This document shows positions 1 to 47,697 of a stretch of 47,697 nucleotides of DNA, one piece after another. Made by a program: the position numbers and the translations under genes. The DNA comes from an uncultured Mycobacterium sp. Lineage in GTDB: Bacteria; Actinomycetota; Actinomycetes; Mycobacteriales; Mycobacteriaceae. The notes under the pieces were generated by a model. That model had not been told where the DNA came from. It did no database searches and saw nothing but the letters and a program-made list of their open reading frames with translations. The stretch lies in the NCBI GenBank assembly GCA_964590745.1, contig CAZPZQ010000001.1, positions 1-47,697 of the forward strand, written 5' to 3'. Each line of letters begins with the position of its first letter. Within the stretch, counting starts at the first letter, position 1.

Positions 1-144
1 CCGCGCTCGACGCTGGACAAACTGCTCGACGCGGCGCTGGGCGCGTGCGACAAGTTGTTCACGGTGCAGCGCGAAGCGCTGGCTTTGCCTTACCCGGGTG
101 TGCTGCCCGAAGGACCGGAGCCCAAGAAAGCGTTCGGAAGCTGA
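1..144 (+). CDS. rph: Ribonuclease PH, 3' end (partial)
   Basis: Frame +1 reads [47 protein letters not shown], the mycobacterial RNase PH C-terminus; lies directly upstream of rdgB. Confidence 0.9.
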
Positions 145-758
145 CCGAACTGTTGGTTGCCAGCCGCAATCTCAAGAAGCTGGCCGAACTGCGCCGGGTA
201 CTCGACGGCGCCGGTATAGCGGGTTTGACGCTGCGGTCGCTGGACCAGGTGGCACCGTTCGACGAGCTTCCCGAGGTGGGCGCCACGTTCGAGGACAACG
301 CTCTGGCCAAAGCCCGCGACGGATACGCGGCAACCGGGCTGGCCTGCGTCGCCGACGATGCCGGACTCGAGGTGGCAGCGCTGAACGGCATGCCCGGAGT
401 ACTGTCGGCCCGCTGGTCGGGTGTGCATGGCGACGACGAGGCCAACACCGCACTGCTGCTGGCCCAGTTGAGCGACGTGCCCGACTCCCGTCGCGCAGCA
501 GCGTTCGTGTCCGCGTGCGCGCTGGTCTGGGGGAGCGGGGCCGACTGCCAAGTGGTGACTCGCGGTGAGTGGCCGGGCACCATCGCCCGGGAAGCGCGCG
601 GCGACCGCGGGTTCGGCTATGACCCGGTCTTTATTCCGGCGGGCGACAACCGGACCGCCGCACAGCTCGACCCGGGGGAGAAGGACGCCGAGTCACACCG
701 CGGCCGGGCACTGGCCCTACTGCTGCCGGCGTTGCGCCGCCTGGCGGCCGGCGGCTAG
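141..758 (+). CDS. rdgB: Non-canonical purine NTP pyrophosphatase (RdgB/HAM1, Rv1341-like)
   Basis: LLVASRNxKK, [18 protein letters not shown] and SHR motifs; start uncertain (CTG at 141 overlapping the rph stop, or TTG at 153). Confidence 0.92.
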
Positions 759-810
759 CGGACTCGCGCATCCGGCGTTCGTTTCGTATCGAGGCGCACA
801 GTTCGATGCG

Positions 811-1158
811 TTAAAGGTTGAACTGCGCCTTGATGTTTCTGGTCTGGTAGTGCTCGACAATGATGCCGAGCAGCGGAATGGTGCCGGATAGCAGCACCCC
901 GATGGTCTTGCCGATCGGCCACCGAACCTTGACCGCCAGGTTGAAGGTGGCCAGCAAATAGACGAAGTACACCCAGCCATGCACGACGCCAATCCAGCTC
1001 GGCGGGTTGTCAACCTGAACCAGATAGTGCAGCACAAGTTCGTAGCACAGCGCGATCAACCAGATACCGGTCGCCCAGGCCATCACTCGGTAGCCGAGCA
1101 GCGCGTTGCGTATCTTTTCCGCCGCCGCTGTGGGGGTCGGTGTCTCCGGTGGGGTCAT
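811..1158 (-). CDS. DUF3817 membrane protein (Rv1342c-like)
   Basis: YRVMAWATG...HGWVYFVYL...GTIP motifs; synteny between rdgB and lprD. Confidence 0.88.
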   Translation of the reverse strand: MTPPETPTPTAAAEKIRNALLGYRVMAWATGIWLIALCYELVLHYLVQVDNPPSWIGVVHGWVYFVYLLATFNLAVKVRWPIGKTIGVLLSGTIPLLGIIVEHYQTRNIKAQFNL

Positions 1159-1547
1159 GCGGTATTCCTATTCGGTCTGTCGTGGTCGCCCTTCGGCTCC
1201 ACCCCGGCTAATTCGGCCAAATACGCGTTGTATTCGCGCAGCACGGGATCATCGGAATGCGGTGCCGCAGGTGCGGGCCGCTCGGGCAGCAGCCCGGCCG
1301 GCACCTCGGTGAGGGTGTCGGCCCGGTGCAGCTCGGGCGGTGCTTCCTCGTAGCGGACGAATTTGCGGTAGGCGAACAGGCAAAACCAGGCGAACAGCGG
1401 CCACTGCAACGCATAGCCCAGGTTCTGATAGGTGCCCGAGGTCGATTCGAATCTGGTCCACTGCCACCATCCCAGCGCCAGGCAACCGCAGGCGGCGACG
1501 ATCGCCAGCACGATCAGGGCGGGTCTCCGACGCCGTGTAGTGGACAC
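1155..1547 (-). CDS. lprD: LprD-like membrane/lipoprotein (Rv1343c)
   Basis: GTG start MSTTRRRRPAL...GCLALGWWQWTRF...QNLGYALQWPLF...YNAYLAEL; TACGGT -10 lies 6 nt upstream (leaderless); ATGA overlap with next gene. Confidence 0.88.
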   Translation of the reverse strand: MSTTRRRRPALIVLAIVAACGCLALGWWQWTRFESTSGTYQNLGYALQWPLFAWFCLFAYRKFVRYEEAPPELHRADTLTEVPAGLLPERPAPAAPHSDDPVLREYNAYLAELAGVEPKGDHDRPNRNTA

Positions 1548-1639
1548 CCTTTGACCGTACCGCGCTTCGGGCCGGGCGCCAGCACGCCATCGGCCCGACG
1601 AATTCGTCAAGCCGCGCCGTCGCTAGGATCGTTGGCCAC

Positions 1640-1723
1640 GCGGGCGTGGCGAAATCGGAACCCGCGCGGGTTTTAGGTGCCCGTGCTCGAAAGAGCGTGA
1701 GGGTTCGAGTCCCTCCGCCCGCA
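1640..1723 (+). tRNA. tRNA-Leu(TAG)
   Basis: Acceptor stem GCGGGCG/CGCCCGC plus discriminator A; anticodon arm CGGGT-TTTAGGT-GCCCG (TAG at 1674-1676); long variable arm GCTC-GAAA-GAGC; T arm GAGGG-TTCGAGT-CCCTC; CCA not encoded. Confidence 0.96.
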
Positions 1724-1825
1724 CTGTGTGATTCGCGCCCAGGTCACCGACTGTCCGGTCGATGTTTGACAGAAGTTCAATTCGCGGTCGCCTCGCGTAG
1801 TAATGCCGGTGGCACGCTGCGGAGC

Positions 1826-2038
1826 GTGAACTTCAAGGTTGTTTTCGCCGCTCCGTGCGGCACCGCCACCAAAAAGTACAAGGGCACCGACAGTTACGAA
1901 ATCGTCCGGGGCGGTGTCCTGCGGGTCGACACCCAGCGGACACCGGAAAAGGGCACCCATCACTTCGCCCCGGGACACTGGCTTGAAGTAGCCGAGCTAG
2001 CCGATCCGGTGACGCCGCAACTCGGGACGGCCGAGTAG
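1826..2038 (+). CDS. Small hypothetical protein (70 aa)
   Basis: GTG start MNFKVVFAAP...YEIVRGGVLRV...FAPGHWLEV; beta-rich, natural-looking composition; the longer ORF from 1646 overlaps the tRNA. Confidence 0.55.
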   Translation: MNFKVVFAAPCGTATKKYKGTDSYEIVRGGVLRVDTQRTPEKGTHHFAPGHWLEVAELADPVTPQLGTAE

Positions 2039-2039
2039 C

Positions 2040-2477
2040 TCAGCAGGTCACGTCGATGGTGAAGTCCGCGGTGGCCAACTCGCCGGGGTTGTCCGGGTCG
2101 GAACCCTGCGCGGTGCCGGTGATGTGGTAGGTGTCCGAGGCGAACGTCGCCTCAGCGTTGCCCGTCGCGGCGTTGGCAACGCCGGTGAAGCCGTCGAAAT
2201 TGTCGAAGCTGACCGACTGGGGCTTCGGCGTGTCGGGTTCAAGGTCGAGCATCGCGTGCACGTGGGCTGGTTCGGCGCCGATATTCACCGTCAACAACCA
2301 TTGAACCTGCGCGCAGGAGACATCGTGCGAGGTTCGGGCATTGCCGTTGATTGCGACCCGGGCCCTCTTCTGCACATTGCCCGACTGACCGCAACCCGAT
2401 GTGCCGGCCAGCACAGCACCGGCGACCAGTGCTGCGGCGACGCACCGGCGAGGCGGCGTCGAATTAGCTGAAATCAA
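2040..2477 (-). CDS. LpqH/19-kDa-family lipoprotein
   Basis: Hydrophobic signal plus lipobox-like GTSG-C; VSC, YHITGTAQG and FTIDVTC motifs of the family; start (TTG 2477) uncertain. Confidence 0.8.
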   Translation of the reverse strand: MISANSTPPRRCVAAALVAGAVLAGTSGCGQSGNVQKRARVAINGNARTSHDVSCAQVQWLLTVNIGAEPAHVHAMLDLEPDTPKPQSVSFDNFDGFTGVANAATGNAEATFASDTYHITGTAQGSDPDNPGELATADFTIDVTC

Positions 2478-3615
2478 TGATGCCCCTGATGATTTCACCG
2501 CTGTGCAAGTCCTGATAGGCGTCGTTGATGTCGTCGAGGCGATACCGCCTGGTGATCATTTCGTCGAGTTGCAGCTGTCCGCTCTGATACAGCAGTGCCA
2601 GCCTTGAAATGTCGGCCCTTGGGTTGCACGATCCGAAGACGGTGCCCACCAGGTTCTTGTTCATCAAGATGAAATCCTGCAGGTTGATCTTGATGGAATG
2701 GGTGGTTGGCGTGGTCATCCCAGTGAGCACGCAGGTTCCGCCCTTACGGGTCAGGGTCACGGCGGCGTGCACGTCGGCAGCGCCAATCAACGACGGTGAC
2801 ACCACCACGGCGTCGGCCATCACCCCGGAGGTGAGATCGCGGACCAGATCCACCGCGTCGGCAGCCGTTGCGACAGCGTGAGTAGCGCCAAACCGCAGTG
2901 CCGACTTCTGTTTGAACTCGACCGGGTCGACGGCGACGATCTGTGCGGCGCCATTGATCCGGGCGCCCTGGATGGCTCCGGTGCCGATACCGCCGGCGCC
3001 GATGACGACTGCCGTGTCGCCGCCGCGGATCCGGCCGCGGTGTGCCACCGAACCGTATCCGGTGGGCACCGCACACGACAGCAGTGCACTGGGGGCCAAC
3101 GGCAACCGCGGATCGATTTTGACCAGCGAGCTCGCTGCGACCACGGTGTGCTGTGCGAACGCACCGATCTTGGATAAGTGACCGAGCGGCTGTCCGTCTC
3201 TGGTGTGGTGACGAAACGTGCCGTCGGTGGGCATGCCCGGGGTCAGGGTTCCGATGCCGGCGTCGCAGAGGTACTCCATGCCCGTCGCGCACCAGCGGCA
3301 CCGCCCGCAGACCGCGACGAAGGACGCCACCACGTGGTCACCCGGCGCGAAATCAGTGACGCCGTCACCGATTTGCCGGACGATGCCGGAGCCCTCGTGA
3401 CCGCCGATGGTCGGGAACATGGTGGGCAGACCCAGCGACCGCAGCACCTCGTTGGGGGCCGCCATATCGCCGTTGCGGATGTGCTCGTCGGAATGGCACA
3501 GCCCGGCGGCGGCCATCTCGACCAGTACTTCGCCGGCGCGCGGCGGGTCCAGCTGGAATTCCTCTATCGACCACGGCTTGCCCACATCGTGCAGGACGGC
3601 CGCCCGGCTCTTCAC
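2464..3615 (-). CDS. Zn-dependent (NDMA-type, nicotinoprotein) alcohol dehydrogenase, mycofactocin-associated type
   Basis: MKSRAAVL start in GTGA overlap with the P450 stop; GLCHSDEH, GGHEGSG, CGRCRWC..C and GAGGIG motifs. Confidence 0.9.
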   Translation of the reverse strand: MKSRAAVLHDVGKPWSIEEFQLDPPRAGEVLVEMAAAGLCHSDEHIRNGDMAAPNEVLRSLGLPTMFPTIGGHEGSGIVRQIGDGVTDFAPGDHVVASFVAVCGRCRWCATGMEYLCDAGIGTLTPGMPTDGTFRHHTRDGQPLGHLSKIGAFAQHTVVAASSLVKIDPRLPLAPSALLSCAVPTGYGSVAHRGRIRGGDTAVVIGAGGIGTGAIQGARINGAAQIVAVDPVEFKQKSALRFGATHAVATAADAVDLVRDLTSGVMADAVVVSPSLIGAADVHAAVTLTRKGGTCVLTGMTTPTTHSIKINLQDFILMNKNLVGTVFGSCNPRADISRLALLYQSGQLQLDEMITRRYRLDDINDAYQDLHSGEIIRGIIDFS

Positions 3616-4838
3616 GACACCGGTGTGAACGTCACCGGCAATCGGTTGGGTGACCGGAAGGTCAGTCCGACGATGTCGGCGTCGCTGTCCGGGACCAGCG
3701 TCAGATCGGTGACCCGGTCCAACAGGCTCTCCAGCATGATCTGCGTTTCCAGCCTCGCCAGATGCATGCCCATACACATGTGTTCGCCGGCACCGAACGA
3801 CATGTGCGCCTTGTGCGGCCGAAGGATGTCGAACACGTCGGGATCGGTCCACCGGCTTTCGTCACGGTTGGCCGCTCCCATGCACAAGTCGACTTGCGCA
3901 CCCTTCGGGATTGTCTTCCCGCCTATCTCGACATCCTGCGTGGTGGTGCGCACCACCGTCGTCAGCGGTGTTTCGTATCGCAGACCTTCTTCAAACGCGA
4001 GGGGTATCAGCGATCGATCCTGGTAGAGCATGGCCAGCTGGTCTGGATGGGTGAGCAGGAGATGCAGCAGATTTCCCGACGAGCGGTAAGTCGTTTCCAG
4101 GCCGGCCAGCAGCAGCAGCCGCAAAAACGCGATGATCGCTTCGTCGGTCAGCTTCTCTCCGTCGATTTCAGCGCTGACCAGGTCGCCGATGATGTCGTTG
4201 GTCATCTTGCGGTGCCGTTGTTCGACCTGGTCGAGGAAGTAGTCGTGCAGTTCGACTGATGCTCGCAGCCCCGCCTCGATGTCGACCGGGATCGAGATCA
4301 GGTCGAACGACAGCCTCCGGAACATGTCCAGGTCTTCCATCGGCAGCCCGAGCAGGATGGCGGTGATCCGGGTCGGAAACTCCGACGTCACCGTCTTGAC
4401 CAGGTCAGCGGCGCCGTGGTCTTTGAACTCATCGACCAGCCCTTCACACACCGGTCTGATGACGGTCGGTTCCCAGTTCCGCAGCGCGGCGCCACGGAAG
4501 GCCTTCGCTACCAGGCTGCGGTGTTTGTGGTGTTCTCGGCCGCGCATCGCCAGGATGGTGTGGCCAATCACCAGGCCGATCGTCATGTCGTAGTTCTCTG
4601 TGGTGAACACCTCATCGTCGTTGCGGAACGCCCGGAACACATCCTCGTAGCGGAACAGGCTCCACTCGTCGTCCGGCAGAAGTTCCGGTGGTGTCTGCTC
4701 GTGCTTCGGCATCACACCGCCGTGCCAGACCGGCTCCGTGCGCCGCATGTGGTTGAAGAACGGGTACGGGCTGGTTTCACCGGTGTGGTCCAAGGTGATC
4801 GATCGGTCGTGCGGATCGGTGCTGATTGTCACCGGCAT
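3612..4838 (-). CDS. Cytochrome P450
   Basis: I-helix AGLETT, EGLR (ExxR), heme motif FGAGEHMCMG; ATG 4838 after a purine-rich RBS. Confidence 0.95.
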   Translation of the reverse strand: MPVTISTDPHDRSITLDHTGETSPYPFFNHMRRTEPVWHGGVMPKHEQTPPELLPDDEWSLFRYEDVFRAFRNDDEVFTTENYDMTIGLVIGHTILAMRGREHHKHRSLVAKAFRGAALRNWEPTVIRPVCEGLVDEFKDHGAADLVKTVTSEFPTRITAILLGLPMEDLDMFRRLSFDLISIPVDIEAGLRASVELHDYFLDQVEQRHRKMTNDIIGDLVSAEIDGEKLTDEAIIAFLRLLLLAGLETTYRSSGNLLHLLLTHPDQLAMLYQDRSLIPLAFEEGLRYETPLTTVVRTTTQDVEIGGKTIPKGAQVDLCMGAANRDESRWTDPDVFDILRPHKAHMSFGAGEHMCMGMHLARLETQIMLESLLDRVTDLTLVPDSDADIVGLTFRSPNRLPVTFTPVS

Positions 4839-4875
4839 GCCTCTCTCTGCAGCGGACTTGTCTGCGCGGAACCTC

Positions 4876-4903
4876 GCTATCATAATATAAATAGCAATAA
4901 AGC
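4876..4903. promoter_or_regulatory. Tandem 9-bp operator-like motif, copy 1
   Basis: g-CTATCATAA-TATAAATAG-CAATAAAG-c in the P450/Rieske ferredoxin divergent intergenic region. Confidence 0.7.
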
Positions 4904-4970
4904 CCAATGGTTGTTGTCGCGTTCGCCGCGGGGCGACATGATTGTCTTAGCTGCTCGAGGGAGGCGGTCA

Positions 4971-5330
4971 ATGCCGATACGCCAGTTTGTCTGCGCACTC
5001 GACGAGTTGCCGCCGGGTTCGATGAAGCTGGTCGATGTCGGCAAGTTCGGCGTCGGTGTCTACAACGTGCGCGGCTCGTTGCATGCGATTGTCAACTACT
5101 GCTCTCATCAGGGCGCGCCGCTGTGTCTCGGCTCGGTCAACGGCACCACCGAGCCCGACCCGGAACAGCCGGATGGAGTACGCCTGGTGCGCGAAGGTCA
5201 GATCGTCCGATGCCCCTGGCACCAATGGGAGTTCGACATCACCACCGGGAAGAACGTCGCCGATCCGCAGCGCCGGGTGCGCACCTACGAAGTCGACGTC
5301 AGCGACGGAGAGGTCTACCTCACGGCATGA
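4971..5330 (+). CDS. Rieske [2Fe-2S] ferredoxin
   Basis: CSH...CPWH ligands, WEFDITTG; RBS GGAGG; ATGA coupling to next gene. Confidence 0.92.
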   Translation: MPIRQFVCALDELPPGSMKLVDVGKFGVGVYNVRGSLHAIVNYCSHQGAPLCLGSVNGTTEPDPEQPDGVRLVREGQIVRCPWHQWEFDITTGKNVADPQRRVRTYEVDVSDGEVYLTA

Positions 5331-6421
5331 GCAAACCAACTTCCGGCGGTCCAGTTATCGACGCCAACGTCCAACCGCATTTCCGCAATAACGCTGAAAT
5401 CCGGCACTACCTGCCGCCGGTGCACAAGCTCCGGGCGATACCGGACGTGGAGCAGCAGTGGTATCAGGCGCCGGGCGGTGACTACCGGCCGGATCTCTAT
5501 GGCGAGCACTACCCGGGCTCCGACCCGGAAACCGTCAGCCGGCACCTGTTCGGCGACTGGCACATCGACTACGCGATCCTCAACCCGTTGACCCGCGGTA
5601 ACATCGCCGACTATCTGCTCAACAGCCGGATTTGCGCCGCGGTCAACGACTGGCTGTTGGACCGGTGGCTGATACCGGATGCCACCAACCGGTTTCGTGG
5701 CACCATCCGGGTCAACCCCGAGGACCCCAAGGGTGCGGTCGCTGAAATCGAGCGGTTGGCTGGGCATCCGAAAATGGTCCAGGTCGGAGTGCCCATGCAG
5801 TCACGCGAACCGTACGGCAAGCCGATGTTCGAGCCGATCTGGGAGGCCGCGGAAGCCCACGGACTTCCGGTGGCGGTACACATCAACGGCGGCAATGGGA
5901 TTGACCACGCGCCCACCTTCGCCGGCCACGCTCACACCTACCCCGGATATGCGGCGTTCATGCCACTGAACTACTTCGTGCACTTGGCCACGCTGATCGT
6001 CGAGGGTGTTTTCGGGCGTCACCCCGGGCTGAAGGTCGTTTTCGCCGACGGTGGTTACGACATTCTCACGCCGCTGATGTGGCGGCTGGACACCTTCTGG
6101 CTATCGATGCGTGACCAGACTCCGTGGGTGGACCGGTATCCCAGTGAGTACCTGGCCGACCACGTCCGGTTCTGTTCGTCGTCGCTAGACGGGCCGACCG
6201 ACACCGGCCAGATTGCCCAGTGGATGGACTTCTCGAACAAGTCGGAACTGGTCATGTACGGTTCGAGCTATCCGCACTGGTCGACATCGCCACCGGGCGT
6301 AATGGCGGCGGGTCTGGACAGCCCGCAGCGGGATAAGTTCTTGTGGCGAAACGCCAGTAACTTGTATGGGCTCACCCAACCGACGGCAGCTCGCCCGATC
6401 GACGAAAGTAGCGTGTCATGA
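5327..6421 (+). CDS. Amidohydrolase_2-fold protein with degenerate metal site (AibH1-like partner subunit)
   Basis: IDANVQPH, VAVHING, FADGG, YGSSYPHW: family fold motifs with several ligands substituted. Confidence 0.85.
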   Translation: MSKPTSGGPVIDANVQPHFRNNAEIRHYLPPVHKLRAIPDVEQQWYQAPGGDYRPDLYGEHYPGSDPETVSRHLFGDWHIDYAILNPLTRGNIADYLLNSRICAAVNDWLLDRWLIPDATNRFRGTIRVNPEDPKGAVAEIERLAGHPKMVQVGVPMQSREPYGKPMFEPIWEAAEAHGLPVAVHINGGNGIDHAPTFAGHAHTYPGYAAFMPLNYFVHLATLIVEGVFGRHPGLKVVFADGGYDILTPLMWRLDTFWLSMRDQTPWVDRYPSEYLADHVRFCSSSLDGPTDTGQIAQWMDFSNKSELVMYGSSYPHWSTSPPGVMAAGLDSPQRDKFLWRNASNLYGLTQPTAARPIDESSVS

Positions 6422-7581
6422 CCGCTTCGGAACGGGCCGAGTCGCAGGTCCAAAGTGATGAGATCGCGGTGACCATCGTCGACACCGACGTGCACCCGAT
6501 GGTGGCGTCGCTGGATGTGTTGAAGTCTTACGCTCCGCCGGAATGGGTGGACAAGATCTTTCCGACCGGGCACGCGGTGACTCCGATACCACATTTCTAT
6601 GACACCCCGAATTCCTTTAAGACGTTTTCGCTTCGAACCGACGCCGTCCCGCCCGGCGGTGGATTCCCGGGAACCGACCCCGATTTCGCGGCCAAGCAAC
6701 TATTGCTTGACGCCGGAGTCAGCATCGCGCTGCTGGAACCGCTGTGCGACGCCCAGCTGCCGGAAGCCGAACACGTGCTGAAATCGACCTACAACGACTG
6801 GCTCGCGGACTTGTGGCTGGACAAGCACAACAGCCACGGTCGCTGGCGTGGGACCGTCAGTGTCAGTGCCCAGGCGCCTGAGCTGGCGGCGCGTGAAATC
6901 GAGCGCTGGGCGGGCCATCCGTACATGGCTGAGGTGCTGATGACACCGCAGACCCGTGGAATACCTTTCGGTAACCCACATTTCGATCCACTCTATGCCG
7001 CCGCGGCTCGCAACGGACTTCCGGTGGCCACGCATCTGATGGGCCAGACCCCGTTTGAGTTGGTCCCCATTTATCCGGTGGGGAATCCGGCGCACTGGCA
7101 TGATTTCTTCGCATCGTGGCCGCTACTGTTCGTATCGCACTTGATGAGCCTGGTATTCGACGGTGCATTCGACCGCCATCCAGACCTGCGGGTGGTGTTC
7201 GTCGAAGGCGGCTTTACCTGGGTGGCGCCGGTGATGTGGCGGATGGACCGAATCTGGGAGGCTCGCCGGGGCGATCTCCCACAGGTGCGACGGCGTCCGT
7301 CCGAATATGTGCGCGAGCACGTCCGGTTCACCACGCAGCCACTCGAGGAAATCAACGTCGCGGTGTATCGCGAGTACCTGGAGATGGCCGACCTGGGCAA
7401 CATCCTGATGTTCTCCACCGACTACCCGCACTGGAGCTACGACTCGCCCAGTTATGCGATCAACCGGTTCCCGCGTGACCAGCGGGAGCGGATCATGTAC
7501 GGCAACGCAACGGCCTTGTACCGGCTGCCGTCGAGGGTGAAGGCGCTGCCGGGGGAACGGTCAGCCGCCGATGTCGCTTGA
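6418..7581 (+). CDS. Amidohydrolase_2-fold protein, probable dinuclear oxygenase catalytic subunit (AibH2-like)
   Basis: VDTDVH, VATHL, FVEGG, FSTDYPHW ligands intact; ATGA-coupled to its paralog. Confidence 0.85.
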   Translation: MTASERAESQVQSDEIAVTIVDTDVHPMVASLDVLKSYAPPEWVDKIFPTGHAVTPIPHFYDTPNSFKTFSLRTDAVPPGGGFPGTDPDFAAKQLLLDAGVSIALLEPLCDAQLPEAEHVLKSTYNDWLADLWLDKHNSHGRWRGTVSVSAQAPELAAREIERWAGHPYMAEVLMTPQTRGIPFGNPHFDPLYAAAARNGLPVATHLMGQTPFELVPIYPVGNPAHWHDFFASWPLLFVSHLMSLVFDGAFDRHPDLRVVFVEGGFTWVAPVMWRMDRIWEARRGDLPQVRRRPSEYVREHVRFTTQPLEEINVAVYREYLEMADLGNILMFSTDYPHWSYDSPSYAINRFPRDQRERIMYGNATALYRLPSRVKALPGERSAADVA

Positions 7582-8008
7582 GCGTCGGGACGACCCGACG
7601 GCGGCACTGGTCGCTCTGGTGCGTGAGTACGACGAGAAATGGTCGACTCTCGATATTGCCGGGCTCGCCGACTTGTGGGAGTTGAAAAGTCCGCAGCCGG
7701 TGTATTTCGCCGATGAGTATGCGACGCCGTTGATCGGGTTCGATGAATTCGACCGGCACTGGGTCCGAGTTGGTGGCCGGCTCAAGAAGGCGTCGGTGTC
7801 GTCGGAGTTGCGGTACTGCGACATGCTTGCCGACGGCTTTGCTCGCTGCGTGGTACTGAGTAGGTGGCACCTCACCGGACATGAGTCCGACGTAGTGCAC
7901 ACCGGTGCCAGCTGGATCACCTGGCTGGTGGTAGTACGCGGCGACCGCTACCGCATCTGTCACCACATGGAAACACAGGTCTACTTGCCCGACGACGAAG
8001 CGCGGTAA
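7571..8008 (+). CDS. SnoaL/NTF2-like protein
   Basis: 145 aa; N-terminal helix ending WSTLDIAGLADLW, C-terminal beta strands ending YRICHHME. Confidence 0.7.
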   Translation: MSLERRDDPTAALVALVREYDEKWSTLDIAGLADLWELKSPQPVYFADEYATPLIGFDEFDRHWVRVGGRLKKASVSSELRYCDMLADGFARCVVLSRWHLTGHESDVVHTGASWITWLVVVRGDRYRICHHMETQVYLPDDEAR

Positions 8009-8027
8009 CGGACCGGCCGGAGCCCGG

Positions 8028-8723
8028 TCAGACCGGGTCCAGTCGGGCGATCAGCCAACTGCCGTCAACCTTCGACAACGACACCTGCACACTGCGTGCT
8101 GCCATCGCCGGCTCCGGCTGCTGTCTGCTGGTGGTGGTCTGGTCCACGAACACCAGCACCACCGCGGATTCGGGGTGCAGTTCTGCCACCGCGATGCCGA
8201 CCACTTCGGCGGTAGTGGTCAATCCCTTTTCTTTCGCCGCCGGAGCAACCACCTGTCGAGCGAAGTCCTCGAAATAAGACAGGAAGTCACCGGTCAGGTG
8301 TGACCTCGCGGTGGCCAGGTCGCTGTCGACCGTCTCCGGCGTGTAAGACAGCATCGCAACGGTGCCGTCGCGCGCCGCACTGGCCACCACGGCCGCCGCG
8401 CCGGCATTGGTCTGGTTGTCGGGCCGGTACCAGGAGACGTACAGCCAGGTGGTCAACGCGGCGGCGACCAGCACGAGAAGAACCAGCAGCGCCGGGGCAA
8501 GCTTCACCTCAGCGGTTTGCAGCCGGTGTCGGATGCCGGGCTTGTGCCGCGCGTCGTCGGCGGTGCCGATGCGCCGCTCCTCAGCATCGCTGCGCGCTGC
8601 ATCGTCGTCGGCGGTGCTGATGCGCCGCTCCTCAGCATCGCTGCGCGCTGCATCGTCGTCGGCGGTGCTGATGCGCCGCTCCTCAGCATCGCTGCGCGCT
8701 GCATCGTCGTCGGCGGTGGTCAT
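8028..8723 (-). CDS. Mce-associated membrane (Mam) protein with N-terminal 17-aa repeats
   Basis: Single TM helix; [29 protein letters not shown] and WLIARLDPV motifs. Confidence 0.88.
8552..8718 (-). repeat. MIRU-like 51-bp tandem repeat (~3.3 copies)
   Basis: Units start at 8568, 8619 and 8670 (+); minus strand reads ACCGCCGACGACGATGCAGCGCGCAGCGATGCTGAGGAGCGGCGCATCAGC, resembling the MIRU core GACGATGCAG...GCGATG..GAGGAGCGGCGC. Confidence 0.9.
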
Positions 8724-9559
8724 GGCACGTACACCAATTTCGACATCTTGAGCTGATCACCGTCTCTGCTGACCGTCACCCGCAGTCGCCAGGTCCGCGG
8801 CTCCGCTTTTGCCCCTGCAGAATTGGTGACACGGGACGTCGCCGCCACCAAGACCACAGCGGAATCCCTTTCCATCGATTCGATCGCGGCTAAATTCACC
8901 GTTCCCTCGCTGACCACATGCGCCTGTTTGGTCACCTCGGTGAAATCAGCTGCCTGCCGTTCGAAGTCATCCCTGAATTCGCCGGTGGAGTTGTCCAGCA
9001 CCCGCTGAATATCCTCCTCGACGTTCTGGAAGTTCAGTGACGTCATGTTGATAACGCCCTGCTTAGCCGCTGCGATAAACGCCGCTGCGGACTGCCGGCG
9101 CTGCACTGCGCCATGATGCTGTACCGCGATGAGAACGCTGGCGCCGAGCAACGCACAGACCAAAGCGACCGCGGCGCCGGAGATTACCGTGGCTGGCCGG
9201 GGTTTAGTCAACCGGCGTCGCGGCGATTCCGTCCCGGCTGGGCGCTCGGCGGCTTCGTCGGCGTCTGGCGAGTCGGCGCTGGCCGCACCGGTTACTTCCG
9301 CGTTGATGGCGGGCTCGTCGGCCTCTTCGGAATCCACGCTGGACTCAGCGCTGTCACGTTGGCGGGTGCGGGCCATGGCGGCCGAATCGGCCTGCTGTCG
9401 CAGCCGGATAGCCCGCGCCCGGGCCTGCGCTGCGACAGCCAGTGCTTCGGCCTCGGCGGCTTCGGCTGCAGCGACTTCGGCGTCCTCGACCAATGCTGGA
9501 TCAGCTATCGGCTGGGTTGCATCCTCGCGCGGCTGGTTGTCATCAGGCATCGCGGCCAC
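8720..9559 (-). CDS. Mce-associated membrane (Mam) protein
   Basis: Acidic N-terminus, TM helix, [37 protein letters not shown] and KMSKL motifs. Confidence 0.9.
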
Positions 9560-9651
9560 GGCCCGTCAACATCACACTCCGGTATGTATCACGACATTGC
9601 CCCATTGCTAGCATCGGAGCACCAGAACTCCCACTAGGAGCGATCAGCGTT

Positions 9652-10785
9652 ATGCCTGCCGTCGACTCCCCCGAAAAGATACTCTTCGCGTCGACCACCC
9701 AAGCGTTTCTACACAAAGAAGCGTCGCTGAGCCGAGTCCGAGAGTTGCACGCAGCGGGAATTTCTTTCGACCGGGACTGGTGGCGGCGGGCTGCTCAGCT
9801 GGGCTGGACTAGCCTGCTCGTGCCCGAGGAATTGGGCGGGGGCAGCATCACCGGCAGCGGCTTTACCGATCTGGCCATGGTTGCCCAGCAGATCGGCGCG
9901 ACGGTGGCGCCCGGACCGCTGTATCCGGTCAGTACCGTCTTGGCGGGTCTGTCCGACTGCGCCGAGCGTCAAACCCACGCCGGCATCATCGGACCACTCA
10001 TCTCCGGCGAAACGGTGGCGTCCTGGGCCGTCTACGAACCGGACCAGGACTGGGCGCCGCTGCAGCCGTCGGTGACCGCAACCGCAACCGATTCGGGATA
10101 CCGCATCGACGGTGTCAAGGATCGGGTCGAGGCCGGCGCGCACAGTGATGTGCTGTTGACGGTGGCGCGCTTCGACGGCGGGGTTCGGCAGTTCCTGGTG
10201 CCGACGACCGCGCCGGGCGTGCGGATCGAGTCCCAGTCGTCGGTGGACCTGGTCAAGCAGTACGCTCGGGTGCGTTTCGACGGGGTGGAGGTCGACCACG
10301 CGGCCGCAGTTGGAACCGTCGATGAGACCACCGCGCTGGTTGAGCGGCAGAGCCAGGTCGCACAGGTCTTGCAGTGCGCCGAGGTGGTTGGGATCTTGCA
10401 GACGGTGTTCGACATAACCGTCGGCTGGGCATTCGACCGGCACACGTTCGGCCGGCCGCTGGCCTCCTACCAAGCGCTGAAACACCGCTTCGCAGACATG
10501 AAGATGTGGGTTGAGGCCTGTAAAGCCACCACGGCGGCGGCGGTGGCCGACATCGCCGCCCGCGCACCGCAGGCGGCGCGTTCGGCCAGCGTGGCCAAAT
10601 CGTACGTCGGGGAAATGGGCGTCCAGGTGGTGCAGGCCTGCGTGCAGATGCATGGCGGTATCGGCGTCACTTGGGAGCATGACTTACATCTGTATCTGCG
10701 ACGGGTGACGCTGTACCGCTCCATGTTCGGCACTCCCGAGGAGCACAATCTGCGGGTGTATGGGTGGGAAGAGGCTTCGCGGTGA
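9652..10785 (+). CDS. Acyl-CoA dehydrogenase subunit (non-catalytic partner type)
   Basis: LGWTSLLVPEELGG, RHTFGRPLASYQALKH, QMHGGIGVTWEHDLHLY; RBS AGGAG. Confidence 0.9.
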   Translation: MPAVDSPEKILFASTTQAFLHKEASLSRVRELHAAGISFDRDWWRRAAQLGWTSLLVPEELGGGSITGSGFTDLAMVAQQIGATVAPGPLYPVSTVLAGLSDCAERQTHAGIIGPLISGETVASWAVYEPDQDWAPLQPSVTATATDSGYRIDGVKDRVEAGAHSDVLLTVARFDGGVRQFLVPTTAPGVRIESQSSVDLVKQYARVRFDGVEVDHAAAVGTVDETTALVERQSQVAQVLQCAEVVGILQTVFDITVGWAFDRHTFGRPLASYQALKHRFADMKMWVEACKATTAAAVADIAARAPQAARSASVAKSYVGEMGVQVVQACVQMHGGIGVTWEHDLHLYLRRVTLYRSMFGTPEEHNLRVYGWEEASR

Positions 10786-12020
10786 CGCACAACCACGAAA
10801 CGGTCGATCAGTTCGCCGCCCGGGCCGCCGCCTGGCTGGCCGATAACATGCCGCGCATCGATCCGGCATCACCACCCACCGTCGACCGTGATGACGAACG
10901 CTGCTGGCGACGGGCACGTGAATTGCAAAAGCGACTCTACGAAGGCGGATTCGCCGGCATCTGCTTCCCCCGCGAATACGGCGGCCTCGGGTTGAGCTAT
11001 GAATACCAAAAGGCGTTCGACCGCGAGACCGTGGGCTACGAGATGCCGCTGATCCTCAACACGCCCACGTTCACCATTTGCGCCGCAACCTTGCTCGACA
11101 CCGCCGGCGAAGAGCAAAAACGCCGACACATCGGGGCGGTGCTGCGCGGCGACGAGGTGTTGGTCCAGCTGTTGTCCGAGCCCAGCGGCGGCTCGGACCT
11201 TGCCGGCGTGATTACCCGGGCTGACCGGCACGGCGACCGGTGGGTGATCAACGGCGCAAAGACGTGGAGCACCAGTGCATTCGCCGCCGATTACGGGCTA
11301 TGCCTAGCCCGCACCAATTGGGACGTGCCCAAGCATGAGGGGTTGACCATGTTCCTGGTGCCGATCGCGCATCCCGGCATCACCATGCGGCGCATCACCC
11401 AACTCAACGGCTCTACCGAGTTCTGCGAAGAGTTTCTCGACCATGTCGATGTCGGCGACGACGCCGTCGTCGGCGAGGTGAACAACGGCTGGGCGGTAGC
11501 CTCACGGCAGCTGTACCACGAACGCCGCGCGGTCGGCCAGGGCTCGGAGTTCGCCAGCGGTACCGGCAGTGAGGGCGGCGACTTCCACGCGGTGGACTAT
11601 GTTGCGCTGACGGAGAAAACCGGCCAGACCGACAACGAGCGGGTGCGGGAGATGGCCGGTCGGGCGCTGGTACACCGCGCGGTGGGCGAACAGTTGATCC
11701 GCCACGTGTACCGCAGCGTTCGCGACGGCGACCTGCCGCCGGCCGGCGGAACACTGATCAGGCTCTTTCACGCTGACACCGTGACTTTGGATATGGATAC
11801 CGCGCTGGCGATCGCCGGGACAGCCGGGGTGGTGGGCGAACGCGGTGATGGTCTGGAGAACGGGCTGCGCTATCTGTCGCGACAGGCCATCTGTATCGGC
11901 GGCGGCACTACGGAGATGGCCCGCAACGTCATCGGTGAGCGGGTGCTCAACTTTCCCCGCGAGTACGCCGCCGACCGGGGGGTGCCGTTCAACCAGGTGC
12001 GGCGCCAACAGCAGCCCTGA
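10782..12020 (+). CDS. Acyl-CoA dehydrogenase subunit (catalytic type)
   Basis: LSEPSGGSDLA, NGAKTW, LYHER, IGGGTTE; GTGA overlap with its partner. Confidence 0.92.
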   Translation: MTHNHETVDQFAARAAAWLADNMPRIDPASPPTVDRDDERCWRRARELQKRLYEGGFAGICFPREYGGLGLSYEYQKAFDRETVGYEMPLILNTPTFTICAATLLDTAGEEQKRRHIGAVLRGDEVLVQLLSEPSGGSDLAGVITRADRHGDRWVINGAKTWSTSAFAADYGLCLARTNWDVPKHEGLTMFLVPIAHPGITMRRITQLNGSTEFCEEFLDHVDVGDDAVVGEVNNGWAVASRQLYHERRAVGQGSEFASGTGSEGGDFHAVDYVALTEKTGQTDNERVREMAGRALVHRAVGEQLIRHVYRSVRDGDLPPAGGTLIRLFHADTVTLDMDTALAIAGTAGVVGERGDGLENGLRYLSRQAICIGGGTTEMARNVIGERVLNFPREYAADRGVPFNQVRRQQQP

Positions 12021-12037
12021 CGGCCCCGTCTCCCCGG

Positions 12038-12099
12038 CGAACAGACATAAAAGCACCCCATTCATTCCGGTCGAAAAAAGGGGATTTTGCGTCTGCTCG
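12038..12099. repeat. REP-like imperfect palindrome between convergent genes
   Basis: CGAACAGACATAAAA..CCCC...GGGGA.TTTTGCGTCTGCTCG; related copy at 14312-14387. Confidence 0.6.
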
Positions 12100-12104
12100 G
12101 CGGC

Positions 12105-13334
12105 TTAGAGGATCGCGCCGCTGTCTTTGGCCGCCGCGATGGCATCCCAATCTAGACCCAGCTCCAGCAGGATCTCTTCGGTATGTTGGCCGTGTTCGGG
12201 GGCACGGGCCGGAGGCGGTGGTGTCTCGTTGAACTGCACAGGAGCAGCGACCATTTGGTATTCGTCACCGGCGTCGTCAACATTAGTGACGAGATAGCCG
12301 TTGGGTCGGTTCTGCGGATCGTGCAGAACCTCGCGTGGTGTGGCCAGCGGTGCCCACACGCCCGGCTCGTCGGCCAGTGCGGTGCGCCAGTGCTGCAGGT
12401 CGTATTCGGCGAATCTAGCGCCGATGAGTGCAGTGGCCTCGGCGGCGTTGGCCGACAGATTCGAAGCCGGTACGAAGCGTTCGTCGGTCGCGAGTTCGGG
12501 TAGGCCCAACCGCTGACAGAAGCCGGCCCAATATCGGTCCGGTTGTAAAAAGACCAACTGTATCCAGCGGCCATCCTTGGTCTTGTATCGGTTGACCAGC
12601 GGATTGATGGCCAATCCCGGTGGGGCGCCGGGGATGCCGTCGATATCGAAGAAATCCGCTACCGAAATCGACGGTGCGATCGCCCACATCGCCTGAGCCA
12701 GCAGCGACGAGTCCACGATCGCGGTCTCACCGGTGCGTTGCCGGTGGAACAGCGCCGCGCACACCCCACCGGCCAGGGTGGCCCCGGCTTGCAGGTCGCC
12801 GAAGGCCGGGCCCTGCACCGCGGGATATTCCGTTCCGAACGGTGTCAGCGTGTAAGCCACCCCGCCGCGAGCCAGGTAGGTGGCAGCGTCGAATCCACCG
12901 CGGTTGCGGTCCGGTCCACGTACCCCTAATCCGGTGCCGCGCGCGATGATGATGTCGGGGTTGTCCGCTCGGATGTCTGCAACCGTCAGCCGTGCCCGTT
13001 CCAGTGCGTCTGGCCGCCAGTTGGTAAGCAGCACATCGGCATCCGACAACAACTTTCCGAACAGTTTGCGTCCGTCATCGTTTTTGAGATCCAGCGCGAT
13101 GCTGCGCTTGCCACGGTTGCCCAGTTCGAGCATGAAGTCGGCATCGACCCGCGCGGCTTCCCGGGTGAACCCGCCCACCACCAGAGCGCGCCCCGGGTCG
13201 CCGCCGGCGATGCTCTCCACTTTGATCACATCGGCGCCCCAGTCCGCCAGGGCAACACCGGCGGACGGAACGTAGGTCCACGAAGCGAGTTCGATCACTC
13301 GAACGCCACTGAGCATGCGGGACACTGAGGACAT
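12105..13334 (-). CDS. Family III (CaiB/BaiF) CoA transferase
   Basis: [36 protein letters not shown] catalytic Asp, APEHGQHT. Confidence 0.93.
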
Positions 13335-13372
13335 CGACCACCTTCTCGTGCGCTGGCGTCGTCGCGGCCGGC

Positions 13373-13412
13373 TTGACGTTCTGTGCTACTTTACTATCTT
13401 TATCATGTTAGC
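13373..13412 (+). promoter_or_regulatory. SigA-like promoter overlapped by 9-bp operator-like motif, copy 2
   Basis: TTGACG(13373)-N16-TATCTT; minus strand 13412-13385 reads g-CTAACATGA-TAAAGATAG-TAAAGTAG-c. Confidence 0.7.
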
Positions 13413-13438
13413 TGTACCGGCCTGACCGAGGAGCGCCG

Positions 13439-14302
13439 ATGGGCAGAGTCACGGGCAAGGTGGCATTGATCAGCGGTGCGGCGCGTGGCCAGGGCCGTTC
13501 CCATGCGCGCATGCTGGCCGCCGAGGGTGCCGACATCATCGCGGTCGACTTGTGTCAAGACATCGCGACCAACGACTACCCGTTGGCTCGACCGGAGGAT
13601 CTCGACGAAACCGCGCGGCTGGTGGAAAAGGAGGGATGCAGCGCGTTCACTGCCATCGCCGACGTCAGAGACCGTCCGGCCTTATCGAAGGCGATCGACG
13701 AAGGCGTAGCCCAGTTCGGCCACTTGGATGTGGTGGTGGCGAACGCTGGGATCGCGCCGCTGACGGCCGGCGGCCCCATCCAAGCCTTCGCTGACGCCAT
13801 CGACGTCGACCTGATCGGCGTGCTGAACTTGGTGCACGCCAGCCTCAAACATTTGCAGACCGGTGCGTCGATCGTCGTGACCGGTTCGCTGGCAGCGTTT
13901 ATGGCCGCAACGAACACCTCGGGCATCGACGCCGGTCCGGGCGGGGCAGGCTATGGATTCGCCAAACAGGTGGCTGCGCACTACGTCAACGATCTGGCGC
14001 TGCAATTGGCGCCCAGCAATATTCGAGTCAATGCGATCCACCCGACGAACTGCAACACCGACATGCTGCACAGTCCACCGATGTACCGCGCCTTTCGGCC
14101 GGACCTGGCGAACCCCACCCGCGAGGACGCGGAACTGTCTTTCCCCGCGCTACAGGCGATGCCGATTCCCTACATCGAACCCGAGGACGTCAGCGAAGTG
14201 GTGCTGTTCTTGGCGTCAGACGCCTCGCGGTACGTGACGGGCCAGCAGATCCGCGTCGACGCCGGTGGATTCCTGCGCGCCAAGCCCTGGTCGGGCCCGT
14301 AG
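13439..14302 (+). CDS. Mycofactocin-coupled SDR (carveol dehydrogenase-like)
   Basis: GAARGQGRSHA, ADIIAVDLC plus insertion loop, NAG, YGFAK, IHPTNCNTDM. Confidence 0.9.
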   Translation: MGRVTGKVALISGAARGQGRSHARMLAAEGADIIAVDLCQDIATNDYPLARPEDLDETARLVEKEGCSAFTAIADVRDRPALSKAIDEGVAQFGHLDVVVANAGIAPLTAGGPIQAFADAIDVDLIGVLNLVHASLKHLQTGASIVVTGSLAAFMAATNTSGIDAGPGGAGYGFAKQVAAHYVNDLALQLAPSNIRVNAIHPTNCNTDMLHSPPMYRAFRPDLANPTREDAELSFPALQAMPIPYIEPEDVSEVVLFLASDASRYVTGQQIRVDAGGFLRAKPWSGP

Positions 14303-14311
14303 CGTTCACTG

Positions 14312-14387
14312 CGCGAACGGACGCAAACATCCCTTCGTCACGTAGATTTCGGGGACTTTTGCGGCTTGATAGGAGCTATTGCTCGCG
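14312..14387. repeat. REP-like imperfect palindrome, second (degenerate) copy
   Basis: CGCGAACGGACGCAAA..TCCC...GGGGACTTTTGCG...GCTCGCG between convergent SDR and amidohydrolase genes. Confidence 0.5.
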
Positions 14388-14389
14388 GG

Positions 14390-15583
14390 TTAAGCCGACA
14401 CCGGCTTAGCGACCTTCATCACCTCCATCATGTTGCCGCCCATGATCTTCTCGATGTCGGCTTGGTCAAATCCCTCGAGTTCGTCGATGAAGCTCAGCGG
14501 GTCGGCCAATCCCTCCGGGTGCGGCCAGTCGGAACCGAAGACCACTCGGTCAGCGCCCACCATCTGGACGATGTCGGCGAACCGGTCCTCCCAGAACGGG
14601 CTGATGTAGACGCAGCGCTTGAACGCCTCGACTGGGTCCTCGTTGAAGGCGCTGGGCATCTTCTTGTAGACGTTCTTCAATCCCTTGAACAGGTCAGGGA
14701 CCCAGTCGGCGCCGTTCTCGATCGACAGCACGCGCAGATCCGGGTTACGCGAAAACGCGCCATGGCAGACCAGCGCGCCCATCGCGTCGAAGATCGGTCG
14801 GTGGCCCATGGCCAGCATCCGAAACGCGGTGGGCCGGAACGGCAGGAACTCGTCACCCGGCTCCCATACGTTGCACATCTCGGCGTAGCCGGTGTCCGAG
14901 GCGTGCATCGTCACCGGGATGCCGGCTTTGACGCAGGCCTGCCAGAACGGGTCGAACTCCTCCAGCCCGAACGAGCGGCTGCCCCGGAAGCCGGGCACCG
15001 GGCCGGGCCGAACCAGCACGGTGCGGGCGCCCCGTTGCAGGCACCAGTCCAGTTCGTCGAGGGCCCGATCGACGATGGGCAGGGTGATTACCGGCGTGGC
15101 GAAGATGCGTTCTTGGTAGTTGAATGACCAGGTTTCGTGCATCCACTGGTTGAGCGCGTGGATGACGTCGTGAATCAGTTCCGGGTCATCTTTCATGTGC
15201 TCTTCGACCAGGCTGGCCAGGGTGGGGATCATCAGCGCGTAGTCGAGCCCCAACTCGTCCATCACCTCGAGCCTCGGCCCGGGCTCACGGAAGGCGGGGA
15301 TGGCCTTCATCGGTTCGCCCATCATCTCGCGGTAGCTCTTGCCGCCGCTGCCGTGCCGGAAGTACTCCTCCTGAGCACCCGGGCGGGCAACCACTTCGAA
15401 CGTTGGGTTGGGAATGTAGTTGCTGATCTGGCCTCGCACGACGATCTTGGTCCGACCGCGCACCTGCACGTAGTCGATAACGTGCTTGCGGTTGTCCGGC
15501 AGGAACTTGGTCAGTGCCTCCTGCGGTTCATACAGGTGGTTGTCGGCGTCGAACACCGGAAAAGGAAGTTCGCGGGACGGCAT
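14390..15583 (-). CDS. Amidohydrolase_2-fold protein, PtmU3-like ligand set
   Basis: FDADNH, TMHASD, SIENG, FGSDWPHPEG; RBS AGGAGG before ATG 15583. Confidence 0.88.
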   Translation of the reverse strand: MPSRELPFPVFDADNHLYEPQEALTKFLPDNRKHVIDYVQVRGRTKIVVRGQISNYIPNPTFEVVARPGAQEEYFRHGSGGKSYREMMGEPMKAIPAFREPGPRLEVMDELGLDYALMIPTLASLVEEHMKDDPELIHDVIHALNQWMHETWSFNYQERIFATPVITLPIVDRALDELDWCLQRGARTVLVRPGPVPGFRGSRSFGLEEFDPFWQACVKAGIPVTMHASDTGYAEMCNVWEPGDEFLPFRPTAFRMLAMGHRPIFDAMGALVCHGAFSRNPDLRVLSIENGADWVPDLFKGLKNVYKKMPSAFNEDPVEAFKRCVYISPFWEDRFADIVQMVGADRVVFGSDWPHPEGLADPLSFIDELEGFDQADIEKIMGGNMMEVMKVAKPVSA

Positions 15584-15608
15584 GATGGCCTCCTGAGCTG
15601 TATCGGAG

Positions 15609-15637
15609 AACAAGTGGTAACGACATTACCACTTGTT
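15609..15637. promoter_or_regulatory. Perfect 12-bp inverted repeat, probable TetR operator
   Basis: AACAAGTGGTAA-CGACA-TTACCACTTGTT; core GGTAAC-N3-ATTACC overlaps a minus-strand TAATGT -10. Confidence 0.65.
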
Positions 15638-15669
15638 GCCTCCGGGCGTAACCGGGCGATGCGATTCGG

Positions 15670-16680
15670 CTATCGGGCGTCGCGGCCACGCACGACCGCG
15701 AAACTCACCGTGGCGGTCGCTGCCAGTTCATCCTGGCCGTTGCCGAATATGTCCACCTGCACGATGACCGAGCGTTGGCCGGCCCGCAGCACTTTGGGAA
15801 CCGCCTCGGCAGGGCCCCGGGTGATCGGGCGCAGGTATCGGACGACGAGGTCCGCGGTGGTCAGGCTGGCGCCAGGTGGAACGTGCTCCAGCGCCAAGCG
15901 CCCTCCGGCAACATCGGCGAGCGTGGCGACCAAACCGCCCTGCAGCGCGCCAGCGGTGTTGACCACCCGCGGACTCACCGGCATGGTCATGACGAACTCG
16001 GCGCTGCGCGAGGCAGTTTCGCGTAGTCCGAGCTGGGTAAATAGCTGGGCCAACGATGGCGCCGGCATCTCCCGGTCGCTATCTGCCCCGAGCGCCCGTA
16101 TGCAGAAGTCGTACAACTGGCCGGTGTCGATCGGGGTTCCGGTCAACTCGGCACCGAGCCAGTGCAACCGCAGCGCGCCCAACACCGTCTGCATGACGAT
16201 CGCCGCCGCGACAGCAACGTCTGCACCGGGCCGGAATACGCCCTCAGCGACCCCTCGGTCCACCAGCTCGCGCAGCAGCTGATGCAGCGGGGACAACACC
16301 CGGGCGTAGTCCCGGGGCCGGGTCTCGGCCAGTTGCTGGTTGTACAGACTCAGCGCCCGATTCAGGCCGTCCTGGATGCTGGATTCCGGTCGGGCGCTGA
16401 CCCGGTCGATGACCAACCTGAGCGCGGCGCCGGCGTGCAACCCATCGGTCTCGGCGCGCCAGCTCCGTGCTGACTGCGCCATCGTCTTTTCGACCAGCGC
16501 CAGCAACAAATCATCCTTACTGGAAAAATGCTGGTAAAAGGACCGTAGCGACGTCTTGGAGCGGGTAACCACCTCCTGCACGGTGAAGTCGGTGCGCCCG
16601 GTTTCGCCGAGGATGGCGATCGCGGTTTTGATAAAGCCCGCGGCGCGGGTGGCCGGGTCGGCCGTGTCATGCGTGGTCAT
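15670..16680 (-). CDS. TetR-family regulator fused to a PaaI-type hotdog thioesterase domain
   Basis: N-terminal HTH FTVQEVVTRSKTSLRSFYQHFSSKDDLL; C-terminal NTAGALQGGLVATLAD...VRYLRP...GQRSVIVQV. Confidence 0.88.
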   Translation of the reverse strand: MTTHDTADPATRAAGFIKTAIAILGETGRTDFTVQEVVTRSKTSLRSFYQHFSSKDDLLLALVEKTMAQSARSWRAETDGLHAGAALRLVIDRVSARPESSIQDGLNRALSLYNQQLAETRPRDYARVLSPLHQLLRELVDRGVAEGVFRPGADVAVAAAIVMQTVLGALRLHWLGAELTGTPIDTGQLYDFCIRALGADSDREMPAPSLAQLFTQLGLRETASRSAEFVMTMPVSPRVVNTAGALQGGLVATLADVAGGRLALEHVPPGASLTTADLVVRYLRPITRGPAEAVPKVLRAGQRSVIVQVDIFGNGQDELAATATVSFAVVRGRDAR

Positions 16681-16714
16681 CCCGCCTCCTGTCGGTGCGC
16701 GCCGATAACGCGGT

Positions 16715-16729
16715 GAGAATCACGTTACC
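16715..16729. promoter_or_regulatory. Second putative TetR operator (autoregulatory)
   Basis: GAGAAT-CAC-GTTACC upstream of the tetR gene; resembles GGTAAC-GAC-ATTACC at 15616-15630 and overlaps a TAACGT -10. Confidence 0.55.
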
Positions 16730-16750
16730 GGCTTGCCCCGATGACGACGA

Positions 16751-18205
16751 TCAAAATGGTGGGGGATCGTCGTCATCGCCGGCCGTCGGTGGCGCCGGTC
16801 CGGTCCAGGCGGCGTGCCGGGCGGCATGGCGGGCTTGGCGTTCGTTGCGGTTTTTACGACGTTCGGCCGCGACGTAACGCGCGTGATTTTGCGCCCGGGT
16901 GCGTCGCCGTTTTGGCACCTTCGCGGTGCGGTTGGTGCGCTGCGGAGGGTTCACTGGATCCGATGATGCTAATTCCCCGGTGGGCGTACACAAGCTGGGG
17001 AACAGCAGCGCGCTGCCCGGGGTGGTGACGTAGGTCTGTCCGCCCGGTGATTTCCAGATGACGGTGCCGTCCGGGAGCTGTTGGTCCTGCCAGCCCCAGA
17101 ACGTTTTGAGCAAATGATGTTCGCGACACAGGCATTTCATGTTCGATGCATGAGTTGCCCCACCGTCGGCATACGGAGTTGTGTGGTCGAAATCGCAGTG
17201 GGTGGCCGGTTTATCGCAACCCGGGAATCGACATGTTAAGTCCCGGCAGCGAATGAAATCGGCCAGCGCGCGAGACGGGGCGTAGCCAGATTCGGGCGGT
17301 GCGTCTACCGGCGCTGAGAGCGGTTGGACCCGCGCCGAGTTCGCCAGCTCGGCGATCAACTCGGCAGGGATCAATGCCTCGGCGCCAATCAGAGCGCCCG
17401 CGGCCTGGCCGGTGCCGTCCAGACTGGCCTGCTCTGCGACGACATAGATCACGGCCGGCCGCGACACCGCCGAAGCCGCCGGGCAATTGAGACCACCGCA
17501 GCGGCACTGCAGCTGCTGACCACCGGCTGCCAACACGCCCATGGCGTCGGCGCGCCGCTGCTTGTGGGTGCGCGGGTCTTCCGAGCACACCGTTGCGGCC
17601 AAGGCGTCCAATCGTGCGTCCACCGCCTGCGCGTCGGTGGTGAGCAGTCTGCCGAACACTTCGCTCAAACCGTTTTGGCTGTCCCAGATGGAAAATTCCC
17701 GACTGGCCTGCTGCTCTCGGCGGCGGCGTACCGCATCGCGGTCGGCCTGGGCCACCACCTTGTCGATGTAACCAGCCAGCCGACCCGGGGTCATCGACGG
17801 CCACCGCGCCGCTCGCGCTGCTAAGACGGCATCGACGGCCGCCATCGTCTCGGCGTCGGTGATCAAATCAGTGCGATACACGATCGTCTGGAACGTCGAA
17901 TAGCTGATATCGCCGGCGCAGAGTAACGCCCCCACTTTCGGAAGCCGGCTGCGCATCGCGCGGGCGTAGTGCAGGTAGCTGCCGGCCCAGTGGGTACTGA
18001 TCCGCAATGCCACGGCGATCTCGGCGGTGATGTTGCACCAGGTATCGGTGGCCCAGGTTTCCCGCTCCCCGTACTGGCGTAAGACCAGCAGGTCAAGATC
18101 GTTGATCGCGGTCAGCCGAGCGCCCGCGGCCCGGTTCTCTGCCCGGGTCGCCGCGCGCATCCGGTCGGTTAGCGCCGCCAGCGTGTCCGGCTGAATATCG
18201 AACAT
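16751..18205 (-). CDS. DUF222/HNH endonuclease (13E12 repeat family protein)
   Basis: MFD start, ENRAAGARL, DPRTHKQRRADA, RDLTCRFPGC..DFDH...NMKCLCREHHLLKT, PPPF end. Confidence 0.92.
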   Translation of the reverse strand: MFDIQPDTLAALTDRMRAATRAENRAAGARLTAINDLDLLVLRQYGERETWATDTWCNITAEIAVALRISTHWAGSYLHYARAMRSRLPKVGALLCAGDISYSTFQTIVYRTDLITDAETMAAVDAVLAARAARWPSMTPGRLAGYIDKVVAQADRDAVRRRREQQASREFSIWDSQNGLSEVFGRLLTTDAQAVDARLDALAATVCSEDPRTHKQRRADAMGVLAAGGQQLQCRCGGLNCPAASAVSRPAVIYVVAEQASLDGTGQAAGALIGAEALIPAELIAELANSARVQPLSAPVDAPPESGYAPSRALADFIRCRDLTCRFPGCDKPATHCDFDHTTPYADGGATHASNMKCLCREHHLLKTFWGWQDQQLPDGTVIWKSPGGQTYVTTPGSALLFPSLCTPTGELASSDPVNPPQRTNRTAKVPKRRRTRAQNHARYVAAERRKNRNERQARHAARHAAWTGPAPPTAGDDDDPPPF

Positions 18206-18234
18206 GCTTTCGATTATGACAGCACGGTCAGACA
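18198..18234 (-). promoter_or_regulatory. LexA SOS box plus RecA-NDp/PafBC-like leaderless promoter
   Basis: TCGAAC-ATGC-TTTCGA (18198-18213, 1 mismatch to TCGAAC-N4-GTTCGA) over the ATG; minus strand TGTCTG-N10-CATAAT-N7-ATG. Confidence 0.72.
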
Positions 18235-18336
18235 CCCGGGCCGCTGACGCGTCAGATCCGGCCGTCTGTGCAGAAACCACCAACTGTGCAGCAACCGCTC
18301 CGGGCCGAACGAAACCGACGACCGCCGAGCCAGCGT

Positions 18337-18681
18337 TTAGACCCCGCCGTTGCAACCGCCCGGCGGCGCCAGCGAGGACGGCACCAATTCGTCGGCGACC
18401 ACGCAGTGCAAGCCGTACATCGACCGCAGTTCCGGGTTCAGCCCCGGCATCTCCGGACCAGTCGAAAACTGGACATAACGCCAATGCGAACCGTCCGGGT
18501 AGGGGACACCGTCACAATAGATGGCCGAGACCTGAAGACCTTTCATACCGCGGCCGCCGGGGCAATAGCCGGTCTGGACGTTAGGCATGTGGGGATCGGG
18601 CTCGGGCCGGGCCATGGCGGGTGCGGCCGCGGCGAACACGGTCGACAACGCTGCCGCGACCGCAGCGATCGATCGTCTCAT
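18337..18681 (-). CDS. Small secreted Cys-containing hypothetical protein
   Basis: Signal peptide MRRSIAAVAAAL...AMA, then PDPHMPN..GYCPGG..YCDG.PYPDGS.W..C..PPGGC (4 Cys); RBS AAAGG. Confidence 0.75.
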   Translation of the reverse strand: MRRSIAAVAAALSTVFAAAAPAMARPEPDPHMPNVQTGYCPGGRGMKGLQVSAIYCDGVPYPDGSHWRYVQFSTGPEMPGLNPELRSMYGLHCVVADELVPSSLAPPGGCNGGV

Positions 18682-18796
18682 CGCTGTCACCTTTCGTCGT
18701 TTCCCTGTTCTTACCCGAAACCCTCTGGTCCCGGGTGCAATTGCGTCCAACCGAACCGGCGTCAACACCGGCGTCAATACCGGGGTGGATGTTCGA

Positions 18797-20257
18797 CTAC
18801 CCGCCTCGGACTTCGATCATCGCCGAACGGTTGACCTTGGTCGCCGCGGTGCGCGGAATTTCGTCGACGAACTCGACAGACTTGGGCACTTTGTAGGCGG
18901 CCAACCGGCTTTTGGCGTAAGCAATCACCTGCTGCTCGGTCAGGGCAGGGTCGGTTGGTTGCACCACCGCGTGCACCCGGCGTCCCCACTGCGGGTCGGC
19001 GAGGCCGATGACTACCACGTCGGCGATCCCCGGAAAGTCGACCAACGCACATTCCACTTCCGCGGGGAACACGTTGGCGCCTCCGGTGACGATCATGTCG
19101 GAGCGGCGGTCGGCGACGTAAAGGTAGCCGTCCGCATCCAGGTACCCGATGTCGCCGGCTGTCCGGAACCCGTCCGGCGTGCACGGCAGCGGCGCCGCGT
19201 CACCCAGGTAGCGGTATCCCGCACTCATCGGCGCGCGCAAGTAGATGTCGCCGAACTCGCCTGGGCCCAACGGCATCTCGTACGGATCGAGGATGCGCAC
19301 CTCGGTGCCCCGGAATCCACGGCCGACGCTGCCCGGATGAGTCAGCCATTCGTCGCCACGCAACGCCGTCAGACCGAGGTTCTCCGTCATCCCGTAAGCC
19401 ATCACCACCCGTTCGGGAGACAGCAGCTCAAACCAGGTGCGTAGCAGCGCCGGGGGCATTACCGCGGCGCCCTGCAGGATCCACTCCACGCCGTCGAAGT
19501 TGCGCCGCGAAATCTCTGGTAATGCTGCAATCCGCCCCAGCATCGTCGGGGTGGCGGTGAAGGTGGTCACGCGGTACTTCTCGATCGCGGCGACAACCAT
19601 CGCCGCGTCGAATCTTTCCAGCACCACCAACCGGTCACCGCCCAACAGACTGGTCAGGGTGGCAAAGCCATTGGTGTGATACATCGGTCCGGGCACCAAG
19701 ACGGTCTGCGGTCGCGGAACCGGCGCCCAGTGTGCCATAAATGGCTCGCTGTGCTGCGCCGTCCAGATCGCCGGGGCCAGGTTGAGGATCACCTTGGGCA
19801 GGCCGGTCGAGCCGCTGCTACAGATCCCGCTGGCGTGGGGCGAGACCGCTGCCGGTAGCGGGTCGGCGGACTGGGCCGCGGCGCAAGCGGCCAGCGCAGA
19901 CCTGTTCGTCTCGTCGAGCACGATGGCAGCCTCGACCACCTTGAGCACCCGGGACCGCTCCCAATCAGGTAAGTCCCAGCGCATCGGCACCGGGACCGCG
20001 CCGATCTTCCAGCAGCCCAACGCGGCCAGCACCAAGTGGTCGCCGTTCGGTACCGCCAGCGCCACCCTCGAGCCGGGCTCGGCGCCGGCGGCCGTCAGGG
20101 CGCGTCCCCACTGGTTGGCCAGCGCGTCGAGCTCAGCGAAGGTCAACGGGTGGGCGGTGCCGTCGGGTGCCAGTGTGACGATCGCCAGCTCACCTGGGCG
20201 TTGCGTCCCCAATTCCCGCAGCCGCTCCGGGAACGGTATGCCAGGGTGTGGTGTCAT
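18797..20257 (-). CDS. Acyl-CoA ligase (AMP-binding; bile acid-CoA ligase-like)
   Basis: SSGSTGLPK, YGMTE, TAGDIG, DRRSDMIVTGGANVFPAEVE, PRTAATK. Confidence 0.93.
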   Translation of the reverse strand: MTPHPGIPFPERLRELGTQRPGELAIVTLAPDGTAHPLTFAELDALANQWGRALTAAGAEPGSRVALAVPNGDHLVLAALGCWKIGAVPVPMRWDLPDWERSRVLKVVEAAIVLDETNRSALAACAAAQSADPLPAAVSPHASGICSSGSTGLPKVILNLAPAIWTAQHSEPFMAHWAPVPRPQTVLVPGPMYHTNGFATLTSLLGGDRLVVLERFDAAMVVAAIEKYRVTTFTATPTMLGRIAALPEISRRNFDGVEWILQGAAVMPPALLRTWFELLSPERVVMAYGMTENLGLTALRGDEWLTHPGSVGRGFRGTEVRILDPYEMPLGPGEFGDIYLRAPMSAGYRYLGDAAPLPCTPDGFRTAGDIGYLDADGYLYVADRRSDMIVTGGANVFPAEVECALVDFPGIADVVVIGLADPQWGRRVHAVVQPTDPALTEQQVIAYAKSRLAAYKVPKSVEFVDEIPRTAATKVNRSAMIEVRGG

Positions 20258-21183
20258 GCCGTTCTCGTGAACAGCGTTTCCAGATGGCCATCGCGCACCG
20301 CCGCGGTTAACCGCAGGGCAAGGTCCTCGCTTCCGGACGGCAGTCGGATCAACGGCTGCGTGTGTCGGTCGAGCACGCTGATGTCGGACTCGTCACAAAA
20401 CCCGAGCGCGCCGAGCAGTTGGTGCGCCGTGCGGAGGACCTGACGGCCGGTGTCGACGGCTTTCATCCGCAATACCAGCGCATCGGCGGAAAGCACCTGT
20501 GCGGGCGTCGCTTCCGGTCGGCAGACACTGTACTTGGCGAGTTCTTCAAGTCCTCGGACCGCGACCGACGCGTCCGCGACGGCGAACCGCACGGCCTGAA
20601 AGTCAGCGAGCGGCTTGCCGAACTGAACCCGCGCGCATACGTGCTCGCAAGTGATCTGCAGCGCGCGTTGCATCGCACCGAGGATGCGCCACGACCCCAA
20701 GACCAGGTGCACGTTGACGTCGGTCGGGGGCACAACGCCGTGCGGCTCGCTCAGGGCTGCCGGTACCAGGAACGGGCCCAGTATGGCCGCCGTTCGCGAG
20801 GACGGCCGCGGGCGGTAACACCGGCCGTCGAGGTCGGCGGCGAGCCACTCGCCGGCCAAGTCGCCATGGTCGATCCGGGGCGCCGTCGGGTCAACCAGCG
20901 CCAGTCTGGCACCGCCGATTGACAGCAACTCTTCGACCAGCGGGTAGGGCAGCGCCGCCGCGCCGGCGGCTTGGCAGAGTACGGCTGCGGCCAGCAGTTC
21001 GTCGGAACGGGACCGGACGTCGAGGTCGAACGCGCCGAGTTCGCTCAGCGCGGCGCGGGCCTCAGCCCGAACCCGGTCGTCGGTTTCCGCACGCAGCGCC
21101 GCCTGGGGACCGCCCAGCCGGCCGAGCCGGTCGGACGCGACCATAGCGAAGTCCGCGATGTCTTGTGGCAGCGTTGTTTTCAC
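20254..21183 (-). CDS. Acyl-CoA dehydrogenase subunit, short non-catalytic partner type
   Basis: RVQFGKPLADFQAVRF and HQLLGALGF motifs; only 309 aa. Confidence 0.85.
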   Translation of the reverse strand: MKTTLPQDIADFAMVASDRLGRLGGPQAALRAETDDRVRAEARAALSELGAFDLDVRSRSDELLAAAVLCQAAGAAALPYPLVEELLSIGGARLALVDPTAPRIDHGDLAGEWLAADLDGRCYRPRPSSRTAAILGPFLVPAALSEPHGVVPPTDVNVHLVLGSWRILGAMQRALQITCEHVCARVQFGKPLADFQAVRFAVADASVAVRGLEELAKYSVCRPEATPAQVLSADALVLRMKAVDTGRQVLRTAHQLLGALGFCDESDISVLDRHTQPLIRLPSGSEDLALRLTAAVRDGHLETLFTRTA

Positions 21184-22328
21184 CGGTACGCCCCCAGCAC
21201 CTCGCGCGCCACGAGCATCCGTTGCACCTCGATGGTGCCGGATGCCACGGTGGCTGCCTGGGCGTACCGCCAGTGGTCCTCAATCGCTCCGTGCAGCGGC
21301 GCCGAGAACCCGCTATCCAGCGCTCGGGGCCCCAACACGTCGAACAGCAGCTCCGCGACCTGCTGATCACACGTGGTGGTTGCGATGCGAGCCGCGCTGG
21401 CCGCGGCCCCGGCCGCCGGGTCGTCCAACAGCGATACCGCACGGTAGGCGAGCAGTCGGGCCACCCGCAGGTCTACCAGCGCCCGGCTCCATCGGGTGCG
21501 CAGCGACTCGGGCAGCCGGTCCCAGTCGTCACCGAGTTCACTGCGCAGCCGGTCCAGCAGCGACTCGCACCGCGCGTAACGGGCGATGCCAACCCGTTCG
21601 AAGGCCAGCGCCTCACGCATCACCTGCCAGCCGCCACCGACCTCGCCCAGCACGTCGTCTGGGCTGGCCGGCACACCGTCGAGGAACATCTCATTGAGGT
21701 GGTGTGGTCCGAGCATCGACCGGATGGGCCGGACGGTGATGCCGGGACGGTCCATCGGGATGAGGAAAAGGGTGATCCGGTGCGCCTTCGGTGCGTTGGG
21801 ATCGGTGCAGGCGGCCAGCGTGCACCACGATGCCATCTGGGCATACGAAGTCCAAACCTTCTGACCGGTTATCCGCCATCCGTCGCCATCGGGTACCGCC
21901 CGGGTACGCAGCGAAGCGAGGTCGGTTCCCGCCTCGGGCTCAGAAAATCCTTGGCACCAAATCACCTCCCCGGCGGCGATCGCCGACAGGTGCCGGGCCT
22001 GCTGTTCCGGTGTTCCGTAGCGCATCACGGCCGGACCGACCCAGTTGATGCCCATGTACTGGGCGCCACGGGGTTCGTGGTGCGCCCACATCTCTTCGCG
22101 TAGCACGGTCTGCTGCCAAACCGACCCGCCGCCACCGCCGTGCTCCTTGGGCCAGGCCAGCGCGAGTAAGCCCTCGGACGCCAGCAGCTTGCAGAACGAC
22201 TGGGTGGTCGCCAGATCCCGTGGGTTATCGGTACATGCACCCAGGAAGCCATCCGGGATGTGCGCAGAAATCAAGTTTCGCAGGTGTTTTCGTAGCCCGC
22301 CCGCATCGGCGCCAAGGTCGTAGTCCAT
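21180..22328 (-). CDS. Acyl-CoA dehydrogenase subunit (catalytic type)
   Basis: WCQGFSEPEAGTDLASL, GQKVWTS, LAFER, VASGTIE. Confidence 0.92.
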   Translation of the reverse strand: MDYDLGADAGGLRKHLRNLISAHIPDGFLGACTDNPRDLATTQSFCKLLASEGLLALAWPKEHGGGGGSVWQQTVLREEMWAHHEPRGAQYMGINWVGPAVMRYGTPEQQARHLSAIAAGEVIWCQGFSEPEAGTDLASLRTRAVPDGDGWRITGQKVWTSYAQMASWCTLAACTDPNAPKAHRITLFLIPMDRPGITVRPIRSMLGPHHLNEMFLDGVPASPDDVLGEVGGGWQVMREALAFERVGIARYARCESLLDRLRSELGDDWDRLPESLRTRWSRALVDLRVARLLAYRAVSLLDDPAAGAAASAARIATTTCDQQVAELLFDVLGPRALDSGFSAPLHGAIEDHWRYAQAATVASGTIEVQRMLVAREVLGAYR

Positions 22329-22332
22329 CCGG

Positions 22333-23439
22333 TCATCCCTTCGGCAGCCCGAGCACCCGCTCGGCGATGATGTTGCGCTGAATCTCCGACGTGCCGCCGT
22401 AGATAGTGGCCGCCAGGGCGTCCTGGCGCTCGAACAACAGGTCCGGGTCGGTGGCTGAACCGATCCCGGCTATTGCCGCGTTGAGTTCCCAAACACGCTG
22501 TAAGGTAACGGAGCCGAGCAGTTTGAGGATATCTGCCTGCGGGCTGGCCCGCCCGGCGAGCTCGTCGTTCAGGGCCCGGTATCCGGTGGTCCGCAACGCC
22601 TCGGCGTCGGTGAGCAGCGAGCCCAGGTCGGCGAAGACGTCGCTGGCGCCGCCCAACTTGCGGGTTTTTTCCAGCCCCCGTTTTATTTCGACCCAGTTCA
22701 TGATCCAGATCATCTGCCGTTCGTGCTGTAGCGACGACAAGGCGACCTGCCAGCCGCCGTTGAGTGGGCCCAGCAGGTTGTCGGCGGGGACCTGCACGTC
22801 GTCCAGGAACACTTCGCAGAACGTCTCGTCGGATTTCGACGCCATGCGGATCGGCCGGACGGTCACGCCCGGGGAGCGCAAATCCAGGATCAGGCAGGAA
22901 ATGCCGCGGTGCTTGGGTGCTGACGGGTCGGTGCGGGCGTACAGCGTGCACCACCGGGATTGGTGTGCCTGAGTGGTCCAGATCTTGCGGCCATTCACCC
23001 GAAACCCGTCTCGGTCGCGTTCGGCTCGGGTGCGCAGGCCGGCGAAGTCGGATCCGGCTTCCGGCTCGGACATGCCCAGTGCCCACCATTCGTCGCCGCG
23101 CAGCAGCGGCACCAGCAAGCGGTCCACCTGCGCGGGCGTGCCGAACTGTCGAAGCGCCGGCGCAACCACATTGGGACCGGCGATGTTCGGAAGTTTGGGC
23201 GCCGATCGCAGCGCCCCGGCCAACCGGATTTCCATCGCCGCTCGCAAGTCCAGTGATCGACCGCCGTGCTCGGCCGGCCACGTCGGCTGCAGCCACCCGG
23301 CCTCGAACGCGGCGCGCTGGTATTCCCGGCGCAACCCGATGTCCCAGCGGTAGTCGCGATAGCGTTCGCCGTAGTAGTCGTCGGGTAGAACCGTCGCCAG
23401 CCAAGCGACGAACTCGTCCACCACGCCGGCGGTGGTCAT
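22333..23439 (-). CDS. Acyl-CoA dehydrogenase subunit (catalytic type)
   Basis: GMSEPEAGSDFAGL, GRKIWT, LQHER, IYGGTSEIQRNIIAERVLGLP. Confidence 0.92.
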   Translation of the reverse strand: MTTAGVVDEFVAWLATVLPDDYYGERYRDYRWDIGLRREYQRAAFEAGWLQPTWPAEHGGRSLDLRAAMEIRLAGALRSAPKLPNIAGPNVVAPALRQFGTPAQVDRLLVPLLRGDEWWALGMSEPEAGSDFAGLRTRAERDRDGFRVNGRKIWTTQAHQSRWCTLYARTDPSAPKHRGISCLILDLRSPGVTVRPIRMASKSDETFCEVFLDDVQVPADNLLGPLNGGWQVALSSLQHERQMIWIMNWVEIKRGLEKTRKLGGASDVFADLGSLLTDAEALRTTGYRALNDELAGRASPQADILKLLGSVTLQRVWELNAAIAGIGSATDPDLLFERQDALAATIYGGTSEIQRNIIAERVLGLPKG

Positions 23440-24521
23440 CCGACACCCTCGATGAAGCGTCGCCCCAGCGCGTCATACAGCGCACGGCTGTCACCCAGGA
23501 GGGCCGCGGCTTGCCAGGCGTGCCGCAGAACCAAATGGAGGTTGTGCTCCCAGGTCTGGGCGATCGCGCCGTGCACCTGAACCGCGGTGCGTACACAGCC
23601 GAGTGCTGCCTCACCGGCGGCCGCCTTAGCCGCCGCAGCGGCCGTCCACGCGGCGGCCGGGCCGGTGTCAGGGTCGTCGAGGCGGGCCGCTGCGGCATAG
23701 CTGAGGCTGCGGGCCCGCTCGAGCGCCACGTAGTTGTCGGCCAAGGCATGTTTGACGCCTTGGAATGCGCCGATCGGTTTGCCGAACTGGCGACGCGTCT
23801 TGGCGTGCTGAACAGAGCGGGTCAACGCTGCGTCGGCAACGCCGACCAAATCGGCGGCGGCGACGACGAGCGGTGTCGCCAAAGCCATTTCCACGTCCAC
23901 TGGCGCAACGACGGCCGGGCTGGCGTCGAGTTCGACATCGGTCAGCGGGTGCGCCGGATCGATGCACTCGCCCGGCTTGCCGATGAGCGCGTCTTCGGCG
24001 CGGACCGCCGCGGCGACCGGTCCGTCGCCAGAGTCGGCGAGCGTCACGATGAAGTCGGCATGCGCCGCCCAGCTGACTCCCACCGCGCGCCCGGACAGCC
24101 GACCCGACCGCAGTGTCATAGGCACACCCGGCAGTCGTCGCCCGGCGGGGTGAACGGCCAAGGCGGCGACGGTTCCGGCGGCGATCTCCTCGCGAACCCA
24201 GTCCAGGGCGGAGCCACTGCGGCGCAGCAAACCGGCTGCCATTCCAACGCTGGCCAGCAACGGAATCGGAGCAACGGCGGCCCCGCACGCTTCGGCGACC
24301 ACGGCCAACTCGACGGCACCGAACGCGCCGTCCGCGCCCGGGTCGGCCAACTCGGTCCAACCCAAACCGGTGACGGTCTTCCACAGCGCACGCCAGTAAT
24401 TCGGATCGGTCGCTGAATCGGTGATCGCCCGGCGCGCCACATCGGGCGGACATTCGGCACGCAGAACTTCACCGGCGCTGGCCCGCAGCGCCATCTGCTC
24501 GGGGCTCAATCCGACATCCAT
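23436..24521 (-). CDS. Acyl-CoA dehydrogenase subunit (non-catalytic partner type)
   Basis: MDVGLSPEQ start, RRQFGKPIGAFQGVKH, QVHGAIAQTWEH. Confidence 0.9.
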   Translation of the reverse strand: MDVGLSPEQMALRASAGEVLRAECPPDVARRAITDSATDPNYWRALWKTVTGLGWTELADPGADGAFGAVELAVVAEACGAAVAPIPLLASVGMAAGLLRRSGSALDWVREEIAAGTVAALAVHPAGRRLPGVPMTLRSGRLSGRAVGVSWAAHADFIVTLADSGDGPVAAAVRAEDALIGKPGECIDPAHPLTDVELDASPAVVAPVDVEMALATPLVVAAADLVGVADAALTRSVQHAKTRRQFGKPIGAFQGVKHALADNYVALERARSLSYAAAARLDDPDTGPAAAWTAAAAAKAAAGEAALGCVRTAVQVHGAIAQTWEHNLHLVLRHAWQAAALLGDSRALYDALGRRFIEGVG

Positions 24522-24527
24522 AAGACC

Positions 24528-24555
24528 TCTAACATTGTAAAAATAGTAAACTAGA
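24528..24555. promoter_or_regulatory. Tandem 9-bp operator-like motif, copy 3
   Basis: t-CTAACATTG-TAAAAATAG-TAAACTAG-a; overlaps the minus-strand TACAAT -10 of the ACAD operon. Confidence 0.72.
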
Positions 24556-24582
24556 CAGGTCAACCGCCGTAGGGTTGCCAGC

Positions 24583-25500
24583 ATGACGGAGTGGTATCTG
24601 TTCCTGCCCCAGGTACGGTTGCCGGTCGCCGATATCGTGGCCCGGGCCAGGGCCGCCGAAACCAGCGGATTCGACGGCATCGCGTTCATCGATCATCTCG
24701 AGGTTCCCGGGCAGCCTGACGAAAGCATCTGGGAGGCAATGAGTATCGCCGCATGGGTGGGGGCCAAAACAGAACGATTACACATTGGCCACCTGGTGCT
24801 GTGTGATGCATTCCGGCATCCGGCTGTACTCGCCAAGCAGGCCGTCACATTATCGACGGCAATGGGCGGCAGGTTCGAGCTCGGCCTGGGTACCGGTTCC
24901 TGGCCGGCCGAGTTGGCCAGGTTCGACATCGGCCAGGCTGATCCGGCGGCCAGGGTGCAGCGACTGGGCCGCCATCTGCACCTGATCACCCGATACTGGA
25001 GCAGCGATGAGCGGCCCGACGTCGGGCAGGCGCCGCGACCGTCGTATCCGATCCCGCTGGTGCTGGGTGGAACCGGGCCTCGGCTGATGGAACTGGTTCG
25101 CCGCTACGCCGATTGGTGGAACCTGCCCGCCAACCACATCGAGAAGTTGGGGCGACTGGCTCGGGCCGCGGGGCCGGCGCGGGTCTCGGTGCAACAGATG
25201 GTGGGTTTCGTCCGCCGAGGTGGCGACCCGGTGGCGGTGCGAGAGGCGAGCACCCGTCGCTTCGGTTACCTGGGCGCGGGGCTGGTGTGCGGCGACGCCG
25301 ACGAACTGGTTCGGCACTTCGCCGGACTGAGCGCCCTGGGTGTCGATCGGTTTTATGTCTGGTTCGCTGATTTCGCCAACCCGGACAGCTTGGCGGAGTT
25401 CGGTGAATCGGTAATCAAGGTTTTTGCTGCGCAGCGCGACGACGGGCTTCGGTCGGCACCACCGGAGGCCGGGCGAACGGGCCGCGTCGCACGGCATTGA
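24583..25500 (+). CDS. LLM-class (probably F420-dependent) oxidoreductase
   Basis: AETSGFDGIAFIDH, FRHPAVLAKQA, GRFELGLGTG, YADWWN; TAGGGT-N7-ATG leaderless start. Confidence 0.88.
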   Translation: MTEWYLFLPQVRLPVADIVARARAAETSGFDGIAFIDHLEVPGQPDESIWEAMSIAAWVGAKTERLHIGHLVLCDAFRHPAVLAKQAVTLSTAMGGRFELGLGTGSWPAELARFDIGQADPAARVQRLGRHLHLITRYWSSDERPDVGQAPRPSYPIPLVLGGTGPRLMELVRRYADWWNLPANHIEKLGRLARAAGPARVSVQQMVGFVRRGGDPVAVREASTRRFGYLGAGLVCGDADELVRHFAGLSALGVDRFYVWFADFANPDSLAEFGESVIKVFAAQRDDGLRSAPPEAGRTGRVARH

Positions 25501-26149
25501 GCCGGACCTCGGGCAGATCAACCGACGGGTCCACGGTGTCAAGCCACGCGACGGTGTCGGCGACATCGGAAACGTTGATCGCGTACATCTCGAACGGGAC
25601 GTCTTCGAGCATCTCGGTCTGCACCGGGCCCGGGGTCACGACGTGGACGCTGATACCGTCGCGGTCCACCTCGAGCGCCAAGGCACGGGCGAAGGCGTTC
25701 ATCCCGGCTTTGGTCGCCGAATAGGCGGTACGGGCCGGCATCGGCTCGTGTGCGGCCGATGAGGAGACGAACACCAGTCGCGAACCGGGCAACATCCGGG
25801 GCAGCACCGCGGCGGTCACCACGAAACAGGAGTCCAGGTTGGCCGCCATGATGGTCCGCCACTGGTCGAAAGTCTGTTTACGCGCATAGGTTCCGCCCAG
25901 CACACCGGCCGCGTGAACCACGAGGTCGATGGTGGCCACTGAGTCGATCGCCGCAGCGAATCCGACCGGATCGGATGCGTCGGCTGCGATGTGGCGAGCG
26001 CCGATCTCGTCGGCGGCGGCTCGCAGGGGCCCGACCCGGCGGGCCGACAACACGACGTCGTAGCCCAGGTCGTGCAGCTTACGTCCGCACGCTTTGCCGA
26101 TGCCGCCACTGCCGCCGGTGATCAGTGCCGTCCTGGACGCTGGCCTCAA
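25415..26149 (-). CDS. Short-chain dehydrogenase/reductase
   Basis: TGGSGGIG, SS..., YSATK motifs. Confidence 0.9.
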   Translation of the reverse strand: MRPASRTALITGGSGGIGKACGRKLHDLGYDVVLSARRVGPLRAAADEIGARHIAADASDPVGFAAAIDSVATIDLVVHAAGVLGGTYARKQTFDQWRTIMAANLDSCFVVTAAVLPRMLPGSRLVFVSSSAAHEPMPARTAYSATKAGMNAFARALALEVDRDGISVHVVTPGPVQTEMLEDVPFEMYAINVSDVADTVAWLDTVDPSVDLPEVRLNAVRRGPFARPPVVPTEARRRAAQQKP

Positions 26150-26170
26150 CGCGGCTCGCCAAGTCGACGA

Positions 26171-26992
26171 TCACTGGGGGCGACTGTCCCGGGGGCGGGA
26201 CAGTGCCTGTGGCGACAATGCATAGATCCGCCGATCAGAGCGGTCGGAGAGCACGTGGGTCTGGGTATCGGAGACATGTCGGGCGGCGATGCGGCGGGCC
26301 CGTTCGACGTCGCCGGCCTCGATCATCTCGGTCAGCTTGAGGTGGGTGTTGAGCACCGCACGGCGTTGCGGCAGCGATGGATACGTGCCTTTCGCGGCAC
26401 TCTCGTCAGCCCACTGCTGTTCATGGCTGGTCCAGAGCGTTTCCAGGCTGCCGACCACCGCGATCATGGTGTGGTTTCCGCAGCCGTGCACGAGCAGATT
26501 ATGGAACTGGCGCCCGATTTCGGTGAATTGCCCACCGTCGTCCAGTTGGGCAGCCATCGCGTCGTTGATTCGGTTGAGTTCGGGCACCAATGTTTCGGCA
26601 CGGTCCGGCCGCTGAGCGGCCAGCGCCGCACAGACCGGTTCCAGCTCCCGTAGCGCCGCACCCAGGTCAGCCAGGCCGACGTACTCACTCTGCAGCAGCA
26701 GCCCCAGCATGTAGGCGGCGCTGGTCTTCGCCGGTGCATGCACGACGGCGCCACCGCGGTTACCTCGCCGCACAGACAGCAGGCCCTCGGTTTCCAGGAT
26801 GCGCAGCGCTTCTCGCAGCGACACCAGGCTAACGTTGAATTGCTCGACCAGCACCTCCTGGCGCGGCAGCAGATCACCGTCGGCGAGTTCGCCGTCGATG
26901 ATCTGACGGCGCAACTCATCTGCGACAATCTCGGCGATCCGGGGCGCCGACAGCCGACGTCGCGCTTCCGCGCCAATTCCCAGCGTGGTCAT
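26171..26992 (-). CDS. GntR/FadR-family regulator (FCD domain)
   Basis: LADGDLLP.QEVL..QFNVS..SLREALRILE.EGL...RG..GG wHTH; FH...GN...H...H FCD residues. Confidence 0.92.
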   Translation of the reverse strand: MTTLGIGAEARRRLSAPRIAEIVADELRRQIIDGELADGDLLPRQEVLVEQFNVSLVSLREALRILETEGLLSVRRGNRGGAVVHAPAKTSAAYMLGLLLQSEYVGLADLGAALRELEPVCAALAAQRPDRAETLVPELNRINDAMAAQLDDGGQFTEIGRQFHNLLVHGCGNHTMIAVVGSLETLWTSHEQQWADESAAKGTYPSLPQRRAVLNTHLKLTEMIEAGDVERARRIAARHVSDTQTHVLSDRSDRRIYALSPQALSRPRDSRPQ

Positions 26993-27059
26993 CAAAATCC
27001 CAGCAGCGAAGCGATGAGTTCGAGTGCACGGCCGCTGCGCCCGCAACTCGACTGGCTTA

Positions 27060-27087
27060 GCTATCTTAGCAGTAATGACATAATTGT
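27060..27087. promoter_or_regulatory. Tandem 9-bp operator-like motif, copy 4 (upstream of the gntR gene itself)
   Basis: g-CTATCTTAG-CAGTAATGA-CATAATTG-t. Confidence 0.55.
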
Positions 27088-27090
27088 CGG

Positions 27091-29487
27091 ATGCAGCGAA
27101 GCGACGTGCGACCGACACCGCTGGATGCGTTGCGCGTCGTCGAGATCAGCGATCGAATCGCCGGTGGTTACTGCGGCAAGCTGCTGGTCGACGCCGGTGC
27201 CGAGGTGTGCAAAATCGAACCACCGCAAGGGGATCCGCTACGGCGATACACGATGAGCGGCTCGTCGGTGCCCGATGCTCGGGCTGACCGGGGCGCCCCA
27301 CTGTTCGGTTATCTCAACTCCGGCAAGCGCAGTCTGGTGCTCTCACCGTCGGATGGGCGCTACCTCGCCGTCCTTGGTGCTGCCGACCTGATCGTGGTTA
27401 CCGCAACCCGGTCACAAGCGGCGGCTTTGGGTATCGATCCGCAGGCACTGTTGACCGACAATCCGCGAGCCGTTGTGGTGTCCATCTCCGACTTCGGCTG
27501 GACCGGGCCGTATGCCGAGCGGCCGGCCAGCGAATTCACCCTGCAGGCCCTTGCCGGCTTGACCGGGTTCCGTGGTGATCCCGCCGGGCCGCCCATCGCG
27601 ATCGGGGGAGAACTGGGTGAGTACATGGCCGGCGTGTGCGCGGCGTTTGGTGCGCTGGCGGTGCACCGCCGCGTGCGGCACCGCGGCGCTGGGGAACACC
27701 TGGACCTGTCCGTGCTCGAGGCGATGACGCTGATGCAGAGCTCCGAATGGCTGCACAGCCAACTGCTGGCCGTGCCGCCGGTCACCCGCACCGTGGAGGT
27801 ACCGTCGATCGAGCCGGCCAAGGACGGCTACGTCGGCATCACCATGGTCACCGGTCAGCAGTGGCTTGACTTCGCGGCGATGGTCGATTGCCCCGAGCTG
27901 ACCGAGAATCCGCAGCTACGATTTCAGATCGGACGCTGGGCATACCGAGATTTCATCCGCGACCGGATCGGCCCGTGGCTGGCCGAACGGACCGTCGAAG
28001 AAATCGTCGAGTTGGGGCAGCTGTTTCGGCTGCCGATCGCGGCGTTGGGCAACGGTTCGACGATCCGCGATATGGGGCATCTCAAAGACCGGGGCGTGTT
28101 CGTGCGCAACCCCGGCGGTTTCCACCAGCCTCGGGCGCCGTGGCTGATGTCGCACTGCCAGCCCGCGCCGCTGGCCGGCGCACCGCTGCTCGGCGAGGCC
28201 AACGGCGAACCGGCTTGGCGGCAACGAAAACCCACGGCCGACCCGGCGGACCACCGGCGGCTGCCGCTGGACGGTGTCCGCGTCATCGACCTGACCGCGT
28301 TCTGGGCCGGGCCGGCGGCCACCTACCTGCTGGCGGCGTTCGGCGCCGATGTGATCAAGGTGGAGTCGATTCAACGCCCCGACGGCATCCGCTACTCGGG
28401 TGGGATGCGCACCGACGTCGACGACTGGTGGGAGTACGGCTGGGTCTTCCACGCCATGAACACCAATAAGCGTTCGATCACCTTGGATTTGGGCTCCGAC
28501 GACGGGCGAACGCTGTTTTTGCGCCTGGTGGCCGGCGCCGACGTGGTGATCGAGAACTTCTCCCCGCGGGTGATGGACCACTTCGGGCTCACCGCCGAAC
28601 TGCTGCTGGCCCGAAACCAGCGCCTGGTCTTCGCCAGGATGCCGGCATTTGGCCTGGACGGCCCGTGGCGAGACCGGGTCGGGTTTGCCCCCACCATGGA
28701 ACAGCTCGCCGGTTTGGCCTGGGTGACCGGGCTACCCGACGGTGTCCCGGTCGCCCCGCGCGGAGCCTGCGACCCGCTGGCCGGTGTGCACGCCGCGTTC
28801 GCGGTGCTGGCGGCGCTGGATTTCGCCGAACGCACGGGTTTCGGCCAGCTTGTCGAACTGCCGATGATCGAATCGGTGCTCAATGCCACCGCCGTCCAGC
28901 CGCTGGAAGCCGAGGTGTTCGGGGTGACGCTGGGCCGTCGGGGCAACCGGGGTTACGGCCCGGCGGTGCAGAATCTCTATCGCTGCGCCGGCGACGACGA
29001 GTGGATCGCTCTCACCGTGGCCACCGACGAGCAGTGGCGGGCGCTGGTCGAGGTGATGGATCGTCCGACCTGGGCTGACGACGCAGCACTGGCCACAGCG
29101 GCCGGGCGGCGGGATCGCGCCGACGACATCGACGCCCGGCTGGCGGACTGGTTCGCCGGGCGGCAACTGGCCGCCACGGTGGAGTTGCTGGCAAGCGCCG
29201 GCGTGCCGGCCGCGGCGGTGGTGTCGCCGTCGCTGGTCACGGAGAACCCGCAACTACGGGAGCGCGGGTTTTTCGAGCCGCTGGACCACCCGCGAACCGG
29301 CGCCGGGCTGTATCCCCGTCCGCCGTTCGCCCCACTGCGCGGGCAGCACCGCTGGCTGTCGCGGCCGCCGCCCACCCTGGGCGAACACAACGACGAGGTG
29401 CTGCGCGAGGCCGCCGGGCTCGACGACGCAGACCTCGCGCGGTTGGCGACCGAGCAAGTGATCGGCACCCGTCCCGCCGGAGCGTGA
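27091..29487 (+). CDS. Double-domain family III CoA transferase (fused CaiB/BaiF tandem)
   Basis: Two repeats: LDALRVVE..GAEVCKIE..NSGKRS and [23 protein letters not shown]; start may be GTG 27106. Confidence 0.92.
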   Translation: MQRSDVRPTPLDALRVVEISDRIAGGYCGKLLVDAGAEVCKIEPPQGDPLRRYTMSGSSVPDARADRGAPLFGYLNSGKRSLVLSPSDGRYLAVLGAADLIVVTATRSQAAALGIDPQALLTDNPRAVVVSISDFGWTGPYAERPASEFTLQALAGLTGFRGDPAGPPIAIGGELGEYMAGVCAAFGALAVHRRVRHRGAGEHLDLSVLEAMTLMQSSEWLHSQLLAVPPVTRTVEVPSIEPAKDGYVGITMVTGQQWLDFAAMVDCPELTENPQLRFQIGRWAYRDFIRDRIGPWLAERTVEEIVELGQLFRLPIAALGNGSTIRDMGHLKDRGVFVRNPGGFHQPRAPWLMSHCQPAPLAGAPLLGEANGEPAWRQRKPTADPADHRRLPLDGVRVIDLTAFWAGPAATYLLAAFGADVIKVESIQRPDGIRYSGGMRTDVDDWWEYGWVFHAMNTNKRSITLDLGSDDGRTLFLRLVAGADVVIENFSPRVMDHFGLTAELLLARNQRLVFARMPAFGLDGPWRDRVGFAPTMEQLAGLAWVTGLPDGVPVAPRGACDPLAGVHAAFAVLAALDFAERTGFGQLVELPMIESVLNATAVQPLEAEVFGVTLGRRGNRGYGPAVQNLYRCAGDDEWIALTVATDEQWRALVEVMDRPTWADDAALATAAGRRDRADDIDARLADWFAGRQLAATVELLASAGVPAAAVVSPSLVTENPQLRERGFFEPLDHPRTGAGLYPRPPFAPLRGQHRWLSRPPPTLGEHNDEVLREAAGLDDADLARLATEQVIGTRPAGA

Positions 29488-29493
29488 TCGAGG

Positions 29494-30732
29494 TCAGCGT
29501 GCCCTCAGCGAGATCGCCATCTCGTCGTAGATCGACATATTCGTGACCAGGTTGGGGTGCGTCACCTTGGCCGGCCCGAGGGCGATGTCGTCGCCGCGCA
29601 GCAGCAGCTCGTCGAAGACCGCCCGCAACTCCGCGCGGGCGAGATGAGTGCCCAGACAGTAGTGCGGTCCGCCGCCGCCGAACGCCACATGTGGGTTGGG
29701 TTCACGTCCGATGTCGAAGCTGAACGGGTTATCGAAGACCTCCTCGTCGCGGTTGGCCGACCGCAGCATCGACACCACCCGATCGCCCCGGGGAATGTGC
29801 CGGCCGTCGATCTCGACGTCAACCTTTGCGGTGCGGGTCCAGTAGGCCACCGGCGACGTCCAGCGCAACACCTCTTCGATCGCCGCGGGCCGCAGCGCCT
29901 CGTCGTCGCGGTAGCGGTCGATCTGCTCTGGATTCGCCACGAATGCCTGAAGTCCGGCGGCCAGCGCGTTCTTAGTGGTGTCGCTGCCGGCGAACGCCAG
30001 AACGAAGAAGAAGATCTCGAGTTCGTTGGCCGGCAACCGGAATCGTTCACCGTCGTCGGCGGTGATTTCCGCCGAGGCCAGTGTGCTCCAGATGTCGTCG
30101 GCGGGGTTGCGACGCTTCTCGGCAGTAAGCTCGAGCGCGTAGCCGAAGATGGTGGCGTACAGGTTGAGTTCTTCTTGTTCGGTTAACCGGGCATGCGGTG
30201 AGTGGGCGGTGAGGATGCGGTCTAAGGCATCGAAGATCCGGGGACGGTCCTGCTCGGGCATGCCGATGATGTCGCCGATAACCGTCGCCGGCAGCGCGTC
30301 GGCGACATCGGCGATCCAGTCGCCGCCGCCCCGGTCCAGCAGATGATCGATCATCGACGTGGCACGCTTGCGGATGGCGTCTTCCAGTTTGGCGATCGCC
30401 CGCGGCGTGAACGCCCGCGAGATGAGCTTGCGTCGTTTGGTCAGCTCCGGCTCGTCCATGTTGATGATGGTCGGATACGACGAGAATGTGCCCGCGGGTT
30501 GGATCAGCGGGCCGTCGACCGCGGTGAACGAGTCGGCGTCTCGGTGGATGCGCAGCGTATGCCGGTGCTTGGTGGTGATCCAAAAGTCGCGCTGGACCCC
30601 GATCCGGGTCACACCCGGTGTCCGGTCGTGCCGGAAGACCGGGTTGTCACGTCGGAGGTCGGCGAATAAATCATCCGGAAACCCGTTGCGCCACAAATCG
30701 AAGTCGGCCAGGTCCAACGCCCAAGTAGTCAT
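29494..30732 (-). CDS. Cytochrome P450 (CYP124/125/126-like)
   Basis: AGSDTT, EVLR, SANRDEEVF, heme motif FGGGGPHYCLG. Confidence 0.95.
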   Translation of the reverse strand: MTTWALDLADFDLWRNGFPDDLFADLRRDNPVFRHDRTPGVTRIGVQRDFWITTKHRHTLRIHRDADSFTAVDGPLIQPAGTFSSYPTIINMDEPELTKRRKLISRAFTPRAIAKLEDAIRKRATSMIDHLLDRGGGDWIADVADALPATVIGDIIGMPEQDRPRIFDALDRILTAHSPHARLTEQEELNLYATIFGYALELTAEKRRNPADDIWSTLASAEITADDGERFRLPANELEIFFFVLAFAGSDTTKNALAAGLQAFVANPEQIDRYRDDEALRPAAIEEVLRWTSPVAYWTRTAKVDVEIDGRHIPRGDRVVSMLRSANRDEEVFDNPFSFDIGREPNPHVAFGGGGPHYCLGTHLARAELRAVFDELLLRGDDIALGPAKVTHPNLVTNMSIYDEMAISLRAR

Positions 30733-30777
30733 GGTCACCTCGATCCCGTCGGCCCACCGGCCGTGACGCCCAGATAA

Positions 30778-30818
30778 TTGACGTGCAATGTCTAAAATAG
30801 TAAAAATAGACCGGTATC
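30778..30818. promoter_or_regulatory. Tandem 9-bp operator-like motif, copy 5, next to TTGACG
   Basis: TTGACG at 30778; t-CTAAAATAG-TAAAAATAG-a at 30791-30810. Confidence 0.7.
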
Positions 30819-30860
30819 GTCGAGCCGCGAGCGGTTGGGTGCGTCGAAAACGGAGAGCCT

Positions 30861-31976
30861 GTGACAGACACGGTTTCGAATTGGGACATGGATTCCTCGG
30901 AGCACGACCCCGAGTCGACCAGTATCGCGCTGTCGACGTACCGCTTCCCGACCGGATGGTTCATTGTCGGCTTCGCCTCCGACTTGGCCAACGGTGAGGT
31001 CAAACGAGTGCACTATTTCGGTGAAGAACTGGTGCTGTTTCGCACCTCCACCGGACGAGTGCACGTGCTGGACGCCTACTGCCAGCACCTCGGCGCCAAC
31101 ATGGGTATCGGCGGCACCGTGGAGGGTGAGAACATCGTCTGCCCTTGGCACGGCTGGCACTGGCGCGGCGACGGCAGCAATGCCTTGATTCCGTACAGTA
31201 AGATCGGTTGCAACAAAACCGTGCATATCCGCACTTACCCGTGCATGGAGTGGTACGGCTTCATTCTGGTTTGGCATGAGCGCCACGGACGGATCCCGTA
31301 TTGGCGACCGCCGGTGGTGCCCGAGCTGGAAGGCGACGACTACTACCCGCTGCACCCGCACACCCGGATGCTCAATCGGGTCAAGGTGCACCCGCAGATG
31401 ATCATCGAGAACGCGGCCGACCCCTATCACGTGCAGTACGTGCACAAAGCCGCTAACCCGGCCAATACCGCGTCGTTTCAGGTGTCCGGCTATCACTTGC
31501 ACGCCACCGTCCAGGCCAACTTCGGCGGTGGCCGCGCGCAGACCTGGTTGACCCCCGAGGGCCCGGTCACCGCCGAGATCGTCTACGACAACTACTCACT
31601 GGGCCTGGGCTTCGTCCGGTTCCCCAGCGACCTGGTAGCCACCGTTCAGATCACCGGGCAGACGCCGGTCGATGAGGATTACACCGACTACTTCTACACC
31701 CAGGCATCCATCCGCGAGCCCGGCGACACCGGCGACGTGCCGACCGGCCGAGCCGCGAAATTCCTGGCGCTGCAACAACAGGTGATCAGACAGGACTTCT
31801 TCACCTGGGAGAACATGAAATACCTGGAGCGGCCCAACCTGGCGCCGGAAGAGGCGCGCGACTACACCGCGCTGCGCCGCTGGGCGCATCGGTTCTACCC
31901 TGGCGAAGAACCCTCGCCGACGGACTTCGGTTACACCGCTGACGGTCGGCCGGACCCGGCGGTCGCAGGAGTCTGA
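30861..31976 (+). CDS. Rieske non-heme iron oxygenase, KshA-like
   Basis: FPTGW, DAYCQHLGA..CPWHGW, mononuclear site ENAADPYHVQYVH, QDFFTWENM. Confidence 0.9.
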   Translation: MTDTVSNWDMDSSEHDPESTSIALSTYRFPTGWFIVGFASDLANGEVKRVHYFGEELVLFRTSTGRVHVLDAYCQHLGANMGIGGTVEGENIVCPWHGWHWRGDGSNALIPYSKIGCNKTVHIRTYPCMEWYGFILVWHERHGRIPYWRPPVVPELEGDDYYPLHPHTRMLNRVKVHPQMIIENAADPYHVQYVHKAANPANTASFQVSGYHLHATVQANFGGGRAQTWLTPEGPVTAEIVYDNYSLGLGFVRFPSDLVATVQITGQTPVDEDYTDYFYTQASIREPGDTGDVPTGRAAKFLALQQQVIRQDFFTWENMKYLERPNLAPEEARDYTALRRWAHRFYPGEEPSPTDFGYTADGRPDPAVAGV

Positions 31977-33553
31977 TGCGCCAACGGCAGGCGCTAGGGC
32001 CGGCGGATTTCGGTGTGGACCGGTTCAGCGTCTCAGCAGTGCTGGATCGGCGTGCCAAGCGGCTGCCCGACCGGGTGATGATGTCGATCGCCGGCATTCC
32101 GGTGACCTTTGAACAGATGGCCCAACGCTCACGCGCAGCAGCGAACGTGCTGCTCGACCTGGGCCTGAAGCGCGGCGACTGCGTTGCGTTGTTCACCGCG
32201 ACGTGTCCGGAATGGGTCTACTTCTGGCTGGGTGCGGCGCGCGTCGGCCTGGTGAGTGCCGCCATCAACGCCGCGAATAAAGGAGACTTTCTGCAGCACC
32301 CGCTGGAACTGTCCCGGGCCAAGGCGGTCATTACCGACACCGATCGGTGCGGGCGTGTTCGCGCTGTCGCCGACCGGGTGCCGGCGGTGACCGACATTGT
32401 GGCGTGCGATGATTCACTGCGCCGGGCCCTGACCGACGACGGTCGGCCGCTGGTGGATACCCTCGGTGAAACCGGTGATGCCGGGACAATATTTTTCACC
32501 TCGGGCACCACCGGACCAGCCAAAGCGGTGGCCACGAGCTGGCATTACCTGTTCACTGCAGCGGCCACCGTGGCCGCGGCCTGGGAATTCGGCCCGGGTG
32601 AGACGGTGTGGACAGCGATGCCGCTGTTTCACCTCAGCGCGGCACCCACCGTGCTGGCGCCGATGCTGGTCGGCGGAACCACCGTGCTGGCGGACGGGTT
32701 CCACCCTGACCGGGTGTGGGATGACGTGCGTAGCTGCGGCGCGATCGGATTCGCCGGGGCCGGCGCCATGGTGTCAATGCTGCAGAAGTTGCCGGCCGAT
32801 CCGCGTGACGAAGCGCTTCCGCTGCGGTTCATCTCCGCAGCGCCGATCGCCGCTGGTGACCATCGCAACATCGAAAGGCGATACGGCTGCCGCGTTGTCA
32901 CCATGTACGGCCTGACCGAGGCGTTTCCCCTCACCGTCAACGGTGTCGCCGACGACGGTGCGCCCGGCACATCTGGGCGGCCCACCGCGAGCTTCGACGT
33001 GCGCATCGTCGATTCGAACGGCGACCCGCTGCCTACCGGGCAGGTTGGCGAGATCGCCTGTCGGCCTCGGTATCCGCATGTTATGAGCGAGGGCTACCTG
33101 CGCTACGGCGGCGCTATCGTCAAGCACCCGAGCTGGTTCCGGACCGGAGATTTGGGCAAGGTGGACGAGGCGCAGAATCTGACCTACGTCGACCGGGTCA
33201 AAGATGCGGTGCGCCGGCGCGGCGAAAACATCTCCTCGATCGAAGTGGAGACAGTGGTGCTGAGCCATCCGGCGGTGGCCGAGGCCGCTGTGGTCGCGGT
33301 GCCCAGCGAACTGGGTGAAGATGACATCCTGCTGGCCTTGACACTGCGGCCGGCCGCAGCGCTGGACTATGTTGAGCTGCTTGACTTCTGTGCTGAACGG
33401 ATGCCGTACTTCTGCGTGCCGCGCTACGTCGAAATCGTCGACGTGATCCCGAGAAACGGCATCGGGCGGATGCGCAAGGATCTGCTGCGCGCCCGGGGTG
33501 TCGGCGGTGACGCCTGGGACCGGGAACAGCACGGATACCGCCTCAATCGATAG
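31976..33553 (+). CDS. Acyl-CoA ligase (CaiC-like)
   Basis: FTSGTTGPAK, YGLTE, FRTGDLG, DRVKDAVRRRGENISSIEVE. Confidence 0.92.
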   Translation: MRQRQALGPADFGVDRFSVSAVLDRRAKRLPDRVMMSIAGIPVTFEQMAQRSRAAANVLLDLGLKRGDCVALFTATCPEWVYFWLGAARVGLVSAAINAANKGDFLQHPLELSRAKAVITDTDRCGRVRAVADRVPAVTDIVACDDSLRRALTDDGRPLVDTLGETGDAGTIFFTSGTTGPAKAVATSWHYLFTAAATVAAAWEFGPGETVWTAMPLFHLSAAPTVLAPMLVGGTTVLADGFHPDRVWDDVRSCGAIGFAGAGAMVSMLQKLPADPRDEALPLRFISAAPIAAGDHRNIERRYGCRVVTMYGLTEAFPLTVNGVADDGAPGTSGRPTASFDVRIVDSNGDPLPTGQVGEIACRPRYPHVMSEGYLRYGGAIVKHPSWFRTGDLGKVDEAQNLTYVDRVKDAVRRRGENISSIEVETVVLSHPAVAEAAVVAVPSELGEDDILLALTLRPAAALDYVELLDFCAERMPYFCVPRYVEIVDVIPRNGIGRMRKDLLRARGVGGDAWDREQHGYRLNR

Positions 33554-33570
33554 AGTCTGGGAGAAGCGAG

Positions 33571-33963
33571 ATGAGCATGACCTATCAGCAGGAGCACCTG
33601 CTCAGCGGCGCGGTGGGCCGGGACGCCATCCTGAACCTCACGGCGCGGCACAATCGGTGCTATTCATCAGGTGACCGAGACGGTTGGATCGCGACGTTTA
33701 AGCACTCCGGCGCCCAATTCACCCGCGGCGGCGAGACCTTCACCGATTTACGGGACGCATTCGACGGCGGGGGACAGCGGCTGGTCACCGTCGACCACGA
33801 CATCTGGGTGGACGGCATCGACGCAACCCAGCACTGCGTCGCGTTGCTGTTTGTCGCCGGCCCCGATGCCGTCCGGATGCAAGCCACCGGCACCTATCGG
33901 GATCAGCTGGTCTACGAACGGGGCAACTGGTACTTCGCTTCCCGTGATTTGCAATGGGATTAG
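33571..33963 (+). CDS. SnoaL/NTF2-like protein
   Basis: RDAILNLTARH..GD..GW..TF...GTYRDQL...W.FASR pattern. Confidence 0.8.
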   Translation: MSMTYQQEHLLSGAVGRDAILNLTARHNRCYSSGDRDGWIATFKHSGAQFTRGGETFTDLRDAFDGGGQRLVTVDHDIWVDGIDATQHCVALLFVAGPDAVRMQATGTYRDQLVYERGNWYFASRDLQWD

Positions 33964-33979
33964 TCGCAAGCCGAGTGTG

Positions 33980-34498
33980 ATGGACTACCAGCTGGCATTC
34001 GGCAGTTACGACGACGCGCTACGCATGGTCGGGGTGACCACTGAGCCGCGAACCGCATCAGCTGTGGTGAGCGCTGCGCGGATCCAGTTGTTCGCGGCAA
34101 TGGTGCGCGACGGTAATCCGGCGTATTGGGACGTCGAGTTTGCCCGGCGGGTCTGGGGTGGTCTGCTTGCACCGCCCGCACTGCTGATGGGGTGGTTAAT
34201 CCCGCCGCCCTGGCAGCCTGCGGGTGAATCGCCGGTGGCGTCGCTGGCGCTACGGGTGCCGTTACCGGGCACCAGTTTCATTAACGCGGCCAACGAGGCC
34301 GAGTTTGTGTTGCCCGTCATTGAGGGCGACCGACTCACCGTCGTTGAAGAGGTGGTGTCGGTGTCGCCGGAAAAACGAACCCGGCTCGGCGTCGGGCACT
34401 TTGTCGAGACACTCGACACCTTCAGCCGCCAAGACGGTGCGGTGGTGGCCCGCAACCGCAACACATTGTTTCGCTTCATGCCCGGAGCGGCGTCATGA
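33980..34498 (+). CDS. MaoC-like hotdog dehydratase, partner subunit
   Basis: IQLFAAMVRDGNPAYWD..A...GGLLAPP, PVIEGD, KRTRLGVG. Confidence 0.85.
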   Translation: MDYQLAFGSYDDALRMVGVTTEPRTASAVVSAARIQLFAAMVRDGNPAYWDVEFARRVWGGLLAPPALLMGWLIPPPWQPAGESPVASLALRVPLPGTSFINAANEAEFVLPVIEGDRLTVVEEVVSVSPEKRTRLGVGHFVETLDTFSRQDGAVVARNRNTLFRFMPGAAS

Positions 34499-34926
34499 TG
34501 CCGGCGTGGGACGAGCTCAGCCCTCCGGTCGAGCTGCCGCAGGTGGTCGACGAGATCGACTACCAGCGAGTCGTGATGAACTGCGCCGCCACCTGGGACT
34601 ACTTTCCCGGGCACTTCGACCCCGGGTATGCCGAAACACACGGCCACCGCACCATCTTCGTCAACACCATGCACCTGGCCGGATTCGCCGACCGGATCGC
34701 GACCGACTGGGCCGGTCCGGGCAGCAGGGTGGTGCGCCGGAAGATGACCCTGGTTGGTTCCATCTACGCCGGCGACACCATGGTGGGCCGCGGGCGCGTC
34801 GTCGCCAAGCGCTCTGACACCAGCGCCGATCCGGCACGCCATTTGCTGGACCTGCACATCGAGGTGACCAACCAGCATGGTGAGCTGTGCTGTCCGGTCG
34901 AGCTGATGCTGGAGGTACCGGATTAA
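34495..34926 (+). CDS. MaoC-like hotdog (de)hydratase, catalytic subunit
   Basis: ATWDYFPGHFD (D-x4-H), IFVNTM, IYAGD; ATGA-coupled to partner. Confidence 0.88.
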   Translation: MMPAWDELSPPVELPQVVDEIDYQRVVMNCAATWDYFPGHFDPGYAETHGHRTIFVNTMHLAGFADRIATDWAGPGSRVVRRKMTLVGSIYAGDTMVGRGRVVAKRSDTSADPARHLLDLHIEVTNQHGELCCPVELMLEVPD

Positions 34927-34931
34927 CCGAG

Positions 34932-36587
34932 ATGACTGCTGATGCAGGCAGAATCGGCCCGGCGTTATCGCGGTACAGTTCGACCGTGGACGAGTTCGAC
35001 TATGTCGTTGCCGGCGGAGGGTCGGCGGGTTGTGTGGTGGCGAGTCGACTGAGTGAGGACTCGTCGGTGACGGTGTGCCTGCTCGAGGCCGGCGGTGAGG
35101 GCCGAGATCCGTTGATCCGCGCGCCGCTTGGCTTCGTCGTGGCGATGCCGCGGGGCATCAACAGCTGGCATTACCAGACGGTGCCCCAGACCGGCTTCAA
35201 CGGCCGGCGAGGGTTTCAACCGCGCGGCAAGGCGCTCGGAGGATCCAGCGTCATCAACGCGATGATCTATGCGCACGGTCATCCCTCAGACTTCGACACC
35301 TGGGAGTCGTTGGGGAATCCGGGCTGGGGTTTTGACGATGTGCTGCCGTACTTCAAGAAAACGGAGACGAATGCCATCCACCGCGACTCGCCCTACCACG
35401 GAACGGGCGGTCCATTGCATGTGACGAACCTGCGGAACCCGAGCCCGCTCAACGACGTCTTCCTGCGGGCCTGCGAGTCGCAAGGCATCCCGTACAACCA
35501 CGACTACAACGGCGAACAGCACTTCGGTTGCTACCACGTGCAAGTCACCCAGAAAGATGGCGAACGACACAGCGTTGCCGCGGCATTCATCCATCCCAAT
35601 CTCGACCGCCCCAACCTGGACGTGCGCACCAAAGCCCACATCACCAGGATCGTGTTCGACGGGCGCCGAGCAACCGGCGTTGCCTACCAGCACCGCGGGC
35701 AGTTGCGCACCGTGCGAGCCCGGCGCGAGGTGATCGTGTCAGCCGGTGCGTTCGGCACCCCGCAGATCCTGATGGCATCTGGCCTCGGTCCCGGCTCACA
35801 CCTACAACAACTCGGTATCACCCCGGTGCTCGACAGCCCCGGCATCGGCCAGAACCTGCAGGATCACATCTCCGCGCTGTTGATCTACCGGGCCCGGATC
35901 AGCGATGACACGGTCGGCATCTCCCCGATTGGTGTCGCTCGGATAGCGCAGGCGATGTGGCAATGGCGCCGGCATCGAAAAGGCCTGATCACCAGTTGCG
36001 CCGCCGAGTCCGGTGCCTACTACCGAACCAGTCCGGACGTCGAGGTGCCGGACATGGAGATGGAGCTGATCGTCGGCATCGGCAAAGACCACGGCCGCAA
36101 ACCTCCGCTTGGCCACGGCTACTCGGCCCACCTGTTGCTGGCCCGGCCCAAAAGTCTCGGCGAGGTACGGCTGGCCAGCCCGGACACCCGGATCGCGCCA
36201 TTGATCGACCCGAAGTACTTCAGTCACCCCTACGACATGGAGACGCTGATCAAAGGAACCCAGATCGCTCTTGATGTCATGAACGACAGCGCTTTTGACC
36301 GCTACCGGCGCGAGATGATCATCCACTATGAGCGCGACGACCCACAGCAGATCGAGGACACGCTGCGCGCGCACGCCGACACCGAATACCATCCGTGCGG
36401 AACGTGCAAGATGGGCCCGGACAGCGATCCAATGGCGGTCGTCGACCCGAAGCTCAAGGTGCACGGAATCGAGGGTCTTCGGATCGCCGACGCATCGGTG
36501 ATGCCGACCATACCGAGCAACAACATCCACGCACCGGTGCTGATGATCGCAGAGAAGTGTGCCGACCTGATCAAGCAATCGGCTTGA
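34932..36587 (+). CDS. GMC oxidoreductase (choline/alcohol dehydrogenase-like)
   Basis: DYVVAGGGSAG, PRGKALGGSSVINAM, GQNLQDH, YHPCGTCKMG, LRIADASVMP; start may be GTG 34986. Confidence 0.94.
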   Translation: MTADAGRIGPALSRYSSTVDEFDYVVAGGGSAGCVVASRLSEDSSVTVCLLEAGGEGRDPLIRAPLGFVVAMPRGINSWHYQTVPQTGFNGRRGFQPRGKALGGSSVINAMIYAHGHPSDFDTWESLGNPGWGFDDVLPYFKKTETNAIHRDSPYHGTGGPLHVTNLRNPSPLNDVFLRACESQGIPYNHDYNGEQHFGCYHVQVTQKDGERHSVAAAFIHPNLDRPNLDVRTKAHITRIVFDGRRATGVAYQHRGQLRTVRARREVIVSAGAFGTPQILMASGLGPGSHLQQLGITPVLDSPGIGQNLQDHISALLIYRARISDDTVGISPIGVARIAQAMWQWRRHRKGLITSCAAESGAYYRTSPDVEVPDMEMELIVGIGKDHGRKPPLGHGYSAHLLLARPKSLGEVRLASPDTRIAPLIDPKYFSHPYDMETLIKGTQIALDVMNDSAFDRYRREMIIHYERDDPQQIEDTLRAHADTEYHPCGTCKMGPDSDPMAVVDPKLKVHGIEGLRIADASVMPTIPSNNIHAPVLMIAEKCADLIKQSA

Positions 36588-36619
36588 CCGAGATCGGCTC
36601 CGCAAAGTAGCGGCGAAGG

Positions 36620-37339
36620 TTAGCGGCAAAGATCTGGCCGGCGGTCAGCCCACGGCCGGGCTTGTTCGAGTTGCGCGGCCAGCCGGATCAGCTGTCCCTC
36701 CGTGCCGAGCCGGCCGACGAACTGAACACCGATCGGCAGCCCGTCGGTACTCCGATACCGGGGAACGCTCATGGCGGGCCGACCGGTGAGGTTCGCCAGA
36801 TAGGTATGTGGCACCCAGCTGAGGTGCTCGGTGATGATGCGGTCGAACAGCGGGCCGATAACCGGTGTCAGCCGCAGCACCAACCCGAAGGTTCCGGCGC
36901 GAAACGCGGCCCTGGCGCCCAGACGCAGCGCCGCCGGAAGATTGACTGTCCCGACCCGCGGCGGTGGGGCAGCGGTGGTCGGGGTGAGCAGCAGGTCGAA
37001 GCGCCGATGAAAGTCCGCGAGCCGCAGACGTGCTCATGGCGTTGCTCGATGGCGCGGATCAACTGCACAGCTTTGGTGGTGCGGCCCATGGCCGCCTCCA
37101 CCCGGGTGATGAGCTCGAACGCCGAGTCGTCCGCACCGCCGGCGGCCTTGGCCTCGTCGACGGTCAAAGCCAGATCGGCGAACATCATGGTGAGCAGGTT
37201 CTTCATCAAGGCTGCGTCATCACCCGGGGCACGATGCCGGCAGCCACCGCGGCGGGTCCAGCAGTTCTGCCGGTTTGACCGCACCAGACCGGATCAGCTG
37301 AGCCAGTCCCACCGCGTCATAGGTCGCGTATTCGTGCAC
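36620..37339 (-). pseudogene. Amidase-signature family pseudogene
   Basis: N-terminus MHEYATYDAVGLAQLIRSGAVKPAELL, a middle fragment DDAALMKNLL...RHEH in another frame, and C-terminus FDLLLTPT...ANLTGRPAMSVP...GLPIGVQFVG...LAAQLE in a third; catalytic core absent. Confidence 0.85.
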
Positions 37340-37370
37340 GTCGCGGCTTTATTCCGGAAGGCAACGGCCG

Positions 37371-38846
37371 TTAGGGCGTGGGCAGCGGCGGCATCGCATC
37401 CTTGCTGACCACCGCCTGCAGTTCGACATACTCGGCCAGGCCCTCGGCGCCGAACTCGCGTCCGATACCAGACTGCTTGAACCCGCCGAACGGGGTGCTG
37501 ATATCGAGGTTGTACATGTTGACGCCGTAGGTGCCGGCGCGCACCGCGGCGGCAACCTCCATGCCGTGCGCGGCGTCTTCGGTCCACACCGAGCCGGCCA
37601 GGCCATAGTCACTGTCGTTGGCGATCCGGACCGCATCGGTTTCATCGGTGTATTTCAGTACCGTCAGCACCGGGCCGAAGATCTCCTCGCGCGCGATCTG
37701 CATCTGGTTGCTGGCGTCGGCGAACAGCGTGGGCCGCACATACCAGCCGCGGTCCGCCGGAGCGTCGTCGCCGCCGACGACAATCCTGGCGCCCTCGTCA
37801 ATACCGGATCGGATGTAACCCTGAACCCGGTGCTGTTGGCGCTGTGCGACCAGCGGGCCGATGTCGGTGGCTTCATCGGTGGGGTCGCCGATCTGCAAGC
37901 CGGCCATCATGTCGGCGAGTGCATCGACCACCTCGTCGTAGCGTCGCTCACTGACCAGAATCCTGGTCTGTGCCACGCAGGCCTGCCCGTTGTTCATCAG
38001 TCCAGCCGTTTTCAAGGCGCCGACGGTGTGCTCGACGTCGGCATCGTCGAGGATGATCGCAGCTGACTTGCCGCCCAACTCGAGGCTTACTCGTTTGAGT
38101 TGTTCGCCGCAGATGGCCGCGATGCGCCGACCGGCGGCCGATGACCCGGTGAACGCAATCTTGTCCACTCCCGGGTGACGGACCAAGTGTTCGCCGACCT
38201 CCCGGCCACCCGGCAGCACCGACACCACCCCTTCCGGCAGGTCGATCTCCGCCAGCATTTCGGCTAGCCACAGGGCGTCCAACGGTGTTTCGGGCGCGGG
38301 CTTGACCACGACGGTGCAGCCGGCGATCAGCGCCGGGATCAGTTTAGGCATGATGACGAATTGCGGTACATTCCACGGCACGATCGCGCCGACCACCCCG
38401 ACCGGCGCCCGGCGCACCTGGACCTCCCCGTAGAGCCCCTGACGCCGTTCGATCCACCGGAACTCCCGCGCGGTCGCCAAAGCCAGATGCATCATGGCGG
38501 CTGCGCCGGCCGCTTGACCCTGCCTGGAAAACCGTCGCGGTGAGCCCATTTCGGCGGTGATCAGGTCAGCCATCTCCTCGAGATGGGCGGTGTACACGGC
38601 GGCCAGCTTCTCCACCTTTTCCATCCGGTCGGCCGGGCTGAGCTGCGGCCACGGGCCATGGTCGAATGCTGTCCGAGCCGCCGCCACCGCCCGGTCGACG
38701 TCCTCGGCGGTGGCCTCGGGGACCTCGCCGATCTGCTGTTCGGTGTGTGGTGAGATCACGGCAAGTCGACGTCCGGTCGCCGGCCGCTGCCAGCGTCCAC
38801 CGATGAAGAGTTGATCGTAGGTCCGGTGATCGAGGTGTTCGGCCAT
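37371..38846 (-). CDS. Aldehyde dehydrogenase
   Basis: IVPWNVP, KPAPETP, FTGS, LELGGKS, NGQAC, EEIFGPV, FGGFKQSG. Confidence 0.96.
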   Translation of the reverse strand: MAEHLDHRTYDQLFIGGRWQRPATGRRLAVISPHTEQQIGEVPEATAEDVDRAVAAARTAFDHGPWPQLSPADRMEKVEKLAAVYTAHLEEMADLITAEMGSPRRFSRQGQAAGAAAMMHLALATAREFRWIERRQGLYGEVQVRRAPVGVVGAIVPWNVPQFVIMPKLIPALIAGCTVVVKPAPETPLDALWLAEMLAEIDLPEGVVSVLPGGREVGEHLVRHPGVDKIAFTGSSAAGRRIAAICGEQLKRVSLELGGKSAAIILDDADVEHTVGALKTAGLMNNGQACVAQTRILVSERRYDEVVDALADMMAGLQIGDPTDEATDIGPLVAQRQQHRVQGYIRSGIDEGARIVVGGDDAPADRGWYVRPTLFADASNQMQIAREEIFGPVLTVLKYTDETDAVRIANDSDYGLAGSVWTEDAAHGMEVAAAVRAGTYGVNMYNLDISTPFGGFKQSGIGREFGAEGLAEYVELQAVVSKDAMPPLPTP

Positions 38847-38880
38847 GCGGCACCGCCTTGCGCAGGGTGCAGATAACTTC

Positions 38881-38910
38881 GCTATTGACGCTAACATAGC
38901 AAAGAATGAC
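38881..38910. promoter_or_regulatory. Tandem 9-bp operator-like motif, copy 6
   Basis: GCTATTGACG-CTAACATAG-CAAAGAATG; contains GCTAT-N10-ATAGC and shares TTGACGCTAAC with copy 7. Confidence 0.65.
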
Positions 38911-38961
38911 AGCTCTGGGCGTGCGCCGCCGGTGATCGCCGGTGATGAGGAGAGGCCGACG

Positions 38962-39744
38962 TTGGGCGACGAACTTCTGGTCACCGCGGACGGCGCAGTG
39001 CGCACCGTGACGCTGAATCGCCCCCAGGCCAAGAACGTCATTGACGCACCATTGCACGCCCAGCTGCTCGATGTCTGGCACAGCCTGGACCGCGATGTCG
39101 ACGCGCGCTGCGTGATTCTCACCGGCGCCGGGGAGACATTCAGCGGGGGCGGAGATTTCGGGTTTCTCAAAGCCCAGCATCAGTCGATTCAGCTGCGGTA
39201 TGCGGTTTCCCAACAGGCCGGCGCCATCCTGGGCGCGATGATCAACTTCCGGCTGCCGGTGGTGGCTGCGATCAATGGGCCGGCGGTTGGGCTGGGCGCG
39301 TCGCTGGCGCTGTGTTGCGACCTGGTGTTGATGTCTGACCGCAGCTATCTGTGCGATCCGCACGTCTCGATCGGGCTGACCGCTGCCGACGGCGGTGCGC
39401 TGCTGTGGCCGTACATGATGAGCATGATCCGCGCCAAGGAATACATCTACACCGGCACGCGCATCCCCGCGGCAGACGCGGTCGACCTCGGCCTGGCAAA
39501 CCGGGTGGTGCCGGCGGACACACTGATGGACGAGGCCCGGGCGCTGGCGGCCAAGCTCGCGGCCCAGCCGGCCCGGGCGCTGCAGACCACTAAACGGGCG
39601 TTCTCCAAGCACATCGCCCAGGCGGCGATCGCCATCGTCGACTACGGCTTGGCCGCCGAAGCCCTGGAACTGGGCGCCGACGAACACATCGACAAAGTCC
39701 GCGAATTCCTTGGCCCAGACAAATACGACGCGATCGGCCGGTGA
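38962..39744 (+). CDS. Crotonase/enoyl-CoA hydratase superfamily protein (His/Asp type)
   Basis: TLNRP..KN, FSGGGD, PVVAAINGPAVGLG, DPHVSIGLTAADGG; RBS GAGGAG before TTG. Confidence 0.9.
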   Translation: MGDELLVTADGAVRTVTLNRPQAKNVIDAPLHAQLLDVWHSLDRDVDARCVILTGAGETFSGGGDFGFLKAQHQSIQLRYAVSQQAGAILGAMINFRLPVVAAINGPAVGLGASLALCCDLVLMSDRSYLCDPHVSIGLTAADGGALLWPYMMSMIRAKEYIYTGTRIPAADAVDLGLANRVVPADTLMDEARALAAKLAAQPARALQTTKRAFSKHIAQAAIAIVDYGLAAEALELGADEHIDKVREFLGPDKYDAIGR

Positions 39745-39745
39745 G

Positions 39746-41101
39746 GTGCCAGCGGATTGGCGTCGCTACCCGTTCCGGCTGGTGCCCGACCGGCTGGAGT
39801 TCCCGGCCGCCGAGGGCGCCCATCCCGACCAGGAGTCCGATACCTGGTTTCTGGCCGGCCAACTCACCACCGCGGCCGGCGATCGGTCGTTTGCCTTTTT
39901 GACCATTGTCAACAAGAACCGGCCCGGCGGGTCGATGGTCGCCGATTTTTATACGCTGGCGCTGTTCGAGCTGGACACCGGCGACTACGGCAGCTACACC
40001 GACTACGACATGCCGCCAGCCAATCGCCACCGTGCTGAGCCGAAACTGTCCGCCGCCGCAGGGCATCTCGACATCCGCTACCGCAGCAGTGCCGGCATAG
40101 CGGTGTGGACCGCCTGCCGCGACGGCGACGGACGTCTGCTGCCGTACACCTACCGCACCGATCTGGTCGGCTGCGATTCCGCGGACCGGGCAATGCGGCT
40201 GGAACTCGATGTGGCGCCGACGCGCGCGCCGGTACCGCTGGGCGCGTCGACCCACGACGGCCGGATTGCCTGTTTCGGACAAGACGACACTTACTCGTAT
40301 TTTCAGAGCGGGATGGCGATGACCGGGACGCTGCGCTGGGGCGACATCCATGAGCAGGTAGCCGGCGCCGCCGGGCACGTCGACCGGCAATGGTTTCCCA
40401 AATACGCCGGCGGGGGCGGAACCGGGGGTGATCCGCGGGCTCGCTCACACGAGTGGTGCACCATCAACCTGAACAACGGCGTCGACTTAAGCGTCTGGCG
40501 CCAGTTCGACCGCACCAGCGGCAATGCACTGCGCCCATTCTCCGGAGTGACCGTCAGTTATCCGGGTCCGACCGCACCGCCCGAGTTCACCGACGACGTG
40601 ACGGTTCAGGTGCACAGTTATGTCCGATGGCCGGACTCGGTGCGTCCGCTGGTCCCGCCGCTCGCCCCGGTCCGCTACCTGCCGGATCGACACCGGATTG
40701 CCTCGGCCGCATTAGAACTGGACGTTACCGGCGAGCCGATGGTTGCCGCGCCGGCGCATGCCCTGCCGATCGAGTACATGGAGGGGCCGTACCGCTACCG
40801 CGGGACCCTGCGCGGCGAGCCGGTGCAGGGTTTCGGGTTCTACGAACGCTCGCTGGCGCTCTACCGAGACTGGGAGTTGATCGACGTATTGGACGTCGCA
40901 GTAGCCAGCCTCCGGCCCGGCGTCGAGCGGTTGGCGGCATCGGTGCACCGGATTCGGTCATTGTTGACGGCCGGCGATCGGCGCGCGGCGCTCAATGCGC
41001 TGCGGACCGAGGTGCGGCCAACCGTCGACACCGGGTCGGTAGCCACCGTGACCGAGGTGCTTGACGACCTTATCAATGCCGTACTGCGCGATCTGGGGTG
41101 A
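39746..41101 (+). CDS. Lipocalin-like double beta-barrel protein (AttH/CrtC-like)
   Basis: FPAAEGAHPD..DTWF..G, TYSY, G.L.W...V.G..GHVDRQW, HEW..INL, Y.EGP....G...G.GFYE pattern. Confidence 0.72.
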   Translation: MPADWRRYPFRLVPDRLEFPAAEGAHPDQESDTWFLAGQLTTAAGDRSFAFLTIVNKNRPGGSMVADFYTLALFELDTGDYGSYTDYDMPPANRHRAEPKLSAAAGHLDIRYRSSAGIAVWTACRDGDGRLLPYTYRTDLVGCDSADRAMRLELDVAPTRAPVPLGASTHDGRIACFGQDDTYSYFQSGMAMTGTLRWGDIHEQVAGAAGHVDRQWFPKYAGGGGTGGDPRARSHEWCTINLNNGVDLSVWRQFDRTSGNALRPFSGVTVSYPGPTAPPEFTDDVTVQVHSYVRWPDSVRPLVPPLAPVRYLPDRHRIASAALELDVTGEPMVAAPAHALPIEYMEGPYRYRGTLRGEPVQGFGFYERSLALYRDWELIDVLDVAVASLRPGVERLAASVHRIRSLLTAGDRRAALNALRTEVRPTVDTGSVATVTEVLDDLINAVLRDLG

Positions 41102-42236
41102 GCCGTCGCAGTGCCTCGGTCCAGGCGATGTGGCGATGCTGCAGGCCGGGTTCGTTGCGACCGAACAACAGTTGAGCGCGGGCTCCGGATTCCAGATTGG
41201 CCTGCAGCGTCTCGACGAGGCGGTAATCTTCGTCGCGGACCGTCGCGTGCGCATAGTCAAATACGGCCTGGGCGCCGGCCGCCACCGATTCGTCGGAGAC
41301 ATCGAGCGGCGTGGAATTCTGGTGCACGGTGATCGAGCGATTCGGTCGGTCCGCCGGGTAGATTCGGAACAGCTCACCGTTGGCGATGGTCACCGACAGC
41401 ACGATGTTGGGGAACAGCGCGTAGATCACCACCAGGTACTTGAACGGGTCCCATTCGTCTTCCGGAATATCGGCTAGCTCCAGAATCCCGTTGAGCGGGA
41501 AGATCAACCGGTGATGTGGCCCGAATGAGTCGAAGACGGTGCAGTTGCTGCGGGCGATCGTCGCAAAGGTCTGCCGGTGCACAGTGGCGAAGTGGTAGTT
41601 CTCCGCGAATGTATCGACTGCCAGCTTCCAGTTGATCGCGGTGTCGAGCACCTTCTCGCCCAGCGGAGACCAGTGGCCGATACCCCACGAGTCGAGCTCG
41701 CCGGCCAGGGGGCCCAAGTGTGCGGCGATGTCCAGCTTGCCAGCGGGATCGAGTGACACCCAGAGGAATCCGGCGAACTCGGCGGCCGGCAACTCGGTCA
41801 GACCGACCGATTTGACGTGCACACCTGGAAACCCCTCGCGACCGGGGACGGCCACCAAGCGCCCGGTGTTGTCGTACGTCCAGGCGTGATATGGACAGGT
41901 GAATCGTTTTGCGGTGCCACACCCGGTCACCACTTGGGCTTGCCGGTGCAGGCAGACGTTGTCGAACGCCTTGACCATCCCGCCGGCGGTCCGGGTCAGC
42001 AGTATCGATCGCCCCATCACGGTCTTGGTGACATAGCTGTTCGGCTGTGGCAGTTCGGATACGTAACCCACCAGCTGCGGGCTGGCTGCCAGCATGGTGC
42101 GGTCGCGCTCGTGTCGCGCGGTTGAGGTATAGGCGTCGGTGTCGACGGTGTACTCACTCGGGGCCAGGTCGGTGGTTTTATCCCGCGCCAGCTTCACCGC
42201 ACGTCGGGTCAGGTCGACGAGTTGGTCGCGATCCAT
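41073..42236 (-). CDS. Rieske oxygenase alpha subunit (SRPBCC domain)
   Basis: NVCLHRQ..CPYHAW, NWKL..D.FAENYHFATVH, RDED. Confidence 0.92.
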   Translation of the reverse strand: MDRDQLVDLTRRAVKLARDKTTDLAPSEYTVDTDAYTSTARHERDRTMLAASPQLVGYVSELPQPNSYVTKTVMGRSILLTRTAGGMVKAFDNVCLHRQAQVVTGCGTAKRFTCPYHAWTYDNTGRLVAVPGREGFPGVHVKSVGLTELPAAEFAGFLWVSLDPAGKLDIAAHLGPLAGELDSWGIGHWSPLGEKVLDTAINWKLAVDTFAENYHFATVHRQTFATIARSNCTVFDSFGPHHRLIFPLNGILELADIPEDEWDPFKYLVVIYALFPNIVLSVTIANGELFRIYPADRPNRSITVHQNSTPLDVSDESVAAGAQAVFDYAHATVRDEDYRLVETLQANLESGARAQLLFGRNEPGLQHRHIAWTEALRRLTPDRAVRH

Positions 42237-42277
42237 GTCGTCAATTACAGCAGACTCGGACCGGCGAGATCCGCCAG

Positions 42278-42310
42278 TTGACGCTAACTTTATAAACTTT
42301 ATAATCACAA
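42278..42310 (+). promoter_or_regulatory. Near-consensus SigA promoter with 9-bp operator-like motif, copy 7
   Basis: TTGACG(42278)-N16-TATAAT(42300); g-CTAACTTTA-TAAACTTTA-TAATC fills the spacer. Confidence 0.72.
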
Positions 42311-42393
42311 GTATTCAACGGGTGGCGGCGGATCCGCGCTGGCTGCGGCGGCGCGAATCCGCATCCGCAGGCAACGACCGGAAGGTGCAGCCG

Positions 42394-43683
42394 ATGGACA
42401 TCAACGACCTGGTGATGGTCAGCGTCGACGACCACGTGGTGGAACCGCCGCATCTTTTCGACGGGCGACTGCCGACGAAATACGTCGAGTTCGCCCCGCA
42501 ATTCATCACCAACCCGGACGGCACCAATGTCTGGCAGTACAACGGCGAGACGGTCGGCAACGTCGCGCTCAACGCGGTTGCCGGCAAGCCCAAAGAGGAG
42601 TACGGGATCGAACCCACCTCTTTTACCGAACTGCGGCCCGGTACCTATGACCACAACGAACGGGTCAAGGACATGAGCGCCAACGGGGTGCTCGGCTCGC
42701 TGTGCTTTCCGTCCTTCCCGCAGTTTTGCGGCCAACTTTTTGCCCGCACCGAAGACAAAGACGTCGCGCTGGCGATGGTGCAGGCCTACAACGACTGGCA
42801 TATCGACGAGTGGTGCGGCAGCCACCCGGGCCGGTTCATCCCGTGTGCACTGCCGGCGATCTGGGATCCGGAAGTGATGGCCACCGAAGTCCGGCGGGTC
42901 GCCAAGAAGGGTTGTCACGCACTGACATTCAGTGAAAACCCATCGAAATTGGGCTGGCCGTCCATCCACTCCGACCACTGGGACCCGGTGTGGCAGGCGT
43001 GCAGCGAGGAATCGGTGGTGGTGTGCATGCACATCGGATCGTCGTCGCAGCTGACCATCACCTCACCCGACGCGCCGATGGACGTGATGATCACTCTGCA
43101 GCCGATGAACATCGTGCAGGCGGCCGCCGACCTGGTGTGGTCGAAGATGCTGCGCAAATTCCCCGATCTTAAAGTCGCGCTGTCTGAGGGCGGCATCGGC
43201 TGGATTCCGTATTTTCTGGAACGGATCGACTACAACTACGATCGCCACCACGCCTGGACCGGCCAAGACTTCGGCGACAAGCTGCCCAGCGAGGTGTTCA
43301 ACGAGCATGTCATCACCTGTTTCATCGACGACAGGTTCGGCATGGCCAGCCGCGCGGCGTTGGACCTGGACATGGTGACCTGGGAATGCGACTACCCGCA
43401 TTCGGACTCCAACTGGCCGCAATCACCGGAGGTCTTCGCCCAATCAATGGACGGGGTCAGTGACACCGACATCGACCGGATCACCCATTTGAACGCCATG
43501 CGACACTTTCACTACGACCCGTTCTCGGCGCTGGGTGGAAAACAGAATTGCACGGTCGGGGCGCTGCGTAAGTCGGTTGAAGGCCATGATGTCTCGCTCA
43601 AGTCGCAGCGCCGCGAAGATGGCCAGCGGACCCGGATGACCGCCGCGGACCTGGCTAAGCTGGCGGCCGCCAGCGCAAAGTAG
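42394..43683 (+). CDS. Amidohydrolase_2-fold protein
   Basis: SVDDHVVEP, CMHIGSS, LSEGG, WECDYPHSDS. Confidence 0.9.
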   Translation: MDINDLVMVSVDDHVVEPPHLFDGRLPTKYVEFAPQFITNPDGTNVWQYNGETVGNVALNAVAGKPKEEYGIEPTSFTELRPGTYDHNERVKDMSANGVLGSLCFPSFPQFCGQLFARTEDKDVALAMVQAYNDWHIDEWCGSHPGRFIPCALPAIWDPEVMATEVRRVAKKGCHALTFSENPSKLGWPSIHSDHWDPVWQACSEESVVVCMHIGSSSQLTITSPDAPMDVMITLQPMNIVQAAADLVWSKMLRKFPDLKVALSEGGIGWIPYFLERIDYNYDRHHAWTGQDFGDKLPSEVFNEHVITCFIDDRFGMASRAALDLDMVTWECDYPHSDSNWPQSPEVFAQSMDGVSDTDIDRITHLNAMRHFHYDPFSALGGKQNCTVGALRKSVEGHDVSLKSQRREDGQRTRMTAADLAKLAAASAK

Positions 43684-43709
43684 CGGGATGCTTCGCGGCC
43701 GAGCATGTG

Positions 43710-44966
43710 TCAGAGGTGCGCGGCGGCTGCGGGTGCGCGCCCGTCGTAACGACGGCAGCAAAGGCCGGCTTTGCGGCCCGCGACGATAACCCCCGCGGCG
43801 GCCACCGCCCAGATGAGGTACTGGACGGCAAGGGCCAACCGGAATGCGGTGAAGGAGTAGCCGCCGGCGGCGTCGATGATGACGCCTATGGCCTGCATCG
43901 TCAGCAGCGACGCGATGAAGCCGCCGGTATTGACCATGCCCTGTGCGGTGCCCAGGGCGGCCGGCGGATTGAATGTGCGGGCAAAGTCGAATGCGATGAT
44001 GGAAACCGGTTGGCCGATCGCGATGACCACGACAAGCAACGCCAGCAACCAGGCCGGCGCACGGAAGGGCAGCATCAGGACCACGGTCCAGCTCAGCGCG
44101 TTGGCGCCGATCATCGTGAGCACCAGTGCCGGGCGCCGCTGCGGCTGGCGCCCGGAAACGATTCCGACCGCAAACCCGAAGACGACGAACGCGGCCACCG
44201 ACAGGGCCAGGAACATACCCGCCGTACGGCGCGACATTCCTTGCGCGACGGTCAAATAGGGCACGCCCCACATCAAGACGAATACGGTGACCGAGAACTG
44301 GGTGCCCATGTGGCTGAAGAAACCCAATCGGGTGCCGGCACGTGACCACACTGTCTTGACATCGGTGAGCGCGGTGCGGAATGTCGTCGGCCCGGCGACA
44401 GGCCATTGCCCATCCGGGGCATTGCGCAGCAACGCGAGAACCAACACGATGACCAGTGCGCCCAGGGCGGCGGCCGAGACATAGGCGGCGGTCCAGCCGC
44501 GGCGCAGCAGAATGGCCAGAAACGGCACCGCCGACAGCAGCTGGCCGAACTGGCCACAGATGGCGGTCAATTGGGTCAGCAGCGGGACCTGCTGCGGGGC
44601 AAACCAGTTCGGCAACAGCCGGATGACTGCGATGAACATGAAGGCATCGCCCAGTCCGACCGTGCCATACGCTCCGATCGCCGTGGGCAGCGAGTGCGTC
44701 AGCCCAAGCGTCAACTGACCCAGCGACATAACCGTGACGCCGGTGCCGATCATTGCCTTGGGGCCGAACCGGTCCAACAGCACGCCGGCCGGTACTTGCA
44801 TGCCGGTATAGACAACGATCTGCAGCACCACGAAGGTCGAGAGCACACCCGGGCTTGCCCCGAACCGGTCGGCGGCATCCAATCCAGACACCCCGAAGGT
44901 GGTCCGGTTCAGTACGGCCACCACGTACGCCAGCAACCCGGTGCTCCACACCAGCCAGGAACGCAA
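43710..44966 (-). CDS. MFS transporter
   Basis: Multiple TM segments, GVLLDRFGPK motif A, GTAQGMVNTGGF; start probably TTG 44966 (ORF open to 45089). Confidence 0.9.
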   Translation of the reverse strand: MRSWLVWSTGLLAYVVAVLNRTTFGVSGLDAADRFGASPGVLSTFVVLQIVVYTGMQVPAGVLLDRFGPKAMIGTGVTVMSLGQLTLGLTHSLPTAIGAYGTVGLGDAFMFIAVIRLLPNWFAPQQVPLLTQLTAICGQFGQLLSAVPFLAILLRRGWTAAYVSAAALGALVIVLVLALLRNAPDGQWPVAGPTTFRTALTDVKTVWSRAGTRLGFFSHMGTQFSVTVFVLMWGVPYLTVAQGMSRRTAGMFLALSVAAFVVFGFAVGIVSGRQPQRRPALVLTMIGANALSWTVVLMLPFRAPAWLLALLVVVIAIGQPVSIIAFDFARTFNPPAALGTAQGMVNTGGFIASLLTMQAIGVIIDAAGGYSFTAFRLALAVQYLIWAVAAAGVIVAGRKAGLCCRRYDGRAPAAAAHL

Positions 44967-45115
44967 CCTATCGACCTGCCTTCCGTGGGCGGGCCGGGGT
45001 AGCCCGCGGGCATCGTCGCACGCCGAGGGGCCGGCACCGACTGCAGGGCGGTTGGTGCCGGTGTGGCAGTCGAAGTCGGTGTGATTCATGTGAGAGTTGT
45101 CGTATCCTGTGACAC

Positions 45116-45841
45116 GTGTTAGTTTCGCGGCGCGACATCCTCAAAGCGGTCGCCGCTGCGCCGGTGCTGGCCGGATTCGGGACCGCGGCAGCAGCGTCGG
45201 TGTGCCCGGCGCCGGCCTCGGCCGCTCCGTTGGGCATCCTGTTGGACTACGCGGCCGGGGTGATCCCAGCCCGTGAGATCAGGGCCGCCGGTGCCGCGGG
45301 CGCCATCCGGTACGTGTCCGACCGCCGGCCAGGTGGGTCGTGGATGCTGGGCAAGCCCATCCAGTTGCCCGAGGCGCGCGACCTGCACGGCAACGGCCTC
45401 AAGATCGTCTCCTGCTACCAATACGGAAAGCAGGACACCGCCGACTGGCTGGGCGGCCTCAACGCCGGCGTCGCACACGCCAAACGCGGGTGGCAGTTGC
45501 ACACCGCCGCCGGTGGACCGGCCACTGCTCCGGTTTACGCATCGATCGACGACGATCCGTCGTACCAGCAGTACCACCAGCAAGTAGCCCCCTACCTGCG
45601 CGGTTGGGAGTCGGTGGTCGGTCACCAACGGTTAGGGGTGTACGCCAACTCGCGCACCATCGACTGGGCACTGCAAGACGGTCTGGGCTCCTACTTCTGG
45701 CAGCACAACTGGGGCTCGCCCAAGGGATTCAGCCACCCGGCCGCCAACCTGCACCAGGTCGAAATCGACAAGCGCAAAGTCGGCGGCGTCGGGGTCGACA
45801 TCAACCACATCCTCAAGCCCCAGTTCGGTCAATGGGCTTGA
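45116..45841 (+). CDS. Tat-exported DUF1906 glycoside hydrolase-like protein (Rv2525c homolog)
   Basis: SRRDILK twin-arginine signal, LLDYAAG, RYVSDRRPG, WQHNWGS; TATCCT-N7-GTG leaderless start; upstream of fas. Confidence 0.92.
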   Translation: MLVSRRDILKAVAAAPVLAGFGTAAAASVCPAPASAAPLGILLDYAAGVIPAREIRAAGAAGAIRYVSDRRPGGSWMLGKPIQLPEARDLHGNGLKIVSCYQYGKQDTADWLGGLNAGVAHAKRGWQLHTAAGGPATAPVYASIDDDPSYQQYHQQVAPYLRGWESVVGHQRLGVYANSRTIDWALQDGLGSYFWQHNWGSPKGFSHPAANLHQVEIDKRKVGGVGVDINHILKPQFGQWA

Positions 45842-46045
45842 CCTGATTTGTCCGGCCGCCGGCATTCGGTCGGTGGGAGGTGAGATCCGGCCGACGAACG
45901 TCAATGACACCGTCGGACGGCCGGACTTGAACATAACGATTCGATAACAATACTGCCTTGATCTGCGCCGTTGTGCCTACTCAACCGTAACCGCCCGCAC
46001 GCAGGACGTTTGCCGCGGAGGTGTTCTGCGCCCGTTTCGCAGCGT

Positions 46046-46089
46046 GTTACCCAGCGCACGGTTACCCGAGCGTAGAACTCACCAGTAAC
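46046..46089. promoter_or_regulatory. FasR operator region of the fas promoter
   Basis: TACCCGAGCGTAGAACTCACCAGTA (46063-46087) closely resembles the M. tuberculosis FasR-binding sequence as I recall it; extra GTTACCC half-site at 46046. Confidence 0.7.
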
Positions 46090-46275
46090 CAATTTGCTGC
46101 TGAAACGGCACAGCTTCTTATGGGACTCTTATTGCTGCCGGTCCCCTGACGAGCAAGCGAAGCGCTGGGATTCCGCTGGGACTCGCAACTTCGCGACAAG
46201 GCCGAGGCGGGGACCGTTGACCGGATGAGCGGACGCGGGCCGACGTACACGAGCGAACAACGGGAGAAACATAAC

Positions 46276-47697
46276 GTGACGATCCACGAGCATGAGCGGG
46301 TATCGGCTGACCGCAACGGTGGTGGCGTCGAACCCCCGCAGCTCGGCAAAGCCCAGGTCGCCCTGGTGGATCGTCTCGCGTCCGGCGAGCCATACGCCGT
46401 CGCCTTCGGTGGTCAGGGCAGTCCCTGGCTGGAGACGTTGGAAGAACTCGTCTCATCGGCCGGGATCGAAGCCGAGTTGACCGACCTGGTCGGTGCGGCG
46501 GATCTTTTGTTGGAACCGATCGCCAAGGAACTCGTGGTGGTTCGCCCCATCGGCTTCGAACCGCTGCGCTGGGTGCGTGCGCTGGCCGCTGAAGACCCGG
46601 TTCCGTCGGCCAAGCAGCTGACCTCGGCTGCGGTATCGGTACCGGGCGTACTGCTCACCCAGATCGCGGCGGTGCGCGCGCTGGCCCGTCAGGGCATGGA
46701 CTTGTCGACCACCCCGCCCGTGGCTCTCGCCGGCCACTCGCAGGGCGTGCTGGCGGTCGAGTCGCTGAAAGCGGCCGGCAGCGCCGATGTTGAACTGCTC
46801 GCCATCGCCCAATTGGTGGGTGCGGCCGGGACTCTGGTCGCCCGGCGGCGCGGAATTTCAGTCCTGGGCGACCGCCCCCCGATGGTATCGGTGACCAACG
46901 TCGACCCGGAGCGCATGTATCAGCTGCTCGAAGAATTCGCCCAAGACGTCCGCACGGTGCTGCCGCCGGTGTTGTCCATCCGCAACGGTCGACGCGCGGT
47001 GGTCATCACCGGGACACCCGAGCAGCTGTCCCGATTCGAGTTGTACTGCCAGCAGATCGCGGACAAGGAGGCAGCCGACCGCAAGAACAAAGTTCGCGGC
47101 GGCGCGGTGTTCGCCCCGGCGTTCGAACCGGTGCAGGTCGAAGTCGGTTTCCATTCGCCCCGGTTGGCCGACGGCATCGATCTGGTCGGTGGCTGGGCCG
47201 AACAGGCGGGCTTTGACGCCGACGGAGTGGCGTTGGCCCGGGAAATGACCGAGGCCATCCTGGTGCGCCAGGTGGACTGGGTGGACGAGATCACCGGACT
47301 GCACACCGCCGGGGCACGCTGGATTCTCGACGTCGGGCCCGGCGACATCCTGACCCGGCTGACCGCGCCGGTCATCCGCGGCCTGGGTGTCGGTATCGTG
47401 CCGGTGGCCACCCGCGGCGGCCAGCGCAATCTTTTCACCGCCGGTGCGGTGCCCGAAGTGGCTCGGCCCTGGTCCAGCTACGCCCCGTCGGTGGTCCGCC
47501 TGCCGGACGGCCGGGTGAAACTGGACACCAAGTTCACCCGGCTGACCGGCCGGTCTCCGATCTTGCTGGCCGGCATGACCCCGACCACCGTCGACGCAAA
47601 AATCGTCGCCGCCGCTGCCAATGCCGGGCACTGGGCCGAACTTGCCGGCGGCGGGCAGGTAACCGAAGAGATCTTCGCTGACCGCATCGCCGAACTG
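46276..47697 (+). CDS. fas: Type I fatty acid synthase, N-terminal part (partial)
   Basis: GTG start MTIHEHERVSADR, AFGGQG, acetyltransferase GHSQG, LLAGMTPTTV, HWAELAGGGQ; runs off the window end. Confidence 0.97.
   Translation, partial: MTIHEHERVSADRNGGGVEPPQLGKAQVALVDRLASGEPYAVAFGGQGSPWLETLEELVSSAGIEAELTDLVGAADLLLEPIAKELVVVRPIGFEPLRWVRALAAEDPVPSAKQLTSAAVSVPGVLLTQIAAVRALARQGMDLSTTPPVALAGHSQGVLAVESLKAAGSADVELLAIAQLVGAAGTLVARRRGISVLGDRPPMVSVTNVDPERMYQLLEEFAQDVRTVLPPVLSIRNGRRAVVITGTPEQLSRFELYCQQIADKEAADRKNKVRGGAVFAPAFEPVQVEVGFHSPRLADGIDLVGGWAEQAGFDADGVALAREMTEAILVRQVDWVDEITGLHTAGARWILDVGPGDILTRLTAPVIRGLGVGIVPVATRGGQRNLFTAGAVPEVARPWSSYAPSVVRLPDGRVKLDTKFTRLTGRSPILLAGMTPTTVDAKIVAAAANAGHWAELAGGGQVTEEIFADRIAEL

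Follow-up and report, generated by a model that had tools for sequence, protein, structure and literature searches.

A GntR-linked, oxygenase-rich gene cluster of Mycobacterium with a predicted role in the CoA-dependent oxidation of a sterol- or terpene-like lipid

The window (the whole stretch of 47,697 nucleotides that was analysed, from an uncultured Mycobacterium sp.) contains a conserved cluster of oxygenase and CoA-ester genes, which is positioned in the genome with tRNA-Leu on one side and Rv2525c-fas on the other. About half of the sampled Mycobacterium genomes carry this block with its shared DNA switch sequence, and it is predicted to be separate from the known cholesterol route. In our preferred reading, to which we assign a probability of about one half, the genes form a GntR regulon for the oxidation and CoA activation of a non-cholesterol lipid of steroid or triterpenoid type, the copy studied here being without one module. 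Gene content, synteny, co-inheritance, the operator and the deletion are direct observations, and the cluster is no chance pile-up; the substrate type, a sterol- or terpene-like lipid, is a prediction from sequence. The distance between lprD and fas in four genomes is 3 kb, 70 kb, 92 kb and 107 kb. The flanks are:

1640..1724, plus: tRNA-Leu, left flank, after rdgB, DUF3817 and lprD-like genes
45116..47697, plus: right flank, with an Rv2525c-like gene and the 5' portion of the fatty acid synthase I gene

The operator is a 9-bp direct repeat, CTAA[A/C]ATAG-TAAA[A/G]ATAG, that marks six divergent promoters spread over 34 kb. When a matrix trained on relatives only, with the promoter class of site 2 left out of the training, was scored over the 3.97-Mb genome, the six sites of the window (37.9 to 17.3 bits) were the top six of the genome, the next site elsewhere scoring 17.1; the shared promoter motif of the original prediction is real. 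The regulatory features, comprising three operator types, are:

4877..4894: operator site 1, P450a/ferredoxin divergent promoter, 29.5 bits
13394..13411: operator site 2, CoAT1/SDR, 29.8 bits, kept in relatives
24529..24546: operator site 3, ACAD operon/LLM, 31.5 bits
27052..27069: operator site 4, gntR/CoAT2, 17.3 bits
30792..30809: operator site 5, P450b/Rieske, 37.9 bits, consensus
38891..38908: operator site 6, ALDH/ECH-CrtC, 26.1 bits
26171..26992, minus: GntR/FadR-type regulator (GntR and FCD), tracks the motif
15614..15632: palindrome upstream of the 4DZI-like gene, second operator type, kept in 5/5 orthologous promoters
15670..16680, minus: TetR-thioesterase fusion
42284..42304: different 9-bp direct repeat between the RHO and DitZ-like genes, scoring 10.5 bits with the main matrix

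Of 120 genomes, 66 contain the main repeat and the 52 that lack the GntR gene do not, and a reversed-motif control gives matches in four genomes, one in each. The GntR protein is the likely binder of this repeat, as judged from co-occurrence among kin that are not independent of each other. A site related to the palindrome is present at 16715-16730 and in 4/5 relatives, and the TetR-thioesterase fusion likely regulates its own two-gene module, formed with the 4DZI-like hydrolase. In locus L162 no main-motif site was scored past the catabolic genes.

Pfam and NCBIfam scans of 47 ORFs bear out nearly all of the enzyme inventory originally read from the letters: two P450s, two Rieske alpha subunits, six ACADs in three pairs, two ligases, two family III CoA transferases (one a tandem fusion), a MaoC pair, an ADH, an ALDH, a GMC, two SDRs, an LLM and the GntR gene. 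The scans also give an ECH and the TetR-thioesterase fusion. Where up to three dinuclear oxygenases had been proposed, there are four amidohydrolase_2 genes, two with both ARO motifs, one with the metal-ligand motifs kept and a Ser at the last motif position, and one degenerate; the ferredoxin of 4971-5330 is additional. The oxygenase genes are:

3612..4838, minus: P450a, CYP187A-like; GLETT/EGLR motifs and 408 aa match the CYP187A4/A5 rows
29494..30732, minus: P450b, CYP125/124/126/268 neighbourhood, unassigned family, 52/61 loci
30861..31976, plus: KshA_C-family Rieske oxygenase, not KshA; cluster marker
41073..42239, minus: ring-hydroxylating-type Rieske alpha subunit, 43/61 loci
4971..5330, plus: small Rieske ferredoxin (PF00355), AibG-like partner of the ARO pair, orthologs 72-79%
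5327..6421, plus: AROb, degenerate partner subunit of amidohydrolase fold, lacks D-x-H, has S-Y-P-H
6418..7581, plus: AROa, putative dinuclear oxygenase subunit, D-V-H ... D-Y-P-H-W-S
14390..15583, minus: amidohydrolase-fold protein, complete ARO motifs of diiron type, closest solved match 4DZI (E 3e-88)
42394..43683, plus: DitZ-like diiron ARO, D-D-H, E-x-D-Y-P-H-S-D, accessory here

The gene order around P450a agrees with cyp187A4-adhB_1. The closest solved match of P450b is CYP125MRCA, the sterol-oxidising CYP125 ancestor (E 2e-102), and its orthologs are 76-80% identical, all other P450s in five genomes being at most 41%. The cluster Rieske is only 26-28% identical to KshA and falls in a separate clade. 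AROa is likely the catalytic subunit, and two of three published criteria suggest the Mn/Fe type; the published C-terminal ARO motif is missed by one residue in 24/24 sequences. The predicted AROa+AROb complex scores 0.88, compared with 0.00 for the best control, at a mark that is reached by 51/78 solved and 2/108 mismatched pairs, with contacts agreeing by at least 96% between runs and a partner pLDDT of at least 83; because a like complex, AibH1H2, has already been solved, this score shows likeness only. The other genes are:

2040..2498, minus: LpqH-family (19 kDa) lipoprotein (PF05481), accessory
2464..3615, minus: Zn alcohol dehydrogenase, NDMA-dependent type (TIGR03989, 483 bits vs cut-off 440), M. 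marinum adhB_1 counterpart by gene order
7571..8008, plus: small protein that resembles SnoaL/NTF2 in appearance only, without a Pfam match, ortholog in 10/198 loci
8028..8723, minus: Mam1, Mce-associated membrane protein-like, 48% to genes beside the mce operon of contig C14
8720..9550, minus: Mam2, Mce-associated membrane protein-like, 34-39% to the C14 paralogs
9652..10785, plus: ACAD pair 1, beta-type
10782..12020, plus: ACAD pair 1, alpha-type, H-E-R motif kept
12105..13334, minus: family III CoA transferase 1 (PF02515)
13439..14302, plus: mycofactocin-coupled SDR (TIGR03971, 334 bits vs cut-off 300)
16751..18205, minus: DUF222 (HNH-type repeat element) insertion, 1/198 loci, six paralog matches in the genome
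18797..20257, minus: CoA ligase 1, best model BaiB (bile acid-CoA ligase), 332 of 650 bits, far below cut-off
20254..21183, minus: ACAD pair 2, beta-type
21180..22328, minus: ACAD pair 2, alpha-type (ACAD2a), fadE17_2 position in M. marinum, closest to heteromeric Tcur3483/4X28
22333..23439, minus: ACAD pair 3, alpha-type
23436..24521, minus: ACAD pair 3, beta-type
24583..25500, plus: LLM-class oxidoreductase, below model cut-offs, likely F420-dependent by sequence
25415..26149, minus: classical SDR, core, 59/61 full-flank loci
27091..29487, plus: tandem two-domain family III CoA transferase (CoAT2), core, 60/61 loci
31976..33553, plus: CoA ligase 2, core, 60/61 loci
33571..33963, plus: SnoaL_4/NTF2 protein, core, 61/61 loci
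33980..34498, plus: MaoC pair, N-type subunit without a DUF35 domain, 61/61 loci
34495..34926, plus: MaoC pair, catalytic-type subunit, 61/61 loci
34887..36587, plus: GMC oxidoreductase, accessory
36620..37340, minus: amidase remnant, disrupted by stops and a large gap inside the gene
37371..38846, minus: aldehyde dehydrogenase, core, 58/61 loci
38845..39744, plus: enoyl-CoA hydratase (ORF limits; true start downstream of operator site 6), 9/80 loci, a minority of relatives
39743..41101, plus: CrtC/AttH-fold protein, 50/61 loci, fold of kievitone hydratase and 25-phosphosteroid lyase

Both CoA ligases score far below the steroid/bile-acid ligase cut-offs. The Mam-like pair has no Pfam match above cut-off but shows 34-49% identity to genes adjoining the C14 mce operon. 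The original treatment of the whole interval 2040-43683 as one system is not supported: a separate operator serves the 4DZI-like hydrolase/TetR pair, another repeat lies in the RHO/DitZ-like promoter, and the GMC, LpqH-like, DUF222 and amidase remnant genes are insertions or accessory, with an ortholog of the LpqH-like and GMC genes in 0/198 relative loci. The GMC, lipoprotein, DitZ-like and TetR-module genes are accessory or under separate regulation.

It is possible to arrange the remaining genes into a route in which the lipid would be imported by an Mce importer, assisted by the Mam pair, and hydroxylated at unactivated C-H bonds, probably of methyl groups, by P450b, the CYP187, the ferredoxin-AROa/AROb oxygenase and the KshA-family Rieske. 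The alcohols would be converted into acids by the ADH, the SDRs and the ALDH, with mycofactocin as the electron sink, and thioesters would be formed by the ligases and CoA transferases, to be desaturated and hydrated by alpha2-beta2 ACADs, the MaoC pair, the ECH and the CrtC-fold protein. In complete copies, a KstD-family enzyme would desaturate a 3-oxo ring and a TPP E1 pair would break a C-C bond, either through decarboxylation or through cleavage of a ketol. Genes elsewhere in the genome would have to supply the reductases and the last cut, thiolytic or aldolytic, and the product probably enters the KstR/KstR2 pathway. The window itself has neither a thiolase nor an aldolase, ring-cleavage dioxygenase or reductase.

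The missing module is located at a deletion junction (14300..14400), where relatives carry about 9-11 kb encoding E1 alpha/beta, an ECH, a FadD4-like ligase, a Rieske, a KstD-family dehydrogenase and a second ECH, under the same operator; the junction is covered by single contigs in 4/4 sequencing runs. The KstD-family gene is found in 49/65 cluster genomes and 0/55 others, being absent from 16/65 at the threshold used, and the operator accompanies the relocated module in 9/9 satellite loci that include the promoter, two more ending short of it. Thus the absence of kstD noted originally holds for the window, but it is not a property of the system: the module was deleted from the genome studied and belongs to the regulon in most cluster-bearing relatives. 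The KstD-family protein scores 839 against the PRK12844 cut-off of 789 and aligns with the genome's own kstD at three Tyr motifs. With this gene in the regulon, a compound with a 3-oxo ring becomes the likelier substrate; because the family includes cyclohexanone-carboxylate dehydrogenases (lower-scoring rows), the gene points to a cyclic ketone and not to a steroid as such.

In a single draw of 120 genus genomes, the KshA-family Rieske has one ortholog in 65, and the GntR gene, present in 68, occurs in all 65 of these. The Rieske/GntR set encloses five marker genes. AROa forms a single ortholog set in 47 genomes (47/47 inside), ACAD2a occurs in 50 (50/50 within the GntR set), and the KstD-like (49/49) and E1-alpha (46/46) genes fall inside the Rieske set. 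The gene order is conserved in 80 loci and 8 long regions. The three minimal copies examined are without ACADs across their 60-kb loci, so parts of the cluster may serve more than one substrate.

The substrate hints are the KstD-family score, ACAD2a, the P450b-CYP125 ancestor match, the CrtC-like fold and the paralogous clusters that have the same motif and carry mce operons. Against the steroid or triterpenoid reading, none of the enzymes is closely related to a characterised one. It is a tentative alternative that the same regulon acts on a diterpenoid resin acid, an alicyclic (naphthenic-type) acid or a prenylated aromatic, as the best solved match of 42394-43683 is DitZ (8UYR, E 2e-105), which hydroxylates diterpenoids, a prenyl hydratase is matched by the CrtC-fold protein, KstD-family relatives use 4-oxocyclohexanecarboxylate, 43/61 loci have a ring-hydroxylating Rieske, and near-identical DNA is present in soil metagenomes. 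However, the DitZ-like gene occurs in only 2/80 loci, behind a different repeat (with 82-83% orthologs in the paralogous mce-bearing clusters), the window is without an extradiol dioxygenase or an RHO beta subunit, and near 41073..42239 there is no reductase either; the KstD-family protein reaches only 270-312 with Chc models whose cut-offs are 900-1000, while it passes the 3-ketosteroid model. That the enzymes instead tailor or detoxify an own or foreign lipid for export is unlikely. The adjoining fas, the MmpS/MmpL genes beside compact copies and the lack of a thiolase to complete beta-oxidation would fit, but no PKS, NRPS or ACP is found among the 47 ORFs, a catabolic role is suggested by the CoA transferases, ALDH, mycofactocin-linked dehydrogenases, KstD-family gene and E1 pair, a separate TetR accompanies one MmpS/MmpL neighbour set, and no main-motif site of L162 was scored outside the catabolic genes.

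For a plasticity zone beside a tRNA that gathers unrelated catabolic modules, with no single pathway, the single operator across six promoters, its travelling with the KstD module, the nested markers and the joining of both window ends within 6-10 kb in minimal copies (11/31 same-contig pairs) leave little probability, although such a zone does describe the margins, with their three operator types, strain-specific insertions and variable lprD-fas distance. Orthology to a characterised pathway (KstR/KstR2 cholesterol, Cas bile-acid or dit) is very improbable. There is family-level likeness to KshA, CYP125, ChsE, ChsH, KstD and DitZ, but the genome carries its own kstD (940 vs cut-off 788), kshA and KstR-type boxes on other contigs, and the CasG/CasI/BaiB models are missed by wide margins; KstR and Cas orthology is largely refuted. 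As originally noted, kstD, hsa, ipd and thiolase families, and also reductases, are not found among the 47 ORFs, and no KstR- or KstR2-type box is found on contig C1, with 46 and 5 matches elsewhere in the genome. The cluster is distinct from the KstR cholesterol pathway.

A literature search, with most subscription journals outside it, found no functional description of the cluster or its orthologs and no characterised orthologous pathway. The original observation is confirmed and its interpretation partly supported: an undescribed, co-inherited, co-regulated, oxygenase-rich and CoA-dependent system, distinct from the KstR pathway, agrees with the data. The counterpart in M. marinum, genes MMAR_3978-3997, has been described only as a region that M. 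ulcerans has lost repeatedly.

The window holds one copy of a gene cluster that is defined by its gene content and order, by a shared operator, by nested inheritance within Mycobacterium and, in this copy, by a deletion. Genes were picked by codon-position GC, and the Pfam and NCBIfam family scans of the 47 ORFs bear out the gene list of the original prediction. The features discussed here are the following.

3612-4838, P450a, a cytochrome P450
4971-5330, small Rieske ferredoxin
5327-6421, AROb, amidohydrolase-fold protein
6418-7581, AROa, amidohydrolase-fold protein
8028-8723, Mam1
14390-15583, amidohydrolase-fold protein
18797-20257, Lig1, CoA ligase
21180-22328, ACAD2a
26171-26992, minus strand, GntR, putative regulator
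27091-29487, CoAT2
29494-30732, P450b, a cytochrome P450
30861-31976, plus strand, KshA_C-family Rieske protein, the cluster marker
31976-33553, Lig2, CoA ligase
39743-41101, CrtC-like protein
42394-43683, DitZ-like amidohydrolase-fold protein

The genome holding the window (3.97 Mb, 80% complete) has the cluster between a left flank of rdgB, DUF3817, an lprD-like gene and a tRNA-Leu and a right flank made up of the Rv2525c-like gene and the 5' part of fatty acid synthase I. Window homologs carry the labels Mycobacterium or Mycolicibacterium. The lprD–fas spacing is 3.1 kb in the cluster-less complete genome G050 (empty site, C1 1278614-1281735), versus 92 kb in G110 and 107 kb in G065. A recent horizontal island is unsupported, as the GC content of the window is 62 to 70% (genome 66.7%) and the lprD–fas site is occupied by the cluster in G110 and G065 and nearly empty in G050. 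DNA nearly identical to the window is present in the soil metagenomes from one study and, in part, in a second study; none of the listed sequencing runs with such DNA are RNA data. At 36620-37340 there is a remnant of an amidase gene, interrupted by stops and by a large internal gap, adjoining a GMC oxidoreductase seen in none of the 198 relative loci. In the N-terminus of Mam1 a stretch of about 16 residues is repeated nearly three-fold, presumably of the same type as the mycobacterial DUF222-linked repeats.

An AT-rich 9-bp direct repeat is conserved in the alignments of five divergent promoters. When the genome is ranked with a matrix built from relatives only, the top six sites are those of the window at 30792, 24529, 13394, 4877, 38891 and 27052, in agreement with the shared promoter motif noticed originally; five of the six promoter classes entered the training via orthologs, the class of 13394 being left out. 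Elsewhere in this genome (80% complete) no further regulon member is indicated, no site exceeding 17.1 bits, just below the sixth window site. By pattern search the repeat is found in 66 of the 120 sampled genomes, being the 65 Rieske genomes and G129, and in 0 of the 52 GntR-less genomes; the reversed-pattern control gives a single match in each of four genomes. G022 and G120, which have GntR and are missed by the pattern, have matrix sites of 28 to 30 bits. The gntR gene has one repeat site 60 bases upstream, and this position, together with the co-occurrence, makes GntR the likely binder of the direct repeat. Its best NCBIfam model, far under the cut-off, is NanR, a protein that binds direct repeats.

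Other operators also occur in the interval. The 4DZI-like gene and TetR fusion have a separate palindromic operator (5/5 orthologous promoters and 4/5 relatives), and the RHO/DitZ-like promoter has another repeat, which reaches at least 15 bits in 12 of 51 RHO promoters. These three operator types divide the interval into one main regulon and accessory modules, so that the proposal of a single system is supported for the main regulon but not for the 4DZI-like/TetR module and the RHO/DitZ-like promoter.

In one draw of 120 genomes of the genus, the KshA-family Rieske gene is matched once in each of 65 (75-86% identity), all among the 68 genomes with GntR; AROa is found in 47, each inside the Rieske set (47/47), and ACAD2a in 50, with 48 inside the Rieske set and 50/50 inside the GntR set, counts that are descriptive and not a test, since the relatives are not independent. 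AROa and the Rieske gene share a contig in 31 of 47 genomes, separated by 6-10 kb in 11 and by 22-52 kb in 20. Gene presence was counted in the best 80 loci, 61 of which have full flanks. Among these 61, the MaoC pair and SnoaL are present in 61, CoAT2 and ligase 2 in 60, GntR and SDR in 59, ALDH in 58, P450b in 52, ACAD3b in 51, ACAD3a, ACAD2a, LLM and the CrtC-like gene in 50, RHO in 43, ECH in 7, the DitZ-like gene in 2 and GMC in 0. Eight 100-kb regions comprise a minimal form without ACADs (G024, G076 and G116) and an expanded, window-like form (G065, G110, G062, G060 and G128). Outside the genus, at E 1e-70, the marker Rieske has a match in 1 of 383 genomes from other genera of the class and in none of 393 from the phylum; homologs 60-67% identical exist outside Mycobacterium, some with the label Acidimicrobiales. 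Among named mycobacteria, marker genes of the cluster occur in M. intracellulare, M. marinum, M. colombiense and M. xenopi, as well as in many soil species; full copies occur, for example, in the environmental M. moriokaense and M. paraffinicum. P450b, ligase, RHO, ADH and CoA transferase genes are broken or truncated in copies L024-L025 (G062), L181 (G065) and L183 (G115), and the cluster is therefore decaying in some lineages. Locus L134 (NZ_AP022607.1 189586-192756, labeled as an 864-kb M. branderi plasmid) has only Rieske (83%), ligase and SnoaL in another context, with thiolase, OB-fold and ACAD genes nearby.

Extra motif sites in relatives lead to a block behind the mycofactocin SDR, consisting of E1 alpha, E1 beta, ECH, a FadD4-like ligase, a second Rieske protein, a KstD-family flavoprotein, ECH and sometimes a 115-residue ORF. 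The flavoprotein (P0647) scores above the PRK12844 3-ketosteroid dehydrogenase cut-off (839 versus 789); it is 38% identical to the kstD product of the window's own genome, and three Tyr motifs align, at what we take to be the catalytic positions. The KstD-like gene is found in 49 and E1 alpha in 46 of the 120 genomes, all inside the 65 Rieske genomes, and the KstD-like gene is absent from 16 of these 65. G045, G136, G087 and G110 have the block between the SDR and the 4DZI-like gene, and 11 other genomes have it at another locus, with the operator kept in 9/9 loci that include the promoter. Similarity of the window to relatives breaks at about 14300 and returns at about 14400, where relatives have 9-11 kb. 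This junction lies within single contigs in 4/4 runs from two studies (X1/X2 being possibly the source of this DNA), which argues against an assembly error, and no ortholog of the module is found elsewhere in the 80% complete genome. The module was deleted at this junction, the window being a reduced copy, which may run only part of the route. The absence of kstD is thus correctly described for the window, but it is not a property of the system, as 49 of the 65 cluster genomes have the KstD-like gene.

The cluster is distinct from the cholesterol pathway, as originally proposed: the own-genome kstD (940 versus 788, with KstR-type boxes upstream) is on contig C442 and kshA on C599, and with what we take to be the KstR and KstR2 consensus, contig C1 has 0 boxes, against 46 and 5 elsewhere in the genome. 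The marker Rieske is not KshA, being 26-28% identical to six of seven KshA rows (the seventh is a partial alignment); its KshA_C score is 90 bits versus 298 for the genome's kshA, and it forms a separate clade in a quick-method tree of 57 rows, none dropped. Among the 47 window ORFs there is no hsaABCD, ipdAB, thiolase/Ltp2 or DUF35. P450b is neither CYP125 nor CYP142, its I-helix motif being of the AGSDTT type in 76/76 sequences versus GNETT in the CYP125 rows; it is at most 41% identical to all non-orthologous P450s in five genomes. Neither ligase reaches the cut-off of a steroid or bile-acid ligase model, Cas-type ones included (Lig1 332/650 with BaiB and 175/750 with CasG; Lig2 172/750 with CasG and 155/900 with CasI).

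In its predicted working the cluster resembles steroid catabolism, but the comparisons made here place it outside the KstR, KstR2, Cas and dit systems. Orthology to an already characterized pathway, which would have spoken against the original prediction, was not found. Shared with the KstR/KstR2 pathways are the enzyme families and the predicted course of C–H oxidation, acid formation and CoA activation, α2β2-type ACADs, a MaoC pair, predicted Mce-type uptake and, in complete copies, a KstD-family gene. The cluster differs in having GntR and the direct repeat without a KstR box on the contig, a MaoC pair without DUF35, and no Ltp2, HsaABCD or IpdAB; it adds the ARO heterodimer with its ferredoxin, CYP187, the CrtC-fold protein and a TPP E1 pair. 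Three ACAD pairs of adjacent genes, each with an alpha gene having the catalytic Glu/FAD motifs (at positions that we presume) and a beta gene lacking them, have their closest solved structures in the heteromeric 6WY9/4X28, and an α2β2 assembly is predicted. The sole NCBIfam match of the Rieske protein, the 4-beta-methylsterol monooxygenase model, and the core SDR recall the SdmA–SdmB system of C-4 sterol demethylation; however, the match is 82 bits versus a cut-off of 600, and the SDR is of the classical short-chain type. In dit clusters, RHO alpha and beta, an extradiol dioxygenase and DitZ occur together; the window has no RHO beta and no extradiol or other ring-cleavage dioxygenase, and its DitZ-like gene is not conserved. 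The motifs of this gene's product, the gamma-3 Glu among them, are of the DitZ type, and it matches 8UYR at E 2e-105, but unlike DitZ of diterpenoid (resin acid) oxidation it is accessory, being present in 2 of the 80 best loci.

Up to three dinuclear oxygenases had been proposed; there are four amidohydrolase-fold genes, which differ in their motifs. According to PMC13154177, ARO proteins are defined by an N-terminal D-x-H and a C-terminal D-x-P-H-x-D/E motif. Both are present in 14390-15583 (DNH, DWPHPE) and 42394-43683 (DDH, DYPHSD), which look like diiron proteins, with a predicted metal site and O2 hydroxylation. AROa has DYPHWS in 24/24 sequences, with Ser at the last motif position, and so misses the strict C-terminal motif, whereas its D-V-H, His and Glu motifs are invariant. 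The D-Y-P-H-W-S-Y-D ending is invariant in these 24 sequences, and the published motif filter would miss such proteins. With the adjoining Rieske ferredoxin, a hydrophobic gamma-1 and an aromatic gamma-4 residue, AROa is predicted to be of the Mn/Fe type by the latter two of three published criteria; it would work like an ARO protein in its predicted O2 chemistry, without being filed as a strict member. AROb orthologs are degenerate, with D-x-N/S/C-V-Q and S/A/Q-Y-P-H in place of both motifs. The order ferredoxin–AROb–AROa is similar to that of AibG–AibH1H2 as described in PMC10811679, where a small Rieske ferredoxin precedes two PF04909 genes; here also one gene has D-V-H and D-Y-P-H-W and the other is degenerate, predicting a heterodimer. 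The differences are the final Ser of AROa, the closest solved structure, which is the orphan 8SM7, and the setting in a lipid/CoA regulon. The AROa–AROb complex model scores 0.88 (best control 0.00), the mark used being attained by 51 of 78 pairs of solved structure and by 2 of 108 mismatched ones; at least 96% of contacts agree between runs, and partner pLDDT is at least 83. As a like complex is already solved, the model shows likeness, not binding.

A counterpart of the left half of the window is listed for M. marinum as MMAR_3978-3997 (RD12; PMC2600814, Table S1), ending in cyp187A4 and adhB_1. As compared by order and motifs, without sequence alignment, the shared order is F420 oxidoreductase, four ACADs, ligase, regulator, hydrolase, two ACADs, two membrane-type genes, cyp187A4 and adhB_1. 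In the passages of PMC2600814 and PMC6237146 covered, this region is known as annotation only, neither a substrate nor a regulator being assigned, and as independently deleted in M. ulcerans haplotypes. P450a is CYP187A-like in its I- and K-helix motifs, length and position beside adhB_1; the supplement of PMC6237146 gives the CYP187A4/A5 motifs, which P450a matches, and places these genes among lipid-metabolism genes. P450b is not M. marinum CYP269A1, whose I-helix is GIDST, and its I-helix motif is absent from the table of the 47 P450s of M. marinum M. No functional study of the cluster or counterpart was found in the open literature (most subscription journals lie outside this scope), and in the Atlas the Rieske homolog has automatic names only. 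In many copies the genes past the ADH go on with an SDR, another P450, a carboxyl transferase, CYP187A5 and additional ACAD, ligase and hydrolase genes (L178:897-2390; M. marinum MMAR_3998-4015), forming a larger lipid-catabolic region.

Judged from the protein families, the substrate would be taken up through an Mce system; paralogous clusters with the motif have mce operons, and C14 of the window's own genome has one 58-66% alike. Four oxygenase types would hydroxylate C–H bonds, the alcohols being converted into acids, followed by CoA activation, desaturation and hydration; complete copies would add ring desaturation and TPP-dependent C–C cleavage. The minimal copies, which retain a ligase and the MaoC pair without ACADs, would fit an acid already unsaturated beside the carboxyl, for example an oxidized prenyl end.

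Three features hint that the substrate is an isoprenoid with a cyclic ketone, namely the KstD-family enzyme, the CrtC-fold orphan at 39743 and P450b. The model of the orphan (pLDDT 76) matches AttH, kievitone hydratase and 25-phosphosteroid lyase (E 8e-18 to 2e-10) in a fold search, whereas a PDB sequence search finds nothing significant. P450b is placed among sterol and branched-lipid omega-hydroxylases, closest to the reconstructed CYP125 ancestor, which, according to PMC12100521, oxidizes sterol side chains. However, every match is distant, the window lacks cleavage enzymes and reductases, and the KstD-like gene is missing in 16 of 65 cluster genomes. On this evidence a steroid- or triterpenoid-type substrate is suggested, with a probability of about 0.5, and another ring or branched acid is less probable. 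The original interpretation is retained as to co-inheritance, co-regulation by a shared operator and separation from the cholesterol pathway, but not as to a one-system interval or kstD absence.

Within the steroid or triterpenoid reading, a more specific and rather improbable proposal is that the regulon is the missing upstream mycobacterial route for removing extra methyls and prenyl-type side chains from 4,4-dimethyl sterols and triterpenoids (lanosterol, cycloartenol, plant and fungal triterpenes); the Mn/Fe dinuclear oxygenase and the new Rieske clade would act on the methyls and the TPP enzyme in carbon loss, the core entering the cholesterol pathway. A second, GntR-run sterol-like catabolism would then be present in half of the genus and shed by host-adapted lineages.

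Orphan CoA-dependent catabolic clusters are a common kind of system; here the operator is defined, for a large orphan regulon that about half of the Mycobacterium genomes sampled possess, and its sequence makes the substrate findable via the inducer of one GntR. The name of this inducer would give functions to CYP187, an unnamed P450 family and a new KshA-family clade, as well as to the unusual ARO heterodimer, the KstD paralog and the CrtC-fold enzyme. This bears on how carbon from plant and fungal lipids is cycled in soil, on the biocatalysis of steroids and terpenoids and on the repeated loss of the region in M. ulcerans.

Paralogous clusters with the same direct repeat and a GntR 61-70% identical are found at L167-L172 (G004:C10, G022:C6 and G120:C21), and together with the window they may form a family of related regulons. 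In two of them there is an mce operon, together with a DitZ-like gene sharing 82-83% identity with that of the window; thiolase-like and ChsH2-OB genes are also present. In the window's own genome, C14 (L203), whose mce operon shares 58-66% identity with the operons of the paralogous clusters, also has two Mam pairs, a TetR and an SDR, and C56 (L204) has paralogs of the ADH, P450 (42%) and DitZ-like (42%) genes and the best non-window motif site, of 17.1 bits at 8524.

What the first reader, a model, noticed from the sequence alone, without database searches (positions are those of the whole stretch)
4876..42310. Tandem 9-bp AT-rich motif in seven divergent promoters: a putative new regulon operator
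Copies at 4876, 13385 (minus), 24528, 27060, 30791, 38890 and 42283 align as 2-3 tandem 9-mers resembling CTAnnnTAG/TAAAnATAG. Examples: CTAACATGA-TAAAGATAG-TAAAGTAG versus CTAACATTG-TAAAAATAG-TAAACTAG. They stand out in GC-rich DNA, four sit beside a TTGACG hexamer, and several overlap -10 elements. One precedes the GntR/FadR gene, the likely cognate repressor (inference). The motif is unlike KstR (TnnAACnnGTTnnA), KstR2 or typical GT-N-AC GntR boxes.
Basis: partly seen in the sequence, partly recalled or inferred. Interest (0 to 1): 0.72.

Follow-up and report, generated by a model that had tools for sequence, protein, structure and literature searches.

The report
Non-canonical GntR operator in mycobacteria
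A short DNA signal sits in all seven back-to-back promoter regions of a 41-kb cluster of oxidation genes and is conserved in related mycobacteria; it is likely the docking site of the cluster's own GntR-type repressor, which would switch on these genes for a still unidentified, probably fat- or steroid-like nutrient.

Summary
The motif is real. All seven copies lie within 1 nt of the stated positions, each between divergent genes. It is an 18-bp pseudo-palindrome, CTAWNWTWR-YWAWNWTAG, built of two self-complementary 9-bp units, often with a third. Held-out copies beat 851-855 of 855 other AT-rich patches of the genome, and a window-trained matrix finds it in 80 of 80 related loci. In 120 Mycobacterium genomes a strict pattern occurs in the 62 that carry the neighbouring FadR-subfamily GntR orthologue and in 0 of 58 without it; the two target genes tested are missing there too, so this alone does not name the regulator. 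Better evidence: the protein lacks the two G-reading arginines of canonical FadR, and paralogue groups lacking them carry variants of the motif at their own genes (65 of 72, versus 4 of 49 with Arg/Lys; too few independent contrasts for a test). Five sites overlap sigma-70-type promoter matches, which implies repression. An invariant His3 pocket points to a metal-bound small effector rather than acyl-CoA. Binding is untested. I found no published description. Verdict: new variant of a known kind.

The parts
4877..4903 (.). Operator copy 1 (18-bp core 4877-4894 plus weak third unit), between a P450 (start 4838, minus) and the Rieske ferredoxin/amidohydrolase-pair operon (start 4971, plus); overlaps the -10 of a TTGTCT-17-CATAAT match
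   Evidence: present upstream of 10 of 10 orthologous P450 genes
13386..13411 (-). Operator copy 2 (9+9+8 units), between a CoA-transferase (start 13334, minus) and a mycofactocin-coupled SDR (start 13439, plus); covers spacer and -10 of TTGACG-16-TATCTT
   Evidence: few orthologues sampled (SDR 1 of 1 with site; CoA-transferase 0 of 2, where it lies inside an operon)
24529..24554 (+). Operator copy 3 (9+9+8 units, strongest), between the acyl-CoA dehydrogenase/ligase operon (start 24521, minus) and a luciferase-like oxidoreductase (start 24583, plus); covers the -10 of TTGACC-18-TACAAT on the minus strand
   Evidence: 84 of 84 orthologous upstream regions
27052..27087 (.). Operator copy 4 (core 27061-27078 with weaker flanking units), between the GntR gene (start 26992, minus) and a double CoA-transferase (plus): the likely autoregulatory site
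   Evidence: 87 of 92 orthologous upstream regions
30792..30809 (+). Operator copy 5 (two units), between a CYP124/125/126-like P450 (minus) and a KshA-like Rieske oxygenase operon (start 30861, plus); covers the -10 of TTGACG-18-AAAAAT
   Evidence: 79 of 79 orthologous upstream regions
38882..38908 (+). Operator copy 6 (three units, core 38891-38908), between an aldehyde dehydrogenase (start 38846, minus) and an enoyl-CoA hydratase (plus)
   Evidence: 14 of 14 orthologous upstream regions
42284..42310 (+). Operator copy 7 (three units), between a ring-hydroxylating Rieske oxygenase (start 42236, minus) and an amidohydrolase-fold gene (start 42394, plus); fills the spacer and -10 of TTGACG-16-TATAAT (11 of 12 consensus)
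   Evidence: 5 of 7 orthologous upstream regions
26171..26992 (-). GntR/FadR-subfamily regulator, 273 aa (GntR winged helix plus FCD domain). Recognition region PRQEV...VSLVSLREA: Gln45, Glu46 and Leu56 stand where PdhR has Glu, Arg and Arg. His164, His217 and His239 are invariant. Likely cognate repressor
2464..7581 (.). Likely targets of copy 1: P450 and zinc alcohol dehydrogenase (minus); Rieske ferredoxin 4971-5330 and two amidohydrolase-fold genes resembling dinuclear oxygenases of the AibH1H2/ARO type (plus)
12105..14302 (.). Likely targets of copy 2: CoA-transferase III (minus) and SDR (plus)
18797..25500 (.). Likely targets of copy 3: four acyl-CoA dehydrogenase subunits and an acyl-CoA ligase (minus); luciferase-like oxidoreductase (plus)
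25415..36587 (.). Likely targets of copies 4 and 5: SDR and GntR (minus), CoA-transferase (plus), P450 (minus); then Rieske oxygenase, ligase, SnoaL-like protein, two MaoC-type dehydratase subunits and a GMC oxidoreductase (plus)
37371..43683 (.). Likely targets of copies 6 and 7: aldehyde dehydrogenase (minus), enoyl-CoA hydratase and an unassigned 451-aa protein (plus), Rieske oxygenase (minus), amidohydrolase-fold protein (plus)

Best explanation
The motif is a conserved 18-bp pseudo-palindrome of two self-complementary 9-bp units in seven divergent promoter regions, and it is likely the operator of the cluster's own FadR-subfamily GntR protein (26171-26992), which would repress these promoters until a pathway metabolite releases it. 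Shown: the sequence, its significance, its conservation, its overlap with promoter-consensus matches, and the protein's non-canonical recognition helix and His3 pocket. Inferred: (1) a dimer binds the 18-bp core; (2) a third unit creates a second core offset by about 9 bp, so a second dimer could load cooperatively; (3) because the site covers the spacer and -10, binding would block RNA polymerase on one or both strands, including the regulator's own promoter; (4) loss of the two G-reading arginines likely explains the missing GT/AC boxes; (5) the inducer is likely a small oxidised intermediate bound at a metal held by His164/217/239, not long-chain acyl-CoA; (6) the regulon likely oxidises a hydrophobic, lipid-, terpenoid- or steroid-like substrate and feeds it into CoA-dependent beta-oxidation. 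Rough odds: transcription-factor site 0.97; this GntR as the binder 0.88; repression 0.85.
For: Significance against AT-rich background. With a matrix refined on 47 distinct sites (the seven included), the seven sites plus one trans site are the top 8 genome hits, with a score gap from 15.2 to 11.2. Conserved upstream of orthologous genes, and absent upstream of three cluster genes used as controls (0 of 6, 0 of 24, 0 of 31). Strict pattern in 62 of 62 genomes with the orthologue, 0 of 58 without. In the relatives where the regulator is about 74% identical, gene order is rearranged and the motif appears at new promoter junctions; among the regulators I found, only the GntR is shared between those clusters and the window's. 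Paralogue groups without Arg/Lys at the Arg45-equivalent position carry group-specific variants beside their own genes: CAATCCTYA-YAAGGATAG-CAATRCTTG (33 of 33), CTATCTTGT-ACAAGWTAG-CAAGGAAAG (11 of 12), CYAACTTCG-CTAASATTC (7 of 12). Lys-bearing relatives (0 of 9) and 27 canonical-Arg relatives (0 of 27) do not. Arg35-G and Arg45-G contacts define canonical FadR recognition, and extra half-sites 7-12 nt away are common in the family (PMC4494728). Five of the eight sigma-70-type matches in 1-20000 and 24000-43000 overlap copies. Three-histidine metal sites are typical of FCD domains that sense carboxylates (PMC4746285).
Against: No binding, footprint or expression data; no RNA holder was listed (no evidence either way). 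The presence/absence result is confounded: the two target genes tested were also not found in the 58 motif-free genomes (no positive control in those calls). The residue-motif link rests on only 2 independent contrasts on well-supported branches (4 on all branches), and the sign test cannot reach significance. Counter-examples: one Arg-bearing protein has the motif (L153), an Arg-bearing subclade of 11 has its own 9-bp-periodic ACATAG repeats (3 of 11 pass the threshold), and one Arg-less protein has no site nearby. Palindromic symmetry was imposed on my matrix, so the matrix does not test it. G000 is about 80% complete, so another regulator could be missing from the assembly. The His3 site lacks the Asp found in NanR/LldR (Gly160) and the Arg found in the outgroup (Leu114), so the effector class is uncertain.
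Confidence: 0.76

Rival explanations
1. Same regulator and site, different mode: the GntR binds one dimer per 9-bp unit as E. coli NanR does on direct repeats, or acts as an effector-dependent activator at some promoters as CitO does.
For: Copy 7 and its orthologues look like three to five direct repeats. NanR is the best NCBIfam hit, far below its cut-off (79 versus 260 bits). At the trans site C56:8524 the motif lies just upstream of a TTGACA hexamer, a position compatible with activation. FCD-family activators exist (PMC4746285).
Against: The commonest strong sites have exactly two units with fixed outer CTA...TAG ends, which fits one dimer on a palindrome. Five window sites cover the -10. 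NanR needs a 32-residue N-terminal extension for cooperativity (PMC8012715); this protein has about 15 residues before the first winged-helix helix.
Confidence: 0.13
2. The site is a real operator but belongs to another regulator: the TetR-thioesterase fusion at 15670-16680, or a factor encoded elsewhere that travels with the cluster.
For: TetR proteins bind palindromes of this size and dominate mycobacterial lipid regulons (PMC4482099). The fusion lies inside the cluster in 5 of 5 close relatives. Co-occurrence cannot single out one gene.
Against: No motif upstream of the fusion (0 of 31); it has its own conserved palindrome GGTAAC-N3-RTTMYC. Seven motif-bearing relatives have no fusion, only a separate TetR homologue on another contig or far away, and homologues of that TetR occur in 9 of 11 motif-free genomes at 53-60% identity. 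The TetR at the edge of those clusters has no orthologue in G000 or in the 80 close loci. Motif variants follow GntR paralogues into different gene neighbourhoods.
Confidence: 0.08
3. The copies are only AT-rich promoter DNA (-35/-10 elements and spacers, or patches for an AT-binding nucleoid protein), similar by constraint rather than by a shared specific binder.
For: Five of seven overlap promoter-consensus matches, and every copy contains a TANNNT hexamer.
Against: 855 other AT-rich patches almost never score as high. The core's offset from the -35 differs between sites (6, 14, 21 nt on the plus strand). The pattern was not found in 58 genomes of the same genus. At the 24529 and 27061 sites the core is at least 90% conserved at most positions while flanking non-coding DNA is about 30-60% conserved.
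Confidence: 0.03

Closest known systems
FadR-subfamily GntR repressors with palindromic operators (E. coli FadR, PdhR, C. glutamicum LldR; consensus TKGT-N2/3-ACMA; PMC4494728)
   Same: GntR winged helix plus FCD domain; AT-rich palindromic site in divergent intergenic regions including the regulator's own; an extra half-site next to the palindrome.
   Different: No GT/AC boxes; 18-bp core with outer CTA...TAG; the Glu34, Arg35 and Arg45 equivalents are Gln, Glu and Leu; about 21-26% identity to the nearest solved structures. The helix signatures of this clade were not found in that paper's two supplementary files.
E. coli NanR on the (GGTATA)3 operator (PMC8012715)
   Same: FadR-subfamily protein on a non-canonical array of two or three closely spaced units; cooperative loading of several dimers is a plausible shared mechanism.
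   Different: Unit sequence unrelated; NanR repeats are direct whereas these units are self-complementary; no long N-terminal extension; NCBIfam NanR score 79 against a cut-off of 260.
Metal-binding FCD regulators TM0439, LldR, CitO (PMC4746285)
   Same: Three histidines at the matching positions, invariant in 45 of 45 aligned orthologues and in 82 of 82 members of the inner groups counted.
   Different: The Asp before the first His and the Arg of the R-x-x-L-E motif are Gly and Leu here, and two tryptophans are invariant (W187, W194), suggesting a more hydrophobic ligand (inference).
Mycobacterial lipid-catabolism regulons KstR, KstR2, Mce3R (TetR family) and Rv0494/FadR
   Same: One repressor coordinating many divergent operons of acyl-CoA dehydrogenases, ligases, P450s and Rieske oxygenases.
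   Different: KstR and KstR2 patterns (recalled) are absent from the window. Mce3R is a double TetR with 25-bp asymmetric sites (PMC11667970; I did not see the sequences). The protein matches the Rv0494 winged-helix chimera only weakly (E 1.5e-6); I did not read the Rv0494 operator papers.

Membership tests
GntR family, FadR subfamily (regulator) | N-terminal GntR winged helix (PF00392) | tested here: met
   E 3e-16, over cut-off; helices and wing in the model
GntR family, FadR subfamily (regulator) | All-helical C-terminal FCD domain (PF07729) | tested here: met
   E 2.4e-18; the Foldseek rows shown are GntR/FadR-type regulators, TM-score only about 0.4 over the whole chain
Canonical FadR-type operator recognition | Arg35- and Arg45-equivalent residues that contact G | tested here: not met
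   Glu46 and Leu56 align with the two Arg of PdhR; Leu56 invariant in 45 of 45; roles from PMC4494728 Table 1
Canonical FadR-type operator recognition | TKGT-N2/3-ACMA palindrome | tested here: not met
   0 of 7 regions
GntR operators in general | Site in the regulator's own upstream region and in co-localised divergent promoters | tested here: met
   87 of 92 orthologous upstream regions; 12 of 12 further orthologues
GntR operators in general | Direct, specific binding released or enhanced by an effector | not testable with these tools
   needs EMSA, footprint or genetics
NanR-type repeat operator | GGTATA direct repeats and a 32-residue N-terminal extension | tested here: not met
   unit sequence differs; first winged-helix helix starts at residue 16; score far below cut-off
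Metal-binding FCD sensors | Three conserved histidines in the effector pocket | tested here: met
   H164, H217, H239 invariant; metal binding itself not tested
Acyl-CoA-sensing FadR (E. coli FadR, Rv0494) | Close similarity to the acyl-CoA-binding domain and response to long-chain acyl-CoA | tested here: inconclusive
   16-19% identity to FadR structures, ranked below metal-type FCD proteins; ligand response untested
KstR / KstR2 regulons | TnnAACnnGTTnnA or AnCAAGnnCTTGnT operator (recalled patterns) | tested here: not met
   no match on the plus strand of the whole window, none on either strand at the seven sites

The most novel reading that the evidence does not exclude
This is the founding case of an undescribed actinobacterial GntR clade that has given up the family's arginine-guanine readout and reads self-complementary 9-bp AT-rich units, stacking dimers along arrays of them. 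Its mycobacterial member is the master switch of an uncharacterised oxidative pathway of about 35 genes (two P450s, two Rieske oxygenases, a predicted dinuclear oxygenase) that half of the sampled Mycobacterium species carry, with named orthologues in M. avium, M. intracellulare, M. kansasii, M. marinum and M. xenopi.
Probability: 0.5. Interest if true: 0.6.

Novelty: new variant of a known kind. Interest (0 to 1): 0.46.

Why it matters
It ties about 35 unassigned oxidation and beta-oxidation genes into one testable regulon that 62 of 120 sampled Mycobacterium genomes carry. The operator-repressor pair gives a direct reporter for finding the unknown substrate, which is the usual bottleneck for orphan mycobacterial P450s and Rieske oxygenases. 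It also supplies four related motif/recognition-helix pairs outside the GT/AC rule, useful for understanding how GntR specificity changes. It is not a new kind of mechanism: a local GntR repressor on a palindrome with an extra half-site is established biology.

Tried and rejected
Mce3R resemblance, recalled from memory: dropped; Mce3R is a double TetR with asymmetric 25-bp sites (PMC11667970 passages) and I could not see its sequences. TetR-thioesterase as binder: rejected. An mce/yrbE operon as a trans target: the site in G572 was seen in only 1 of 19 homologous upstream regions (one more scored 9.3), so not counted. Own-genome hits at C135, C177, C306, C428 and C149: C135 lies inside an ORF; these scored 11 or less with the refined matrix and were not tested for conservation. 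Breaking the cluster/regulator confound by finding target genes in regulator-free genomes: none found with two queries, so uninformative. Independent-contrast test of residue versus motif: too few pairs. The careful tree did not finish; the quick tree and a FastTree tree were used. The site B and site D conservation panels were contaminated by site A matches and were discarded in favour of gene-anchored counts. RNA evidence: no RNA holder listed. Literature: nine searches; five literal motif strings gave 0 papers; no match among the predicted M. smegmatis GntR operators of PMC2018728 Table 3. RegPrecise, subscription journals, figure logos (e.g. PMC4482099 Table 2) and bioRxiv supplements could not be seen, so prior description there is not excluded. 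Linking the cluster to M. marinum Mmar_3973/CYP269A1 through a similar CXXNXXC ferredoxin stayed unverified. No complex prediction was run.


Full report
Setting. The window is contig C1 of a 3.97-Mb, about 80% complete assembly. Its regulator's nearest named relatives are Mycobacterium proteins at 84-91% identity. From 2.4 to 43.7 kb it encodes an oxidative, CoA-dependent catabolic cluster: two P450s, two Rieske oxygenases, a Rieske ferredoxin with two amidohydrolase-fold genes, six acyl-CoA dehydrogenase subunits, two ligases, two CoA-transferases, dehydrogenases and hydratases, plus two regulators, a GntR/FCD protein (26171-26992, minus) and a TetR-thioesterase fusion (15670-16680, minus).

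Observation. Of the 18 AT-rich patches in the window, seven are these copies. Leaving each copy out of the matrix in turn, 0-7 positions in the whole genome score as well; among 855 other AT-rich patches 0, 0, 0, 4, 0, 1 and 1 do; among 3000 shuffles of each site's own 43-mer 0, 0, 0, 25, 0, 1 and 20 do. Self-similarity peaks at lag 9. A matrix refined on 47 distinct sites from the window and relatives gives CTAWNWTWR-YWAWNWTAG; symmetry was imposed in building it. It ranks the seven copies and one site on contig C56 as the top eight genome hits, with a gap from 15.2 to 11.2. Each 9-bp unit is self-complementary, so an array of n units holds n-1 overlapping palindromic cores. At 13386 and 24529 the third unit is 8 bp.

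Conservation. A matrix trained only on the window finds at least one site in 80 of 80 loci around orthologues of the regulator, and at least two in 79. Anchored on genes and with the window's own copy left out, sites score 8 or more upstream of 84 of 84 acyl-CoA dehydrogenase, 81 of 82 luciferase-like, 87 of 92 GntR, 84 of 91 double CoA-transferase, 70 of 70 and 10 of 10 P450, 79 of 79 and 5 of 7 Rieske, 14 of 14 aldehyde dehydrogenase and 1 of 1 SDR orthologues. Upstream of the single-domain CoA-transferase it was 0 of 2, where that gene lies inside an operon. Three control genes gave 0 of 6, 0 of 24 and 0 of 31; a fourth (Rv2525c-like) gave 2 of 5, where it shares a divergent gap with the Rieske gene. 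These loci are kin and partly overlap between sets, so the counts show conservation, not independent trials. In relatives where the regulator is about 74% identical the cluster is rearranged, and the motif appears at the new junctions and at promoters of genes that have no close counterpart in the window. The C56 site, upstream of an amidohydrolase-fold operon, is kept in both true orthologues found among 23 genomes (87-89% identity) and absent upstream of 16 more distant homologues.

Promoter geometry. The consensus scanner found 8 sigma-70-type matches in 1-20000 and 24000-43000, not many more than shuffles give (3 versus 3.2 and 5 versus 2.3), but five of them overlap copies, including the two best: TTGACG-16-TATAAT at 42278 and TTGACC-18-TACAAT at 24563 on the minus strand. 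In these five the motif covers the spacer and -10. Copies 27061 and 38891 contain TANNNT hexamers without a strong -35. That placement predicts repression by occlusion (inference from general promoter biology).

Which regulator. In 120 genomes drawn from the genus, a strict pattern (YTAWHWTWRYAAARATAG, one mismatch) occurs in exactly the 62 that carry the GntR orthologue and in none of the other 58; the reversed-pattern control gave at most two hits in a few genomes (an earlier 23-genome set gave 12 of 12 and 0 of 11). The Rieske oxygenase and CoA-transferase were also not found in those 58, so this shows that the motif is specific to the cluster, not which gene reads it. The TetR fusion is unlikely: it has no copy upstream, it has a different conserved palindrome at 15616 and 16715 (found in 33 of the 112 loci scanned, most of which do not reach that far), and it is absent as a fusion from seven motif-bearing relatives. 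A different TetR at the edge of those relatives' clusters has no orthologue in G000 (86 of 150 candidate ORFs from five loci were scanned).

The stronger argument comes from paralogues. I collected 122 homologues with flanking DNA from 401 phylum-level and 301 family-level genomes, taking a subset of the listed hits. Aligned to PdhR, the window protein has Gln45, Glu46 and Leu56 where PdhR has Glu, Arg and Arg. These correspond to FadR Glu34, Arg35 and Arg45, the arginines that contact G in the canonical GT/AC operator (PMC4494728, Table 1; the PdhR-to-FadR mapping is standard knowledge). Four groups lack a basic residue at the Arg45 position, and each has its own variant of the motif beside its gene: the orthologues (12 of 12), a Tyr-Pro group with CAATCCTYA-YAAGGATAG-CAATRCTTG (33 of 33), a Pro-Pro group with CTATCTTGT-ACAAGWTAG-CAAGGAAAG (11 of 12) and a Val-Gln group with CYAACTTCG-CTAASATTC (7 of 12). 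Lys-bearing relatives do not (0 of 9); six of them carry a different conserved AT-rich element, and the Val-Gln group nests among them in the quick tree. Overall 65 of 72 Arg/Lys-free versus 4 of 49 Arg/Lys-bearing proteins have a site (one locus with too little upstream DNA was dropped). Against over-reading: only 2 independent contrasts lie on well-supported branches and the sign test cannot be significant; one Arg-bearing protein has the motif; an Arg-bearing outer subclade has its own 9-bp-periodic ACATAG repeats; one Arg-free protein has none. The safe conclusion is that this motif family travels with this GntR clade through different gene neighbourhoods (neighbours mostly 25-55% identical to window genes). 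That the lost arginines cause the unusual motif is likely but not shown.

Effector and pathway. The model (mean pLDDT 79, pTM 0.60) has the winged helix and helical FCD domain, and the Foldseek rows shown are GntR/FadR-type regulators at 15-26% identity. His164, His217 and His239 are invariant, matching the three-histidine metal site of LldR, TM0439 and CitO (PMC4746285). The Asp preceding the first His in NanR and LldR is Gly here, and the Arg common in the outgroup is Leu. I infer a metal-assisted pocket for a small, fairly hydrophobic oxidised intermediate; acyl-CoA is not excluded. Targets point to a hydrophobic substrate: one P450 is closest to the CYP124/125/126 group, one Rieske enzyme to KshA (E 2e-35, distant), and the ferredoxin/amidohydrolase trio resembles amidohydrolase-related dinuclear oxygenases (PMC10811679). 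That last lead came from an earlier scan note (e1-5260053); I checked sequence similarity and gene layout, not the metal ligands. The substrate is not identified.

Comparison with what is known. It works like a local FadR-subfamily repressor on a palindrome with an extra half-site, an arrangement reported for 13 FadR groups (PMC4494728), with NanR as the model for cooperative multi-dimer loading (PMC8012715). It is a FadR-subfamily member by domains but fails the canonical tests for recognition residues and operator sequence. What I read: PMC4494728 parts 1-3 of 7, further passages and a search of its two supplementary files; passages only of PMC8012715, PMC11667970, PMC6237146, PMC2018728, PMC4746285, PMC4482099, PMC5541348 and PMC10811679; search listings for the rest. 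Nine searches found no description of this motif or regulator; RegPrecise, subscription papers and figure logos were out of reach. The scan's index showed no earlier finding on this regulator. Named orthologues occur in M. marinum (ACC42383.1), M. kansasii, M. avium, M. intracellulare, M. xenopi, M. hassiacum and some M. abscessus; no M. tuberculosis name appeared in these partial lists, and I did not test it directly.

Verdict. Observation confirmed; interpretation supported by comparative evidence, binding untested. New variant of a known kind. Interest 0.46: solid, widespread and directly testable, with an unusual recognition code, but an ordinary regulatory logic.

Noticed in passing
window 15613-15633 and 16715-16729: A second conserved palindrome (GTGGTAAC-GAC-ATTACCAC at the first place; GGTAAC-N3-RTTCTC type at the second) upstream of an amidohydrolase-fold gene and of the TetR-thioesterase fusion; found in 33 related loci. 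Likely the TetR fusion's own operator. A weaker look-alike lies at about 9583-9600.
   Followed up: partly
window 15670-16680 (minus): TetR fused to a hotdog thioesterase; full-length in 5 close relatives, but found as separate, distant TetR and thioesterase matches in most other sampled genomes.
   Followed up: partly
window 4971-7581 (plus): Rieske ferredoxin plus two amidohydrolase-fold genes, the layout of AibG/AibH1H2-type dinuclear oxygenases; best solved relatives 8SM7, 8SM6, 8SM8. The ferredoxin is hidden inside a longer spurious ORF in a plain ORF list.
   Followed up: partly
G000:C56:8515-8550 (L267): Eighth copy of the motif outside the window, upstream of an amidohydrolase-fold / deacylase-like / P450 operon; conserved in both true orthologues.
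   Followed up: yes
L256:4417 and L257:4506: A further likely trans site between a small 150-aa gene and a P450 in two relatives; the same 18-mer as in L256 recurs in G742.
   Followed up: partly
L107:13775-14052, L247, L249: A 63-aa CXXNXXC ferredoxin lies between the CoA-transferase and the P450 in three relatives; the window has only 6 bp at that junction (29488-29493). It resembles the description of M. marinum Fdx4 next to CYP269A1 (PMC6237146), unverified.
   Followed up: partly
L230, L232, L236, L237, L240, L242, L243, L244, L246: An Arg-retaining GntR subclade (wing RRGSRSG/RRGSRTG) has its own 9-bp-periodic ACATAG repeat motif near its genes: a separate candidate operator family.
   Followed up: no
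L090, L093, L154, L155, L156, L172: Lys-bearing paralogues have a conserved TTATTTYCATATGATTTG element just downstream of the regulator gene, next to a TTGAC hexamer: a candidate operator with different spacing.
   Followed up: no
window 8028-9559 (minus): Two proteins that look like Mce-associated membrane proteins (recalled resemblance; no Pfam or NCBIfam hit); the first begins with three copies of a 19-residue repeat.
   Followed up: no
window 39746-41101 (plus): A 451-aa protein with no Pfam or NCBIfam match, conserved at 59-67% in relatives' clusters next to the aldehyde dehydrogenase site.
   Followed up: no
window 16751-18484 (minus): A DUF222 gene inserted in the cluster, present in some relatives and not in others.
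   Followed up: no
window 45927-45954: An AT-rich intergenic patch beyond the Rv2525c-like gene, with a similar patch in two relatives, that does not match this motif.
   Followed up: no
G793:C30 and G766:C21: Two genomes carry two adjacent copies of the regulator (66-71% identity to the window's).
   Followed up: no

What the first reader, a model, noticed from the sequence alone, without database searches (positions are those of the whole stretch)
4971..8008. Rieske ferredoxin + degenerate/intact amidohydrolase pair: AibG/AibH1/AibH2-like dinuclear monooxygenase
Seen: four overlapping genes. The first TIM barrel has lost ligands (DxH to NxQ, E to D, D to S in SSYPH); the second keeps DTDVH/H/E/TDYPH. 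A hydrolase needs no ferredoxin. Known: Rhodococcus AibH1H2 is an amidohydrolase-fold heteromeric Mn/Fe C-H hydroxylase working with a Rieske protein. Inference: a mycobacterial member with a new substrate and an additional NTF2-like partner.
Basis: partly seen in the sequence, partly recalled or inferred. Interest (0 to 1): 0.8.

Follow-up and report, generated by a model that had tools for sequence, protein, structure and literature searches.

The report
Oxygenase with metal-free partner subunit
Two neighbouring "amidohydrolase" genes and a small iron-sulfur protein gene, common in mycobacteria, likely encode an oxygen-inserting two-metal enzyme whose partner subunit has lost most of its metal-binding residues; the working subunit lacks one residue of the published family motif, so this branch would be missed by the current census.

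Summary
Observation confirmed: four overlapping genes, Rieske, A (NxQ/H/D/S-YPH), B (DxH/H/E/DYPH) and C. Both barrels match solved amidohydrolase-related dinuclear oxygenases (AROs) far better than decarboxylases. Rieske-A-B is intact in 80 of 80 loci, and A orthologues occur in 76 of 200 genus genomes.

Three corrections. (1) A is not AibH1: AibH1 keeps five ligands and a metal, A keeps two, and the tree rejects A+AibH1-like as one clade (p-AU 0.002). (2) B is not fully canonical: DYPHW-S replaces DxPHx[D/E], as in 93 of 99 aligned relatives, so it fails the published ARO motif. (3) NTF2-fold C is accessory (35 of 80 loci).

Best reading (0.72): a Rieske-fed, probably Mn/Fe, heteromeric monooxygenase for an unknown hydrophobic substrate; B catalytic, A a metal-free scaffold. 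The sister paralogue cluster carries an NADH-flavin reductase in 4 of 4 loci. Main risk: B binds one metal, as AibH1 does. Verdict: new variant of a known kind. The scan found this reading before on other DNA (e1-5260053).

The parts
4971..5330 (+). Small Rieske [2Fe-2S] ferredoxin (119 aa), CxH-x34-CPWH; likely electron donor to B
   Evidence: PF00355 E 9e-17; present in 80 of 80 loci; 34-residue spacer and CPWH in all 83 close copies counted, 31-34 in Rieskes beside canonical AROs
5327..6421 (+). Subunit A: ligand-depleted pseudo-ARO TIM barrel (N14, Q16, H185, D241, S314, H317); likely metal-free scaffold
   Evidence: PF04909; best PDB hits are AROs; 0 of 108 family rows keep the first Asp; dN/dS 0.107; modelled heterodimer with B
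6418..7581 (+). Subunit B: six-ligand ARO-like TIM barrel (D24, H26, H206, E263, D335, H338) with Ser340 in place of the motif acid and a conserved lid Asp62; likely catalytic
   Evidence: PDB and fold hits to 8SM7, SfbO, AibH2; six ligands in 95 of 99 family rows, DxPHx[S/T] in 93, DxPHx[D/E] in 4
7571..8008 (+). Gene C: NTF2/SnoaL-fold protein (145 aa), accessory
   Evidence: AlphaFold2 pLDDT 88.7; Foldseek best hit 3D9R ketosteroid-isomerase-like, TMq 0.77; 35 of 80 loci; dN/dS 0.30
4874..4897 (.). Conserved inverted repeat TCGCTAT-N10-ATAGCAA in the divergent P450/Rieske intergenic region; candidate operator
   Evidence: Core GCTAT-N10-ATAGC in 76 of 80 loci; two exact copies in the window, 0.01 expected
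3612..4838 (-). Cytochrome P450, divergently transcribed conserved neighbour
   Evidence: PF00067; 79 of 80 loci
2464..3615 (-). Zn alcohol dehydrogenase of the TIGR03989 (NDMA-dependent) subfamily, downstream of the P450
   Evidence: TIGR03989 484 bits, cut-off 440; 78 of 80 loci
38879..38902 (.). Second copy of the candidate operator, between the divergent aldehyde dehydrogenase and enoyl-CoA hydratase genes
   Evidence: a similar second copy in G814

Best explanation
A and B are predicted to form a heteromeric oxygenase in which B likely holds a two-metal (probably Mn/Fe) centre and A, which has lost four of six metal ligands, likely acts as a metal-free scaffold, while the co-encoded Rieske protein would deliver electrons so that O2 is activated to hydroxylate an unknown, likely hydrophobic substrate. 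Shown: gene order and conservation, ligand patterns, ARO-like fold of B, purifying selection on A, separate origin from AibH1H2. Inferred: dinuclear occupancy, O2 chemistry, A-B binding, a reductase borrowed from elsewhere in the genome, and that lid Asp62 takes over the second-shell role of the missing acid at 340. The substrate is guessed to be a cyclic lipid/terpenoid-type compound or its acyl-CoA, from the neighbours and from F231/W234 replacing SfbO's sulfate-binding R232/R235.
For: B's best PDB hits are AROs: 8SM7 E 3e-70, 8SM8 1e-55, SfbO 9e-54, AibH2 6e-48, against LigW 5e-14; fold TMq 0.83/0.81/0.79 against 0.63 for LigW and 0.68 for ACMSD. All six first-shell ligands are in 95 of 99 B relatives. 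B meets the published Mn-type criteria: V25, E107 (my mapping of gamma2), W339, plus aromatic Y341 for Rieske docking (PMC13154177). A small adjacent Rieske gene is the published marker of AROs (PMC10811679). The paralogous cluster with the same A and B signatures has a NuoF-like FMN/4Fe-4S NADH oxidoreductase and a ferredoxin-like ORF in 4 of 4 loci examined. AibH2 D342A still binds a full metal complement (PMC10401708). A-B model: score 0.95, best control 0.00; the mark was reached by 116 of 157 solved and 2 of 215 mismatched pairs; runs agree in at least 95% of contacts, partner pLDDT at least 92; B residues 63-64 and 340 touch A. Like complexes are solved, so this shows likeness, not binding. 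Asymmetry: the xxPW Trp (A W267) is kept in 39 of 41 pseudo-subunits, 7 of 7 AibH1-like and 48 of 51 other AROs, but in only 3 of 33 B-clade and 0 of 7 AibH2-like proteins. The Lys that pairs in trans with the motif Asp in AibH1H2 (PMC12141560) maps to A T256; it is Lys in 0 of 14 close A relatives and 16 of 27 distant ones.
Against: B fails the defining DxPHx[D/E] motif. Hibi et al. argue that this acid is needed for a binuclear site and note that mononuclear AibH1 keeps the His but lacks the acid, which is B's pattern. D342A also lowers AibH2 activity. No reductase was found among the 29 window ORFs scanned. The Ser340/Asp62 and Thr256 changes each arose about once on the tree, so their co-occurrence is not independent evidence; lid Asp also occurs in 2 of 16 Asp-retaining relatives, and the Lys is in only 21 of 51 other AROs. 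W267 is not in the modelled dimer interface, and the intact partner of a distant pseudo-subunit keeps both the Trp and the motif Asp (L116, L117). A P450 sits next to the operon in 79 of 80 loci and could use the Rieske protein. No substrate, metal or activity data exist.
Confidence: 0.72

Rival explanations
1. B binds only one metal, as AibH1 does, because it lacks the terminal acid. The A-B complex is then a mononuclear enzyme: either a Rieske-fed mononuclear-iron oxygenase or a non-redox hydratase/decarboxylase.
For: AibH1 has all six positions but no terminal acid and is mononuclear. AibH1-like proteins have His at that position in 5 of 7.
Against: AibH2 D342A binds all its metals. B keeps aromatic gamma4/gamma5 (W339, Y341), whereas AibH1 has K-H-H there. 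B shows the Trp loss typical of catalytic partners. If B were structural, neither subunit would have a catalytic dinuclear site, yet the Rieske gene is kept in 80 of 80 loci.
Confidence: 0.14
2. The Rieske protein serves the divergent P450 (or the ring-hydroxylating oxygenases further along the window), and A-B is a non-redox hydrolase or lyase acting downstream.
For: P450 adjacent in 79 of 80 loci, sharing a candidate operator. No other ferredoxin was seen among the window ORFs scanned. One of four paralogue loci also has an adjacent P450 (L123).
Against: The Rieske gene is translationally coupled to A, not to the P450. The same Rieske type sits beside ARO pairs where no P450 was found among the ORFs scanned in 17-18 kb (L120, L122, L124, L125). 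DxH is reported absent from characterised non-redox PF04909 enzymes.
Confidence: 0.07
3. A is not just a scaffold: it keeps a rebuilt site (H185, D241, H317 plus conserved lid D40/E42) that binds a metal or a ligand and has its own catalytic or regulatory role, or it supplies the missing acid to B in trans (D263).
For: In 108 A-family rows D40 is kept in 103, E42 in 105 and D/E263 in 106. D241 is kept in 100. A 263-265 lie in the modelled interface.
Against: H185 and H317 are each replaced in 25 of 108 rows, and 9 rows keep none of the six ligands. Position 314 varies freely even among close orthologues.
Confidence: 0.07

Closest known systems
AibH1H2-AibG-AibF, 2-aminoisobutyrate monooxygenase of Rhodococcus wratislaviensis (PDB 6M1W, 6M2I, 8FUL-8FUO; PMC7782822, PMC10401708)
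   Same: Two tandem PF04909 genes plus a small Rieske gene; one catalytic-type and one non-catalytic subunit; B has AibH2's six ligands; the same Trp asymmetry.
   Different: AibH1 keeps five ligands and a metal needed for solubility, A keeps two. A is not in the AibH1-like clade. B lacks D342. No aibF-like reductase and no amino-acid catabolic genes in the window. Gene order is Rieske-A-B.
Low-potential homomeric AROs: SfbO (8SM6), D3EI84 (8SM7), B6JH23 and W7L2Y2 (8SM8, 8SM9) (PMC10811679, PMC13154177)
   Same: Closest solved sequences and folds to B (36% identity and TMq 0.83 for 8SM7); Rieske neighbour; Mn-type gamma residues.
   Different: They are homomers with DxPH[W/F]D. B has DYPHWS, lid Asp62 where SfbO has sulfate-binding N67, F231/W234 where SfbO has R232/R235, and a pseudo-subunit partner.
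High-potential diiron AROs PtmU3 and DitZ
   Same: Same fold and first shell; they act on terpenoid substrates, which fits the lipid-catabolic neighbourhood.
   Different: Distant (PtmU3 E 2e-13, DitZ 9e-07); hydrophilic gamma1; Rieske neighbours largely absent. Two other window genes (14390-15613, 42139-43683) fit this class better.
LigW / ACMSD / dihydroxybenzoate decarboxylases
   Same: PF04909 TIM barrel, dimer with a residue donated by the neighbouring subunit (title of 4IFK).
   Different: E-values 30-56 orders weaker, TMq 0.60-0.68, rmsd 4-7.6 A; different N-terminal motifs; no Rieske partner reported.

Membership tests
ARO superfamily (Liu et al. 2024, 2026) | PF04909 TIM barrel close to solved AROs | tested here: met
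ARO superfamily (Liu et al. 2024, 2026) | N-terminal D-x-H, middle His and bridging Glu | tested here: met
   B: D24-V-H26, H206, E263. Not met in A.
ARO superfamily (Liu et al. 2024, 2026) | C-terminal D-x-P-H-x-[D/E] motif | tested here: not met
   B: D335-Y-P-H338-W-S340; Ser in 78 of 78 close orthologues; S/T in 93 and D/E in 4 of 99 relatives
ARO superfamily (Liu et al. 2024, 2026) | Redox-active dinuclear cofactor and O2-dependent chemistry | not testable with these tools
   needs ICP, EPR, UV/vis and assay
Low-potential (Mn/Fe) AROs | gamma1 hydrophobic, gamma2 hydrophilic, gamma4 aromatic | tested here: met
   V25, E107, W339; V-E-W in 59 and V-Q-W in 15 of 99 rows. The paper gives no residue number for gamma2; it was mapped from the SfbO alignment.
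Low-potential (Mn/Fe) AROs | Adjacent small Rieske ferredoxin and aromatic gamma5 | tested here: met
   80 of 80 loci; Y341, Y/F in 97 of 101 rows
AibH1H2-type heteromer | Non-catalytic subunit keeps a mononuclear D,H,H,E,D site | tested here: not met
   A keeps 2 of 6 ligands; at most 3 in 108 rows
AibH1H2-type heteromer | A orthologous to AibH1 | tested here: not met
   AU test rejects A+AibH1-like as one clade, p 0.00175; AibH1 was represented by proxy P0375 (E 1e-150 to AibH1)
AibH1H2-type heteromer | The two barrels form one complex | tested here: inconclusive
   model score 0.95 against best control 0.00, but like complexes are solved; dimer only, tetramer not modelled
AibH1H2-type heteromer | Operon-encoded flavin reductase (AibF) and Aib catabolic genes | tested here: not met
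   none among 29 window ORFs scanned; a motif screen of 80 loci found none; candidate reductases lie on other contigs
LigW/ACMSD-type decarboxylases | Sequence and fold cluster with mononuclear decarboxylases | tested here: not met

The most novel reading that the evidence does not exclude
This is a second, independent invention of a heteromeric dinuclear oxygenase. An ARO gene duplicated; one copy became a fully metal-free pseudoenzyme that shapes its partner's metal loop, and in this branch the catalytic copy moved the motif-defining acid from the C-terminal loop (Ser340) to the lid (Asp62). The branch is common in mycobacteria, with at least two paralogous systems, is invisible to the 17,000-sequence motif census, and performs an unknown Mn/Fe C-H oxidation in lipid catabolism.
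Probability: 0.5. Interest if true: 0.68.

Novelty: new variant of a known kind. Interest (0 to 1): 0.52.

Why it matters
AROs are a recent enzyme class (2021-2026) with few known substrates. The role of the non-catalytic subunit is stated as open, and in AibH1H2 it cannot be separated from metal binding because AibH1 ligand mutants are insoluble. A naturally ligand-less partner makes that question testable. B is also a natural test of two conflicting claims about the motif acid: needed for the second metal (Hibi) or only for full activity (Powell). If B is dinuclear, the published ARO motif undercounts the family and misses a system found in 76 of 200 Mycobacterium genomes sampled. The general idea that Rieske-linked 'amidohydrolases' are oxygenases is already in print, which caps the surprise.

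Tried and rejected
Pseudogene decay of A: rejected by dN/dS 0.107 and open frames in the 80 loci. Decarboxylase clustering: rejected. C as an obligate subunit: rejected by 35 of 80; no complex with C was modelled. A degenerate-codon search for an AibH2 motif in 401 family genomes found none, so real AibH1/AibH2 are not in my tree and proxies were used. A metagenome scan with a distant pseudo-subunit (P0255) returned only two loci, both AibH1/H2-like pairs, so it gave no context for that subunit. The Atlas gave no result for C. The promoter scan was at chance level (1 found, 0.8 expected). P450 comparison with PDB gave no close relative that would name the substrate (best E 2e-59). SfbO 'Y280', named in PMC10811679 as sulfate-binding, could not be matched to the printed chain numbering, so it was not mapped. 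Paper searches found no description of this mycobacterial cluster, of a ligand-less ARO partner, or of a Ser/Thr motif variant; subscription papers are mostly not in that library, and supplement figures (sequence logos, networks) could not be seen.
Full report
Observation. The window holds four overlapping genes on the + strand: a 119-aa Rieske protein (4971-5330), barrel A (5327-6421), barrel B (6418-7581) and a 145-aa gene C (7571-8008). Pfam calls the first PF00355 and both barrels PF04909; C has no family. A and B are 33% identical. At the six positions that bind metal in AibH2 (D25, H27, H211, E265, D337, H340), B has D24, H26, H206, E263, D335, H338 and A has N14, Q16, H185, D241, S314, H317.

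It is conserved. A GTDB scan found 310 stretches related to A, of which the best 80 were returned. Rieske, A and B are in order in 80 of 80, the divergent P450 in 79, the alcohol dehydrogenase in 78, the first acyl-CoA dehydrogenase in 73, and C in only 35 (matches of at least 45% identity). A orthologues (E at most 1e-150) are in 76 of 200 sampled genomes of the genus. dN/dS is 0.107 for A (81 sequences), 0.087 for B (78), 0.14 for the Rieske (81) and 0.30 for C (35), so A is maintained as a protein. One relative (L015) has an internally deleted B.

Closest solved proteins. For both barrels the top eight PDB sequences are AROs: 8SM7, SfbO 8SM6, 8SM8, 8SM9 and the AibH1H2 chains. Decarboxylases come far behind (B: 3e-70 to 4e-38 against LigW 5e-14). 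An AlphaFold2 model of B (pLDDT 91) superposes on 8SM7 (TMq 0.83, 2.2 A), SfbO (0.81) and AibH1H2 (0.79) better than on PtmU3 (0.71), ACMSD (0.68) or LigW (0.63).

What the papers say. PMC10811679 (I read parts 1-2 of 3, covering the main text, and searched its supplement) defines AROs and finds 3307 PF04909 proteins next to small Rieske genes. PMC13154177 (parts 1-6 of 9, the main text, plus supplement part 2 of 4 and a term search) defines the family by DxH and DxPHx[D/E], counts about 17,000 members with the C-terminal motif alone, and predicts Mn/Fe use from gamma1, gamma2 and gamma4, with aromatic gamma5 docking the Rieske protein. PMC7782822 (parts 1-3 of 6) shows that AibH1H2, AibG and AibF are all required, that AibH1 binds one metal through five ligands, and argues that the acid at AibH2 D342 is important for a binuclear site. 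PMC10401708 (passages) shows Mn/Fe dependence, that D342A keeps all metals but loses activity, and that AibH1 ligand mutants are insoluble. PMC12141560 (passages) notes that AibH2 D342 bonds AibH1 K282. Supplement figures could not be seen.

A is not AibH1. In an alignment of A, 99 of the 120 listed homologues (fragments and one near-duplicate dropped) and 8 paralogue copies, none keeps the first Asp; 9 keep none, 13 one, 73 two and 13 three of the six ligands. A search of 50%-identity representatives (best 150 listed; only full-length ones used) and a 139-row tree place A in a clade of 41 ligand-depleted proteins, 0 of which have the first Asp. In a 54-row IQ-TREE (LG+G4, quick mode) this clade (support 100) and the B clade (91) lie together on one side of a 99-supported branch, while AibH1-like and AibH2-like proteins group together elsewhere (96); holding A with the AibH1-like rows is rejected (p-AU 0.00175). 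Limits: AibH1 and AibH2 were represented by proxies (P0375, E 1e-150 to AibH1; P0378, best hit AibH2 at 3e-74), the rows were picked after seeing the first tree, and the root is at the midpoint. The simplest reading is a separate duplication.

B departs from the published motif. B reads D335-Y-P-H338-W-S340-Y-D. Ser340 is invariant in 78 close orthologues. Among B plus 98 of its 119 listed homologues, 95 have all six ligands, 93 read DxPHx[S/T] and 4 read DxPHx[D/E]. B therefore cannot be filed under the motif definition, though it works like an ARO on every other test. Two linked changes suggest compensation. Lid Asp62, which aligns with SfbO's sulfate-binding N67, is present in 88 of 94 S/T rows and 0 of 5 others, though also in 2 of 16 more distant Asp-retaining relatives. 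The AibH1 Lys that bonds the motif Asp maps, by my count on the printed alignment, to A Thr256; it is Lys in 0 of 14 close A relatives, 16 of 27 distant pseudo-subunits, 6 of 7 AibH1-like and 21 of 51 other proteins. Each change happened about once, so this is suggestive only.

Evidence for a heteromer. The A-B model scored 0.95 against a best control of 0.00; that mark was reached by 116 of 157 solved and 2 of 215 mismatched pairs; runs agreed in at least 95% of contacts and partner pLDDT was at least 92. AibH1H2 and homomeric AROs are solved, so the pass may be from likeness. B residues 63-64 and 340 are in the interface. Independently, the Trp of the xxPW motif (A W267, invariant in 108 rows) is kept in 39 of 41 pseudo-subunits, 7 of 7 AibH1-like and 48 of 51 other AROs, but in 3 of 33 B-clade and 0 of 7 AibH2-like proteins: two lineages show the same division of labour. 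Against this, W267 is not in the modelled dimer interface, and in L116/L117 the intact partner of a distant pseudo-subunit keeps both the Trp and the motif Asp.

Electron supply. The Rieske protein has the long spacer and CPWH seen beside canonical AROs. No reductase was found among 29 window ORFs that I selected or by a motif screen of the 80 loci. The genome (79.7% complete) has two PF14759 and six PF00175 matches on other contigs. A paralogous cluster, about 50% identical in A and 43% in B, has the same signatures (A2: DASVH, D, SSYPHW; B2: DSDVH, SDYPHWTFD) and a Rieske gene. In 4 of 4 such loci examined over 18 kb, a NuoF-like FMN/4Fe-4S NADH oxidoreductase and a small ferredoxin-like ORF lie just downstream on the same strand. 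Among the ORFs scanned, two of these four had no P450, one had it adjacent and one about 7 kb away. This is the best support that the Ser/Thr branch is redox-active. The paralogous cluster was not found in the window's own incomplete genome.

Pathway. Neighbours are a P450, TIGR03989 and TIGR03971 dehydrogenases, acyl-CoA dehydrogenases, CoA transferases, acyl-CoA ligases, a KshA-like Rieske oxygenase, MaoC-type dehydratases, an aldehyde dehydrogenase and an enoyl-CoA hydratase. An inverted repeat TCGCTAT-N10-ATAGCAA lies in the P450/Rieske intergenic region and again at 38879 (2 found, 0.01 expected). These are the only two exact core matches in the assembly, and the core is in 76 of 80 loci. 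This suggests one regulated catabolic unit. With F231/W234 in place of SfbO's R232/R235, a hydrophobic substrate is likely; its identity is not determined. C has an NTF2 fold, weak SnoaL matches in a few members, and is accessory.

Mechanism and verdict. Most likely, NAD(P)H passes electrons through a shared reductase to the Rieske protein, which docks at B's W339/Y341 loop, reduces a Mn/Fe or Fe/Fe pair, and allows O2 activation and C-H hydroxylation, with A bracing that loop (0.72; all chemical steps inferred from the cited ARO work). The main rival is a mononuclear B (0.14). The class is published, and earlier notes of this scan reached the same general reading on other genomes. What I found in no paper searched is the ligand-less partner clade, its separate origin, and the motif-breaking catalytic subunit. 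New variant of a known kind; interest 0.52.

Noticed in passing
L006:10683-11648 and 72 other loci; absent from the window between 8008 and 8028: An HSL-family alpha/beta hydrolase gene follows B or C in 73 of 80 relatives. Its nucleophile elbow reads MGRDAG (70 segments), with Asp where Ser is expected (expectation recalled): an Asp-nucleophile enzyme or a second pseudoenzyme. No close copy was found in the window's genome (best 37%).
   Followed up: partly
L120:5216-10658, L121:8087-13900, L122:4450-10393, L123:3900-10421: Paralogous cluster pseudo-ARO, ARO, Rieske, alpha/beta hydrolase, stand-alone NuoF-like NADH oxidoreductase, small ferredoxin-like ORF (4 of 4), followed by a ChsH2-OB/thiolase fusion in three. 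A NuoF-like protein as oxygenase reductase is unusual.
   Followed up: partly
window 14390-15613 (-) and 42139-43683 (+): Two more PF04909 genes carry the full ARO motif (DADNH ... DWPHPE; DDH ... ECDYPHSD) with hydrophilic gamma1, i.e. predicted diiron AROs; the first is closest to 4DZI (E 3e-88). The cluster may hold three ARO systems.
   Followed up: partly
L116, L117 (L124:7109-9724): A third, rarer mycobacterial type (2 of 150 genomes): canonical ARO (DYPHWD), Rieske, then a distant pseudo-subunit, beside TPP enzyme, aldehyde dehydrogenase and SDR genes.
   Followed up: partly
window 4874-4897 and 38879-38902: Candidate operator TCGCTAT-N10-ATAGCAA; the regulator is unknown (TetR-thioesterase fusion at 15670-16680 and GntR at 26171-27118 are candidates).
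   Followed up: partly
L015:9059-9620: In the Mycobacterium innocens record, B has a large internal deletion and no ADH match was found, while A is intact: a decaying copy of the cluster.
   Followed up: partly
window about 8560-8720 (gene 8028-8723, -): The N-terminus of this membrane protein has four near-identical copies of a 17-residue unit ([17 protein letters not shown]), not seen in the orthologues printed.
   Followed up: no
window 39710-41101 (+): 463-aa ORF with no Pfam or NCBIfam match at the thresholds used, inside the catabolic cluster.
   Followed up: no
L031:6664-8001: About 1.3 kb separates the Rieske gene from A in this relative, probably an insertion.
   Followed up: no
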